Part shown: one piece after another, positions 1 to 64,000 of the stretch
Position numbering within the stretch: position 1 is the stretch's first letter
Layout: each line of letters opens with the position of its first letter
Assembly (NCBI GenBank): GCA_001244265.2
Contig: CDLV01000013.1
Span: forward strand, 1,178,001-1,242,000
Direction: 5' to 3'
DNA from: Microbotryum violaceum
Taxonomy: Eukaryota
DNA length: 64,000 nucleotides
The notes under the pieces: model-generated
Databases searched by the model: none
The model's input: the letters and a program-made list of their open reading frames with translations, nothing else
What the model was told of the DNA's origin: nothing
Made by a program: the position numbers and the translations under genes

Positions 1-236
1 TTCAAAGAGCATGAAGCAGTGGGGCACGAGCAATGCATGCAGTATTGCAGGGATGATAGCATAAGGGGTGAACGACAGGACACGACTAGAATTATGAACC
101 TCCCAAAAGCCGTGACTTAGCGCTGAAAATTAAAAGTCTCGAATGCGCAGTCGTCGGGTGGGTGTCCGTGAAGCGGTTTGGTCGTGAGTGGTGGGGTATG
201 AATATCTGAAGGGCCGCAAGGAATCGAAAAGGAAGC

Positions 237-3132
237 TTAGAAAGGAGCCTTGTAGTTGGGGGGGTCTGTTCGGTTCAAAAGCGGTCAAGAGAGAAATTCA
301 AAAGAGAAATGTCAGTCTTTCAATTTCCGCATCCCGTGTGGGATCAAGCAAGAGGTTCAATTTACTCGAGCCGTCGCCGACCATGATCTTGTGGCCTTTA
401 CTCGGGATCTTGCCCTCGCAGACGGTGATCCATAAGAAGGCGGGGCCTATAAGAACAAGACACCAACTGTCAATATATGACAAAGACACTAGATCACACC
501 TCTCCACTAACCAGGAGGCCAAATCGTCCCATCATGCGGACTCTGGAAAGTGATCGTCGATTGATTGGACGAAGTGACGAGCAACTCGACCGATCGTTGA
601 TTCATGTGTAGAGCGTGGGTCGCGTATCCGCCATCGATGAGGACTACCCTGACGTTATCGCAGCCCATGGGGTTCGACATCGTCAAGGTGTAGCGACCGT
701 TGTATTCTGCGGAAAGAGGGGAGTAATGGAAGTCTGAGGCAACACGGATGGGCCCAAGCTAAGGGTGATATATAGACTCACTGATCTGCTGAGGATAATT
801 CAAGATGGCCGGTCGCTTCTTGGTCATATACGGAGGGGCGATAAGCTCGACCTCGAACCTGCGAAGTTGAAAAGGGCCCTAAGATGAGCCTCCCCGCGAT
901 CCCAGTCGAAACGAAAGGGGAGTAAACTAACCGAGACTTGTACGTCAGTCTGGTGAGTATGCGAGGGTTCGGAGACGAGCCCATTGTGAGGACGGATCCT
1001 TCGGTCGTGAGCAAGGAAGTAGAGTGGTACATGCGCTCAATCTTGGCCGGCGGGAACTCTTCGGAGAACCGTTGACCCCTGGGCGCGTCCGGGTTGTACA
1101 AGGTGGGAACAAGATTGGGGACTGCGGCATCTAGCAGTTGGGGATGAGGTCGGAGTCAGTTCTTGGAAGTGCGCCTGCGCGGAGGCTCTGGCTGGACATA
1201 CTACTGTGACCAACTGTAGTAAAAAGCAGACGTTTTTGGGCAGAAAAGCACACCTCAGTCAAGCACGAGCCTTCATGGCGTAGAGGACCTGCGACCAGCA
1301 GACGCGTACTCACCCATCCCGATCGCGTTTCCGTAGCCCGCGGTGCCCGTTTTGGCTCCGCCCACGATGAGCACCTGGCCATCAGGAGTGATGACGGGGT
1401 CACCCATGATACGAGGGCTCAACATGTGCTCGACCTCCCAGCCCGACATACTATTTCCTCTCGGGAAGGAGGTACGAGCGCATTGATCACTGACGGGTTC
1501 GTCGGCTCGAACGTTGAACCCCGGGTTAGTCAAGTTGACCGTGTTGAACACGCCCCCGCAGATGAGCACCTCCGAGATCCAGTTATTCTTGATCGTCAGA
1601 GGCAAAAGGACTGCTGTTCCCGAGCCGGGGTAGGTGGCCACGATCCCTCCTGGAACTCCTTTGACTCGGTGCTCGCGGTTATGCTTCCAGTCGTAGATCA
1701 TCGCGACATGGTTGGCCACCACAAATATATTGCCCGACCCGGACAGCAGGAACGCAAGAGGGAACAAATTCGAGTCGAGCGCGTCTTGCAAGAACTTGGA
1801 GTAGAATTGAGGTCCTTTGCTCGGAAAGAACTCCATCGTGGGATTGTCAACCTTCGGGTCGTTGTTGTACTGCCCTTTCTTGCTACCGCCCATAATGAGA
1901 GCCGAGCCGTCCGTGACGCGGACGACGGACGCGTACCAACGAGCCGATTGGATGTGGACCTTTTTCGGGTTGTCGAGGAGCCGATGGCTCGTCGGTTGGA
2001 AGATGCGAAGACCCGTGAAGCCATCTTCAGCGAAGCCCGGCTTTCCGAGCTCGGTGTGTTCAGACGGTTGGCCCCCGACGCTGATGATGTCGCCGTTCGA
2101 AAGGAAGGTACCCCCAGCGCAGAAGCTGTAAGAAAGGGTACCAGTGATCAGAGATTTTTCAGGAAGAGTTTAATTTTTTGTTTGTAGGGATCCGAACTTG
2201 CGAGTTAGTGACCATATTTAGAACTGTTTGTTTCCCCGTATGAATGTTGTAGATAACACCTACGGGGCGCAAGGGGAGAGTTGAGCAATCATCCGAGCGC
2301 AGACCGGCTTCGGGCTCTAAAGGATAAACTTACCCCAAGCACTATGATTATGGATCTGAAGCGGGTTATTCTGAGCCTTGTCCAGACTGAGTAGCGCTGG
2401 TCGTTAGCTTGCACATTCTGCGCCTTCGTGCCGAGGTACTCACACTTTCTCCCGATGCCGAGATAGGGGTCATTCGACAGGGATGACGAGCCAATCAGCG
2501 AAGTCTCTGTGATGTCTTAGCGATAGATGGTAGAAGCGATAACTCACTCTGAAACAGTCAAAGGTAGTGATACCGCATATCAAAGAAGTCAAAGTGACCC
2601 TGTGTCAGAATTCTGGGTCTCAACTTGGCACCAAAGGCAGCCCGATGTCTCACCAGCAGCTCGTCGTCAGAGGACTGGATCGCTTGCACTTTTGAATCGC
2701 CCACGCACGGTCAATCAGTTTTCCGCCTCTACTGCGTAAGGGCGACCCCAGTCGGATTGAAATGCACTTACTCGCACCAATACCGAGTTTACCAATGATT
2801 CTCGTCGTCGTTTCGCCGCTCCAAGCATCTTCTGACGGCGGTTTGCGTCTCCTCGCGCGCTTCAGCAAGGGGAGCCAGTGCGGTTCCTCGAGGAGGGGTT
2901 CTTCGGGGGACATTTCGGTAGAGTTGAGCTGGAACAAGGTCTCACCATCGTCAGCACCCGCCAAAGTCGGAATGGTCTCCGTATCTGGACCCTTAGAGGA
3001 GTTTCCGTCTGGTGGTGCGACGATTGCCGTCTCGAGTGCGAGAACGGACGTCGGCACGACCACCACGATCAAGCACAGCACGATCGAAGCGAATACAGCT
3101 GCGCGGGCGCGGCAGGGGCGGGTGTAGACCAT
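237..3132 (-). CDS. Copper-radical oxidase (glyoxal oxidase/galactose oxidase family, AA5_1-like), multi-exon, N-terminal signal/anchor
   Basis: ORF pieces: hydrophobic N-terminus (AAVFASIVLCLIVVVVP), YPGSGTAVLLPL, VLICGG, PRIMGDPVITPDGQVLIVGG, ERMYHSTSLLTTEGSVLTMGSSPN. Spliced C-terminus read by eye: GYATHALHMNQR...WPPGPAFLW...NPPNYKAPF*, stop at 237-239. Confidence 0.9.
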
Positions 3133-3479
3133 CCTGCTAACTCGCGCACAGGGCGCAAGACTTATGGGCGAGAAATTGGGCCTGTGGTGGAGAGTGTGGG
3201 TCGGTGAAAAGAGGATGGGGGGAGGAGGTTACGAAACGAAGGCCGCCATGCGGTTGGATACGTACGCCTTCGCCCGTTGGTCAACTCGAGCTCAGGCCCT
3301 CTATTTAGGGGCGAGCGATCCCTGCGCCGCACCGGGCAGTTCGGACATAACTTGGGGTTCAGATCACGGCGCGCCGGGAGCGGTCCGAGTTCGGTAGTAT
3401 TCTGTCGAATTCTGTTGAATTGCATTCTGCCTATCCTTCGAACACTCCCACTTGGACTGCCGTTTGACGGACTTACCCA

Positions 3480-3680
3480 CCTTTCGCCTCGGGCGCCTTT
3501 GGGCGCCTTTCATCCTTGCAGCTAAGCCGCCCCCTTGTCCGCGCTGCCCAAGCCGACCCCTTGCTCTCGCGACCAAGCCCCCTCCTTGTCCGCGCTGCCC
3601 AAGCCGCCGCGCGCCTTCGCCTTCGCCGCCCCACAGTCTTTCGCCTCGGCGCCTTCGCCTTCACAGCCAAGCCGCCCCCT
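3480..3680. repeat. GC-rich imperfect tandem repeat tract
   Basis: CCTTGTCCGCGCTGCCCAAGCCG occurs at ~3533 and ~3584. TTTCGCCTCGG(G)CGCCTT occurs at ~3482 and ~3639. Multiple CCAAGCC(G/C) units. Confidence 0.65.
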
Positions 3681-4950
3681 TATTCACCCGCGCCCGCCTG
3701 TTCAACTCACGCGCGCGCGCCGCTCCCTCCACGCCGGGACTTAGTCATATCCGCGCCTCTCACGCGTTGCTGACCCAAGGCCTCCACCTCGCCACAGCCA
3801 GTTGCCGCCTCCGACCTCATGGACCACAGGCAATACAGAACATTGCCCCTCCATGAAGTACGTCGCCTACCACCTGAAACTCACCGTAACGGATTGCCAC
3901 CTCCAACAATACCAGACCTCGTGGATAAGTCCTCCCCTCGTGTTCGTCGTCCAACACAACACCTCTCAGCCTCGATGGCCCACTAAGAGTTCGGCCTTAT
4001 GTGCTTCGCAATGTGATTGGCCAGCTTGCTATAATTCACCCGCGCGCCTGCCTGATAGAACTGTGTCCATCCCGTGCCTCCTTATGCCTTTCTTCCTCTT
4101 CTCTACCGCTTCCCAATATTAGCCAGACTGCTAATCTTCGGTAGAGAACAGATCGTCCAGCCGCGCCGCGTCCGTCTCGTCAGACCGCGCCTATGCCGCC
4201 TCACGACTTCTCCCCCCCCGGCCGACGTCGCACACAGCAGCCTCGTCGTAGCTCCACTAGTAGCCCAAGCGGTCGCTACTCCCAAGTCCGAAACTTCTTC
4301 GGCATCCACTCAACAAATTCTGTCATCTCGGCGTGCGCGGTGCCACGTGAGGCCGAAGATGTAAGGGTTTGATCCCTCAAAGGTCGCGAGAACTGCTACA
4401 ATCGACTGTTGACGTGTTCGATTCGTTTCAGGTTGATCTCGTCTAAGTCGTTTTGTAGTTGTCTTAAGTTCTCTAAAGGAAAGAAAGACTATCCAAAGGT
4501 ACTGTGACAAATCTATTCAAACGAGAGGAGAGCAAGTTGCCTCAGTTGTGGGCAGGGCCCGTGGGAGGGGCGCGCCCTCACAGGAGTCGACTACTTGCAT
4601 TTCTCCGCCAATTTGCAGACGGCAGACCTCGCATCATCCACGCTACCCAACTGTTAGAGAGTACATATTGTTCTGGCGCAAAGTAGAAATTGGAAAGTTA
4701 TTGCAGATTCTGTTCTACACGGTTGCTCGGCAAGGGGATCGTTAAAGGGGAAGGCATAAAGAGGACAGGAGCGATTCAAGTCAAGATTTCGAGCACAAAC
4801 ATGAGTTGAGGACAAAGGGGAGTTGAAAGAGTATGGCATCAAGCCATCTCATGTAACCATGCAATGTGTACATGTCGAACGAAGGTGCGTGCAGCGTGGA
4901 GAGCGCCGACATTGATGGGCAATGAGGCGATCGGACACGCGACGCTCGGT

Positions 4951-6500
4951 TTAGCCGATGTTGCGGATCGTGCCGAGCTGGCTACCGTCGATGCCTTGCA
5001 TCCATCCGTTGAGCAATTGCTGGTGGTAGTCGCCGTTGTTCTGGCACTGGAAGCACGAGTCCCTGATTTTGGTCGCGCCGTAGTAAGTCAAACCTCGGTA
5101 CCTGCGATCGCAGACAGATTGAAGGCGGGAGAGCGCATCAACACCAGTGGATCTGAGCGGCAAGCCCTCATCGTAGCCTTTTCGGACTGACCATCCATTG
5201 TACATGCCAAGCGAAACCAAGACGTCGCCGTTCTGTTGATCCAAGAGGCCCTTGAGGTATCGAGCACCCGTGCCGACGTTGTAGTCCGGATCGGCGCAGT
5301 TGCCGTTGGGTGCGTTACCACACTTGTCGGAGCTGTTCAGGGTCACGTCAAAGAAGGTGAGGGTTCAGCAAACCAGTGTATCCAGGAAAGGGAGGGCGTA
5401 AGGTAAATAGCATACGTGATTTGCATCAAGCCCCAAGCTCCACCGTGGTCACCCATAGTTCCGGCGTTGCACGAAGATTCCTGCATCGCGATCGAGGCGA
5501 GCAAGATGGGCGGCAGGCCGAGCTGCGACCCGTACTTCTCGAAGAGGTAGACGTAAGGCTTGCATGCCGAGAAGACTGAGTTGGGCATGGCGAGGGCTTC
5601 TTCCATGGTCCGCGCACGGAGCTGGGAAATCTTGATGTAGGGAGGGTTCTGCATGAGGAAGATATATAAGACGGTGAGCTTTCGGTAAAGGCCCCTCGGG
5701 ACGATGCATGCAATGACAAGACGTACCCAGCCCGAGTTGGGGTTCGAGGTTGAAAATCCGCAGTTGAGCCAAGACTCGGCACCGTTGGGTCCAGACGACT
5801 TGGTGATCGCCTCTGTAGCACCCGAAGCACCGCACTGACTCGTCGACACGCCAAAAAGACCGGGACCATCACCGTTGCTCTTGGACGTGAAGACCGTGCC
5901 GCCCGAACCGCTGCTCGAACTCTTGCCCGTCTTGGAATCGAGCTTGGCCTTGATGCCGGACGCCTTCTTGGTCGCCACCTTCTTCGTCTTCTTGTGTGTT
6001 GTTTTATTCTTGTGTGTCACCTTCTTCTTGTTCGAGACCGTCTTTTTCTTGGTGGTCGTCATCTTCTTAGGCGTTGTTTTGCGGATCGTTCGATGCTTGT
6101 GTTTTTGGACAGGCCTCTTGACCGTCTTAGCCTTGGACTTGCGAAGGTGCTTGCTGGCGATCGTATGCTTCTTCCTCGAAGCAGAGACCTTGGTGGTGGT
6201 CCGAATGTGAGTCGACGCCCCCTTCGTGCTCGCCAATTGAAGTCTCACAGCCGAATTGGACTTGGCCGCGACGGCCGTACGTTGCCTCGCCTTGGCCGCG
6301 CAGGACCGTCGGCGCAGAGGCGAAGAGACGTGAGGGTCTTCGGCGCCGGTCGCGGCGACGTTGAGGGTACTGGGTTGGACCACCTCTTGTCGGCCCAGGA
6401 GGTCACGGTTCTGATACCATTCGAGATTAGGGTGGGCTGCGACGCCGGAAATAAGGGTCGAGATGGCGCCGAGCAAGTAGAGCAGCGCAGAAATATGCAT
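4951..6500 (-). CDS. Secreted GH23 / SLT lysozyme-like protein with long Lys/Thr/His-rich basic linker
   Basis: Signal peptide MHISALLYLLGAISTLISGVAA. Catalytic-type motifs LASIAMQESSCN and GLMQIT. C-terminal DPDYNVGTGARYL...GMYNGW. Introns separate the ORF pieces. Confidence 0.85.
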
Positions 6501-7345
6501 GGTGCGGAAATTGAAGCGCGACGGAAACACAGGCCGGGAACGAGGGTGTGCAGGCGTCGTCAAGACGTCTTGTGTGTGAAAAGGTACAAATTGACGTGAA
6601 AAGGAACGAGAGGGAAAAGCAATGTACGATCTGTTGATTAGATAGAGAAGACAAGTGGTATCACCATGGAAACGAAGTTATGGGTCAGCCGTTTGCAAAT
6701 TCGACCGCTTGGCGATGCGCCGGCACGCGCGGACGCATCATTTCGGAGTTCGCTCAACCCGAGTCGGCGGGCGCCGCGACGCGACTCACCTTCAAGTTCA
6801 GAGGGAAAAAAAGAGGTTCCGGTTCGGGACGTGAGAGGAGGGCACACAAAGCAGACCAGTACTTTGGTGTTGTCGCGGAAAAAGTGGGCGGAGAGGGTGA
6901 AACGAAAGTGAGTAGGTGGGTGGAGAGACAGAGGAGGAGGAGAGAAACAGATGATGAGGGGAATACAAAGGTCGAAGCGGCCCTCCGAGTCGAGGCTCGC
7001 GCTCAAGATCGGGTCGGCCGCTCAGCGCTCAGCGTCGGCCGGCGCCAGGTCAATGAGGGGCGCGTGCGCGCGCGTCGCGGCGCGTGGGACAAATAGCTTG
7101 ACATGCCCCACTTTTCCTTGGCGTGAAGACTGGGCGGAGGGCGCTGTCGCTGATTGCTCAATGGTGACAGGACAAACCCAGCGTTCAGGCTTGCGAACCG
7201 GAGATCTGGAATCCGGGAATCATCGAGTTTGTAGTTGCAAAGCCTGTACACGCGTCGTCACCTCTTGGCCGCGCAACTTCCGTGCGATCGACCGGGTTAG
7301 AGACACCAGTCACGTGATTTATCAAGGGTTTTCTCATGTCGTTTC

Positions 7346-10300
7346 CTATTGCACATCAGTTCTCCCCGACCACTCTTTCTCCACCTCCTCAGCCATACTA
7401 GCAAAAAAAGCCTCATCATCATCGTCGTCCTCGGCCCCACTCCCGAGTTCGCTACTCGTCTCGCCGTTACGTGAGCTCGCGCGCGAGGTGTTTGTCGTCT
7501 CTGGATCCCCTGATTCTCCTCCTTCTTTTCGGGCCTCCGAATCAAAATTGACGTCGTGGGGGAACGAGACCTTGAGGAGGTTCGAGCTTCGCATTCGGGA
7601 GGTCTTGACTCGTTTTTGTAATGGACTGTCCGCGACGACGCCACTGGAAGTTGCGAGAGCCTGATCCTTCTTCCCACCAGCGTCACTCTTCAATCTTGAA
7701 TCGCTCGAGCCTCCTCGTTCCACATCATCCGTCGACGACCCTCCATTCGATCTCAATGAGCTCGGCCTAGGTCTCTTCTTCCCCTTCCCCACCAAAGAAC
7801 CCACCATCAAACCCTTTGCCGAACTCGAAGTCCTCGCACTCCCCGTCGAAGCATCGGAATCGTATTCGCTCTCAGCCAAAGCATCTTCAATCTCCTTCTC
7901 CGCATTGGCCCAATCGACCTCTTCCAATTCGGCGTCAAGATCGTCCTGTTCCGCCATCCTTCTCAAAGCCTCTTCATCAAATCCATCGATGTCGTCGAGA
8001 TCCCCACCGCCCAGAGGTAATCCTGCCTCCACCAATCGCAGAAATTGATCATCCTCTTTCTCTTCATCTTCGTCCTCCTCGTCTTGTCCCGAAGGGTCAG
8101 GATCATCAGGCGTGATCAATAGATACGCCCTCTCGTCCAACTTCTCCCATCGAGCAATACTATCGACCAACCAACCCGGTCGAACGACCTTGATGCTCTT
8201 TATTGAATAAGCTTGGTGAACTTTGGCAGTCCCTGCTTCTTTAGCGACGAGGTGGGTCGTGCGGGAGGAGATGGATTCGGCGCAATGGGCTCCGAAAAGG
8301 GTCGCGAGTCGCCACCATTCGGATTGGGAGGCCGGTGTTCCGAGTGCTACGAGACCCGAAAAGACCAAGGAGGTGAAGGAAAAGGTGCGTCGCTTTAGAG
8401 AAGGTATGATGTTCTTCACGTCGGAGGTGGTGGTAGGATCTCCGTCGGAGGACGTCGATGAGGTGCCAGGTCGATAAAAAGTGTCGCAAATCGTTTTGAG
8501 AATCTGTGCAAATGGCATCGTGAGCCAGCATTTAGCATCCAGATGACCGCGGAGAAGTTCGTTTACTCAGACTCACATCAAACAGCCGTATTAATTCCCT
8601 ATCATCATCCTTAAGCACAGCTTCCCGAGGCGGTGGCGTCGTCGATCTAACCACATCCTGGGCCGATGTCTTGGTAGAATGATCCTCTTCGTCGTCATCC
8701 TCCTCCTCTTCCTCTTCGTCTTCTTGATCATCGTCGTCCGAATCCAGCTCTGCTCGATCAACGGGTTTGACCGATGACGACGACGACGATGACGACCCTT
8801 CCTTCTTGGCTTGTTCAAGCGCTTTGGCTGCCAAAGGTCGTGATTCGATTTGTTCAGTGAGGACTTGGGCCGTCGAGGCTTTGGCTTCCGACATGGAGAG
8901 AGATATGATGGTCGAGTCGTCTGTTGTATCGGTCGAGAACGAAGGGGAGGTGGAAGAGGAAACAGAGGTGGAAGAGGGAGGTAGTAGAGGGGAGGGGGAG
9001 GGGTTCGGAGGTAGGAACGCTGAGTTGATGTCACCTATCCCGACGAAGAATTCGTCTGTCGAGAACCAAAGAACGGTGGGTAGCGGGGTTAGTGGGTCGA
9101 TCGTCCGCGAATGAATACCGTAATTGTAGCACGCACAGGGAATGACTTTGACTAGATTAGGAACACCATCCCAAACGTCTGCCCGATCGTCAATAATGAC
9201 GACCATGTGATCGTCGCACGGAAACAAGCGTTGCAATGATTTCCGGGTCAAACCTGCTCACAGGGCACGTCAGTCTCGGCTCGGCTCGAGAGACGCCACG
9301 CTTCATCGCGTTGTGGACTCACTCCCAGATTCATCACGACTCAATATCCTTCCCCCGAACAGTCTTCCGTCCGGGTCGATGACGTTGCACACTTCGATCG
9401 CGTAGGCACGGGTCCCCATCGTGTAAACGTGCATCTCGTAAATCTCTGCCAGGTCGGCCAAAAATTGATCCAACCCTGGTCTGCAGGAGGTATGATACAG
9501 AGCACACGACGGAACGACGTGATTGGACAACATTTCTACTTGCTTCTTGAATACACTCTGCGAGACTGACCTTTTCTTGACATAGTAGATGCACCCATCA
9601 TCAACGCTCTGATCCCCCGAAGTCATCCCCAGTCGGAAACTCTTGACGCCGTCCAAAGCCTCATGGTTCGGATTGTCCGAATCGGCAAGCCATTCTCCAA
9701 CCGTTGGATCAACCGTTGCGTGCACGATCGTTTGGTCGAGATCGACGATGAGGGAAAGCTTTTTGGCGGATAAGAGGCGAGAGGTTGTCGCTGCTTCGAG
9801 ACGGGAGGCTTCCTGGATTCGGCAAGAATTGAGGTTTGACGGAGTCAGGATGGGGTAATGGAGGTGGAAAAGAGTTGCACTTTATCAACATAAGCGTTCT
9901 TTCGCATATCGGGATACTCATAGGATTCGACTTACCTCGAGAGACACGGTCAAGCCTCCGACGTCGTGAACCATGGCGATCTTGGCCCTCGATGTCTCCG
10001 AAAAGCCCGTGTAGTCGGTTCTGAACAAGGACATAGCTTACGAATGAGTTTGCTTCTTCGGCCTCTTATTTTCCCATGCTTGCCGATGTGACTGACCCTG
10101 TGAGGTCCCTCCCGCAGAGCGCACACAGCCCGTGAAGTTGAACGTCGTGGGTGCAATCCTCCTTGATGTACACGAGGGGGACACTGGGAGGGTGGCAGAA
10201 GGGTCATCAAGTCGGTCAGATTTCGATGTTGTAACAAAGGCGACATGATATCCGCTTGAGGTGATGCAAATGCGTATGAACATCGCCTCGTTTGCCCAAA

Positions 10301-10689
10301 GTGATGTTCATCCACCGCGCTTCGTTCCGCCGACGCGTCGATCCGCTTGTTCGAGTCACGGGGGTAGTTGGTGTACGAGGATAGCCAGACAAAGGCAATG
10401 TAACGTAAAGAATGTACTTTGTATCCCGCACCACAGTCCCGTGACTGATCCGGTCAGCCCATCCCTCGAACTGTCCCTCGATAGGGCTCTCGTACACCTT
10501 GGACAAGCGCTCCGCCTTCCCATCACTAGGCCCCGGCGCGCCGGTTCGGGGAACAAACGAATAGGTGAATAGGGCTTGGGTCTTGGTGATAGGGCTATGG
10601 GGTTGTTGCACGAGTAGACGCTGGATCGTGATGGGGAAGGGGAGCGAGGACGGCGCGAACAGGGTCGTGAAGGAAGACTGATCCGCCAT
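7346..10689 (-). CDS. FCP1: RNA polymerase II CTD phosphatase FCP1 (FCPH + BRCT)
   Basis: Exon near 10100-10190 reads CTHDVQLHGLCALCG. DxDxT motif LIVDLDQTIVHAT at ~9720-9755. Also RPG...MHVYTMGTRAYA, MVVIIDDRADVW, BRCT-like THLVA...GTAKV...PGWLVDS and an acidic tail. Confidence 0.93.
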
Positions 10690-11215
10690 GTCACTGGCGA
10701 GTACGGCCGGACTAGTTCTGAACGCTCTCTGGCGATTGGTGGGAAGGGTGGGAAGGTTAAGGGGAGTATACGAAGAGGGCCGGGGGGGACAGGGTGGAAG
10801 CAGAGCAGCGCGAGTGCGAGCAGAGCGTGTGGGGAGCCCCACTTCCCACTTGGTCCGGCCGTCCGAAAGCCGGCACTAATAACAAAGTAAATTGCCATTT
10901 GCGCCCAAGGTGGGCCAGGCTGCACCAGACCGTACTTTTCGATGATGACTTGACCTCTCAAAACACTAATTATTGACCATAGTCAGGAATGTCCGAAAAG
11001 CAAGTTGAACCCCGGGCAGTGAAGTGAGTCTCAGCTGTCCGTCGAAATTCGCCATCATGACGCACTTGTTGCGAGACGAGACTGGCATGGAGGAGCGACC
11101 GGGCTCGACTTGACATCACACACTCGGAACCCCCGCGGTCGCAACACTCATTGGACTCTACAACAACCTGCCTCATAACTCAACCCTTCCCCAAGCTCAG
11201 CGCACCCCACCCACC

Positions 11216-11646
11216 ATGTCAGCTCGTCTCATCTCGCCCGGGCTTGCGATCCTCGTCGGCGTCGGTTCAGGTGTCTACATCTTTAGTACGTCCACATCGC
11301 CCCTTCCTCTTCTTGCCAAGCTCAATTCTGATACATTGCGCCCTCACAGAACCCTTGTTGGAATCCTACGCCGCGTGAGTCCCTCCACTCTCTCCTTCCC
11401 CCTCAAGTCCCTTCGAGCTCACCGCTTTGCTCTGTATGCAGTTCAACAGGCGGTTCCTTCCGCCCCTCCGACGACCATCACTCAGCTCCCGTACCACCCC
11501 TCCCTATGACCCAACTCCAACCGGGCAAATCACTCCAAGGGGAAGACCTACGCGCGAGTCCGAAGCAGGCTTTTGTGGGCGGTCAGGGGAGGATAGAGTT
11601 GGTCGCGAGTCAGACGACGGAGGAGGGGAAACCAAAGTTGGTTTGA
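11216..11646 (+). CDS. Small single-TM protein (~99 aa), PIGBOS1-like; exons 11216-11285, 11350-11374, 11442-11646
   Basis: Canonical introns GTACGT..CAG (11286-11349) and GTGAGT..CAG (11375-11441) give the open frame MSARLISPGLAILVGVGSGVYIFKPLLESYAASTGGSF...KPKLV*. Confidence 0.7.
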
Positions 11647-12115
11647 GAGGGTGGGCAGGCGGAAGCTGTATTTGTTTTCGTTCGTATGATATGCTTTGAA
11701 GAATGCACCTGGTCTTCCTAGAGCAGCGGAAGGGAAAAATTCGGTCGCAGTGATCTCCGAAACCGAGGCGCCGGCCGACGGAATGGAGAAAGTCTACCTC
11801 GACCCCTGAACACGTTACTCGACCACTGCCGAGAGAGAGGAAACACCGAAAACCATCGATCGAGCTCTAACTTCGGCAATCAACCAGATTTGACGAATGG
11901 GCCCTCCAATTGACTAGGCAACATTTCGTGTTCCAAGATTCGCAAGCTCCTCTTCATCGGCGTCACGCCATCTCGGCGATCGCGTGCTCGGGCGACCGCT
12001 TAGCACGACTTTCGGTTCGGGCGCCGCCTTCAGGGGGTTTGGGCGAGTCCTTGGGACGTACGACCCGACGGCTCGTCTTTTGACCACGACCGCTTCACCT
12101 AGTTTTATTCACAGT

Positions 12116-14405
12116 ATGCCTCTGTACAGCGAGCAGAGGCCTATCAGGGTCACCATCGTCGGTGGTGGTATCAGTGGTCAGTCTCGCCGCTCGCACAACT
12201 GAGTTGCTCTGCCGCTCCAAGTCGTGGTGCACCACCGCTGCGGCCGAAGCCTGCCAACATCGCACTCGGCTCCGAGTCCTCGCGGAACGGTTGACTTCGT
12301 GCGAATGGGAGTCTCACACCTGTTTGACCGTTCTCAGGTATCGCTCAAGCGATCCGAATCAAGGAGCGACTTGGCAACAAGGCCAAGATTACAGTGAGTT
12401 TCAGACAGTCGGTGGCAACGAGCCACTTGCGGTTTTCGGAGGCCCCATCGCGCGCTCGGACCACGTCTCGACTTCGATTGACCAACCCTGGGCTTTGCGG
12501 ACGTTTCAGGTGCTCGAAAAAGCCGATTCAGCAGGTGGGATCTGGAGGGATTCCAAATGGCCCGGAGCAGGTGGGTTCCCGAAACCGATCCCGATTTTCA
12601 ACCTCTGGGAGCTGACGGGCTCCGAGATGGTTTTATGCTCATGCATGGCATTGGCTCACAAGGCGTCGACGTCCCTATTCATCTTTACTCGCTTTATTCG
12701 GATCTGAAACATGATTGGACAAAGTTGTATGCGGAACAACCCGAGGTGTTGGCTTATTGGTTGGGTTTGATTGAGAAGCATGGTCAGTCGTCACCCAGCG
12801 CCGCGCCGGTAAAATCGGGATAGAGCTGAGCCTTCCCTGCTCTTCCTCTCAGGCCTCGACGACACCTTCTCCTACAACTCCGAATTCGTTGGCTCAACTT
12901 GGTCCCACTCCTCTCAATCACACACCCTCGAAGTACGCGATACTCAATTAGAACAAATTTGGTCCTTCGAAACCGATGTTTTGATTGGTGCCAATGGACC
13001 CCTTTCCACACCTTTGATCCCCAAGATCCCGGGTTTGGACAAGTTCAAGGGTCACTATTTCCATAATTTGAGGTGGGATGAGGGGTACAGCTTTGAGGGG
13101 AAGAAGATTGCTGTGGTGGGGAGTGGGAGTTCGGCAATCCAGTTCATTGTAAGTCGTCTCAAGGAGGCCATGCTTCGGACCGATTCGTCTAATCATCTCA
13201 TCTGTCGTGTGCAACAGCCCGGTCTCGCGGCCCTCCCCGGTGTTCACCTCACACAATTCATTCGATCGGGAGGTTACTTCGTTCCCAAGATCAATACGCC
13301 GTATTCACACCTCGTACAACTCGCCTTCCGCTGGATTCCCGGCTTCCAACGTCTCTACCGCTTCAACCTCTTCCTCGAATCCAACGACCGTTGGCGCGCC
13401 CGTAACGAAGAAGCCGTTCGTCCTACCCCGACCGAAACGTCCTTGATCAAGTACCTGGCCGATACCGCGCCAGCGAAATATTTCGAAGCGCTCAAACCTG
13501 ATTATCCTTTTGGGTGCAAACGACCAGCGTTCGATCATGGTTGGTTGAAAAGTTTGCATAGGGAGAATGTCGATTTGGTCAATTCGCACATCGTCGAGTT
13601 CGATGAGCGGGGCATCAAGACTCAGGATGAAAGATATTTCGAGGCGGATGTGGTCATTTTCGCGACGGGGAGTAATGTCGCTGAACATGGGGTTGGGATC
13701 AACCTCGGTGTCAAAGGAGAGGAAGGGAAGACTCTGAACGAGCATTGGAAGGAGATTGGTGGACCTCAGGCTTATCTGGGAGTTGCCGTGCCTGGCGTCA
13801 GTTTCTGAAACAGACCTTTCATTCGTTTCGCGCAGTCGATTGATTTGTCCACCCGCTTTTCTTCCCAGTACCCCAATCTCTTCAACGTCATCGGACCCAA
13901 TGCCATCGCCGGATCATGGGGTTACACCATCGGCACCATGACCAAATTCATTTCCCGCCTCGTATCCTCCCTCGTCGAAAACGACCTCACTTCTTTACAA
14001 CCCACCATAACCGCCTTTCGAGCGCACAACCTCGAGATGAGGTCCAAATTGGCAACTTCGACGATGAACTCGCAGTTGTGTTCGAATTGGTGGAGGGTCG
14101 GCGGCAAGGGATTGATCACCGTACCAAATTGGCAAACGGGCTTTGGGCTTGCGGCGTCGGTTCGTAAGATCAAATGGGACGATTGGGTCGCCTTTGAAAG
14201 GATCTCTCCCGTCGAAGCTGTCGATGTCAAGCAAGCTGTTGGGGAAGTTCGACCAGTCGACGTCAAGAAGCGCTTTTGGTTCAAGACTGCTCGCAAGAGC
14301 GTCGAGCTAGGCGTTATCCTGACGGCTGTGGTCGCGGTGGTGAGGTCTCAGGGGGTGGTGGACAAATTGTTCGATGCTGCTCGCGCTTTGTTTGTTCGAG
14401 CTTAG
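12116..14405 (+). CDS. Type I Baeyer-Villiger / flavin-containing monooxygenase
   Basis: First Rossmann motif VTIVGGGISG, GGIWRDSKWPG, BVMO fingerprint FKGHYFHNLRW (FxGxxxHxxxW), second Rossmann motif VVGSGSSAIQ, DVVIFATG, AYLGVAVPG...YPNLF..IGPN. Confidence 0.9.
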
Positions 14406-14683
14406 GTGCTTAATTGCTCTCACCGTGGCTGGGTTTGTAGTGTTTGATGCATCGTCGGATTGCCCTGACAGAGTTCGGCATGTGTAGATGTTATTCGTGA
14501 GAGATCGTGAGGAGATGGATTACAAAAGCTACGCGCTTTGGAACAAAACCGAAAAGCGGGGCTGAAAACAAGGTACGGATGTGGTCGGAACAGAACAAAC
14601 CAGAGTTAAAACAGCAGTGATTCCAGAGAGAGAAAAGTGCCCTAAGGTGAGTCCGTTATTGCAGCGGTGTCGATCCGCGGCGA

Positions 14684-17600
14684 TCAGTTGTGCGAGGTCA
14701 ACGACCACGAATTGATCGCGACGTTCGGAGGGTTGACGTAATCGGACGCTTTCAGGTGAGGCCATTGAGGGCTGTGAGATGCGAAGACAACTCAGTCTCC
14801 AGGTGTCCGAAGCGCCTGCTCATTAATCGGGCTTCCCCTAACTCACTTGAACAGCACCTCAATGTCGTACGTCCCAGCGTCGAGAGCGACCGTCAACACC
14901 GTCACTCCTGGGATCGGCCCGTCCGGAGTGTCCGCGGTCTTCGACGTCAATGAAGGAGAATTCTGGCCAGTCAAGCGAACGGCTTCGACAATCGTGAATT
15001 TGCCGTTCGCAGGCTGGCGTAGGGTCGCGATCATGGTTTGCCCACCCATAGCGAGCGTCGCCGTCGTGCCGCTCGAAGAGATCGTGACTGTCGCGTTAGT
15101 GTGCATTCGCCACAAGATCGAGCCCGTCGAGGTGATCTCGTCACGAAGCAAGATCTGCTGTCGCTTGTTCAGGAAGCGGATCGCGCGCGCCGATCTGTTT
15201 TTGGGAGCAGGGGTCTATTAGTCGAAGCTCGAGAAGTAACACATGACAAGATGAGAGACTCACGTTGTGCCCGCGTAGTACGTCGAAGTGTCGATCTTCA
15301 TGTACGCCGTCGAGCCGCTCGGGACGGCGTAGTTGAGAGAGGTCTGTGCCTCCTTGGTCGTGCCGAAAGCCACGGAAGGCGTGGCGTTGACGAACTGGTT
15401 GGCCTCGTCGATCAAGATGACGTTCTGTCCTTGCGAACCTTTCTGGTAGTACGTCCATCGAAGCGAGTCTTGCGCCTCCGACGAGAACTGCAAATGGAAA
15501 GACGAGTCAGCTGATCAGACCTTGGACAGAGACTTCCTTCCCTGACCTCTAACGACTTACATAGCCATCGGCCAGGTATTGACCGTTACCGTTCTCTCCC
15601 GCCCATCGTTGGCCGAGAGCATCGATGACAAAGTCACCTCCGTCGAGATCACGATGCGTCTGGCCACCCGTGACGATACCTGCCTTCATCGCGATGTACG
15701 TTCCATCGTTGTTGGTCCACGAAGAGCGCATCGAAGCGAAGGCGGTTGACGAGTTGGAAAAGTAAGCGTCGAGGGCGAGGTTTTCCCAGAATTGGCCGGC
15801 GACACGAGGGTCGTAGTAGAGCATCGACATAGGCTCGGGGGCGTCGGCTCGATCACGCTGGAACAAGGTGTAGGCCGGCGTCTTGTATTGGGCACCGTAG
15901 AGCATCATGCCGTTGGCAGTCGCAACAAATTTCCTCGGCCCGCAGTCTCCGTAATTGAAGAGACCAGCCATGCCGGTGACATACATGTGGTACTTGCCTG
16001 ACAAGGCCATACCGGGATTGTTGGTCAGAAGACCTTGGTCTGAGCCGGTCGCGGAGATGAGCGAAGCCGCGGACTGGGCGTGGCCCGTCGTACCAAAGTA
16101 CCACTGAACCGAAGAAGCGGCAGTCAAATCGTCAGCCACGTGTCTGATTCGCCTTATCCGATCACACAAGAGATGCACTTACGTAGTTGGCGGTCTCTTG
16201 CCAGACACCACCATCGCTCGTAGGGGCGAACGCGCACACCGATGCCGAATTGGGGACGGCATAGCCGAGAATCTTGGCAGCAGTGCCGGTCGGGTCCTCG
16301 TTCGCGATGGCCAAAGCACCCATGATGAGACCGTTGTTGCAAACGCAGTTCCAGTTGCCCTCGATCGACGACTTGGACCACCAACCGTAGCCAGCAGCGT
16401 TCTCGTAGACTTCAATACCCTTGTCCAGGCCGAGGGTGAGAATGGACCACATGATCGCGGTGCGCTGGGCGGGGGTCCATGCGTCGTACATCCAATCGTA
16501 AGCGATGGCGAAGGCGGTAGTGAATTCTCCGACGTCGAGGAAGTGCTGGGTGTTCCAGTTATCACCGGTGACACCAAAGGGTTGCGAGGTGTTGCCGGCG
16601 GCGACCTGCAGTTCCTGCCAAGCGCGGTCGACCCATTTGGTGTCCTCGGTCATGCGGTAAGCGTAACCCCAGTGCTTGATGCGCAGTTGAACCTCACGAG
16701 CGACATCAAGCACACCGGAACCTGGCGCGAGGAGAGCAAGAGCGCTAGTAAGCATCTGCGTGAGACGCAAGCAAGCCTCTGAGGGTGACTCACCGGCGTA
16801 GCCTCCATCGATGACGTATTCGGTTGGGTCCATCGCAGCGTAGAGCGACGCGTTGGCGAGAATGGTCGAGTGCCAGAAGCTCAGGTAAGGGTCTTGAGAA
16901 GTCATCTTGGAGATGCAGTCCCATTTGTACTGGGGCGCGATCAGCAAAGGATGCTCCTTGCGGACGGCCATCGAAGACGGGTTGGAGAAGGTGTACGGGT
17001 CCGATTCGCAAGTGAGGGCGGTGTTGTTGGTCAAAGTCGTCGGCTGGGCGATAATGGCCGAACCGGTCGAGGACGGGTACACGGGGTTACCATAAGAGTC
17101 GGTAGCCTGTGTAGACACGAGAGAGATCGATGTGATTCAATAATCAACGCAGCGACAAGATAGCTAGCCCCTTCGAGTTCAACACTGACCACGGGGAAGA
17201 GTGCATTTCTAGGGTCCGTGGTGCCCGTCGCCGTAGAGGTGCTCTGCCCATTTTTTAAAGGGCCTGAGTTCGCGCCAGTGTTTGTACCAGTTGTTGAGTC
17301 GCCGTTGGCTTGTGCACTATCGTTCTTGGCATCGGTATTATTTGACGCGCGGGATCCGAAAACTCCTCCCAAGACTGCAACTGCAATGACCATCACTGCG
17401 ACGATCAACGCCACAATGATCCACTTCTTCTTCTTGGATGGCGGCTGGAAAGAAAAAGACGCGCAGCGACTCAGCAAGGCATTGGTTTGACAAGTTCGAA
17501 AGACGAGACCTCGGAAGGCGCCCCCGTCTGGTCGCGGCCTCGCGCCGTTCGCCACACGCGACGCGCGCGCTGAGGATCCTGAAAGCGATGCCCGAGCGCT

Positions 17601-18209
17601 CCAAAAGCCCAGCCAGGTGCACGGAACCTGAGGGAGTCTGGGAACCAAACAATTCACACCAAAGGACGCCTTCTCATCACAAGGTGACCTTCCAGTGATC
17701 GGTCTGACGAGTTCGGGTAGCAGTGGCATGGCTCCAGTCCGAATTTGTTCGCGCGTTCGTTGGTGGTGGTGGGTGTGTACGTGTGCCCTCTCCGTCCGGC
17801 CAGTCGTTCGAGCACTGCTCGCCCGATTCAATGACCCACGCACCCACGCACCTGTTGACGCGTGTACTCCTCATCGTTGTAGCCCGAGCCGTACTTGGGC
17901 TCGTAGTTGGCTGGTTGACTAGGGCAATGAAACGATCGTCACAACTTGGTCAGCTTGGATGTTGTGGAGGGTCCTGGATCGAAGCGTGAAAGACCCGGTT
18001 CGACGTCGCACGATGGCTGGGGCGTGGCAGCGGCGCGCTGTGGTTCGTCGTCGCGTTGAACGAGAGCACGAGCGCGAGCACCAGCGCATCGAACGGAAAC
18101 ACGATCGCCGGGCGACACGACGAGAGAGGCCCAAACGATTGGAGCACACTGACTAGTTGACGTTCGCCAAAGGTCGTGCAGCACTGTCGGGGCTGCTGGG
18201 GCGATACAT
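14684..18209 (-). CDS. Heparinase II/III-like polysaccharide lyase-family protein, type II membrane anchor (paralog 1)
   Basis: Spliced start MYRPSSPDSAARP (ATG at 18209). TM segment KKKKWIIVALIVAVMVIAVAVLGGVFGS. Motifs HPLLIAP, HFLDVGEF, GNWNCVCNNG, W.ET.NYWYFG, QTHRDLDGGDFVIDALGQRWAGE. Ends WSLTSHN* at 14684. Confidence 0.82.
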
Positions 18210-18745
18210 AATGTGTCGATGCAAAAGAATGTGTGGGCACTGGAAAGCGATGGAAAGCGATGCGGAGACGACGCGATGACGAGACGAACGTCAGGCGATT
18301 CCGGCTTTTGCTGACGCGGAGGCCGCGCGCTACCTCGCGTTATCTCTAGTCCCTACTGTTAGCCGTGGCTCGCACTGGCTCGCACGCATTCCTCCCCTCA
18401 GGCTGCAGGTTCCGAGTCTCGCACAGGACCTTCCCCAGCGATCACGGACGCACCCGCATCAGTCTCTGCCAGACTGCGTGGACGACTGCCCTCTGTGTAC
18501 GCTGCTTCTTCAACTCTCCTTGTTGGATGGTTGACTAACTGCTCATACCCCGGTATGCAGCCCCCGCGCTACGCCTGCCAAGCGTAGCCTTGCCTCTTGC
18601 CATTGAGTAACGCGTCTCGCTCCTACTAGAGCTAAGGTACATCGCCATTCCTCACCCGGGCTCTGCCCCAGGGTAGTCCTACTCACAGCTGTCCTTGTTG
18701 GGCATGCTGACTTACTTGGCTACCTCGCTACGCAGACAATCCTCA

Positions 18746-19366
18746 TCACCCAACGTGCCAGCGTTCCGGGTTGATTATCTCTGTTCGTACGCGACGCGCT
18801 TTCCAAGCAAAGGTATGCCAAGTCTTCCCAGTCATTTGCAGTAATCCTAGATACTGATAGGAACCGCGCTTTCCAAGCAAAGCCGTTCCATTTTCTGGGC
18901 TCCTCCCACCCACCCAAAACAAACAAAAAATGACTTCCTTGTTGGTTTTCCTTTCTATATTCTTTTTTTCTTTTCTCTTCTTCGACCTGTGGCTCTGTCC
19001 TAGTAGCACATCACCCCATGCCGTTTGTTACAGGATGCCGGGGTTTGACGCTGAGGACTTTAGCGCGCACGACTTCAACACCCCCAGCCGTAAGCCGTGC
19101 CCGCACGCCTGCCTCCCGCCGTAAGCCGTGCTCGCACGCCTGCCTCGAGCATAAGCCTTGGCCCGTAAGCCGCACCCGCGCAGGAGTTTCCCCAAGCACG
19201 CTCCCGCTACCTTGCGCTACAGACTACACTTGCCACCCAACGTGCCAGCGTTCAGGGTCGGTTTCCTTCTTTCAAGTGTGTCACGCTTTCCAAGCAAAGG
19301 TATGCCAAGCCTCCCAGTCTTTGCAGTATTTCTGAGTACTAATAGGATCCACGCTTTCCAAGCAAA
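18746..19366. repeat. Diverged ~135-bp direct repeat pair (about 18746-18882 and 19234-19366) enclosing short tandem units
   Basis: Both copies read CACCCAACGTGCCAGCGTTC...CGCTTTCCAAGCAAAGGTATGCCAAG...TTTGCAGTA...CGCTTTCCAAGCAAAG. CCGTAAGCCGTGC(C/T)CGCACGCCTGCCTC occurs twice, plus a partial third, at ~19088-19180. Confidence 0.8.
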
Positions 19367-19380
19367 GTGTCCTATTTTTT

Positions 19381-19685
19381 GGCCGATTCGACTACAAAGA
19401 TCGAATTGTAGGTGACTCCGGGTAGAAGGAAAGCGGAGCCCGGGGAGACCCAGCGCTTCGTAACTTCTTCGTCAATGGTTGCTTGAATGAAGTCGCGGTG
19501 GTGCTCGCTTTTTTGATGCTCGCGGCGACGATCCCTCCACCGTACGGTTCCCAAAAAGCGAGCACCACCGCGACTTCATTCAAGCAACCATTGACGAAGA
19601 AGTTACGAAGCGCTGGGTCTCCTAGGGCTCCGCTTTCCCTCTACCCGGAGTCACCTATAATTCGATCTTTGTAGTCGAATCGGCC
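19381..19685. repeat. Long inverted repeat (arms ~133 bp, ~38-bp spacer)
   Basis: 19381-19513 is the reverse complement of 19552-19685 (GGCCGATTCGACTACAAAGATCGAATT... / ...AATTCGATCTTTGTAGTCGAATCGGCC) with about 4 mismatches. Confidence 0.95.
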
Positions 19686-19915
19686 AACCATAGGATGCGT
19701 GTGGTGGCAGACCACACCTCCTCCGGCCTCAACGATGGGATCCAACGATTTGGTTGTCCAACGGTGTACGATACTATCATCGATTTCATTCGCCTGCTTC
19801 GTTGGCATCGTTTCTCCTCAAAGCTCCTTACGGGCAACTCGGTCCTGTGGAAGCTCGACGTCTCTTCGGCGTTCAAAATTTTGATCATGTCCAAGCCTTG
19901 GCAGGCGCGACTCGA
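19552..19915 (+). pseudogene. Truncated reverse-transcriptase fragment of a DIRS/Ngaro (tyrosine-recombinase) retrotransposon
   Basis: Frame FIQATIDEEVTKRWVS*GSAFPLPGVTYNSIFVVESANHRMRVVADHTSSGLNDGI...LWKLDVSSAFKILIMSKPWQ resembles the N-terminal RT motifs of fungal DIRS-type elements. It has an in-frame stop and ends before the YxDD motif. Confidence 0.7.
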
Positions 19916-20474
19916 CTTATACCCCGCTACCTAACCGCGCTTCTACCAAAGAGTCGAACATGCAACTTGACTGGCTTCAAGCTAACTTGGCTCCGCTCGC
20001 GCGCTCTGGGGAACTAGTGTGGCGAGCTCTTGATTCGACGCCGTCCGTACTATTGGCAAGTTCCTCCCATTGTCCGATCCGACGTCTGTCAAGGCTTGAC
20101 CCTAAATCTCAGACGTCCAGGCTGTCGATTGGGGGGATTCAGGAGCATCTCATACCGCACGTCTTAACTTGCTTTACAATGCTGCATAATTTCGTAGGAT
20201 CGGCAATTCGCATCCGCCGCTGCGCCACGCCCCAGTGCAAAAAGTAGTGCACTATTCAGACACACTGTTACAAGTAGCCGCTCACTAAGGCGGGAAAAAG
20301 AGCCTATTGCAATTCGTTTATAGTGTATTGTGAGAGGAGAACAGAAGGAAGTGTCCATGCAGATGCAGAAACGAAGGAAAACTTAGCCGGCACCACGTAG
20401 TGCGATCCGCGGAGTCGTCGTCGTCGGGCGATGCGAGTGCGAAAAGCTTTTCCAGACAGAGAGCGACGCAGCGA

Positions 20475-23400
20475 TCAGTTGTGAGACGTTAGCGTCCATT
20501 TGTCGATCGTCACATCGGGAGGGTCGACGTAGTCCGATGGTTTCAAGGTCGACCATTGAGGGCTGCAGAGCAGGCGGAGAATTCGGGCTCGGGGGTCAGC
20601 ATTCGCGCGAAAGATGTTCTCGGTCACGTGATCGACATGTGGAAACTCACTTGAACAAGACTTCGATCGTACGCGTTCCTGCACTCAGAGACACCGTCAA
20701 CACCGTCACTCCTGGGATCGGCCCATTGGGAGTATCCACGTTGCCCGACGCCAGTGAAGGAGAATCCTCGCCCGATAATCGTACCGCCTCGACGGTCGTG
20801 AACTTCCCATCCGAAGGTTGACGCAAGTTTGCAATCATCGTTTGTCCACCGAGAGTCAGATTTGCTGTTGTTCCGTTCGAGGCGATCGAGACGGTTGCGT
20901 TCGTGTGCATGCGCCACAGGATCGCTCCCGTCGTCGTGATCTCGTCTCGGAGCAAGATCTGCTGTCGCTTGTTCAAAAAGCGGATCGCTCGTTTCGCCGA
21001 TCTGACAACAACGTACGGGACAGAGAGATCAGTAGACGTGATATTTTTCTGTCACTTCAACACTCTGCTGGTGAGCTCACCTCGTGTCATTGTAAGCCGC
21101 CGTCATATCCACGGTCATGTATGCCGTCGAAGAGCTCGGCACCGCGTAATTCAGCGCGGTCTGAGCCTCGCTCGTTGTGTCGAATACCAAAGCTGGCGCG
21201 GCAAGCACATTCTGGTTGGCCTCGTTAATCATGATGGTGTTCTGGCCCTGTGTTCCCTTCTGGTAGTAGGTCCATCGTGCGCCATCCTGCGCTTCGGTGG
21301 TGAACTGGTGAAGCAACAAAAAAATTGACATCAGCTGGTGCAAAACGAAGATGTCTTGTCCGCGTATTGTTCTGAATAACGCACGTAGCCGTTCGCAAGG
21401 TACTGTCCGTTGCCGTTCTCTCCGGCCCAGCGTTGTCCCAGAGCGTCCATAACAAAGTCGCCTACAGGAATGAAACCCCAGTCGATCATGAAAGTCAGTA
21501 CATGCGCGCGGAGAGCATACAAAGGGCCGAGGAGGGAAGGAACTGACCAATATCGAGATCACCATGCGTTTGATGACCGGTCAAGTTGCCAGCCTTCATC
21601 GCAACATACGTTCCATTGTTGTCGGTCCAACTGGATCGCATCGAGGCCCAGTCGTCGGTCGCGTTGGAGAAGTGGTGGTCGAGAGCCAAATTGTCCCACC
21701 ACGATCCCGTGGTTTGAGGGTTGTACCAGAACATGGCCATCGGTTCCGGGGCATCTCCTCGGTCCCGTTGGAAGAGGGCATACGTAGGAATGTCTACATG
21801 AAAGGAGATGTATTCGAGAGCACGAAGTTTGTCAATGTCAGTCACGCTCTGATTTCACACCGCGATCGAGTGATTCGCCTCAGGAATCGCCCCTCACCGA
21901 ATTGATCACCGTAGAACAAAAGACCGTTCGCGGTGGCCGTGAACTTCCTCGGTCCAGTATCACCATAGTCGAACAGACCTTGCTGGCCCGTCACGTACAT
22001 GTGGTACAGCGAACTCAAGTTTTGCGATGGGTTCGAGGTCAAGAGCCCCTTTGTTGAGCCTGTCGCGGACAGGAGAGAACTCGCGGCTTCGGCATGCGCC
22101 ATCGTGCCGAAGTACCAGTAGTTGGGGGTTTCGGTCCATGTCCCGTCTGTTCAATACATGTGTCCCTCAGTTTTTTTGCCGGTGCCAAAGCGGACTTTAC
22201 CGTAGCGAGTTCGAATATTGACTCACCAGCCTGCACGGCCATCGCGCAAACCTCGGCGCTGTTAGCGGTAGCATACGCGAGGACCTTGGCGGCAATACCA
22301 GTTGTGTCCTCGTTAGCGATCGCCAAAGCACCCATGATGAGACCGTTCGTGCAAACGCAGTCCCAATTGCCCGGTTGCAGTCGCCACCAAGAATAGCCCT
22401 CCGCCGCGCCATCGGGGTCCTGGTAAACCTTCAGACCGTATGAAAGACCCAGGTTCGTGATGGACCATCGGATCGCCGTTCGTTGTTCCTTGGTCCAGGC
22501 ATCGTAGAGCCAATCATAGGCGATGGCGAACGCAGCCGTGAATTCGGCCACGTCGAGGAAATGGACCGAGTTCCAGTTGTCACCCGTGATACCAAAGTAT
22601 TGGCCCGTGGTCGAATTACCTGCTGCGGTCAAGACTTCGGTCCATGTTCGGTTGACCCATTTGGTGTCGTTCGTCATGCGGTAAGCGTAGGCCCAATGTT
22701 TGATGCGCAGCTGCACCTCGCGGGCGACGTCGAGCACACCCGATCCTGTCACAGAAGAAAGCGGCAAACTTGATTAGCTCTCGCACACCTGATGTAAACC
22801 TTAAATTTGCCCCAACAATCACGGCCATCCACTATCAAGCTTACCTCCAAGGCCACCATCGATCGTGTAGTTCGTCGGCGAAAGGTCATAAAACTTGGTC
22901 GCATTTTGGAAGATGGTGTCGTTCCAGAAGCTGAGGTAGTAATTGTTCGGGATCGCGTTACGAACGCAGTCCCACTTGTAGGCCGGAGCAATCAACAGAG
23001 GATGCTCTTTGCGAACAGCCAAGGACGAGGTGTTGGCGAATGTATAGGGGTCGGCCTGGCAAAATACTTTCGAGTCGTTGATGGTCGTCGGCGCCGAGAT
23101 AACAGCTGATCCGGTGGCGGTCGGGTACAGAGGGTTGCCGAGAACGTCGGTCGACTATGACAGCCCATTCACCATGGTCAGCTTGCTGTTCTCTCGCCTA
23201 CACGAAAACAGCGACGCAGCGCAGCTGCCGTGGGACTCGTGCCATCCGAGCCCCACAGAGATGAAACTCTTGCCAATCGACGATCACTCACAGTCGGAAG
23301 AAGCAGACCGTGATTGACTCCGCCACTTGCCGTGTTGACCAGTGAAGGACTCGATCCTCCAACAGAAGATCCACTACCACCAGACGATGGAGCTGAGTCT

Positions 23401-23963
23401 GAGTATGAGCTGTTGTTGTGCGATTTGCGCGAGCCCACGACACCGCCAACAACTCCGCCGACGATGGCGAGGATCAAGATGATGACGCTAATGATGATGC
23501 ACAGCTTCTTCCTCGATTTCTGTCACACACAAAAGATTGAAGTAAAATATGTCAGAGGCGCGCAAAACCCACGATGCATTACGGGCCGAGAGCGAATTCT
23601 GCGCTAACGAGGCCTTTCGCAGTGTTTCGACGGCGCTGCCGTTGTTTGGCCCACTCACTTTCTGTGTAGGCTTCTCCGTATAGCCCGATCCATATCGATG
23701 CTCGGTCTGGTCGTAATAAGGAACGCCCTGGTAATCCCTCCCTCTGTGAAAAACAATGAACATTGGCGGCCAACGCCATTCCGTCTGTCAGCACCCGTCT
23801 TTGAACTGGATGATGACCGAAGCAACGCGAGGCGCTCGGTCGAGAATGGTTCGCGCCTTCGACACCCCGCCCGGGGTCCGATCACTGCCTTCGAGGCTTC
23901 GAGTCTGTCCACTCACTGATGCAGAGGCAAGCGATCGCCTTCTGACGCGTTCGAGTGCTGCAT
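20475..23963 (-). CDS. Heparinase II/III-like protein, type II membrane anchor (paralog 2)
   Basis: Spliced start MQHSNASEGDRLPLH (ATG at 23963). TM segment ...ILAIVGGVVGGVVGS. Motifs AVRKEHPLLIAP, GVLDVAREVQLRIKHW, HFLDVAEF, THGDLDIG. Ends WTLTSHN*. Colinear with paralog 1. Confidence 0.82.
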
Positions 23964-24712
23964 GGCTATCTTGCTCAACGGCAGCAGACGTAAGTGAGCG
24001 GGAGCCAGAAAAACACCCACGAAACGAACCGTCGTTCGTGGCGTGAGCACTGAGGTGGCGTGCGACCCTTCAGCTAATCCCAAGCAGTCCGCTTACCGCG
24101 TAGGACCGATTTAGCAAGGTTGCTGCGGGCACCGCATTTTTTGTTGTTCCGTGCGGCCGGGTCGCGCCGGCATGAACCACCTAATTTTGGCCTTATTTTC
24201 GGCACACGCTGTTGCCGGCGATTGTGCGCCATAAATATTCATTCGCTTCCGAACGAATCCGGTCAAGCTTCTGTGGAGCCTGTTCGGGGCGGTCAAGCGT
24301 GTCGCGACGCGGTGACTTCGAGTTGAAAGAACACAGCACGCGCCTTGAATGACATCATAGCTCCTAGAGGGGAGCAGAGGCAGCCCTGTAGGTGCCGTCC
24401 ATACATAGAGCACACAATGCTTGCATGTATCGGATACGTGTCAACCTTCCCATGCAGGAGAGGCTGTACGATCCATCTAATAGGTATCGCAGCTCTCCGT
24501 CCGCGGCACCAAAGTGTGTCGGCCCATCGACGGCAAGAGAGAGAGCGTTCTTCGCAATACAGTACAACAGCATTCGGTAGAGCGAAAGAAAATAAGTCTA
24601 AAAGGTGTGTTGCTAGAATCTAAAGATCTAATCACCGAGCTAGCCCAATGCGGCATGAGTCTCAACGTGGGCGGGTGTTCGTGGAGCAGAGGGTTTGCAC
24701 AGAGGTGGGATG

Positions 24713-27700
24713 TCATCGGGTCGACGAGGTACCATTGCTGCCGCCAATCAACCCATTCCCATTCGTCGTTTCATCGTAAAAGACGACCTTCTTCTTCTCG
24801 GCCCAACCTCGTCCGAATCGTTTTGATGGCACCTCATCGGCTCGACTCGCTTCAGACTGAAGCAACGCCTCAAGATAGTCGACGGCAGGTGCAGGTGCAG
24901 CAGATGCCATGCTTCTCGTCGGGTTCCCCGAAGCGGGTGCGTTCGAACTGGGTGGTTGGGCCATGTTACCCATCCCGTTCATCGGCACGTTCGAAGTGCT
25001 CGGAAGGGGCCTGATCTCGGGGCTCAACAAGTCCGCAAAGGTGTCGGGTGAGAAGGGCGCGTCGACGGACCAGGATGGGATCGATTGCTGCCACAAAGGA
25101 CTCGGCTTCGCAGCGTCCGAGTATCCCGGTCCGACCCACGCGTTGAGGGGCACCTTACCCAGGCGGGCTGGCAACTTGTAGGGAGACGCAAAAACGGGAT
25201 GACCGAGCGGCTCGTCGATGTTGTCGAGCTCGTCTTCTTTGGCATAGCGAGGTCGATGGGGTAGGCACAGCTCAGGCATCGCGAGCAGCGACCGTAGGGT
25301 CTCGGCGGTTGTCGCGCCGAGTGGGGTGTTGAACTCGTCAAGCACGATCAGAATCGTCTGCATCTCCTCAAAGATGTGCGTCGAGTCCTGTCCGCGAAGC
25401 TTGCGGATCGCAATCTCGCGGACGAGCGTACGGCCCGTCGCGGCGTAGCAGTAAGAGAGGAATGGAGCAAGTCCTCCGATCTCGAACGACGAGCCACAGA
25501 GCGTGTAAACTGAATTGAGGATCGCGCGCGCGCTCGTGATGCATTTGGCAAAGCTGTCGTCGTCTTCAACGAGCATCACGAACGGCTCATGCAGCATGAT
25601 GAGGCAGACGTGCGGGATGGCAAAGATGAGCGCGAGGCGACTGTCGGCGTTGGGCGAGGTGTAGATGTTTTGGATCTCACGCGGGACGGATTGTTGGAAC
25701 TGCCGGATGGTCGCCTCTAGTCGGCGGAACGTTTCTCTGAAAGCGAGGAAGAACAAAGCATAAGTTCCAAATCCCTACTCGTGCATTTCCTGCTCACTTA
25801 CGAGTTTCTGATATCCGAGACGGTCAGTTTTGAGCCATCCGTCTTCATGCGAGCCAGGCTCATGCCGATCGGGTACGGCGCACGACTGAGGAACGTCGTT
25901 ACACGACCGAGTAGATAGGTGCACTTGAGATAGATTTGGAAGACACCGACCAGTCCAGGAGGGTGGTCCACGAAAAAGTTGGCGTTCCAGCTCGACAGCG
26001 GACTCGTGTCGAGGTCCTTGGCCGGATAGGACACGCCATGTGGAGGCGGTATCAAGGTCGTGATGTCGGCTGCCAGACACAAAGCCGATTTGCACATCAG
26101 CTAACTTATGCGTGGCACGGGGAACTGCTAGCTGGATAGATCTTACCTTCATCGAGACTGCAAGCCCAGGCGGTACTCGCCGTCGCAATCTTGTCCGCCA
26201 AAAAGGCCATCTGACACGCCGTCGCCCTCTCATACAAGTCTTCGGGGTCATCAGTCGGCGGCAGCACCGATTGCTTCATGTGCAGAAATCGGTCCCTCAG
26301 CACGCCGTCTTTGCCCCTCGTTGCGGCCCTGACATGATTTAGTCCGAGACCAACGATGATCCTCGTCAACCGCGCGACCTGTAGCCAGACTTTGGCGAAT
26401 TTGCCCGCCGTGTAGAACGAGAAGCAGACGAGTCCAGCGGCTTGCGCGACTCGTATCCGTTGATTCGATGCTTTCGAGAAGGCTTCGTCGATGAGACTGT
26501 CGGCTTTGGCCGCGTGCCAGTCTGCGAAAGACTCGTCGGGATCACTAATGCCCCATTGTTTGGGCTCGTCGGCGAACCAGTCCGAGCTGACCATCCGACC
26601 CGAAATCGCCAGCATGCCGTGGAGCAGTGCTGGTAGAGGGAACTTGGGGTGCGCAGGTGGAAGCGCAAGAGCGGCTCGGAACTTGCCTTCGACGATGAGG
26701 TCCGTGGCAAGATGAGACTTGGAGAAGAAGACGTCGATGAGTCGGTGCAACAGAGGAGGCGAAGGTAGGGCCGGCGGCCAGCCTCGGGGTGTGAGGACCG
26801 TGATATGGGACCGTGGGAACGAGGATGGGAGTCCCGGGAACGTCGGAGGTTGAGTTGGGATGTTCTGGCGAAATCCGTACCCGGCGAGAGGATCTTCCGC
26901 GCTCGTAATCGAGGGCGCTACGCCGAGTTGATCGCGGTCACCTCCGTCAAATGAGGCCGAAGTGTCATTGTTCATGTCGGAGATCGACGCCATGCCATGG
27001 TTGTTGAGACCGCCATTCCGGTTGCTATTCTCAAGCTGTGCTGTCAATTGTTCGTATGTCGTCGAAGAGGAAGAAGCCATATTCTGGCCGAGGGAGTCGG
27101 AACCACGAAATTGATCGTTGCCGGTCGGTTGGGGACGCCCATTGGATGGTGCGGCGACGTCGACTTCGGCATGCGTCAGAAAAGGGTCCTCCACCATCGG
27201 TGAGGTCTGATCCCGCTTGAACATCGAAGAGGGACCTGCAGCCGGAGTATCGGTCGGCGAATGGGAAGTGGCGGCGGATCTACACGTGTTCGGAGAATCC
27301 GAGGCTTAGCGGGGGGCACTGGCAGGGTTGGTTGGAGCGGGTAATCACCTTGGACCCCGATCCAGCTTCTCTTCCAAGCGAGCTGATCCGTGTTTGAAGC
27401 CGAATTGATATAAATCTTGTCAGCGAGTGACCTCTTCACGTCAACACCGACGTCGAGCACGAGTTACGCGCCGCGCGCGACAGGGCCACAGCCGTCCCCA
27501 AACTCCACCGGATAAGTGTGGAAGTGTGGGAGCAGAGACGCTGGAGTTGCGCGTGCACTGACCTAGTTTCGCCTCGAGTTCAGCGACCTTGTTCGTCTTC
27601 TTGGGCTTTCTCACCCCCACTGCGTAGTTGCATTCGATTTGAGTCCAGTCTCTGCACAATCCGTGTGACGCACGAGTCAGTTTCGTGATTGCGATTTCGG

Positions 27701-28020
27701 CCATTGAAGCGAGAACGGCGCTTGCAAGCATACGCCCGGATACGTGTTGCCGGGGAAGGGGCAGCAGCACACCAATCACACGTAGTCGGGATACGAGGGA
27801 GCACTCACTCTCCATGAGCACCGGCACTCTTTTTGCATGCCCCACAACAGGGACGACCGGCATCGCAGCGCACCTTGCGCGAGCGACAGGTCGTACACGA
27901 CGATCCGCGCGGCAGCGAAGGAGCGTGCCTGAGCCCGTGCGACGACAAGGGGGCACCGGACTGGATCGCATGCAGGAACGAAGGCGTCGTCGGAGCACCG
28001 GGCGTGCGATCGGGTGGCAT
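24713..28020 (-). CDS. Zn(II)2Cys6 fungal transcription factor with fungal-specific middle homology domain
   Basis: SCTTCRSRKVRCDAGRPCCGAC, then after an intron IECNY...KVAELEAKL. Middle region GWPPALPSPPLLHRLIDVFF, HPKFPLPALLHGM, LIMLHEP. Confidence 0.9.
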
Positions 28021-28149
28021 CCTAGGAGCGCTGGTTGATGAGTTGATCGAACGCGACAACTCTCGAGGGTGTGGTGTGGGTCAGGTCGGTCAGGAGTGAA
28101 AGAGCGGTTCAGCGCTGGCAATGACGACGCCGGTCACGGGAGCTCACGC

Positions 28150-28466
28150 GGCTTGTATACATGTAAGGATATATCCTTACACATGTTAATGAAATCTATT
28201 AGATAAAAAAAAATGAGTTAAGGTCAATACACAACCAAATCTGTTCATCTTGATATTGTAACATCCACATATAACTATTTCTGAATGGTGTCTGCAAGGA
28301 CTACATGGTAGCATGTGTATTGCAAGACTTGTAGTGATTCAAAATTTCTGTGTCCTTACCGCACCTCCCGTATCCTTACCGCACCCTCGTATCCTTACAT
28401 GTGTCGACATGTGTAAGGATACGCCCGCGCGCGCACGTGACATGCGTAAGGATACGCTCGCGCGCA
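28150..28466. repeat. Left TIR of the MULE
   Basis: Matches the right TIR apart from a 30-bp indel and a few substitutions. Contains repeated TAAGGATA/TATCCTTA motifs. Confidence 0.92.
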
Positions 28467-28762
28467 AAGAGCACTGGCTGCTGCTGGTGAATAATTGACT
28501 CTTTCCGCACACCAGTGGTTGTCAAAGTATCGCCATGCCCATTTTTGCACTAAGTTTAGTTATACATACTATTGCTGACCGCTATCATAGCCCCTACTGT
28601 ACACTACATTAGTGATTGACAAGGCCAAAACTTCACTGGACCACTGGGGCACAACTTTGTGAGTCAAGGTTACTTGCCATCAACATGAATGTTCCCCACT
28701 GTGATTTCCTTCAGGAGCACTGCACCGCTGGAAAACATTGTAAGAGGAGAGCATCGTCAGCT

Positions 28763-30326
28763 CTACTGATCTGCTTTTTTGGCGTTCCCGACACTCACTA
28801 TCTCGCATTCATGAAAAAAAGCCGACGCATCTTCCATCTTCCAGACACCTTGTCCTTCTTCAAGAGTCCCTTTGGGTGGTAGACTTGACACTTTAATGCC
28901 GATATCGGTAGGATCGGAGGGCTCATGGTATAGACTCCACATTTCGTGCCACTGCCGCGTTAGCATTAGGTTGAAGGCTTGCAAGAAGTTCAATGACTCC
29001 TCTTCTAGCTCGTAGAAAAGAACGGAAACTGATCCGCCAGCGTTCCTGTCCCCTATCGGCCTAGCGAGAGAGCCTTTGATTGCGTCGAAATGATAGCATG
29101 CGGCCTCTTGCCCGTATCCAACCGTCGCGTTCGTAACGAAATGTGAATTGTTGATGTTGTACACTCCTGACCGAAGGCGCCAGACCATCTCTGGCATTTG
29201 GTCCGAAACACCGAAGCGTAGCTCAGCTGGGGCCAGTGAATGTTCCGGGTAAATATTGTTGATGTTGATCACAATCACACGGGGGAGCGAGGTGATTGAA
29301 ACGAATTGCACCTAAGAGCCTCCGGGGCAATTGCGCTTGTGATGCCGACGGCCTGAGTTCTTTGCCTCTGTGTACAATTTCAACGGTTGCCCAACGATTG
29401 AGGCGAGGACGTCCGACAACGTTTCCAGCGAATGCGAAGGCAGGTGGAGACTTGAGATGAGAAGGGGCCAGTCAACCACAAACTGTCGTCTTGGGGACAC
29501 CTCAATCTGAATGCAGTTGCAGGCAGTGCAATACCCGGCTCGTTGAAGATGTAATTCGACGAGAGTTCGGTCGGGATCATTCAACGTGACAGTGCTTGGC
29601 AGAACCGGATGATCGACGGTGAACGAGTGAAGTGTCTCGAGCCAGGTCTGCCGAAAAAAGTGATGATTAGCGTCCAGTTTAAATCGTCTTGGGAGGGCGG
29701 GGTTCGCTAAGTGATTGACTGACTACTGGGCTACTATAACTCCCCCGCTTAAATGGAGTTGTAAAATGGCTTCCGCGCTCTTTCGACATCCCAACCACAG
29801 TGGAAATCATCCGTTCTCGTAATTGTGTGTATGCTTCAATTGCGTTCGCCGCCGGTTTCATATCAAACTTTCGAGCCAATGCTGTGTATTCGCGAATCGC
29901 ATCCCATAGCTCGAGTGCCAAATATCGAGGGTGGAGCCTCAACACCATCTCATCGCCAAGTGGAGGAATCACGTAGGCCGTATGGGTGTTAAGGATATCC
30001 AGACACTGCAGCCATGGTTCCAATCCGTTGGCGACCGAGAGCAATGCGATAAGCGTTGAGTCAATCCAGCAAGAATTATCGCTCCACGGGCCTTGGATAA
30101 TGACGACTGGCCCGTCTTCACCTGATCGAAGCCAGAAGTCTGCGTGGAGCTGCACAATCGTGCTACCGAGCGATGTCGACGTCGATGTCTTGGGCGGAGC
30201 GAATTTTACCCTTGGTGCAGATCTAGAGTCCTCTGGGAGCTTGTCACTGGTGCGCTCGAGTGACGTCGACGTCGAAGCAGGTTTTGGCGTGGCGATTTTG
30301 TTGTGGATTTGGACTTGGAGTACCAA
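28763..30326 (-). CDS. Transposon-borne USP-fold (papain-like) cysteine protease exons
   Basis: Cys-box-like GPWSDNSCWIDSTLIALL (ORF 29679-30326). CxxC (GYCTAC) in 29312-29584. His/Asp-box-like GVYNINNSHFVT...CYHFDAIKG...SVLFYE in 28763-29311. Confidence 0.6.
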
Positions 30327-30370
30327 TGAATGAATGAAGATTCGCTGTAGCTACACGGCGTTGATAGATG

Positions 30371-30547
30371 ACCTATTGTGAGATAGAGTATCGCCAAGGT
30401 CAATCAACTTGTAGCAGGCGAATGGGCGAGATAGACATCGAGTGTGTGTTTAAATGTATTACAACTAACCTATTGTGAGATAGAGTATCGCCAAGGTCAA
30501 TCAACTTGTAGCAGGCGAACGGGCGAGATAGATATCGAGTGTGTGTT
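30371..30547. repeat. 80-bp direct duplication (period 97) inside the MULE
   Basis: ACCTATTGTGAGATAGAGTATCGCCAAGGTCAATCAACTTGTAGCAGGCGAA(T/C)GGGCGAGATAGA(C/T)ATCGAGTGTGTGTT at 30371 and 30468. Confidence 0.92.
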
Positions 30548-31003
30548 AAAGAAGAAGGAGAGAGTGAACGAGGCCAGAGCCTTAGACAGTATCCGCGTGC
30601 AAGCCACCTCTGAGTCCAATCAATACGCCACACCGCCATCTGCCTCCATCCGGCGCCGCGCCACGCGCGCGCCAACTTCCCAATGCCACAAGTCCCTCTG
30701 GACCGCTGACCCTTTACTAATTTCCCACAACAGATTTCTACCTTTCTTGCAGATTTCGATGGCGCCAACTCCGACTTGGATGCCACCATGGACAGGGGAA
30801 TGTCGAATGCGAACGTACATGTCCTCTTTGCCTCCGATTGTGATTCAGGTTCCGACAAGAGGAAGGCCAATCGTTTTCGAGGTATCCGGTAAATTCGACC
30901 ATTGGGGGCTTCCAAATTTCGTGCATTGTGCTGCGCAAGAACTGTGAGACGGAGGATAAATCAGAGCAGGGATTCCGTCAGTAAGGCCTCAGCGCCTCTG
31001 CAC

Positions 31004-33824
31004 TCAGTCAACAGTCTGGGGCGGAGGCGTACGTATTTGGGACAACTCCGTTTCTTCATTGAGCGCCCTCACAGCCATAGGGACAACGGGGACTCGTCGC
31101 GATGGGCCGCTGAAATCTGAGCGGGGAGGACTACCTTTCGATTTGGAATTGGACGTTTGATGGAGCTTGATGGAGCGATCCGTCGGGGGAATGGCCTCGG
31201 ATGAATTGCAATGAATTGAGGGCGTCAATCCAACGTCTTCTGATGATTCGCTCGAACTATGCTCGTCAGACGGCGGGTCAGGAATCTTGCGCTTGTGGGG
31301 GTAATCAACAAGTGCTGAGCCTTTTTTGGAGGCCATCGACTGCGCAGTGGGCCCATTGCCCTGCCTTGACCGGTTCTTTGGTTGCTGCCGGGAACGATTT
31401 GACGTGGAAGGAGGTAATTTGGTTGATTCGCTCAGTGGTGGTGTTGCAGGACCCTTTGACAGGTCTGAAGGTCCTTGTGGTGACTCAGAAAACCCGATGC
31501 CAGCTAGACGAGCAGGTGCAGCGAACGAGATCGAAGGCTCAGGCATGTTGGCGTCACTGACGTAGGATGAAGGTACCCGATTGCGTGACTTGATCTCTTT
31601 GATATGAGCGCGGACGTTGCCTTGCTCGTGATAAGTGGAACTCCTGACATAGCCGTCTGTTTTCAAAGCAAAGGCGAGAATGGTTTTAGATGAGGATAAT
31701 GGGCTGGTGGTAACGCTATGCCAGGGCCTTACCGGTCGCATGACTTTCAATTCGGTCTGTCATTTTCGCGAAGTCGATAAGTCGCATCACCCCTTCCACC
31801 GGTCCAAAGCGTTCGCCACCACATGAATGGATTAGGAGCCAGTGGGAAGATTCCACCGCATTTGTTGTGGTAGCCACGCATCTTTCTGCGGATCCATTGA
31901 GTTCCTTGAATACCACATTTCGAATCGCCGGTCGTGTCCACCATTTGATCCAATTCTCTGACACAGGAAACTCGTCGATTGTGCGCTTTGCTATGGACTC
32001 AATCGATGCATGGGACTTCGCGTTGCGCATGGTGTTGACCAGCATTGCAAATCGTTCGTGCTCCGTTTGCGTACTGAGATGTCGGACCCCGAACCTCCTG
32101 ACCTGCTCAATGAAGTGAAAGGCGCACCCGCTTGCCGCCTTCTCGCCAATCTGAATAGCCTCTGCAGTCCACTGTGACACCTGATTGGGTGTGACGTTCA
32201 AGCGTCCCACATCTGCGGTCTTGCGTGCCACGTATCAATCCGAAATGGCTTGGCGAAGACCCGAAATCTTCGCGCTTGAATAATCGACAACAAATGTGAC
32301 TCCGTTGACGATGTCCTCCACGCTATAATTGGCATCGTCAAGAATCTGGAATAGGTGCGCAAAATGTCGGCGGTAGAAGCCCGATCGCTCGTGGTTGCCG
32401 ACGGAGTACAGGATCGGAAACCAGCGACGAGCGCTTGGCGAATAGCAGACCGTGGCGAGCAACACCCAATTGTCGCGAAAGTAGGTGTTGTGAGCGTCGG
32501 TAGGCCATCCCAAATTGCCTTCGACTAGCCGGTCGTCAATCGTTTCCGAGAGCCTCACTTTCATCTGAGGAGTCTGGATGCCAAATGACGTCTCAGAGTC
32601 GGTTAGCGAATTGGAGGTGATCTTCGACTTCGGCCGCGACCCATCGTTCCTGGGTTGCTTCCGAGGGTCAGGATCGTGTATTTGCTCGGCAAGTGGCTGC
32701 CCTTGGCGCTGTCCCGGTATTTCGATGTACGGAGGCAACCGGCATTGGCAACAGCTTCAATAGCTGACCTCAACGTGTCGGGCAGGGCTACATTACGCTT
32801 ACTGTGGCCCACTCTTGGTGCGTATCTCGAGATTGATCGAGTGCTGTCGAATACAGGGCAAATCTCAGAGGCGGACGGCCGATGACGAGGGTCCTGCGGA
32901 AATGCGGTCATTTGTCCCATGCGCAGCTCGGCGGCCGATGCTTGTGGAGCGGCTTTACGCAATTGTTGCAGCTCTTCCAGATGTTGCGGGGACGGACGCG
33001 ACACCGGAGGCGGAGGATGCAAAGATATATATTTCCCCCTGGCATTCCTCACGCTGCCCTCGGGCAATCGTAGCGGAGCACAGGATGTGCCTCATCGGTC
33101 CGTTACAGCTTGTGATTGGACACGGCGGTAACTCGTCTGAAGGCCTCTCAACGTTTGGAGTGAGGTGCTTGCGGGTTGCAGCCTTCTTGGGGCGTCCTGT
33201 GATGAGCTGTGGAGTCTCCTCCTGAAACAACTTCGACCTACTCGCTGTCGACAGCGATGTGTAAGGTCGACGCTTGCCAGGGCATGATTGATCACAACAG
33301 ACGAACACGCCCATGCAACGCCTTTTGCTGTACTTGCTGTACTCGACGTTTGCATCCAAACGCGGGCCTTTCCATCGCCCTTTTGAATCGGTTCGAGATG
33401 ATGACGCCGAGAAAGCCCACATGTGTGACAAGCCACCGCTCGAGCCTGGATCCATACGAACAATGAGGACGTCGCCCCAAGTCCCGTTGGGCCGCCAAGG
33501 ATCAAGAACAATCTCTTGTGGGTATGCTTCGAGCATCAAGTCCGTCATCGTTGTCCTTCCTTCACTATATGTTGGTAAATTCGCATGGTCTTCACTGTTG
33601 ACGAGCTTGTCATCCGTTGAATATGGTTCGGTGTTCGGACGTAGATTGCCGGAGATCCTGTCGCTTGGAGATGCTTCACGCTTTTCCCTGACAAGCAAGT
33701 CGTGCTTGGAAGCAGAAGGTGCGCCACTTGGAACAGGGGCATCTACCCGGCCTTGAGGTCTTGTAGTGATATTTACGAATGGGAGTCGAGCCTTGATGTG
33801 CTCGTAGACCTGTGACATTTGCAA
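31004..33824 (-). pseudogene. MULE transposase with N-terminal GCM-like Zn domain; interrupted copy
   Basis: GCM-like KRRCMGVFVC..SC...RP...CPITSCNGPMRHILC. DDE core TDAHNTYF, RRWFPILYS, FVVDYSSA, GCAFHF (CxxH), WIKWW, TTTNAVESSH. In-frame TGA at 32235-32237 and frame changes near 33000 and 32700, which could be introns. Confidence 0.8.
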
Positions 33825-34449
33825 TCAAGAGTCAGCTCAGCGACTAAAGCTCAACGACGTAGAATCCGTCAACTCATGAAGCTATACGCACTCTCAAGGT
33901 AATGGTTGCTTCTGCTGACAATGAGTCGATGTCGAGTACGAAGCCGGTCAACCCGAGAACCTTGTCCGAAGATTCGGTCGCAGCAGTAAATGCTGCGAGT
34001 TGGTCGTACCGGCAGGAGGCAAGACATGGAGTCGAGTGAGTAGATGACGTAGCCGCGTCGTCGACCACCCAGTAGTCGAAGCAGGAGTCCTCTGTACAAA
34101 GGCACAGATAAGTCGCCAAATTAAACGGTTAGTAACTGGCTGAGTGGCCTGTCAACATTGCTTGGGAACCGATCTAATCTTGTCTTGCATACCTTGGAGA
34201 GCCAGGCCAGTTAGCTCAGCAACCTCTTCCAAAATATCTCGTAGATAGACGAAACAATGTCCTGTCTCCGTGAAGTTGATGGACACCAACAGCGAAAATA
34301 TCATCGGCACGTTAGTCGCCAAGAGAGGTTTCAAGGAAACCTCAGAGTTGACCATCAACACTAAGAAAGGCAAGCGGACAATATCAATTTCCAGTGAAGC
34401 CGTTTGTTAAGCAGGCTGGGAGAGCGCATGTTGATGTAAAAGTGCACCA

Positions 34450-34607
34450 CCTATAGAGGGGGCAGCGGTAGGATGTTACGCAGCGCAGTGTCAGAACTGA
34501 TAGTTGAGGAACAAGTGATTGAAGTATTGCAACTAACCTATATAGGTGGCAGCGGTAGGATGATGCGCAGCGCAGTGTCAGAATCGATAGTCGAGGAACG
34601 AGTGATT
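34450..34607. repeat. ~70-bp diverged direct duplication inside the MULE
   Basis: CCTATA..GG.GGCAGCGGTAGGATG...CGCAGCGCAGTGTCAGAA..GATAGT.GAGGAAC.AGTGATT at ~34450 and ~34537. Confidence 0.85.
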
Positions 34608-34750
34608 AAAGAAAAGATAAACAAGGGAGTCTGCTTTGCGAAGGCATAGGCCCACGCGCAAGACTATAATTCACTCAGACACTAAGTCTAATCCACTGCC
34701 TTAAAACCAATCGAGCCTCCGGGCGCGCGCCTCGCCTCGTTACCGATGGC

Positions 34751-35494
34751 CTACCATCTAGACAACACATGTGGCGTACCTTCAAGCTTAAGAGTCGTAT
34801 TTTGATGCTTGGGAAGAATGGAGCTGTCCTTTGGAATAGCCTTGGGTTGTGAAACGCTTAGACGGCAGAGGTTCGGAGCTAATGCTGGTGAAAGCGAGCC
34901 GACTTGGAGGGTAGAAGCGGAATTCACACTCTCAACACTGCTTTGACTGCGCAGCGACGGCCAACCGGGATCGCGGTTCTGGGAGCACAGGAGAGGCATT
35001 GTTGACTTCTCTTGCTTGATGGTGTGGTGGAAGGGAGTGTCGTGGGCGAGCCTAGTGGAACAAGGTGAGTCATTGTCACGGTCGTCCTTGTGATCGTTGT
35101 GCTTATCGTCCACATAATTGTCACAGTTCTCCTCGCAGTCCTCTGCGGACTTGATGCGATTAGGCAAGTCGCTTGTACGATCGGTGATAGGAAATTCTCC
35201 TGTTGGAGTCGGGGATTTTGATAGCCGCGGTGCGGACACCGTGCAGGTCAATGCTTCAGCTTGAAGGTCGCCAGAATCGTCCTGAGGATGCGCTGAGTTT
35301 GCCGACTCGGGGACCGACTGGCCGTTTCCTTTCCTGATTCGACGATTGGTTCCTACCGTTGATTGGCGTTTGATGCTTGGGACTTTGAATCTCGACTTGG
35401 GAGTCCGCCATTGGGCCCGGTCTCCAGCTCCAGAACGAGTCCGAGCCCAGGGCCCGGCGTCACGGTCGGGAAGTTGGCGGTTCCGCAATCTCAT
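34751..35494 (-). CDS. Low-complexity ORF just inside the right TIR; possible first exon of the MULE protein
   Basis: Long open frame (MRLRNRQLPDRD...), basic then acidic, on the same strand as the transposase. No recognisable domain. Confidence 0.35.
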   Translation of the reverse strand: MRLRNRQLPDRDAGPWARTRSGAGDRAQWRTPKSRFKVPSIKRQSTVGTNRRIRKGNGQSVPESANSAHPQDDSGDLQAEALTCTVSAPRLSKSPTPTGEFPITDRTSDLPNRIKSAEDCEENCDNYVDDKHNDHKDDRDNDSPCSTRLAHDTPFHHTIKQEKSTMPLLCSQNRDPGWPSLRSQSSVESVNSASTLQVGSLSPALAPNLCRLSVSQPKAIPKDSSILPKHQNTTLKLEGTPHVLSRW

Positions 35495-35669
35495 TGATGA
35501 AAGATTTGAGTCCGTGCCTGCTGGCACAAAGCTGGAGGTCGCAATTGGCTGGTTCGCAAAATTCAAACAGTGCCACGGTGTTGACGTCGATGGGCGGTGT
35601 GGGGACAATTAGGTGAACAAATGTGAACAAAGGCTTCGAGCTGAGTGCGCCTCCTGTCGTTCCACATGC

Positions 35670-35993
35670 CACGTGCGCGCGCGGGCGTATCCTTACACAT
35701 GTCACGTGCGCGCGCGGGCGTATCCTTACGCATGTCACGTGCGCGCGGGCGTATCCTTACACATGTCGACACATGTAAGGATACGAGGGTGCGGTAAGGA
35801 TACGGGAGGTGCGGTAAGGACACATAAATTTTGAATCACTACAAGTCTTGCAATACACATGCTATCATGTAGTCCTTGCAGACACCATTCAGAAATAGTT
35901 ATATGTTGATGTTACAATATCAAGATGAACAGATTTGGTTGTGTATTGACCTTAACTCATGTGTAAGGATATATCCTTACATGTGTCGTGGCC
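35670..35993. repeat. Right TIR of the MULE with three ~32-bp subterminal units
   Basis: CACGTGCGCGCG(CG)GGCGTATCCTTAC(A/G)CATGT three times at ~35670-35766, then the reverse complement of the left TIR. Confidence 0.92.
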
Positions 35994-36318
35994 AGAGCTC
36001 ACGCGCTCACAGGCGCACGTCGGGTGGCAGCTGGCGGCAGTCGCAACTGGGCGGCAGACTGAACGGCGCGTTGCCCGGCGACAAGCATCAGCAGGGGCGC
36101 GCACGAGAGCACACCTCGGCTCAGGCTCCACAGCGCGCAGCAAAGTCTGCGTGCAGCTCGAACTACACGGAAGCGTCCCCACTGGCCAGACTCCGGTCTT
36201 AGTTGCTGGAGGAATGGTTTGGCGAAGTTGGATTGCAATGCAGCCCAAACAACTAATAGTGGCAGCAGATGGCGCCAAAGATCTCGACACTCGTCAGCAA
36301 GCCCCTGAGCGGGGGGGA

Positions 36319-39300
36319 TCAAAGGTATTCCTCGATCGCGCTTGTATATCTAAAGGTTTTGGTAAAGAATGTATGGAATTAGGATCTTTGTTCTCGGAAC
36401 TAGGCTCTGGACTTGGACGGAGGACTCACTGATGAGGAAGATGCGAGCTGAGCATGTTGCGCGTGAAAATCATTTGCTTGAAGATGATGTCCGGTCGCTT
36501 GACCTGTGCGATCGAGACGAAAGATTGTGATCAGTCTTGTGAAAAACAAACATTGACCATCGAATACGGGCATGATTGTCACGTACTCTGAAGAGCCTCG
36601 GTCCAGGATGAACGGTTCTTGTGGCATCGGAGGGGAGAATGAGGTCGTCGGGCTTCGTGAGCCATAGCACGTCACCGGGTGGGCAGAGCGTGCTATAGTT
36701 CTGGTTCGCCCCCAAGCTCGTTCGAATTGAAGTGAACTATTTGGATCGTAGAAGTATTTTCACAGCCACGCCACGCCGTGCCACGCCATCAGTAAGCGGT
36801 TGGAACAACCGCGCTCGGAAAGCGGCGACGGAAGGAGTCCAGTCAGGGGTCGCAGCACTCACCCAGTCTTCCTCCTCCTTCTTTAGCGCAGGATCATCAT
36901 CCAATTTGCCCCTTTTGTAAGCCACAATCCGCGACAAAATGTTATCGCAGCTCTCTCCTGGATGGTCGGAGTTGGCGTAACAGAGCCACGCGGCGGCAGA
37001 ACGAATGTCCCTCATGTGACCGAGCGAGAAGCGAGGAACGACATCATAGGAGTGGATGAAGGAGTGCACGAGCTTGCGACACCGCATTGACAGAGCGGCA
37101 TCGGTGACACATCTGCAGGACAGATCTGATCACATCAGTAACGTTACTGACAAGGTCCGAGCACGAGTCCTGACCTACGGTGTAGCGAAACCGAAAACCT
37201 GAACCGATCTTCCAGGCGGCAAGCCCGACTTGCTCGAGATCGTAGCCGAATCCGGGTTGGCCCACATGAGCCCGAGCAAGGTCGCACAGCCAGATCCCAA
37301 ACTATGGCCCGCAAGCTGCAGGCCGTATCCTGGGTTACGTCGAAGCGCCTTGTCGACCACCCGATGCATAGCTCCATCCTTGCGACCCATTGCGAGCGCG
37401 ATCTCGTACATCCCACTGTGAACCGTGTAAGGGGCCAGTCGAGACGACTGCGGAGGTGAAGCATCATCCCAATACTCTGTCTCGTCGAATATGCTGGACT
37501 CGCACGCAAGATCGGTGGCGATGTCGTCGATGGTCGTGGTTCCGCGCACTAACACGGTAATAGTGTGATTTGGGTGATCGGTCTGTTGCATCCGAACATG
37601 TGATGTCAGCAACTCGTCATCTGGCGGATCAAAAGTTATAAGTGTGAATACCAACCAGGATGAAGAATCTCGGAGGCCGTCGCCCTCGCATGTCACGTCG
37701 CTTCCTTGCCTCCCTCTCAGCGACGCGTGCATTTCTTCGCTGCGAAAGCACCTCGGGTCGAACGTCGGTCATATCGTCATCGTCCTCATCGCTCGAACCA
37801 CAAGGCTCTTCAAGTGTAGCATCTGGAGCGACTCCAGCCACTGAGTGCAGGATCGCCTCGTCATGCTTGCCAGTCAACAGACCCCAGTAATCGTACCGAC
37901 TGGAAAGTTTCGCAGCATTTGTTCTCGGCTTGGCTCGTGGTAACGCGCCCTCGCTCTTCAACCCCCAGTCCTCGGCTTGCAGAGCTGAGGTCGTCTCGGT
38001 CTCGGATGTGGCCTCACTTTGGTCGACGGTTGATCCAGGAGGAAATTCGACGGCTTCGACTGCGGAGACTGCCTCCGCGGGCAGGGCCCAGCCTGCGGCA
38101 AGGTCACCGAGTTGAGCTGCTTCGCTCTGTTCCTCCTCCGGAGGGGCAGCATCGTGTTGTCGAGGGCGAAGCGTTCTTTCAAGATCCTCCTCGGCTTGCT
38201 GTCGTGCGAGCGCGGAAAGGTTGTCAGGAGTTAGGGAATGGACCGTCGTTGAGGAAGCATCGGGCGCAATCGTTGCATCGATTGAAGGGAGCTTGACGCC
38301 GAAGAACAAGATGCCGGCACTTCCATACGACCCGAGACACATGGAAGCAAAGCGACGAAGTTGTTGTCGTGCATGTTCTTCCGAGTGCGTCGCTTCAGAT
38401 CCCGTTTGACTGCTGCGATCATCCTGGTTGATGGTCGCTTCGATAATCTCGGCCCCTGACTCGAAAAGTTGATCATCGGTGATTTCCCAAAGCACTCCAC
38501 CCGTCCCATCTTGAGGCGGCGGAATTCTTTCTTTGCCCCAGTCGAGCTCGTCAAGGTGCATCGCCCACCGGCGACCGTCGAGCTCGCCCGTGACGCTTTG
38601 CAAAGCGGCCCATGTTGCTGCTGCTTTCGCCACCTGGATCGTGCTCCAGTGCGACAGACCCCCTTCTTGGTACGGATCGGTCGGGAGGGAGGTGTTCCAT
38701 TCGTCCTTGACCAGACGAGTGAAAGCTTCGAGCGTTCGGAGTGCCTCATCGTTGCCGTAAACGTCTTCAAGGAAGGCGATCGTTGAAGTGGCGCCTCCCA
38801 GCGCAAGATTGGTGATCCCGCTGCCGATGTTGATGCCGAGCAGCGCCAGCTTTTCGGCTGCAGCGATGGCGGCGATGCCCGTCTGGGCAAGAGGCCCAGA
38901 CCCATCCATCATGGGCGCGTTTCCAGCCAAACCGAGCGAATGGTCGAGCAAGACACCAATTCCAGCAACAGCGACCTTGATGGCTCCAAAGCCGAGTGAG
39001 GTCGAAGTCCGGGCGATCGCGAAGCCCGTCGACGCGAAGGACCGTGCGCTGAGCAGGCTGAGACGCGAAGCCGTCAGAGCCGTAGTCGTATGAGGCACAG
39101 CCCACAGAGGAAGAGGTGGAGGCTGAAGCCCCTTTAAGAAGGCAGGAGTTGCAAGTACTGCAGCTTTTGAATCGTCCTGGTCCTGTGCTGTCTCTCGATC
39201 ATCCTCGACCGTGCAAGGCGGGGACATGAGCAAGTCGTCGTCGCGCTGAGCATTGCCATTCACGGTCGTGAGAGCTTGGGATGTTGGGAGTGAGTCGGCA

Positions 39301-39341
39301 CCGGATACCATGGCAGCAGGTGTGGTGGTCGTATCCGACAT
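36319..39341 (-). CDS. Class 3 lipase (DAG-lipase-like alpha/beta hydrolase)
   Basis: PPRFFIL..DH...ITVLVRGT, VHSGM, nucleophile motif LAGHSLGSG, FGFATP, SYDVVPRFSLG. Spliced end MLSSHLPHQYTSAIEEYL*. Confidence 0.88.
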
Positions 39342-40176
39342 GTCGGAACGAGCAGAGCAAATGGGCTGGAAGTCCGAAGTCTAAACAGACAGTGAATGGC
39401 AGGACCGAGAGCGGCGTGGTGACTCGCTGGACCGAGCGAACAATGCCTCGGTCTCGGAGTTCGCACAGGTTCACTCCGAGTCCCCGTCGGGCGGATCGAG
39501 TTAGCAATCGCGTAGATGAAGTGTGCTACCTGCCAACACTCGACCCAACCAGGTTTGTAATCGCTCGTGCAAAATTTGAATGGCCACGAAATCATGTCCC
39601 CCAACGAATGTGGGGATTCGAGCTTGGCTGATTAACACGTGAAAGCCGCGCTCGGCCTTCGGAGATAGTCTTGGCCTGCTCTTCCTGAATCGTATTTGGC
39701 TGTCATGGCACGGGATGGACAGTCCAGACGAATGAGATGATCTAGACTAAATACAGTTTGTTCACCAACACTTTGCTCGAGCACGCTGGTCCTTTCGAGG
39801 TCCTTCTGCTGTGACTGGCAGTACCAGCGCTGTTACTAATTGCGCCGGCAATGATCACGTGACGTAGTCGCCAAGAGTACCCAAGAAACTACGAAGAACT
39901 TGTCAACTGCTCATTTTTCTCCGATTCCTTCGCTAATAGGTCGGTATCGTAGTGGAGCATGAACTCAGACCAGAGGAGCAGGGTTATTCGCGAGTCAATA
40001 GCTTCCGCACTGCTTCCGCGATCGACAATCGAGTTCGCTTGCGACCGGCGCTGCCCCACATCCCTCTCGCTTCCGCGCAGTCACCATCGACGCCTGCCGA
40101 AGTGGACCACTTCGACTCGGCTCGCTCTAAGTAGTAGTCTCGTTACACGCTACGAGGGAAAGTGCAGGTGTTCAAG

Positions 40177-43100
40177 ATGGATGCGATTGCGGGAAAGGCT
40201 TCCGAAGCGGCTTCTGCAGCAGCTCGTACGTCAGCTGCGGTCGCGACACCGCCGCCGTTCGCCGCACCGACCGCGTCAGAGGACTTTATCCTGGCGCTCA
40301 ATTCGACTCTGAGACTCACGTACTATGTGTTGAGCTGGCTGGCTTCTGCTGTGAGTGTAGACGCCGGTGTGGTGTCGATGTTCTTGGTGCTAGATCGCAG
40401 ACCCTACTAGGGCCTGGACCGACGTCAGCCAAAGCGGGCTCGGCAGGTGACGGTGCTCGCCCTGTCGTGTGCTCACGTGTGGGTGCAGCAACACAGGCAA
40501 AGTGTGATGTGTGTGGTATCCATTGTTGACACTCGGCTCCTGATCAACGCACCAAGAGCGACCGGCCACGGCTGGCTCTCTGATCGAACGAAGCGGGTTA
40601 CTAACTCCACTCTCGATTTGTCTTCGCAGTCGGCACATCTCGCAGCCTTTGTCACCTTGACCTTGCCACGATGGGCTTTCTTAATCCTGCATTGGGGAGC
40701 CACGATTACGTTGCGCTTCAACTTCATGTCGGTCGTTATAACGCTTTTCATAGGCGCAACGATTTTGTCCTACGTCTGGAAGGTGCGCTACCTCAACCGG
40801 TACACCACACTCAAGGTAGCGCCATTGGAGAAGGATGAGGGCTTCGACCTGTGAGTACATCCTTTCTGTGCGTCTCGCTACATTCGCTCACATCCGGGGC
40901 GGGATCCACGAAACAGGCACCCCGATCTTGTCACCGATCAAGCGCAACCCAGGTTCCACAACTATCTCGACGAGGTGAGCAAAGCGCCCCTTGCTTGGTC
41001 TTCTCAATCTGGACTGACCTTCTCGGACCACCTACGCCATTAGTTCCTGTCCGCAATCAAGGTGTTTGGGTATCTCGAAAAACCAGTTTTCCACGAGCTT
41101 GCGCGCCATCTACAAACACGTCGACTCATCGCCGGGGACACGCTCAATCTGGATCAGGACAAGTCCTTCTACATCGTCGTTGATGGCTCCGTGCAAGTCT
41201 TTGCCCAGACCTCGACCCCGATGGACGGCGAGCCAGCGAGGGATGCCTATGACGACGAGGATAACAATGGGTATCAGCTGCTCAACAATGTCGAATCAGG
41301 AGGCACATTGTCGAGCCTATTCACCATCCTGTCACTCTTCACTGAGGATGTCAAGCTGCGCTACGAAGAGAATGAGCATTCCATGGGTAGCGCTTCCCAG
41401 TCGGGTGCACGCCCATCAGCATCCGGTGCTCGGGCACGACCCCGAAGAGGGTCCGAGGGTCGCTTTGGTGTCACTCGACCGGACCGCAACTTTGACGTCA
41501 CAGACTTCCAACTCGATGACCCTAATCACTTACGTGAACGGAGGCTCAGCCACGGAACTCCTTCGGGGCGCCGTTCCCGATCTCCTCTTCGTCAAAGCTC
41601 TACACGAGTGTTTAGTCAGCCCTCGCTCGATGGCTCGGTTGGCACCATCATTCCAGAGGAAGGAAGCACGGGCGATTCGACCGATGATGCGGATGACGAG
41701 TCGGGCGAGTCCACGGACCGAGGAAGCGTTCCTCGTCCGTCGATCCACCCTTTCCACCCCGCGTCGCCGCCAGGTCTAGGCAACCCGGCAGGTGCACCCG
41801 GCTTCAGCTTTGAGCATTCGTCCCCGCAATTCCGAGGACAGAGCTTCGAGAGTACGCGCGGGAATGGCAAGGACGTCCCGAAGGAGCGCACCATCGCTCG
41901 TGCCACGACCGACACGACTTTGGCCGTCATCCCCGCCGAAGCGTTCCGACGGCTCACGAAAAAGTTCCCCAACGCTGCGGCACACATCGTTCAAGTTATC
42001 CTGACGCGACTGCAGCGCGTGACATTCTTGACCGCCCACAAGTACCTTGGTCTGACCCGAGAAGTCATCCGTACGGAGAAAGCGATCAACGAGCTCGCGT
42101 GCTACCCCTTGCCCGATGCATTCTGGGAGAGTGGGGGGATCCATCGCTTGCGACAGCGTTTCCAGCCTGAGACGAAGCTGGCCGAAAACCCCGTCGACGA
42201 TGACCAGGATGACCTCGACTACTTTACGATGACCACCCCGATCGCTGGACCCGCAATGGGTGACGTCTTCTGGGGAAATGACACCCATAAAGATCACGAA
42301 GAAGGTGTGCGCCTCAAGTACCGCCCCTCTGCGAACCGAAAGAGTCGAGGCGGGATGTCGACGCGCAAAGCCGGAGACCTTTTGACGATGTCCACTCCGG
42401 CCGACGAAGAGCTGCGATCGATCCACTTCAGTCCACTCGCGACGCCAAGGATCGAGCGCTCGTCTGACGGCCCGTCGCCCGTCGACGATTTTGATCTGCG
42501 CCAGGCCGTGATGGAGTCTATTTCGAAAGCGATCGGGCTGGTCCACCATGCTGCTACCCCATCTGCTTCGATTGAAGCCTCGCCCATGGTCCGACCCACC
42601 GAAGCGTCCTCAAACTTGCAAAAAGCTGTCTTCAACTCCTCGTTCGGCTCGCTCTCGTTCCTCGGTATGCACGCCTTTGACGACGAGTCGTCTGTCACTG
42701 GCTCCTCCATTGCGAGCTTTTCTTCAACCGAGCTCGAGAACGAAGTGGAGGTTTTGTTCTTCCCTAAGGGCAGCACCCTCGTCAAGGAAGGCGAGAAGAA
42801 TGCGGGCCTCTATTTTGTCATTGAAGGTTTCTTGGACGTCTCGATGCCCGAGCCGACTGCAGATGCTACGATCAAGAATCAAGAGAAGACGCCGACGACT
42901 AACATCCCGACCGCATCTTCACCGACATCGTCGAGCGTTCACTCGAGGCGAAGCTCGTACGGGGCCAAGGCCAGTGGAGGTCCGACGGCGAGCACACCGC
43001 TTCGACGGGGTTCGACACCGATGGGTCGACCCAAACCCATCCCTCGGGCGACGCAAGCTGTCGTGGACACGGGCGATTTGCCACCCATGAACGAAGAACC

Positions 43101-45814
43101 GAGCGAGAAAACCTCGACGCCCCTGTTCACGGTCAAGCCGGGTGGAATTGCAGGTTACCTCTCGTCGCTGTCCGGCTTTCCTTCCTACGTCGACATCACC
43201 GCCAAAACGGAATGCTACGTCGGCTTCTTGCCGGCCAAGGCTCTGGACAGGATCATGGACCGCAAGCCAATCGTACTGCTCACCTTGGCGAAGCGATTGA
43301 TCAGTCTGCTCTCGCCGCTGATCTTGCACATCGACTCGGCCTTGGACTGGCAGCATGTCAGCGCGGGTCAAGTGATCTACCGTCAGGGCGAGCCAGCTGA
43401 CTCGTTCTACATCGTAAGCCCTGGCTTGTCCCGAATGCAGTGCATCTGTGCTGATAGTCAGCTTATCTAACCCTTCGCCAGGTCATCAACGGTCGACTGC
43501 GGTCCATTAACGAGAAAGCAGGAGGAGGGGTGGAGATCGAGAGCGAATACGGTCAAGGCGAGTCGGTTGGCGAACTCGACTGCATCACCGCATCGACGCG
43601 TCCTTCCACGCTCCACGCCATTCGTGACAGCGAGTTGGCGAGGATGCCCATGACGCTCTTCAACGCCATCTCGGTGCGCCATCCCCTCGTCACGATCCAG
43701 ATCTCGCGCATCATCGCCGCTCGCTTGCGTTCGCAGGTCCACGCCCGCTCGTCGGTCCCACTTCCGCTTTCCACCGGTGGGATGGACCGTATGGGCAAAG
43801 ACAACTTCAACCTCAAGACGGTCGCCATTATTCCTACGAATCGACACGTCCCGGTGTCAGTATTTTCGACGAAGCTCTTGCACGCGCTCGAATCGATGGG
43901 TGCTGCGACAAGCTATCTCAACCAAGCTACAGTGATGCAGGTGCTCGGGCGACATGCGTTCAGTCGAATGGGGACTTTGAAGCTCGCGGGGTGGTTGGCC
44001 GAAACGGAACAAAAGTACCGCATCGTCCTCTACGTCGCCGATACGGCTGTTTCGGCGCCGTGGACGCAGACGTGCATTCGACAGGCCGATTGTATCTTGC
44101 TCGTTGCTGATGGTGGAAGTGATACGGGCCTGGGAGAGTACGAGAAACTTCTTGTCAGCATGAAGACGACGGCGAGGAAGGAACTGATCTTGCTGCATTC
44201 CGAGAGGACGGTGCCGCCTGGCACCACTCGTCCATGGCTCAAGGTGAGCTAGCTCGTCTATTTTTGAGGGGTCTTGGCTGACGAGTGTTCTGACGTGTCG
44301 GACTCGCCCAGAACCGGCCCTGGATTCATGCACATCACCATATCGAAATGATCGGCGCCACACCCGAGACGATGCCAGCGCCTTTCGATGACCCAGCGCC
44401 TGTTGTTGCGCTACGCAAGATCGCCCGACGAGTCGAGGTCCAGATTGGAAAGTACCGCAAGAGTACTCAAGCGCTCGAGCACTTCCGGCCACCGGCGTTG
44501 AACGACTTTGCCCGACTGGCTCGTCGATTGTGCGGAAAATCGATTGGTATCGTGTTGGGTGGTGGTGGTGCGCGAGGGATCTCCCACATCGGCGTGATTC
44601 AAGCGCTCGTTGACCAAGGGATTCCGATCGACATGGTCGGAGGCACCTCGATCGGCTCCTTTGTTGGAGGTCTTTATGCTCGCGAAGGGGACCTCGTATC
44701 GACGTATGGCCGAGCGAAACGTTTTAGTGGTCGCATGTCGACCTTGTGGCGTATCCTCACCGATCTGACTTACCCAGTGGTCGCATATACGACCGGTAAG
44801 TCCCAGCGTCTTAGACGTCTGTGGCCTTTGCTGACTTTGGCCAGTACACCTTTCCCTAGGCCACGAGTTCAACCGAGGTATCTACAAGAGTTTCTACGAC
44901 GTCCACATCGAAGACATGTGGCTGCCGTTCTTCTGCAACACGACGAACATCACCCACTCGAGGATGGAGGTGCATACGACGGGTTATGCCTGGCGGTACA
45001 TTCGGGCGTCCATGTCACTGGCGGGACTGTTGCCGCCGCTTTGCGACGCTGGGGACATGCTTGTCGACGGCGGATACGTCGACAACTTGCCGGTCAGTTC
45101 GGCTTGTGCCAATCATTCCGAGCGTAAATGCAGCTTCAGTCACTGACCATACTTCTACACTAGGTTTCGGTCATGCTCTCGATGGGTGCGGCCTCGGTCT
45201 TTGCGGTCGATGTTGGATCGGTCGACGACACCTCGCCTCGATCGTACGGCGAGAGCGTGTCGGGCTGGTGGCTCTTGGTGCAGCGCTGGAATCCGTTTGC
45301 GACGCCTTCCAACATCCCCAATATTACCGAGATTCAGTCCCGGTTGACCTAGTAAGTCTGCACTTGTCGTGTCTTGTCGTCCGATGCACACTGACTGGTT
45401 TGTTCTATTATTTTCCTAGCGTGTCTAGCGTGAAGATGCTCGAGGAGGCCAAAGCGACACCTGGTGTACTTTACATGAGGATGCCTGTGAGCGCAATATG
45501 CCCTTTCGACAATGATAAACATTAACTCATCAGGCCTGAATCTTGCTTTCCTCTCAGGTCACACAATTCGGGACCGTGAGTCTACGAAGTGGTGGACTCG
45601 AATTCTAGACAACGATTGCTGACTTTTACACTCGGCTATCTCGCAGATGGAATTCAAACGCTTCGGTGAACTGTTCGAGATTGGTCAAGCGCACGCTAAA
45701 GAGTTGTTGACCAAGTGGGGCAAGGAAGGCCAATTGCCGACGGGCACCGTTGGCGAGATCTCGGCGGCCAAAGTTCAAAAGAGGGGTCATAGCATTCGTA
45801 GAAATTCGATTTGA
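40177..45814 (+). CDS. NTE1: Lysophospholipase NTE1 (neuropathy target esterase; cNMP-binding + patatin domains)
   Basis: N-terminal [24 protein letters not shown], cNMP domains, [33 protein letters not shown]-terminus RRNSI*. Confidence 0.95.
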
Positions 45815-46003
45815 AATTCTGGAGTTTGAATGTTGAACACGTAAAATTTTGAAATGCGATGTGATCTGTATATTAAAAACCCAATCTACGCCATCCACGT
45901 GCTGCAATCAAGGATACGTGCCTCGGTGTTACTGCGCTGCGTCGATCGAGTGGCGATGTAATTGGTCATTTGTAGCTATTTCTGCCTCTGGGCTCGATCT
46001 GGT

Positions 46004-49000
46004 AGGACCCCCGAAAGCCCAGCCGGAGGCGCTTTTTTTTTTGACATTTTGAGGACCCAAAATCCTGAAAATCGTCGAGGCGCATCGCAAAAAATTGACA
46101 TTTCGGGACGAAACACACGTTTCGCCCCCGAGGCGCATGCACAGATTTTGACATTTTCCGAGTCGGCCCAATTTTGGCCTACCCTGAGCAGCCTACGGCA
46201 TCGCTTTGGGCCCGTTTGTCGAAACGCGCTTCGCGATGCTCGCGCTTGAACAAGTCACCAGCCATTTTCGCTGATCACTTTAGTTCAGTGGCTGTTAAAG
46301 AATATTAGGGATTAGATACCCCTATCGAGTAAGATAAAAATGACGGGGCCCCTGAGGTTCCGTTCCGCTTCACTTCGTTCTGACACTGGAGCATAGCACG
46401 ACGAAATGATTCCATGCTTGTTTCTTGACGAAGATCAGGACTACTATTTGCACGACGATGACTTTGATCGATTATCGCCGCTCACCAACATGACGGTTGC
46501 CGAGCTCCTCGCCTTCGATGTCGCTCCCGCCGACGCGTCTCTTCACATCGAGTTGTCCAAAGACGAGCCCACCCAGTATTCGAACTTACCCTACCCGACT
46601 CTTCAGACCAGAGACGCGTTTCTCGCTACCGATGCTCTGATCAATGCACGCAAGAAAGGATATCGATCTTTGGCCGTCGGGTCGACGTGTTTGCCGCTCG
46701 GCGCCGATCGGCTATGGTCAGAGTACGACCGAGCAAAAGACGTTCAAAGCTGGGCGCTGCGAGCTCAACGATGGATGGACAAAATTATCGTTATCAACGA
46801 AATTGACCGCAACCGTATCGCTGTCGCACGTCGCATACTGAACGGATTGCAATGGCAAGAGCAAGACGGGCTTCTACCATTGCCTCTTCTTGCAAGTGGA
46901 ACGAGTTTGGTTTATCTCCTGAGATTCTTAAGTCAGTACACCAATCCTTCAGCTGGCCACTCGTATTCATCTCGTATCTGAGGCAACTTGCTTATTCGCG
47001 TCTCTACCCAGGTCATGATTGGCTCGGTGAAGCCGCGGTGAACTTGTCAATTGAAAGCGTCCTTCGAGCTGGACGAGTGCAGAATCCCGATTTCGAAACA
47101 TCGTATGGACTTATACCCTCCACCGTCATCTCCTTGGTAATGGCTCGCCCTCCCGACTCGGATCCTCATTCGGTCTTCAAAGCCTGCTTTTTCGGCCCGC
47201 CAAACCAGTATCGGAATCTCATCGAGCTAGGCGATTGCATGCGCAACACGCCGACTTCAAAGTCAATCTGGTTTCTACCCCTCTGCTCCGACAGCCATTG
47301 GGTCCTGGCCCGCATCAACATGCACAAGCGGACATGGTCTGTGATCAACTCACTCTCCGCCACTCCGATCACCGCGGCTACTCGGACGGCCGTCCTTACG
47401 CTATTCAAATTTCTGAAGCTGGACATCAAAAACGAGTTCCCTCATACTCCTAAGGCGGAACAACAGGAAGACAGCTACTCGTGCGGGCCGGCTACAATCA
47501 ATGCAGTGGAGACGGAGGTGCTCGGGATTGGGTCATTCAACGCAGCGCGCGCTCACATGTCACGGCTCCGTCAATTCTGTCGTTTATCCTCTCTGGTTGG
47601 TGCTGTCGAGGATCTCAAAGAGATCGAATCCATCGTTGCCACGGGCGCAAAATCAAAGGCAAAGTCTGGGAGGGGATCCGCTGCCGGAACACTGAGCAGC
47701 AAGAGCACGTCGGCAGAGTCCGGCAAGGCAGCGACAATCAAGCCAACAAATCAACGAGTCGCATCATCCTCAAAAAACCCGCCAACTTCTCGACTTCAAA
47801 CGACCTTCACCAAGGTATCGAAGCCGACGAAAGCTCGAGAGCTCACCCCCGAGGAGCATACGACGTGGGCTCGCGACCATCCGCCTCTTTTCAGGAGGTT
47901 TGCTGAAAAAGTCGAAGATCTTTGCCCGGGATCGAATGTCGACGTCAACAATCCAAAGTACGTGCGGTGTGGACGTTGTTATGTCTTGGTTCCAATGGCG
48001 GCCTTGCTGTGCAAGGCACGATTTCAATTACATCTCGGCAATAAGAAGTGTGTCAACCTCCAACCCATCAGCAATTTCTTCAGACCTATCGCCTCTGGCT
48101 CAACTGCTACCAGCCCCTCGCTAGGACCGTGCCCCGGCCTTACGTCTGAAACGGCGATGCATTATCTTTCACCGACTGCGGCGCAGGGTGGCGGGGCCCC
48201 TCCTCGACGGACGCTTTGTTTGCGTCTCTATCCCAAAATTGGTAAACGACCAATGACGGAGCTCGAGAGGAAGGAGGTGGACAAATTGGAAGCGAATGAA
48301 TGGAAGTGGCGCAACGATCATCGAGCACCGCGCATCATCAGTGTGAATTGTCGCAAGTATAGCGCTCGAGATTCGATCAACAAGGACGGACCAAGCTTAC
48401 CGTGTGAAGAATGCGCGAGGCTTCCTAAGGATTCATCCTGTCGAGCAGCTCTTCGACGTCAATATGCTGCTGGCGCAACTCGCAAATACACCAACAAGAA
48501 ATATGTCGCGGGCGATACACTTCTCTCGGCCATCTACCGGCGACATCATGGACTAGAAGAGATCCTGGATGACAACGGTCAAGGGACCGTGTATCTACGA
48601 TTCGCGCAAGGTGTGGCCTCAGGAGAATTTGACGGAGCGAACATCTTGGAGGGATTGGTGAAAGCGGCTACGGTCAAGCACGATCGGATGGTCAAGGGCA
48701 AATCAATGCGAGGCTTTGTGCGGTCCGAAGCGCTGCGTGACTTCGAGCAAGCCATGGCGCTGGCGTCTCCGATGGCTCTGAGAGTGCTGCAGGCTACAAT
48801 CGGCGCATCCACAAGCCGAAAACTGCAGTGAGTACCGTCATTCTTTAGTTCCTTCAATTCAACCTCATACTGAATGATCGAGGTGCTTGCAGAATGGACC
48901 GAGCGACATCAGGCAGGATGCGCCTCGGCCTCGACAAGTCCAACATGGATCGTGTTTGCGCGAAACTCGAAGCAGACGGCCTAACGTTCAATTTGCACGT

Positions 49001-52000
49001 AGACGACACGAAGTGTCGATCCAGGATGCGAACCACTCCATACTACTCAGAAGACCTCAGTTTAGAGCGCGAACTATGTACAAAGGGCATATTCCGCCAC
49101 GAGCTGATCGGATCAATTGGTCCGCCACGCATCTACGAAACTCCGGGTGAACTCCCTGATATGTTCAGCGGACCTGACCCCCCGGTTGCTGGAGCCAAAG
49201 TGAGTGGCAATGATTCTTTTAAGTTTGTACTTCATTTCCATGAGGCTTTAACATGTGTCGCCTCTTCATTCAGATCCGAGCTTACATGATAGCACCGAAC
49301 GATGTTGGCTCCCCAGCACAGGTGTTTGCCGCTTTTGTGATCGGCGAAACTACGAACGCGGAGGACGCGACCGAACAGTTACATTCAGTGATACAAGAAT
49401 TAATAAAACGTTGCGTCGCACACCTTCTGGTATCCATCTCCGCAGATGGTGCGGCAAGCGAGGGTGTGCTGCAACGTAATGTTGCCGTCCTTCTGCGCGA
49501 TCAGGGTGGCGCTGTTGCTCAAACCGGATCAAGGAACGCGTCATCATACACCCTCCCCTCCCCAGATCCGGACGGAGTGTTTCCTGAGATCACTATATCG
49601 ACCGTCAACGCCGCGGGAACGCCGATAGTCTTCTGTCGGGACGAAAAACACCTGGCCAAATGTCTGAGGAACGCTATCGACTCTGGAGCAAGATTGCTGT
49701 CCGGCGATCTCGGATGCATTGCCTACCAGGATATGCTGACTATCCTGGAAGGAATGGAGTCGCGTCGTACTCTGTCTCGTCGTGATGTGGTCGGGCGTGA
49801 TCGTCAAGACGACAATGCAACACATCGGGCATTCTCCAAGGCGACGCTCGAACTCGTAACCGAACTCGCTGAAGACGAAAAACTCGACCCCGATGCGGTC
49901 GTATATCTTTTCTTATGTGGCGAGTTACACGATGCCATACAGAACCGGTCGCTTCAGCCCCTTGAATGTATCAGGATGTTGCTCGTTGTCAGATATACGT
50001 TCGAGGCGTGGTATGACTTTGTCCGAAGTCGCCCCGGATCTAGCTCTCACTCGTTCCTCGCCAAAGAAACGCTTGATGGGGTCAGGAAGATGGTTGACTC
50101 AACGATTGCTCCCGTCCGCAACTACCGAGATTTTTGGCCGAAGGAATCGTTCATTCCCTGGCGGCATGGCACAGAAATGGTGGAGCACTTCTTCGGGGAT
50201 ATACGCCAGATTGTAAAGAAGTTCGATGCTCTAGAGTTCTTGCAGGTGCGTTCTTCATCAACCAAGCTAATCTATACAGTAGTTAACCCGGCTAGAACCT
50301 GACAGGCAACTGGCAAAGTCACTGCACACTTGGAGCTCATGAGGAAGTTTAAGACCGAGGCGGCGGGATCACGTCAAGGCTAGCATTATACCTACAACGA
50401 CCTCGACGATCTTGACCTTGTTGCGATGCGAACGTACCCCAGTGATGGCGACATCTCTCTCACCAGTTTTGCAGCGGCAAATACTGCACGTGAACTGCTT
50501 TCAGGTTTACGCATGTGGGAGCCTGTGCAACGCATCGCGTCCAACAGACGCAACCAAGGTCCGCAACCTGACATACTCGTCGAGGACGTACTCGCCCATG
50601 GCACAACAGTTCAAGGTAGTTCCGAACGACTTGGTCTACAAGTGATGCGTATCTGACACGGGATACCATGCCCACTTGAAGTAGATCTTGAAGACCATCA
50701 TCCTACCAAGGAAGATCAAGGTCTGCTCCGCACCGAATTGCTGGATTCTGCTCTTGATGGCATGCGGCGTAGCACGTGCCAAGGTGTTGTGAAACTGGAC
50801 CCAAACGAGCGGGAAGCTGTCGACCGTGCAATTCGATCGCTTGCAGCTCTGGACTTTGACGTTGAGGCAGCCTTGTGAGTGGACAATTCATTGTGCCACG
50901 TGCGCTGAAGCGTTCTTCTACCTTTTAATCCGGACCTCATATTGTTCTCCTTTCTCATTGGCCAGACTCGACGTGCAAATCGCTTACGACGAAGCTGACA
51001 GACAAGCTGAGGAACGCTACGTACTCGAGACCATTGAGAAGGCAAACAGCTCATTACGTCCAATCGTGCCTCTACCAAGCTTAACTAGCGTAATTTCGAT
51101 CTGAACTCATGCATCTTCGGTACTATACAGCCTACACACTTGAAACTTCCGCCTCTTGGTTGATGCTCGCGATACCAGTTTCTCGCTGAACTGGGCCAGC
51201 TTGATTGCCCATCGAGCTGCTCATGAGTGTAGCCACCTCAGAGCTGTTCTACTCAAAGGGAGGCCAATGTAATTGAGCGACACAAGTCGCGGGGAGGCAG
51301 GCTTAAAGATTAGCAATACAGAGCAAGGACGCAGTGCAGTACATTCACGCGTCTTGAAAGGGTTGGTGCAGTCCATGGGACCATCTCGCTTCGAAGACAT
51401 TGCGGGCACCGCAAGGAGCTTTCGCTGGACTGGAGGTGGCCAGGTGGCCCGAGCGCTCACAACAAACGAGATTCAGAAGAACGCCTATATTGAGGATGGC
51501 CGCATTCAAGTGAGTTGTTGCTGAATTTAGGAACGAAGGCAACTGGATCTAATGTTTTGCCGGTCCTATACTTTTAGGAAAAGCTCCCTGAGAGAGACAA
51601 GCAGTACGGAGCGCTAGCACAACGCTATCCTCATTTTGGATCGCTTGACGGAGCTGTTACCGCTGCCACACCATTGGAGATTGGATCTCTGATCTGCTTT
51701 GGCCTCAAGCGTGGCATGCATTCACTCAGCTGCGATCAAACTGCTTACTATGGAGAAGAAGCGCTGTCTATCGGAATTGGTACATTGTTTTGAGTGGCAG
51801 TTGAGCTGTGAAGTTCTCGTTTGACACAAGTCTTGTGTCCTACAGTGCGACACATCTACAGCAAAGTGACAACAAACCACTGCAACCAAGACACGCTCGC
51901 CTCGTTGGTTCTACTCTCAAATGTCGTCGTACAGGAGCTTCGCCTCATAAAGAAAACATGCTATTCCACACACCTCATTGATGGCACTATGCCGTTCCGC

Positions 52001-52558
52001 ATGATTGATGGTCGACAGGTCATCGAGTCATTAGGCCCGTCAACGACTACATATCGTCCAACCACGGACCTTACCTCATGTTACCCGGACGAGCGCCTAA
52101 TCAGCACGTGCGCACATGCCGAGCAAAGGTTTGCCGCCCTTCAGAGCGTGCCCGGCCTGCGAGATGCCGCCGGCAGAACCTCTACAAGTCGCACAAATGC
52201 CACCGCGGAAACAAGGAGCTCAACTTCATCAAAAAGGAAGTCTGACAACGAAGCAGCGAGCCAGCCAGCAAAGCAAGGAAGGCTTGTTTGAAGCGTGGAG
52301 CCACGCGCAACACCAGCCGAAGCGACGCGCGCCGCAAGCCACTTTCGATAGGCCGCAGCGCGCCCGCAAACGCTCGGAACGCGTTTTCGAGAACTTTTGA
52401 GCGATTTTTGGAGCATGTAGAACACATTTTGATAATAATTCCGAGGCGCATGCGAAATTTTGACATTTTGGGGCCAAAATAGGGTAAAAAACTTTGACAA
52501 AAAGGCCAAGAAAGGGCGTTTATCCGCATGCGCCTCTGGCTGGGCTTTCGGGGGTCCT
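46004..52558 (+). mobile_element. P-element-like DNA transposon, ~6.55 kb, 29-bp TIRs, 8-bp TSD
   Basis: TIR AGGACCCCCGAAAGCCCAGCC(G/A)GAGGCGC at 46004-46032, inverted at 52530-52558 (1 mismatch). Flanks GATCTGGT (45996-46003) and GGTCTGGT (52559-52566). Confidence 0.88.
46406..52291 (+). pseudogene. Spliced Ulp1/C48 protease - Zn-binding - P-like DDE transposase fusion gene with C-terminal nonsense lesions
   Basis: Ulp1-like DWLGEAAV, LPLCSDSHWVL, VINSL, QQEDSYSCG. Cys/His clusters CGRC..H..C, CPGL, CEEC. Transposase VDDTK, SISADGA, DEKHLAKCLRN, DRQDD, GTEMVEHFFGDIR. GT-AG introns join the ORFs. In-frame TAG at 50381-50383. Confidence 0.75.
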
Positions 52559-52670
52559 GGTCTGGTCGTCTTTGGCGGCGCCTAGCCGATTGGCCACTTG
52601 TCTTTTCCCTCACGCTCCCGAGCCACCTCCTCCCGGATACATCACCACTTTAGCATCGAATCGCGAAGCA

Positions 52671-55204
52671 ATGTAAGCTACACCAGTGGACTTTGCGACC
52701 GTGGCCTAGAACCACAGACGCACCAACGTACCCGTACTCCTGCGCGGATTCTCCGTCGCTCGGTGTTGTTTGATGAAGGCGACTCGGCGTGTCCTTCATG
52801 CCCCCGCTGATCCCTTCCGCTCCCCTTGCATCTCCGCAGGGTCCTCTCCACCGTCCCCGCCGACTCTCGCGTCAAGGATTCCCCTTCCGAAGCCCACCAC
52901 GTCTCATCGACCGTGTACGGCAACTCCCTAGCTAGGAATGGTATCCGTCGCTTCGAGTTGCCCGAACAAGAGTTGCCGGCTACGATCGTGCAACGCTTCA
53001 TCTCGGATGAACTGTTACTGGATGGCAACCCGGCTATGAATCTTGCGAGTTTTGTGACGACGTATCAAGAACCTGAGGCTGAGCGTTTGATGATGGCGTG
53101 AGTAACATGCGCATTTCCGGGATTTCAGATCGATCGGCACGTGGCAGGTGGGGCGCCGCTGCCCCCGCCCGATTGAGCCTGCCTTCATGGAGCCGTGGGC
53201 CGCAACAACGACACCGTTCGGCACGACAGAGCATGAGCCTATGAGTTGACGTACTAAACCGGCTCCTTTCCTTAATACACAGAAACTTGTCTAAGAACTT
53301 TATTGATGTCGAGGAATACCCTTCGATGTAAGCCAGCTCATCTTTGTCGGGCGACTAGCGGGGGGAGCTGAAGCTTACTGATATGGGATGCATTCGCTCA
53401 CTGGTAGGGGAGAGATCGAGACTCGTTGCGTCAACATTGTTGCCCGGTATGCGTATCTTCCAATTACGGAATCGAGGTCACCACGGGCTCAATCTGAGGC
53501 TTACTTATCTTGACCCCAGCCTCTTCAACGCCCCTCTCACCGACCACAAGGCCGAGGCACTTGGTGTCAGCACGATCGGATCGTCGGAAGCCATCATCCT
53601 CGCTGTTCTCGCCGCCAAGCGTCGCTGGCAGATCAAGCGCCGAGCCGAAGGCAAGTCGACTGAAAAGCCCAACCTCGTCATGAACGCCGCCGTCCAGGTG
53701 TGCTGGGAGAAGGCAGCGCGCTACCTCGAAGTCGAGGAAAGGTACTGGTACTGCCGACCTGGGGCGTACGTCATGGACCCCAAGGAGTGCGCCGAACTCT
53801 GCGACGAGAACACGATTCTGGTCTGCGCGATCCTCGGTGAGTTCGGCTGGTTCTTCCCGAGCACCTGCGGTAGACATTGATCCACCGAAATCGCCTTTAC
53901 AGGTACGACCTACACGGGTCAGTACGAGGACATCAAGGGCATCAACGACGAAGTCGCCAAGGTCAACAAGGAGAAGGGTCTCGATGTGCACATCCACGTC
54001 GATGGTGCCTCGGGGGGGTTCGTCGCTCCTTTCGTCATGCCCGACCTGGAATGGGACTTCCGTCTGCCTTTGGTGTGCTCGATCAACGCTTCGGGTCACA
54101 AGTAAGTCTGAAGGGTTTTGGACCATCAATTTGAAGTGCGATACTCATGCTCATTCCTGCGCAAATTTCAACTGCGACAGGTACGGACTCGCTTACGCTG
54201 GAGTCGGGTGGCTCGTGTTCAGGGAGCAGAAGTACCTGCCCGACGAGGTGGTCTTCACCGTCAACTGTGAGTCTTGTACTGTCTGGCTATTCTCGTCGGA
54301 TGTTTGAACGGAATCTGATTCACTGGCTCTGTGCACTCTTCATCGAATGATCGCCCAAAACAGACCTCGGTAGCCCCCAAAGCAGCTTCACCCTCAACTT
54401 TTCGAAATCAGGCGTCCAGGTCAGTACAGGCTGTCTACGTCACCCATGCTCGGTGATTTGAGATTAATGTTGATAATACTCGAACACACACACACAGGTT
54501 CTTGGCCAATGTAAGTTCAGAATCTTTGGGAAGCCGGCAAGATCAAAGTCCTGACCCCTGTCGTCTTGGTTTCTTACAGACTACCAATTCCTGCGCCTCG
54601 GCCGCTCGGGCTACGAGTCGATCATGTCCAACTTGACCTGCACAGCCGACTACTTGTCGCAGCAGGTGCTCAAGCTCGGCGGGGGAGATCTCTTCGAACT
54701 CATGTCCGAGACCGAGGGTCGGGGATTGCCCCTTGTCGCTTGGAGGATCGTCAAGGCCGACGTTGGCTTTGACGAATTCGCGATCGCCGGTCATTTGCGC
54801 CAGCGAGGTTGGATCGTGCCTGCTTGTGAGCGATAAAGATGTACTAGCGTAAACGAACAGGTGGGTAAACGAACAGGTACTGATGATCATCGTCGCCGCT
54901 CGCAGATACGATGGCGCCTCACACGGATCAAATGAAGATGCTGCGCGTCGTCGTGCGAGAGGACTTCTCCCGCTCCCGATGCGAGCAGTTCGTTCGTGAC
55001 CTTACGCACACTGTCGAATACCTTTCGAAAGCGCCCAAGGCCGTTGCTGAAGCTTTGGCGGGCAAGACGCAGGGCGAGGTCGATCAGGATGCGGAGAAGC
55101 AGTCGGAGCATCACCCTGCTTCGCATGCGGCCAAGACGAAGCATGTTGAGCACGAGAAGCACTCGTTGAGGGGCAAGCACAAGAAGACGCATGCAGTTTG
55201 CTAG
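52671..55204 (+). CDS. GAD1: Glutamate decarboxylase (PLP-dependent), many introns
   Basis: [59 protein letters not shown](YG), [22 protein letters not shown]. Confidence 0.95.
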
Positions 55205-55565
55205 AGCAGGTCATCGCAGGTTATTTGGGACGTATCTAGTTTAACGCGCACAAAAAGGATTTACGCTGCTGTCTGGGAGGTGGGGGGCGCATTGACAATT
55301 ATTGATCATCGGGATATTCGGCAGTGAGAGTCAGGATACTGAGAGAGAGTCTTACACATTGAGTCACTTTTGAACTTTAAAGATGGATGCGGGGACCAGT
55401 CATGAATTGAGAATGCATGCACCTCCTTAATCAGGAGTCGATAACACCACTGTAAAGCTGCCCATCACGTGACCGTTTTCGATTCGGCCTCGCTTCGCAA
55501 CGGCTTCGTTCGCCCCACGTCCGATCCCAACACCATCCCACACCATCCCACACCGCGCTGCCTCC

Positions 55566-57857
55566 ATGGGCCCTACCAAACGTCGCATCAACGATGACGC
55601 CCCTTCCAAACAGGCGAGTCACACTATGATTGTGCGCCCATGAAATCTGCTGATAACTTTACATCTCGTTGCCCACCCTGTATCGTAGATGGGTAAACGT
55701 CGCAAGCACGGAGCAGCGGAAGAGGTCTCGCCTGATCCAGTGGAACAGCTCAACGCGCTCAAGGCTTACATGGTGGGTGCGATCAAGATGAAAAGTTATG
55801 CTTATGGTGGAGCTTGTATGCTGATCGTCATCTGCGATTGCTGTGCTGTCAGCACCACGCGCTCAAGCTGCTGCACAAGGTCGTCAAGAAGAGCAAGACG
55901 TTCGAGCTGCAGAAGCTCACGAGGAAACTCAAGCGAGCGGGGTGAGCACAGCACAACGATGCTATGTTCAGTGGTTTCGGGATCCAATGAAACCTTGTGC
56001 TGAGAGAACTTGTCGTGGTTGCAGAGAAACGGAAGGCGTTGCTACGACGGTCGTGGCTGATCTCGAAGCTCAACTTGACGCGCTCAAGGTTGGTCATTAC
56101 GCACAGGACTGCCTGGCTCTCAAACTTTCACGGGATGCTGATGGTGTCTCTCAAACTTTCACGGGATGCTGATGGTGTCTTGACCGTTCTTGCAGGGTCT
56201 TCCCATCGATCCGTTGGCGACACACATCCTCCATACCCGCCTCGGCAAAATTTCCTCCCCTACCCTCTCCAAGCATCTTCCTACTTTGACCGCCTCACTG
56301 CCAGCACAAGTCCCACCTACGACAACCGAGACGGACGCGACAAGTACTCCTGGAAAAGCGAGGAATCGCGTTCTCGCCAACAAGACCGTTCATGAGGGAT
56401 GGGAAGAGATCGTTCGTGCAATCAAGAAACGGCTTGGCGAAGAAGTCGCCCCCAGACCGGTTGCCATCAAGGCAGTGCCAGCGAAGAGTCCGAGCAAGGA
56501 CAAGAAGTCGCTTGTACAGGATGGTGTTGGCGTGGCATCTTCCTCGACCAACGGAACTAAGCTGGATGCTAGTCCGGGGCCAGCAGTCGTTGGGGAAAGA
56601 CGTCTGTCGAAGCGAGCCGAGAGGAAGCTGAAGGGCGAGTTGAAGGCGAAGCAACCGAGGGAGATGACGATCGATCCCCAGCGGCTCAAAGCGATGCAAC
56701 GTGCTTCAGAGAGAGAGAGGGGTGACGACGAAGAGGACGGGGGTGATGAGGATGGTGGCGAGTTTGGCATTGACGATGATGAAGTCCGACGGGAGCTCGA
56801 GGCGCTAGGGGGAGATGGTGGGACCGACTGGTCCGGTTCAGAGAGTGGCGCCGAAGACGAAGCCGATGACGACGATGATGGTGCATCGATCGCATCCGAC
56901 TCGTCATTCCCGGTCGTGGCAGCATCCAAAGCCACCACACCGAAAGTAAAAGCCAAGTCGACGCCCGTGGATACGAAACTAGATAAGCAGCCCAAGAAAG
57001 AATCGACCACGACGCGACCCATCACCTCTTCGGCTTTCTTGCCTTCACTCGCTGCGGGTTATGTGTCGTATTCCGACTCGGATGATGATGATGCTAAATG
57101 GGTCAAAGACGCTGAGCGACAGGATAAGCGAGAGGAGAAGCGGAAGAACCGAAGAGGACAGCGAGCTCGTCAAGCGTGAGTCGTGGCTGTGCTTACGAAA
57201 TCCACAAAAACATAGACAAGTTCCTCACCTGATCCTGCTCCATCTGGCAGTATCTGGGAGAAGAAGTACGGCTCAGGAGCGAATCACGTTGTTAAGGAGA
57301 CGGGCGGCGCCGCCGCAGCACAAAAGGGAGGCAAAGCCTCGTCCAAGAAGGCCATCACCAAAGCCGCGCTCAACCATACTGTCACGCCTTACGACCCGAC
57401 CAAGACTCCAGGGGCAGCGAACAACCCCAATGCTGCGCCTGTGGGGCAACGCAAGATCGTTCGACCGACCGTTACTTACAAGACTTCGACACCGATTGTT
57501 CCTATTGAGATTGTCAATCTTTCGTCGTCGGGGATCAGGCCTGCGGATTCGACACGAAGTGCTCCTGTCGTTCGTGGGAAGCCTCTGGTCGAGGAGGGCA
57601 TGCACCCCAGCTGGGAAGCGAAACGACGTGCTCAAGAAGCTCTGCTCAACTCGGCCAATGCTCCAAAGGGAAAGAAGATCACGTTCTCGTCTTCTGGTGC
57701 GCAGCCGGTCGAGGTACCTCGTGCGGCTCCGGTGGCTCGTGGAAAGTCCTTGGTGGAGGAGGGTATGCACCCGAGTTGGGAGGCGAAGCGGAGGGCTCAA
57801 GAGGCTCAGCTCAGCCTGGCGAATGCTCCCAAGGGTAAGAAGATTACTTTCGATTGA
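55566..57857 (+). CDS. BUD22: BUD22/SRFBP1-family ribosome biogenesis protein
   Basis: SAFLPSLAAGY, KNRRGQRARQ(A)IWEKKYG.GANH, MHPSWEAK, PKGKKITFD*. Confidence 0.88.
56117..56178. repeat. Perfect 31-bp tandem duplication within a BUD22 intron
   Basis: CTCTCAAACTTTCACGGGATGCTGATGGTGT twice. Confidence 0.93.
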
Positions 57858-58209
57858 GTTGTATAGGTCTCTTCATTGTATTTTTTGTAATTAGTTGGTT
57901 TGAATATTTCATTCGTATAAGCGAGATGGATCCTGACCTCTTATCGGTGAAGGGTAAAGGCCCTGGTAAAAGGGAGCTTTAAGCCGCTCTCACGCGTCAA
58001 TCAATCGGACCACAAGCTCGAACGGTCGCCTGCTTTTCCAAACAGCATGTGCACTGCGGTCCCGGTCAAGATCGGGCCGACATGAAGATCAACGATGCAA
58101 CAATTATTCGTGTTACAACAGTTGTGGGAATTCTTCTAGCCCTACTGAGATTGAAATTAGGTGCCACCCCTATCTCGCCCACTTGAATCACCTCCTCTTC
58201 TCCTCATCT

Positions 58210-59216
58210 TCATGAAGATTCATCGTGATCCCAACCCCTTCTCTCTTCACCCCTAGCTACCCGATTCGCTTCAAAACCTAATCTATCACTCATCTCCCAC
58301 AACCCTTCCTCCTTGGATATCTTCTGCATCTTCCTCAGCACTCTTTCACCACCGATATCGATCATCTGCTTCAACCTCCTGAGTTGTCGCAGTCGGGCCT
58401 CGGAGGCTTTTAGTTTGGGTGAGGGCTCGGCTAAGGTGGTGTCCGCGTGGTTGTGGATAGAAGGTTGTGTCCATTCGGTACAAGCTCGACAAGCGCAATC
58501 GAAGCCAAAGATTTGCTTCAATTGCTCCCTCCTACTTTCGGGTGAATCGAATTCGAACGGGATACCCAAATAAGGCCACACCAATTCCTCGCCCTTCTCA
58601 ATATCCCTCACCGCTATCAGTTCCATTTTGCGCGTTTTCGAAGACCAATGCGGTCGGGAAAGGTTAGGTCGACAGGACGAGTTGAAGCGCGAGAGGAGGG
58701 GGAAGAGGCCACCTGTGGTGGATTCGGATAAGGAGACGGCGTTGGTGAGGAAGATGGCGTAGGCTCGGGGTTGGGAAGGATGCATGTTGGAAAGGGTGTA
58801 AAACTGGTTTATTTCGGTGGGAGTTCTATAAGGGTTTGAAAGAGGGGATGTTAGGTTGGGGGAGAGGAAAGATTTCGTCGAAACCGCTCGGTGGATTCGC
58901 TCGGCAGGATGAGAAGAAGAAAAAAAATGTACTTGTCGATCAATGATCTTTGGATCTGCTTCTCGAACCACTCTTCCAACGTCGGGGGAACATTCCCCTC
59001 TTCCTCTTCTTCCCCTTCGATGGGCGTAGGTCCACTAGCCCCACTTTGGACGCGTTGATAGAGGTAGGCTTGGAACGGCGCGTCGAGGGTGAACAAGGGG
59101 GTGTCGAGCAGGACGGTCGTGCCTTTGAGGATGGGAGAAGAGGCGAAGGCGCCGAGGTGCGAATTGGGGGTCGGGGCAATGTGAAAGAGAGGAAAGGGGG
59201 AAGGGGAGGGATTCAT
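58210..59216 (-). CDS. SET-domain lysine methyltransferase (SMYD/Set5-like), one intron ~58829-58933
   Basis: N-SET HLGAFASSPILKGTTVL, then IFLTNA, GLFPLLSRFNSSCRPN, AVRDIEKGEELVWPY, post-SET FGFDCACRAC. Confidence 0.88.
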
Positions 59217-59773
59217 GAGCTTTGTTAGTTGGATGCTGGGGTGGGGATGAGCAATCGCGGGTGCGGAGGTGGAGCCCGTGAAGGCGAACGGGGCTGCGAA
59301 AAAGAGTCGAGCTAGGTCACGGGACTTGCTGAACGTTAAACGTTGAGCCAAGGGTGCCGAGGAGCCTCTTGCAGTGGATTTGAGGATGCGCTCCAAGCGA
59401 GAAAAAAGGTTTGATTGGAATGAAACCCAAGGAAAGGTTTTGATGGCGAAATACGACCCAAGCCGATGGAAGCGTGGAAAGCCAGACCGGCAGCCTGTCG
59501 ACGTTCCGAGTGCGAAAGAGTGCGAAAGACAGAGACGAGCGGCGCCGCGCCTGTTGAGACAATCAGCTTCTTGCTTTCATCCTCCACACCCGGCCCGCTG
59601 CAAAGCTTCTACTCGATCGCCTCTACGTTCCATTATCTTTCTAATCTGGGACCAGACTCGAGTTATCAGTGACCGCCCCCTACACGTTTGCCCTTACGCT
59701 TTGAGCCGTATCTCGAAGCCGAAGACGAGCGAGCACCACCGCCACCACTTCGCGCGCTCCTCCCGCTCCAACA

Positions 59774-62700
59774 ATGCCGCCCAAGAAGGGAGCCAAGGGC
59801 AAGAAGGGGAAGAAGGATTTGGACGATGATGCCTACTGGTGAGTGGTGTCATGCGAGTGGGAGCCGGCGCGGATTGCGATCGACCGCGCGCGTCATTGTC
59901 CTCGTCCAATCTCGGGTGGGGGCCTCACAAAATAAGATGACTGATGCTCAAAAAATGGATTCTTCACAGGGAATCCAAAGCCTCCTCGAACGCTTCCCTA
60001 GCCGGCGCCGAATCGGACGCGGAAGTTGACCTCGAACCTTCGCGTCGACCGACCGCTTCGGCCTTTGCATCGCTCAATACCAAACACGACGACGACGACG
60101 ACAACGACGGCAAAGCGGGCGGAGATGACTCGGATGAAGATGGAGGTGGATTGATGGCTGCCATTGCGAAGAGCTCAAAGTCAAAGAAGGAGAAGAAGAA
60201 GAAGCAGGCTGCTCCGGTTGAGGAAGATGAGCAGGGGGAACAAATTGACTTGGCCGCGCCGAGGGGGGCCGTCCAGGTTAACGCCGAGGATTGGATGGAT
60301 GCCGAGTTTGGGGACGATAAGAAGAGTAAGAAGAAAGGGAAGAAGAAGGGGGGGGATAAGAAGGCGCAGCAGAAGAAGCAGGACGAGGATAGCGAGGACG
60401 AGACTGCTGCCGATGGCCAGGTAGAGGCTGTCATCCAGGCCGTCGAGCACGTCAAGCTGGACGATGGGGAGAAGAAGGAGAGTCCTCAGGTCGAGGCGGA
60501 GGAGGATGGAGACGACCAGGAGGACGATCAGCCGAACCGAGTCTTGAGCAAGAAGGAGAAGGAGAAGCTCAAGAAGGAAAAGGAGAAGGTAGGCTCTCCG
60601 TTCTCCTGGCTGGTCGACGGCGCGAATTGAATTCAACTCTCTGACTCTTACTTCTCTCCTTTTGCCCCTCACACAGGCGAAGAAGAAGGCCCAAGCTGCG
60701 GCCAAGAAGGCACAATCCGGCGACGCTGCACCAGCGGCCGGTGCCCCCGCCGAAGCCACTCCCGCACCCCCACCACCTGCCGCTACCGCTGCAGCCATTG
60801 ATGACGCTGAAGACGATGGCGACGAAGCAGGAGGTGATGCCGCGTCGAAAAACAAAAAGAAGAAGAAAAAGAAGGCCGCAGACAAGCCCGCTGTGGAGAA
60901 GGCCGCACCGGCGCCCAAGCTGAACCCCAAGATGGCTGCATTGCGAGCGGCGATGGAGGCGCAGAAGGCGGCGCAGGAGGAGGCCAAGAGGCTGGAGGAG
61001 GAGGAGCAGGCGAGGATTGAGGAGGAGGAACGAAAGGCTGCTGAGGAGGGGAGGTTGCGCGCTGAAGAGAAGGCCAAGAAAAAGGAGAAAGAGAAGGTCG
61101 GTTCGATTGAGAGAGTTGGATCGATTGTTGATGGGCCGGTAACTGATTCAAGAACATTCTACAGGCCAAGAAGGATCAACTTCGCAAAGAGGGGAAGCTG
61201 CTCACCCCGAAGCAAAAAGCCGAAAAGGCTGCCGCCGAAGCTCGACTTAAGGCCCTCGTCGGTACCGAAGGTGTGCTCATCGCGGGCTTGCAAAAGGGCA
61301 ACGATGGCGAAACCGCGCGCAAGGTCTCGTACGGGAGCAAGAAGAAGCCGTTCCCCAAGAAGGGCCCACAAGCTGCCGCTGAACCCGTGGTGGAGGAGAA
61401 GCTCGAGGCTGCACCTGTCGAGTCCCTCAAGGAGGAGGAGAACAAGGAAGCAGGGAGTGACAATGACGTCAAGGATGACTGGGATGCCAGTGACGATGAG
61501 GATGTCAAGGACGATTGGGATGCCAGCTCGTCGGAGGACGAGGAGAAAGAGGGCGCACCGGCGAAAATTGCGCCGGCTGCTGCACCAGCTGCAAAAGGTG
61601 AGCGTGGTGGCGCTGCACACACGTGCGGGAGCAATTACTGATTGTTTGCTCTCTCCATGCGGTCACAGCTTCGAATGGTAAGGCCAAAGCGGCACCGAAA
61701 TCCGCCACAAAGACAACACCGTCGAAAGGTGCAGCCGTTGCCAGAGCTTCGCCCGCCACAAAGGGAGCCGTTGCCAAACCTGCCGCCAAGGGCGGCAAGG
61801 CAGCCGTCGTCGAGTCTTCATCTGAGGAGGACGACGACGAGGATGACTCGGACGACGACGACGACGATGACTCGGACGACGATTCAGACGACGATGACTC
61901 TGATCACGACACGGACGATGACTCATCCGAGGATGAGAACGGCATGACCTCGACCGAACGCATGGCGGCCGAACGCAAAGCCGCAGCCAAGGAGCGACGA
62001 TTGGCAAAGGCTGCTGATGCTCTCAAAGCGCGGAGCAAGGACGATATGCGCAGTCCAATCTGTGTCATTCTTGGGCACGTCGATACCGGTAAAACCAAAC
62101 TGCTTGATAAGATTCGACAGACCAACGTCCAGGAGGGCGAAGCCGGGGGTATCACACAACAGATCGGTGCGACGTACTTCCCGATGGAAGCGATCCGATC
62201 CAAGACCGGTGTGCTTGGCGACAACGACTTGAAGGAATACAAGCTTCCCGGTTTGCTCGTCATCGATACACCGGGTCACGAGTCGTTCACCAACTTGCGA
62301 ACACGTGGTTCGTCGTTGTGCAACATTGCCATCTTGGTCGTCGACATCATGGTGAGTAAGGAGCGGGGTTGAATCTACGCACGTATCAGCTCGCTAATCA
62401 CGGGCTTTATCTCTTTCTCCATTCATCACAGCACGGTCTCGAGCCTCAAACTCTGGAGTCGCTGCGATTGCTCCGAGAAGGCAAAACCCCTTTCATCGTT
62501 GCGCTCAACAAGATCGATCGTCTGTACGGCTGGAAGGCGATCCCGAACGGAGGTTTCCAAGAATCGCTCGCGTCGCAATCCCCCGCCGTCAAGCGCGAGT
62601 TTGAAGATCGATTGCAAAAGACCATTCTCGCATTTGCCGAACAAGGTCTCAACTCGTTGCCTTACTACAAGAACAAGGACTTTGCTCGCGTCGTTTCGCT

Positions 62701-64000
62701 CGTACCGACTTCGGCCCACACGGGAGAAGGTGTGCCGGATATGCTCATGCTCATCATCAAGTTGACGCAAGAGAGGATGGCCGAACGCCTCATGTACATC
62801 TCGACGCTCGAGTGCACGGTCCTCGAGGTCAAGGTCATTGAAGGTCTCGGAACGACGATTGATGTCGTTTTGTCGAATGGTGTATTGCGGGAAGGGGACA
62901 AGATCGTCGTGTGCGGTCTCAACGGTGCAATCGTCACCCAGGTGCGAGCGTTGCTCACACCTCAGCCCATGAAGGAGTTGCGCATCAAGGGTCAATACGT
63001 CCACCACAAGGAGGTCAAGGCTTCACTCGGAATCAAGATCGTCGCGCCCGATCTCGAAAAGGCGATCGCCGGTTCTCGTTTGCTCATCGTGACTGAGGAT
63101 GACGACGAGGACGAATTGAGGGAAGAGGTCATGTCCGATCTGACGGACTTGATGAACTCGGTCGATAAGACCGGCAAGGGTGTGTGCGTCCAGGCCTCGA
63201 CGCTCGGTTCGCTCGAGGCTTTGCTCGAATTCTTGCGCGTCAGCAAGATCCCCGTCAGCGGTATCAACATTGGTCCTGTGCATAAGAAGGATGTCGTTCG
63301 TGCGTCGACGATGCTCGAGAAGCACAAGGAGTTCGCCGTCATGCTTTGCTTCGACGTCCCCGTCGACAAAGAGGCGGAGAAACTCGCCGACGAACTCGGC
63401 GTCAAGGTCTTCAAAGCGGATATTATCTACCATTTGTTCGATGCGTTCACGGCTTATAATGCGCAGATGCTCGAGGCCAAGCGAGCCGATCTGGCACCGA
63501 AAGCGGTGTGGCCCTGCAGGCTGAAGATTATCGCTTGCTTTGCGAAGCGTGATCGTGCGTGCCTCATGTTTGACCGCTCCCTCCTCGAAACAAGCAGTAC
63601 TGACGCGTAAATTTTACCCCGTTCACCACAGCTATCATCGTTGGGTGCGACATCATTGAAGGATCCCTGCGAGTCGGGACACCGCTCTGTGTCGTGCGAA
63701 CGGACGCAACAACGAAGAAGAAGGAAATAATCGGCCTGGGCAAGATCACCTCGCTCGAGATCAATCACAAGGTTAAGGATGTGATCAAGAAGTCCGAAGC
63801 CGGTGGTGGAGTTGCGGTCAAGATCGAGCATGCGTCATACGAGAGTGCCAAGCAGTACGGTCGACACTTTGATGAGAACGATGAGCTTATTTCGTTGATC
63901 TCGCGGACGTCGATCGATACGTTGAAGGACTTGTTCAGGGCTGAAGTGTGAGTTTCTGGGCAGGCCACTGAATCAACGTTCCGTGGTGCCTGTCGCTGAC
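59774..64000 (+). CDS. FUN12: Translation initiation factor eIF5B (IF2 homolog), 3' end beyond window
   Basis: [11 protein letters not shown] start, K/E/D-rich N-terminus, [60 protein letters not shown]. Confidence 0.97.

What the first reader, a model, noticed from the sequence alone, without database searches (positions are those of the whole stretch)
28150..52558. Convergent 'transposase + Ub/SUMO eraser' design in two unrelated DNA transposons 10 kb apart
Seen: the MULE carries a USP-like protease (3' of its transposase) and the P-like element a Ulp1-like protease (N-terminal). These are different protease clans in different transposon superfamilies. Known: SUMO and ubiquitin take part in transposon silencing and transposase turnover in several eukaryotes. 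Inference: this host may restrict DNA transposons through a Ub/SUMO-dependent pathway, and the elements independently recruited counter-defence isopeptidases. This is the best candidate for an undescribed system in the window.
Basis: inference. Interest (0 to 1): 0.8.

Follow-up and report, generated by a model that had tools for sequence, protein, structure and literature searches.

The report
Two fungal transposons with fused proteases
Two broken copies of multicopy jumping genes in an anther-smut fungus each fuse their cutting enzyme to a conserved cysteine-protease domain that probably clips ubiquitin-like tags, a design long known from other transposons, here in two pairings that I did not find described.

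Summary
Both elements are real, multicopy DNA transposons of a Microbotryum-type fungus. A Mutator-like element (28149-35994, long TIRs, 9-bp TSD) encodes one spliced GCM-DDE protein with a C-terminal Cys/His/Asp domain. A P-like element (46004-52558, 29-bp TIRs, 8-bp TSD) encodes an N-terminal Ulp1/SENP domain. The Ulp1 fold is confirmed (Pfam; Z 16). The MULE tail is only probably USP-fold: no Pfam, PDB or structure proof, and its Cys box best fits coronaviral papain-like proteases, weakly. Both domains are under purifying selection (dN/dS 0.31 and 0.26).

The wider inference is not supported. The 10-kb spacing is chance (P=0.27). The P+Ulp1 fusion is old and shared with mushroom-forming fungi, not recruited in this host. 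Three sampled KDZ elements carry no such protease. Recurrent Ub/SUMO proteases on transposons have been published since 2006-2010 (MULE, Ginger, Helitron, Crypton), including a link to anti-silencing. Every copy examined is broken.

Best reading: cis-acting isopeptidases that protect the transposase complex; counter-silencing is the main rival. This scan noted both elements before on other pieces of this genome.

The parts
28149..35994 (-). Mutator-like element (family A), broken copy; 9-bp target duplication at 28140-28148 and 35995-36003
   Evidence: TIR arms 28213-28432/35741-35960, 220 nt, 99%; perfect 9-bp TSD in 3 of 4 copies held with both ends; many copies at 95-98%
28149..28465 (.). 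long TIR with subterminal repeats, 3' end of the MULE gene
35657..35994 (.). long TIR with subterminal repeats, 5' end
33889..34355 (-). MULE exons 1-2 (N-terminal region of unknown function, kept in family B at about 50%)
   Evidence: public gene models P0003/P0004 mapped on the window
33050..33420 (-). GCM-like zinc finger
   Evidence: Pfam GCM below cut-off, E=0.44 and 0.024 in family B; dN/dS 0.26
31733..32700 (-). MULE DDE core: D about 32498, D 32285, CxxH 32126, E 31853; frameshift near 32760-32960 and stop at 32237 in this copy
   Evidence: motifs read from the sequence; dN/dS 0.18; no Pfam MULE hit
31657..31732 (-). GT-AG intron joining the DDE exon to the linker exon
   Evidence: spliced in an RNA contig of run X2; ends checked
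31474..31561 (-). possible alternative 88-nt intron; removing it would end the protein 88 codons after the catalytic Glu motif, before the protease
   Evidence: one contig of run X2 (a related organism), 29 letters on the short side; frame computed; weak
30299..30732 (.). 434-bp solo LTR (TG...CA, 5-bp TSD) inserted in the exon upstream of the protease
   Evidence: absent from other MULE copies; 15 full-length copies among 41 matches; ends
28763..30101 (-). C-terminal USP/papain-like candidate protease: Trp 30086, Cys 30071, Cys-rich motif 29533, His 29143, Asp 29086; intron 29648-29723; stop at 29314 in this copy
   Evidence: Cys, His, Asp kept between families A and B; dN/dS 0.31; intron spliced in runs X2 and X6; fold not proven
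34751..35608 (-). 5' ORF of 285 codons, no family, also open in the two other full copies read
46004..52558 (+). P-like element, broken copy; 8-bp target duplication at 45996-46003 and 52559-52566 (7 of 8 match)
   Evidence: 29-nt TIRs, 97%; TSD perfect in 6 of 11 copies with both ends, 7/8 in 2; copies at 97-98%
47011..47600 (+). Ulp1/SENP (C48, clan CE) domain: His 47296, Asn 47347, Gln 47464, Cys 47482
47840..48828 (+). Cys/His-rich putative DNA-binding region with an invariant Gly-Gly-Gly at 48193; no THAP hit
48897..50245 (+). P-type catalytic core: DD 49002, D 49445, DxxH 49640, E 50183
   Evidence: invariant columns in the alignment with Agaricomycete relatives (the Glu read by eye); one relative hits Pfam Tnp_P_element, E=2.1e-6
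50306..52291 (+). C-terminal exons; stop at 50381 in this copy

Best explanation
Two ordinary cut-and-paste transposon families each make one large spliced protein in which the DDE transposase is fused to a cysteine protease. Shown: the fusion, the multicopy families, conserved catalytic residues, purifying selection, and the Ulp1/SENP fold of the P-like domain. Inferred: the proteases are Ub/SUMO-type isopeptidases, and, being tethered to the DNA-binding transposase, they act locally at the element's ends and target site. Most likely they strip SUMO or ubiquitin from the transposase complex or from nearby chromatin and repair proteins, so that the complex is not removed or degraded before it finishes. 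The fusions are old features of each transposon lineage that answer a pressure common to eukaryotes; they are not a response special to this host, and the two elements are neighbours by chance.
For: One reading frame: public models P0003/P0004 and P0010, two of the MULE introns spliced in RNA contigs, frame open across the joins. Selection: USP-like dN/dS 0.31 (95% 0.22-0.44) and Ulp1 0.26 (0.15-0.47), against 0.58 for both linkers and 0.18-0.35 for transposase domains. His-Asn-Gln-Cys is kept in all four P-like subfamilies of the genome and in 19 of 20 main-family copies, the 20th being truncated there. The same architecture occurs in Mycena and Bondarzewia. No stand-alone protease gene was seen in either element. 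The same proposal exists for Helitron deubiquitinases whose activity was measured (PMC9741609, passages).
Against: No activity or substrate is shown. The Ulp1 model fits SUMO proteases (Z 16.3) and a NEDD8 protease (Z 15.7) equally. The USP fold is unproven. 0 of 18 P-like and 0 of 20 MULE loci examined are fully open (crude test, some loci are halves of one element and some indels may be assembly errors). dS between MULE families is near saturation (1.26). Two family-B deletion derivatives keep the protease exons without the transposase, which a purely cis role does not predict.
Confidence: 0.5

Rival explanations
1. Counter-silencing: the fused DNA-binding domain brings the protease to the element's own repeats, where it removes SUMO/Ub from heterochromatin factors and keeps the family transcribed, as Ulp1-bearing VANC/KIU proteins accompany anti-silencing in plants.
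For: KIU-type VANC genes carry Ulp1 and induce hypomethylation of related elements; the Ulp1 role is stated to be unknown (PMC13317346, passages). Microbotryum has RNAi genes, a DNA methyltransferase and Dim-5-like genes (PMC4469406, passages). MULE exons are spliced in RNA of relatives. Protease-retaining derivatives exist.
Against: Here the protease is part of the transposase, not of a separate anti-silencing gene. Copies carry a C-to-T excess that is highest at TCG (19.5 per 1000 against 4-15 for other contexts), so they are not shielded from the methylation-linked mutation described for this group (PMC3318451, abstract). Nothing seen links SUMO to silencing in this fungus.
Confidence: 0.25
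2. One reading: this host restricts DNA transposons by a Ub/SUMO pathway of its own and the two families independently captured erasers in response.
For: 22 of the 24 Pfam C48 matches in the genome lie in P-like elements; the MULE tail was found only in Microbotryum by three protein searches.
Against: P+Ulp1 is shared with Agaricomycetes and is closer to them than to host Ulp1. The two MULE families that share the tail differ at dS about 1.3. Proximity is chance. 0 of 3 KDZ elements sampled, from a family with 128 Pfam matches, show a protease.
Confidence: 0.07
3. Polyprotein processing: the protease cuts its own large product to release the mature transposase.
For: Proposed for OTU-tailed MULEs (PMC1702500, passages). 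Both proteases hang on long, fast-evolving linkers. The P-like family has an invariant Gly-Gly-Gly, and clan CE enzymes cut after Gly-Gly (recalled).
Against: In the model the Gly-Gly-Gly sits in a folded region (pLDDT about 71-80), not in the disordered linker 197-275; no conserved site is seen in either linker.
Confidence: 0.1
4. The MULE tail is not a ubiquitin-family protease (another cysteine-enzyme fold or a binding module), so only one of the two elements carries an eraser.
For: No Pfam, PDB-sequence or structure hit; host-USP motif test not significant; Trp in place of the Asn that host USPs have five residues before the Cys.
Against: Cys, His and Asp are kept in USP order across families about 50% alike. 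All ten best named Atlas hits share the UCH family or clan. The Cys box aligns with papain-like peptidases of USP fold.
Confidence: 0.15

Closest known systems
MULEs with Ulp1 or OTU protease domains (KAONASHI/KIU and VANC-KIU of Arabidopsis; melon, rice, grape, hydra MULEs; Medicago OTU-tailed MULEs)
   Same: Mutator-type element carrying a Ub/SUMO-type cysteine protease, C-terminal in the OTU case; WRKY-GCM1-type finger (PMC1702500, PMC2836005, PMC13317346; passages).
   Different: Here the tail is neither C48 nor OTU but a USP/papain-like candidate; fungal; fused to the transposase rather than to an anti-silencing gene.
Ginger1 (Ulp1 or OTU tail) and the Trichomonas transposase with Peptidase C19
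   Same: Transposase-protease fusion, interchange of protease classes, and the proposal that Ub/SUMO signalling matters for transposition (PMC2836005, passages).
   Different: Other transposase superfamilies and hosts; the Trichomonas C19 is a Pfam/CDD-level USP, this one is not.
Helitron VTD and OTU deubiquitinases; Crypton C48 peptidases
   Same: Transposon-borne cysteine isopeptidases; Helitron VTDs cleave ubiquitin and were proposed to protect transposition proteins from the proteasome (PMC9741609; PMC3212892; passages).
   Different: Rolling-circle or tyrosine-recombinase elements; different protease families.
P superfamily (Drosophila P transposase, THAP9)
   Same: 8-bp TSD, about 30-bp TIRs, D-D-D(x2)H-E layout; a relative hits Pfam Tnp_P_element.
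   Different: No THAP hit; N-terminal Ulp1 domain and another Cys/His-rich region; ends begin with AGG rather than CA (P termini recalled); about 1,750 aa.
Ulp1/SENP/NEDP1 proteases (C48, clan CE)
   Same: Fold (Z 13.9-16.3), His-x-Gln-Cys layout and both Trp positions.
   Different: Asn replaces the catalytic Asp in all four subfamilies of this genome; 14-21% identity; substrate unknown.
Coronaviral papain-like peptidases (C16, USP fold) and cellular USPs (C19)
   Same: 16-19 residues around the Cys align in register, with Trp five residues before the Cys; His then Asp downstream.
   Different: The match covers one motif only, E 0.016 (Pfam) and 1.1-1.4 (PDB), chosen after I had recalled the likeness; no whole-domain hit.

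Membership tests
MULE superfamily | long TIRs | tested here: met
   220-nt arms at 99% plus flanking arms
MULE superfamily | 9-11 bp TSD | tested here: met
   perfect 9 bp in 3 of 4 copies held with both ends
MULE superfamily | DDE core with CxxH after the second Asp | tested here: inconclusive
   motifs present by reading and conserved between families; no Pfam MULE hit
MULE superfamily | WRKY-GCM1-type finger | tested here: inconclusive
   Pfam GCM E=0.44 and 0.024, under cut-off
P superfamily | 7-8 bp TSD and short TIRs | tested here: met
   8 bp perfect in 6 of 11, 7/8 in 2, one with an indel, two reciprocally swapped; 29-nt TIR
P superfamily | D, D, D(x2)H, E catalytic layout | tested here: met
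   invariant Asp and His columns; Glu motif read in the window
P superfamily | profile match to P transposase domains | tested here: inconclusive
   1 of 6 aligned proteins hits PF12017; window exons none
P superfamily | N-terminal THAP domain; 5'-CA termini (both recalled) | tested here: not met
   no THAP hit; ends start AGG in all 11 complete copies
P superfamily | GTP-binding insertion domain | not tested
   that region was not modelled
Ulp1/SENP peptidase C48 | Pfam PF02902 above cut-off | tested here: met
   28.2 bits against 20.7
Ulp1/SENP peptidase C48 | clan CE fold | tested here: met
   Z 16.3, rmsd 2.7, 166 aligned to SENP3; Foldseek E=1.1e-5 to Ulp1
Ulp1/SENP peptidase C48 | His-Asp-Cys triad plus Gln | tested here: inconclusive
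   His, Gln, Cys invariant; the third residue is Asn in all four subfamilies here and in Bondarzewia, Asp in Mycena
Ulp1/SENP peptidase C48 | SUMO specificity | not testable with these tools
   NEDD8- and ubiquitin-cleaving relatives score within 1-2 Z
USP peptidase C19 | Pfam UCH match | tested here: not met
   none at E<=1 for P0001, P0003-P0009
USP peptidase C19 | Cys box with Asn five residues before the Cys | tested here: not met
   Trp in both families; the 7 host boxes have Asn, though picked by a pattern that needs it
USP peptidase C19 | conserved Cys, His, Asp in USP order | tested here: met
   alignment of families A and B; His is Tyr in 1 of 22 family-A loci covering it
USP peptidase C19 | USP fold | tested here: inconclusive
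   model pLDDT 33.6; no match; Atlas features 0.93 to a UCH cluster, 163 shared features, under the usual 170
Coronavirus papain-like peptidase C16 | Pfam PF08715 match | tested here: inconclusive
   E=0.016, 15 bits against cut-off 26, one motif, family A only

The most novel reading that the evidence does not exclude
The MULE tail is an undescribed family of USP-fold isopeptidases with a nidovirus-like Trp-containing Cys box, switched on or off by alternative splicing of an 88-nt intron, and both it and the P-borne Ulp1 domain are DNA-targeted erasers that undo SUMO/ubiquitin-dependent silencing or removal of transposase complexes in basidiomycetes. That would give the first fungal system in which the long-open role of transposon-borne Ub/SUMO proteases can be tested with two protease classes side by side.
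Probability: 0.15. Interest if true: 0.75.

Novelty: new variant of a known kind. Interest (0 to 1): 0.4.

Why it matters
Ub/SUMO-type proteases recur on many transposon superfamilies, but what they do in transposition is still stated to be unknown (PMC13317346, 2026). These two families add a P-type host for Ulp1 and a candidate new USP/papain-like family on a fungal MULE, both under clear purifying selection, and give small domains that can be assayed directly. They do not by themselves reveal a new host defence pathway.

Tried and rejected
Proximity as a signal: rejected; 6 of 40 MULE loci have a P-like centre within 17.5 kb against 4.3 expected, P=0.27 (one hand-placed point per element; lengths of two contigs were estimated). 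Recent capture of host Ulp1: rejected (19% over 57 aa; profile test; the host exon is shorter, which handicaps it). Asn in the Ulp1 triad as a decay mutation: rejected, all four subfamilies have it. Proving the USP fold: Pfam, PDB sequence, AlphaFold with 6 sequences, Foldseek and VIA and host-USP matrices (82 failed to run, 86 not significant) all gave nothing. Wider relatives of the MULE tail: only Microbotryum proteins (the sixth hit is a low-complexity repeat); none in viral contigs; no relative of the DDE core in metagenome contigs. OTU search of the genome found nothing but rang in no control either, so it is no evidence. Helitrons (154 Pfam matches): no whole element was read; the fragments in held loci show no protease hit, which says little. 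Expression: no RNA holder on record; X1 and X8 behave as DNA; no spliced joint of the P-like element is among the joints shown (21 were not shown). The Gly-Gly-Gly as a self-cleavage site: disfavoured. M. saponariae models P0007-P0009 that lack the DDE core may be gene-model skips, since the join fits a splice in phase. Papers: term searches of PMC6446971 and PMC7601131 gave no hits; two papers were not held.

Full report
Setting. The window is contig C11 of a 33-Mb, 20-contig genome. Homologues of both elements are named Microbotryum silenes-dioicae and M. saponariae, so this is an anther-smut fungus or a very close relative. The rest of the window holds ordinary fungal genes; a lipase-3 gene and an NTE1/patatin gene lie between the two elements.

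Element 1. It spans 28149-35994 on the minus strand, with 220-nt arms at 99% and further subterminal repeats. The 9-bp target duplication is perfect in 3 of the 4 copies held with both ends. The DNA search gave 118 matched pieces, mostly 95-98% alike. A second family (B, about 50% amino-acid identity) is present, full-length in L122. Public models P0003 and P0004 join GCM-like finger, DDE core, linker and the C-terminal domain in one protein of 1,513-1,561 aa, with the introns that I had inferred from the sequence. RNA contigs support two of them: 29648-29723 in runs X2 and X6 (two studies) and 31657-31732 in X2; X2 also splices host NTE1 introns, so it is RNA. No single contig shown spans transposase and protease. 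The window copy is dead: frameshift near 32760-32960, stops at 32237 and 29314, and a 434-bp solo LTR at 30299-30732.

Is the tail a USP? It keeps a Cys in an N-terminal helix, a Cys-rich motif, and His then Asp near the end, across families A and B. In family A the Cys is present in all 22 loci covering it; of the 22 covering the His box, the Asp is kept in all and the His in 21 (some loci repeat one element). Language-model features place it next to UCH clusters (0.92 and 0.93; all ten best named hits in one family or clan), which the tool calls a lead. Against this: no Pfam hit, no PDB sequence hit, a model of pLDDT 33.6 with no fold match, and matrices from 7 host Cys boxes and 4 His boxes that do not beat shuffles (47, 19 and 172 of 200 for P0004). 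A 29-residue query around the Cys hits one Pfam family, coronavirus papain-like peptidase (E=0.016), and its 9 PDB hits (E 1.1-1.4) are by name viral papain-like or polyprotein chains, the 4 alignments shown being in register; the family-B segment gave no hit. Those enzymes have the USP fold (PMC8706127, passage). I chose that query after recalling the likeness, and the role of the Trp in catalysis is recalled, not confirmed. I put a USP-type fold at about 75%.

Element 2. It spans 46004-52558 with 29-nt TIRs. The 8-bp duplication is perfect in 6 of 11 complete copies, 7/8 in 2, shifted by an indel in 1 and reciprocally swapped in 2. Most listed copies are 97-98% alike. The N-terminal domain is C48 by Pfam, by profile against PDB (Ulp1, E=4.8e-14) and by structure (Z 16.3 to SENP3/5, 15.7 to a NEDD8 protease). 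The core has the P-type Asp, Asp, DxxH, Glu layout and 1 of 6 aligned proteins hits Pfam Tnp_P_element. Four relatives in Mycena and Bondarzewia have the same order of domains at 21-24% identity with invariant His, Gln and Cys. Four subfamilies in this genome keep His-Asn-Gln-Cys; 6 of 8 stretches upstream of divergent cores show the domain, the other two being interrupted by other sequence. Of 24 Pfam C48 matches in the genome, 22 are in these elements and 2 look like host Ulp1 and Ulp2. The window copy has a stop at 50381, after the catalytic core.

Selection. Between MULE families A and B (L042 against L122) dN/dS is 0.31 (bootstrap 0.22-0.44, 358 codons) for the tail, 0.26 for GCM, 0.18 for DDE and 0.58 for the linker; dS is 1.2-1.4, near saturation. 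Between the window P copy and a 90% relative it is 0.26 (0.15-0.47, 195 codons, dS 0.23) for Ulp1 and 0.58 for the linker. The domains are therefore functional parts of the families, not neutral cargo. Yet none of 18 P-like or 20 MULE loci passed a crude open-frame test, and C-to-T changes peak at TCG, as reported for this fungal group (PMC3318451, abstract).

Neighbourhood is chance: 6 of 40 MULE loci have one of 55 P-like loci as near, 4.3 expected, P=0.27; 28 and 32 of them crowd on contigs C1 and C2. The Ulp1 fusion was not recruited here: a profile from the four mushroom elements alone scores the Microbotryum TE domains 25-41 bits and the host Ulp1 exon 14. The MULE tail was found only in Microbotryum, so its age is open, but it predates the A/B split. 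Three KDZ elements sampled from 128 Pfam matches show neither domain; Helitrons were not examined whole, so enrichment across all DNA transposons remains untested.

Literature. Bao et al. 2010 (PMC2836005, passages) list Ulp1 and OTU on Ginger1, Ulp1 on Mutator, OTU on Helitron and C19 on a Trichomonas transposase, and propose a role for the pathway. Babu et al. 2006 (PMC1702500, passages) describe OTU-tailed MULEs and suggest processing. Cryptons carry C48 (PMC3212892, passages). Helitron VTD domains are active deubiquitinases proposed to protect transposition proteins (PMC9741609, passages). A 2026 review (PMC13317346, passages) links Ulp1-bearing KIU/VANC genes to anti-silencing and calls the Ulp1 role unknown; the primary paper and the KDZ paper were not held. 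A fungal survey already used C48 and OTU as transposon markers and counts P elements among the rarest (PMC5751038, passages). Rice ULPs fused to MULE domains: PMC12903978 (passages). Microbotryum papers (PMC10502011, PMC4469406; passages) have no hits for SUMO. PMC3417536 (passages) added nothing specific. I did not find P+Ulp1 or a USP-like tail on a fungal MULE described in searches; these cover open-access text only, not Repbase or subscription journals, and I read no supplements, where such domain lists may stand. Earlier notes of this scan describe both elements from other pieces of this genome and reach the same doubt about the USP fold.

Mechanism. The tether to a DNA-binding transposase argues for local action. 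I favour removal of SUMO or ubiquitin from the transposase complex or its surroundings (0.5) over targeted counter-silencing (0.25), a non-USP tail (0.15), self-processing (0.1) and a host-specific arms race (0.07); these overlap in part. All steps after the fusion, the fold of Ulp1 and the selection are inference. One weak lead: a contig of X2 skips an 88-nt GT-AG intron in the linker, which in the window's frame would end the protein before the protease.

Verdict. The observation largely holds; the claim of an undescribed, host-specific system does not. New variant of a known kind; interest 0.4.

Noticed in passing
window 30299-30732: Solo LTR with 15 full-length copies among 41 matches; a related sequence about 80% alike borders many of the breaks in other MULE copies, so LTR elements repeatedly interrupt this family.
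   Followed up: partly
L024 and L026 (G000:C2:2087868-2147897): Two P-like copies in opposite orientation have reciprocally swapped 8-bp target duplications, the mark of an inversion of about 50 kb by recombination between them.
   Followed up: partly
window 31474-31561: Possible alternative intron that would give a transposase without the protease tail; one RNA contig of a relative.
   Followed up: partly
L123:896-4109 and L125: Two family-B MULE derivatives share the same two internal deletions, losing GCM and most of the DDE core but keeping the protease exons.
   Followed up: partly
L032, L034, L037 (near element position 6499): Three P-like copies are interrupted at the same place near the right end by sequence beginning with the same 30 letters, suggesting a site-specific insertion or descent from one event.
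   Followed up: no
L116:1150-1178: A P-like subfamily only 35-45% alike in protein keeps a 29-nt terminal repeat 97% identical to the main family's, so cross-mobilisation is possible.
   Followed up: no
window 14676-17870 and 20467-22773: Tandem paralogous genes about 5.8-6.0 kb apart, 70-80% alike, with weak DUF4962 hits; probably secreted or membrane-anchored lyase-like proteins.
   Followed up: no
window 19379-19687: Near-perfect hairpin: 135-nt arms, 97%, 39-nt loop, beside a 487-nt-spaced direct repeat; MITE-like.
   Followed up: no
window 5343-6677: ORF ending in a transglycosylase SLT domain (Pfam E=9.2e-5), unusual for a fungus.
   Followed up: no
G000:C1:2790224-2791746 and C2:2545332-2546853: Two loci with matching UCH hit patterns (possible duplicated host USP gene), one abutting P-like copy L028.
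   Followed up: no
window 34751-35608: 285-codon ORF at the 5' end of the MULE, open in the three full copies read, with no family; family B has a 295-codon ORF in the same position.
   Followed up: partly

Follow-up and report, generated by a model that had tools for sequence, protein, structure and literature searches.

Introduction

Does a cut-and-paste transposon of the anther-smut fungus Microbotryum violaceum encode a protease of the USP type? Proteases that remove ubiquitin or SUMO have been recruited repeatedly, namely Ulp1 by plant MULEs and Ginger elements, OTU and VTD by Helitrons, and tegument proteases and PLpro by viruses. USPs constitute the largest class of eukaryotic DUBs. An earlier note on the DNA analysed here, a stretch of 64,000 nucleotides (the window, to which all positions refer), had claimed that a Mutator-like transposon carries, downstream of its transposase, a divergent isopeptidase with a Cys box resembling that of viral papain-like proteases. 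Our preferred reading, held with some confidence, is that the interval would be an accessory gene of a Mutator-type transposon family and would encode a USP-type thiol isopeptidase that is papain-like and very divergent. Below we describe the element and its genes, weigh the evidence for and against USP likeness, and outline how the product might act.

Borders and Classification of the Element

The Microbotryum element with terminal inverted repeats (TIRs) comprises 7,844 bp (28151-35994) and harbours two genes, both on the minus strand. It is delimited by the following features:

28140-28150, unstranded: left TSD, GAGCTCACGCG; the same 11-mer occurs at 35995-36005, immediately outside both ends
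28151-28465, unstranded: left TIR, repeat pairs 91-100% complementary to 35657-35984
35677-35994, unstranded: right TIR, inverted-repeat pairs
35995-36005, unstranded: right TSD, GAGCTCACGCG, 11-bp copy of the left TSD

The TIRs are about 300 bp long as a whole and include one pair of arms of 220 nt (28213-28432 and 35741-35960, 99% complementary) and another of 27 nt (28159-28185 and 35958-35984, 100% complementary). The left TIR has a 27-bp terminal palindrome as well as subterminal repeats of the GTAAGGATAC type. A gene starts approximately 130 bp downstream of the element.

The 11-bp TSD, which falls inside the range of 8-11 bp, and the long TIRs liken the element to Mutator-like elements (MULE/MuDR), for which PMC6446971 gives TSDs of 8-11 bp and TIRs of hundreds of bp as criteria. 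The structural half of the Mutator-like claim (11-bp TSD, TIRs of about 300 bp) was therefore borne out, but no MULE domain was found at the protein level: the transposase differs from that of MULEs in yielding no Pfam match to MULE, Transposase_mut, FAR1 or SWIM. MULE transposases share a D...D...CxxH...E motif pattern, and a similar pattern, along with Cys/His fingers, can be recognized in the Microbotryum transposase by eye only. The Mutator assignment is made from element structure alone.

Structure of the USP-Like Gene

Three minus-strand ORF pieces with a Cys box, a CxxC and His/Asp motifs had been described, and all are present as claimed. They also lie where they had been placed, between the long inverted repeats, 3' of the transposase-like ORFs and on the same strand:

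29679-30350, minus strand: ORF piece 1, contains QGPWSDNSCWIDS
29312-29722, minus strand: ORF piece 2, contains GYCTACNC
28763-29311, minus strand: ORF piece 3, contains NINNSHFVTNATVGYGQEAACYHFDAIKG, then VSVLFYEL

Since annotated Microbotryum proteins are 96-98% identical to them, the pieces represent genuine coding sequence rather than chance ORFs. The notion of three exons had to be abandoned: one intron separates pieces 1 and 2, and one nonsense codon separates pieces 2 and 3. The gene is organized as follows:

28763-28765, minus strand: stop codon of the USP-like gene at the ORF end; C-terminus NAKKADQ as in P0003, P0004 and P0005
28766-29647, minus strand: 3' exon of 294 codons, translation P0001, 98% identical to P0003 residues 1268-1561
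29084-29086, minus strand: putative Asp codon in the 3' exon, computed from the translation
29141-29143, minus strand: putative catalytic His codon in the 3' exon, computed from the translation
29312-29314, minus strand: in-frame TAG nonsense codon, in this copy only (sequence check)
29519-29530, minus strand: CxxC codons within the 3' exon, coordinates computed from the translation
29648-29723, minus strand: 76-nt intron GTCAGT...CAG, phase 0, joins pieces 1 and 2 (enumerated in the sequence)
29724-30298, minus strand: 5' coding part of the USP-like domain, translation P0002, 98% identical to P0003; ends at the LTR insertion
30069-30071, minus strand: putative nucleophile Cys codon in the box WSDNSCWIDS, computed from the translation
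30299-30732, unstranded: nested solo LTR, 434 bp, TG...CA, breaks the USP-like reading frame
30733-30941, minus strand: upstream continuation of the USP-like ORF, RIPRKRLAFLLSEPESQ...MVASKSELAPSKSARKVEI, in frame with 30293 after removal of the LTR

Pieces 2 and 3 form a single exon in the same frame, interrupted only by the TAG at 29312-29314. All four sequencing runs examined carry G for C at 29312, which yields TAC (Tyr), and Tyr occupies this site in every protein model covering it. An 84-nt GTTGGG..TTAG intron between these pieces was rejected, because other copies read through with a sense codon. One contig of sequencing run X2, at a depth of 80.8, omits the 76-nt intron and skips from 29647 to 29724, where the ends are CT..AC. 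The junction of YSSPV with TWLETL matches P0003-P0006.

The solo LTR is flanked by a 5-bp TSD, GATTT, at 30294-30298 and 30733-30737. Contigs of X1, X2 and X8 skip from 30293 to 30733 with five letters common to both sides, and loose contig ends with many different flanks are found at 30299 and 30732. Above 30298 the interval originally delineated consists of this nested LTR and contains no gene sequence, while the upstream continuation at 30733-30941 recurs in P0003, P0005, P0006 and P0019. The listed differences between runs and window within the gene number at least six (two synonymous, two non-synonymous, one stop-to-Tyr and one intronic); at least 239 further differences are spread over the whole element, and the six in the gene are too few for dN/dS.

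Transposase-Like Gene, Splicing and Predicted Fusion

Upstream of the USP-like gene lie the transposase-like gene and a predicted intron between the two:

30942-31032, minus strand: predicted 91-nt intron GTACGC...TACTGAC...CACAG, would join the transposase ORF and the USP-like ORF in frame
31033-34355, minus strand: transposase-like gene (tblastn of P0003 on the window)

The transposase-like protein is composed of an N-terminal domain of about 120 aa, Cys/His-rich fingers and a DDE-like core with the motifs DAHNTYF, VVDYSS, CAFH and TTNAVESSH. Pfam scans, which covered 12 window ORF pieces, the proteins P0001, P0002, P0003 and P0006, and the 12 members of alignment A2, matched no family to the transposase (P0003 at E<=1; window ORFs). 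A PDB search with the transposase returned two irrelevant matches only (E 0.79 and 1.2), and homologues were found in Microbotryum only.

Skips with CT..AC ends in X2 define transposase introns at 31657-31732, 33808-33889 and 34092-34192; a fourth intron seen in X2, 88 nt long (31473-31560), is optional. The X2 contigs lack exactly the 76-nt intron of the USP-like gene and four canonical transposase introns, a pattern that fits transcription and splicing of the element genes. None of the 13 runs is labelled as RNA; from these five canonical skips we guess that run X2 is RNA.

Whether the protease-like product is spliced to the transposase, as had been proposed, has a divided answer. Six annotated gene models predict the transposase/USP-like fusion, and removal of the 91-nt intron recreates the junction of ELSQI with LLAQHN of P0003, P0007 and P0019, as well as its counterpart in P0017. 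The joint was not seen in the contigs of any run, including the spliced ones, and an X2 contig covering 30938-31386 is unspliced here; contigs drop rare forms.

One base is lacking after 32731 in the window copy, where X1, X2 and X8 have an insertion behind C. Owing to the TAG nonsense codon, the solo LTR in the ORF and this frameshift in the transposase, the copy in the window is non-functional, and the USP-like protein cannot be made from it. Intact, apparently spliced copies are present elsewhere.

Family, Conservation and Distribution

No relatives were found outside Microbotryum, where the family splits into two subfamilies of about 50% identity. In the following, domain residues are numbered along the 441-residue C-terminal part of P0003. 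The 12 sequences of alignment A2 agree throughout at H316, F334-D335, W303 and 20 further columns. All six members that cover the Cys box (the P0003 part, P0004, P0005, P0006, P0011 and P0014) have it as SCW[IL]DS, and so has the window copy. Ahead of the Cys, D(-3) and N(-2) vary across the family (SDN, SDD, SNN or HNH) and the Trp at -5 is constant. Both subfamilies retain the putative catalytic residues, Cys, His and Asp, whose conservation the earlier note had proposed to check.

Over the domain, identity between the subfamilies amounts to 50-63% in successive stretches of 40 columns, and the upstream linker is gap-rich and poorly conserved. Deletion derivatives retain the USP-like gene: P0008, the architecture of P0014, P0010 and P0015, and an X2 skip from 30846 to 35221. 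The structure of the element and of the gene, the conservation of the domain, its restriction to one genus and the occurrence of apparently spliced copies are established here.

The distribution bears on the idea that the gene is a fragment of a host USP gene, captured passively in the manner of Pack-MULEs and without function for the transposon. MULEs are indeed known to take up host sequences, according to PMC6446971. Yet when 1.84 billion cluster representatives were searched by phmmer with the 294-residue exon, this family alone was retrieved (five real clusters of six matches) and no host USP. Moreover, conservation between the subfamilies extends over the domain but not over the flanking linker, and the domain contains an intron of its own and persists in deletion derivatives. 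We regard passive capture as very improbable.

USP Likeness of the Encoded Domain

At the motif level, the domain displays the order Cys...CxxC...His...Asp and the block spacing of USPs, with 19 residues from His to Asp; the USP-type order of Cys box, CxxC and His-Asp box reported earlier was recovered from the sequence. Protein language-model searches point in the same direction. Among the 30 nearest clusters of P0006, 17 carry PF00443 (UCH), the best at 0.94 with 164 shared features, and the other 13 are unnamed; in two of the three unnamed clusters listed, Basidiomycota is the most frequent taxon on record. For residues 333-759 of P0014 (subfamily 2), considering named clusters only, a UCH set of 13 hits came first at 0.92; UCH reappeared at ranks 10 and 13, and the unrelated Pox_P4B at rank 15.

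Giant-virus USPs served as comparators, and all six of those checked matched UCH in Pfam (E 1.7e-35 to 3.8e-57). A permissive hhalign run against 46 of them was collinear across the whole domain and paired the blocks SCWIDS/TCYMNS, YCTAC/SCTKC, LPRVIVINI with the vLIllLKRY block, VWRLRSGV/SYRLSGIS, SHF/GHY and VLFYELE/CLFYRRI. When the Microbotryum family HMM was used to rank 505 giant-virus ORFs, including 99 USPs, USPs took 25 of the top 30 places (AUC 0.815); none of 25 column-shuffled HMMs reached this number, the maximum being 20.

The remaining tests are less favourable. Pfam UCH gave no match for P0001, P0002, P0003 and P0006, and the proposed check against UCH, UCH_1, Peptidase_C98 and the PLpro family CoV_peptidase returned none of the 12 A2 members at E<=10. 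Searches of the PDB with the USP-like domain, by sequence and by profile, gave 0 matches. The hhalign comparison with USPs scored 16.7 (E 0.22), and 3 of 40 column-shuffled and 7 of 40 block-shuffled controls did as well; a second run (E 0.54) paired a wrong 18-column block, and segment by segment the real score was reached in 23, 4 and 4 of 40 shuffles. A USP HMM assigned the domains of the two subfamilies -2.5 and -1.2 bits; among 400 shuffles, 44 and 42, respectively, did as well. Identities at conserved USP columns amount to 19 of 66, a number attained in 5 of 60 column-shuffled and 1 of 60 block-shuffled controls. The HMM enrichment for USPs was equalled by 2 of 25 block-shuffled HMMs and is driven mostly by the CxxC block. 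The shared-feature counts of the language model, 164 and 148, lie under the 170 typical of true same-family hits. No alignment statistic computed from these sequences backs USP homology.

Structure prediction by AlphaFold2 with alignments of 9 and 12 sequences gave mean pLDDT values of 29.5 and 31.0, too low for the Cys-His-Asp geometry. Padding the alignment with real USPs was rejected as circular. A Foldseek search of the PDB with the first low-confidence model (pLDDT 29.5) found nothing at E<=0.001, a result without bearing on the fold.

Since every alignment-based test is marginal or at chance, these results count towards a different explanation, in which the gene codes for a lineage-specific accessory protein of another fold, e.g., a DNA- or chromatin-binding or regulatory protein, and the USP motifs arose by chance. 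The 0 matches in the PDB, the unusable models (pLDDT 29.5 and 31.0) and the feature counts, which fall into the range of "chance hits or distant relatives", agree with this explanation. It is difficult to reconcile with six hallmark USP blocks in the correct order and with USP-like spacing, with three would-be catalytic residues among the few invariant positions, with UCH as the top named family, among thousands possible, for both subfamilies despite their identity of only about 50%, and with a family HMM that ranks USPs over 406 other same-contig ORFs beyond 25 of 25 column shuffles. A protein of another fold is unlikely, if the least unlikely of the three alternatives considered here. In sum, the claim of a divergent isopeptidase retains the support of motif order, conservation and language-model neighbours, and gains none from Pfam, the PDB or hhalign, which did not reach significance.

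Comparison with Known Systems

In the permissive hhalign alignment, the Microbotryum domain and USPs (MEROPS C19, PF00443) share the order of Cys box, CxxC, LP-x-hydrophobic strand, [YW]xLxxxV, His box, F-D and LFY strand. The distance from His to Asp is 17-18 residues in giant-virus USPs compared to 19 here, and with about 400 residues the domain is comparable in size to the minimal giant-virus USPs of approximately 330 aa. Unlike USPs, it has Trp rather than Asn/Gly at -5 from the Cys; this oxyanion-hole position is usually Asn in the USP consensus. Furthermore, its zinc ribbon has H-x3-C in place of the second CxxC, the helical region from Cys box to CxxC is longer, and the gene is transposon-borne and confined to one fungal genus.

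These departures invite the view that the domain adopts a USP fold without isopeptidase activity and serves as a pseudo-enzyme binding ubiquitin or a ubiquitin-like protein (Ubl), or as a scaffold docking the transposase on modified chromatin. The missing second CxxC, the Trp at the usual Asn position and the extreme divergence would accord with a loss of activity. However, the retention of Cys, His and Asp in both subfamilies over about 50% divergence is unexpected for an inactive protein, and coronavirus PLpro, which is a USP-fold enzyme, is catalytically competent with a Trp at -5. We consider an inactive domain improbable, and continue with a probable divergent USP-type isopeptidase.

The similarity to coronavirus PLpro (PF08715) itself turned out to be narrow. 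Both share a W-x-D-N-x-C box with the Trp five residues ahead of the nucleophile, yet D(-3) and N(-2) are not fixed in the Microbotryum family and there is no further resemblance. The sole Pfam match of the Cys-box piece, far under threshold, is a stretch of 15 residues against profile positions 107-121 of CoV_peptidase (11-11.3 bits at a cut-off of 26, E 0.23-0.28). The proposed PLpro likeness thus comes down to an 11-bit match and the family-wide Trp at -5, with CoV_peptidase absent from all 12 members.

Among transposons, the Ulp1/C48 proteases of MULEs (KI-MULEs/Kaonashi, CUMULE) and Ginger elements provide a parallel, as a thiol isopeptidase-type domain likewise lies beside or is fused to the transposase. 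The protease family differs: the catalytic order in C48 is His-Asp-Cys, whereas here it reads Cys...His...Asp, and the host is a fungus, whereas those MULEs are from plants. Peptidase_C48 had no Pfam match in P0003, P0006 and the 12 A2 members, and the conserved Cys is N-terminal of His and Asp.

The VTD/OTU domains of Helitrons and Helentrons are also transposon-encoded and of the deubiquitinase type, and according to PMC9741609 they are papain-fold deubiquitinases proposed to shield transposition proteins from proteasomal degradation. The same paper gives an invariant Asp-x-His motif for the VTD active site, whereas His316 precedes Asp335 by 19 residues in the Microbotryum domain. The carriers differ, too, in that Helitrons and Helentrons are rolling-circle elements and the Microbotryum family is a TIR element. 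A keyword search of the open-access literature turned up no account of a USP-type domain in a transposon, which is weak evidence that none has been published; supplementary repeat libraries may list the element.

Proposed Mechanism and Significance

We infer the fold, catalysis, substrate and benefit to the element. Intact copies would encode a domain of about 400 residues, in which the nucleophile Cys, embedded in QGPWxxxSCW[IL]DS, would open a helical "thumb", followed by a degenerate zinc ribbon (CxxC ... HxxxC) and by a "palm", where SH[F] would provide the general base, F-D would follow 19 residues on and VLFYELE would form the closing strand. The product may form the C-terminal end of a transposase about 1,560 aa long, or may be translated from a separate transcript. 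By analogy with known systems, the domain might strip ubiquitin or a ubiquitin-like modifier from the transposase or from element chromatin, and as a consequence might render the transposition machinery more stable or weaken host silencing, a role also suggested for the OTU, VTD and Ulp1 domains of other transposons.

A more far-reaching version, which we put forward tentatively and consider rather doubtful as a whole, has intact members of the family make one protein of about 1,560 aa, in which a Mutator-type transposase would be fused to an active USP-class deubiquitinase or Ubl protease possessing a PLpro-like oxyanion Trp. Alternative use of the 88-nt intron would switch between a transposase-only and a transposase-protease product, the fusion arising when this intron is retained and the 91-nt intron is spliced out. 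Deletion derivatives reduced to the N-terminal domain plus the protease would be maintained because the protease serves the whole family in trans. The element would then harbour the first USP in a cut-and-paste transposon.

The domain is probably a divergent USP-type isopeptidase and would add a variant to the transposon-encoded deubiquitinases. If this holds true, the USP class joins the transposon-recruited proteases by way of a fungal cut-and-paste element, and a compact, very divergent USP domain with an oxyanion Trp and a reduced zinc ribbon would become available for study. Microbotryum, where the transposon load of the mating-type chromosomes has already been studied, is a suitable host for such work. 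The finding, if true, would also strengthen the view that mobile DNA generally needs to escape control by ubiquitin.

Structure of the transposon

The USP-like gene resides in a transposon that is bounded by inverted repeats of approximately 300 bp and holds every long open reading frame (ORF) on its minus strand:

28151-35994, coding strand minus: transposon, 7,844 bp
28140-28150 and 35995-36005: target-site duplication (TSD), 11-bp direct repeat GAGCTCACGCG
28159-28185 and 35958-35984: terminal palindromic arm pair, 27 bp, 100% complementary, palindrome ACATGTAAGGATATATCCTTACACATG
28213-28432 and 35741-35960: longest arm pair of the terminal inverted repeats (TIRs), 220 nt, 99% complementary

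The TSD length and the long TIRs fit Mutator-like elements, for which these features serve as criteria (PMC6446971). The transposase displays by eye a D...D...CxxH...E pattern and Cys/His fingers. Since it has no Pfam match and the protein search found no homologue outside Microbotryum, the label “Mutator-like” rests on structure.

After the 27-bp palindrome each end contains several GTAAGGATAC-type motif copies with GC-rich spacers between them (28340-28465, 35677-35800); these subterminal motifs and the end palindromes are candidate transposase-binding sites. In the region 27805-28151 the left end of the element lies upstream of a minus-strand transcription-factor gene, approximately 130 bp from its start; the product has a Zn(2)Cys(6) domain of the fungal type (Zn_clus, E 5e-6). 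This position is an insertion into the promoter or 5' region of that gene, as is typical of Mutator-like elements. A 285-codon open frame inside the element (34751-35608, minus strand), upstream of the annotated transposase start at 34355, is of low complexity, without a Pfam match, and lies outside every gene model seen.

Anatomy of the window copy

The earlier note had described three ORF pieces with USP-like motifs between the TIRs and had read them as exons. The pieces and their motifs are present in the sequence and are enclosed by the TIRs, but the joints between them differ in kind.

29679-30350, minus: piece 1
29312-29722, minus: piece 2
28763-29311, minus: piece 3
29648-29723, minus: intron between pieces 1 and 2, 76 nt, phase 0
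30299-30732: solo LTR, 434 bp, TG...CA, 5-bp TSD GATTT, within the USP-like reading frame

Contigs of four public sequencing runs (X1, X2, X6 and X8) were compared with the element. Contigs of X2, a run whose RNA origin is a guess only, contain five skips with CT..AC ends, corresponding to GT..AG introns on the coding strand. The intron between pieces 1 and 2 was predicted and then seen as an X2 skip (29647->29724), and its removal yields the junction ...YSSPV|TWLETL..., as in the annotated proteins. Pieces 2 and 3, in contrast, share one frame and are separated solely by a TAG (29312-29314). All four runs carry G for C at position 29312, which restores TAC, and every protein model has Tyr at this site. 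The window copy thus carries a nonsense mutation, although an assembly error is also possible; the same two observations rule out an exon boundary here.

The upper part of the interval previously assigned to the gene (30299-30326) is LTR sequence. X1, X2 and X8 skip 30294-30732, and with the LTR out the USP-like ORF runs on upstream through 30733-30941. The loose ends of the LTR meet many different flanks in the contigs, and hence it is a dispersed repeat. It contains a tandem duplication of approximately 98 bp; X2 and X6 contigs skip 30424-30520, indicating a single unit in other LTR copies.

Compared with X1, X2 and X8, the transposase of the window copy is one base short after 32731, a frame change visible in tblastn. 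Around 33023 the X1 and X2 contigs that cross have 17-20 gap positions and the X8 contigs break, which suggests a further indel. The TAG, the LTR insertion and the transposase frameshift render the window copy dead three times over: it is a relic, whose ends are still 99% alike while its coding part is broken.

In one X2 contig (depth 28.9, side 28) a stretch of 82 nt is missing (28740-28821); the skip has plus-strand GT..AG ends and takes in the point where the USP-like gene stops. It may come from an antisense transcript that reads through the left TIR into the gene, or else be a deletion variant.

Relatives and conservation

All matches in three protein searches are from M. silenes-dioicae or M. 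saponariae. A phmmer search of 1.84 billion cluster representatives with the exon of 294 residues, its stop replaced by X, gave six matches at E<=0.001, five family members and one repeat protein, and word-seeded searches gave 5 and 10 matches, exclusively in Microbotryum. Judged by these matches, the family appears to belong to this basidiomycete genus, where it forms two subfamilies with approximately 50% identity.

The putative catalytic motifs are conserved in other copies. In an alignment of 12 family sequences the putative His (H316, numbered in the 441-residue C-terminal part of P0003) and F334-D335 are invariant, and the Cys box SCW[IL]DS occurs in the window and in all six members covering the site. 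Among the remaining six, four begin downstream of the box, and in P0010 and P0015 a different exon is read at this site. Between subfamilies the domain retains 50-63% identity per 40-column window, whereas the upstream linker is poorly conserved, which points to selection on the USP-like domain.

An N-terminal domain (..INFTETGHCFV.LRDILEEVAELTGLALQED..) is likewise conserved between subfamilies. Deletion derivatives have lost the transposase core and retain its N-terminal ~120-140 residues together with the USP-like domain. One such derivative is visible as an X2 skip (30846->35221; 30847-35220, 4,374 bp), and others (P0008, P0010, P0014 and P0015) are M. saponariae gene models. In P0016 (M. 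silenes-dioicae) a reverse-transcriptase ORF (RVT_1, E 2.8e-21) is joined to the USP-like 3' exon; the likeliest cause is a retroelement insertion in one copy, with the gene predictor then fusing both into a single model.

Predicted fusion to the transposase

30942-31032, minus: predicted fusion intron, 91 nt, good signals (GTACGC, TACTGAC, CACAG), frame kept
31473-31560, minus: 88-nt intron, seen in X2

The proposed splicing of the USP-like frame to the transposase is predicted by six annotated models that read from the transposase into the USP-like frame (P0003, P0004, P0005, P0007, P0017 and P0019), two of which reach the domain end (P0003, 1,561 aa; P0004, 1,513 aa). The junction ..ELSQI|LLAQHN.. 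or its equivalent, which corresponds to the 91-nt intron, is found in P0003, P0007, P0017 and P0019, and subfamily 2 conserves the exon upstream of this intron (..VRALNEETE..). The start Met of the stand-alone model P0006 is Leu in P0003. Yet, the joint is absent from the contigs of all runs examined, and one X2 contig (30938-31386) retains unspliced sequence at this site. With the 88-nt intron removed, the transposase ORF would stop near 31434. Fusion and separate or alternative products are both possible.

Proposed assignment to the USP class

Of the 30 ESM-Atlas clusters closest to P0006, 17 are UCH (PF00443; best 0.94, 164 shared features); the remaining 13 are unnamed, with Basidiomycota as the commonest recorded taxon in two of the three listed. 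For the subfamily-2 domain (P0014, residues 333-759) the top named set is again UCH (13 hits, 0.92), with one unrelated family at rank 15. Giant-virus USPs served as comparators; they were retrieved by a Cys-box DNA pattern, and all six checked are Pfam UCH. Under permissive settings, hhalign aligns the family collinearly with 46 of them over the whole stretch between the Cys box and the last LFY strand, and the Cys and His residues are matched to their counterparts. The hhalign scores against USPs (E 0.22 and 0.54) do not exceed those of shuffles. An HMM of the Microbotryum family, run on 505 ORFs of giant-virus contigs, ranks USPs first (25 of the top 30; AUC 0.815), a result reached by 0/25 column-shuffled and 2/25 block-shuffled HMMs and leaning on the CxxC block. 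Conserved USP columns are identical at 19/66 positions, a count reached by 5/60 column and 1/60 block shuffles.

The profile check proposed earlier came back negative: none of the 12 members matches Pfam UCH, Peptidase_C98 or coronavirus papain-like protease (PLpro) at E<=10, and PDB searches with the USP-like protein found nothing. A USP HMM scores both domains below 0 bits, values reached by 44/400 and 42/400 shuffles. Two AlphaFold models have a pLDDT of 29.5 and 31.0, so low that Foldseek on them carries no meaning. Taken together, we infer on good grounds that the domain probably adopts a USP fold.

The resemblance of W-S-D-N-S-C to the PLpro Cys box extends over 15 residues (11 bits, E 0.23-0.28). 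Both subfamilies have Trp at -5, but -3 and -2 are variable; the likeness is a curiosity and no evidence of kinship.

Transposon-borne proteases

Ginger elements reportedly harbour OTU and Ulp1 domains (PMC2836005), and KI-MULEs are said to carry an Ulp1 domain. VTD and OTU domains occur in Helitrons and Helentrons, where they are proposed to shield transposition proteins from the proteasome (PMC9741609). Transposon-borne ubiquitin/SUMO-type protease domains are thus an already known theme. VTDs possess an Asp-x-His, which is absent from the Microbotryum family, and keyword searches of open-access literature found no report of a USP-type domain in a transposon. The observation of the earlier note is confirmed, its anatomy corrected and its interpretation partly supported. 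If the USP assignment is true, the element would add a USP class to the transposon-protease theme, in a family restricted to a single genus of fungi.
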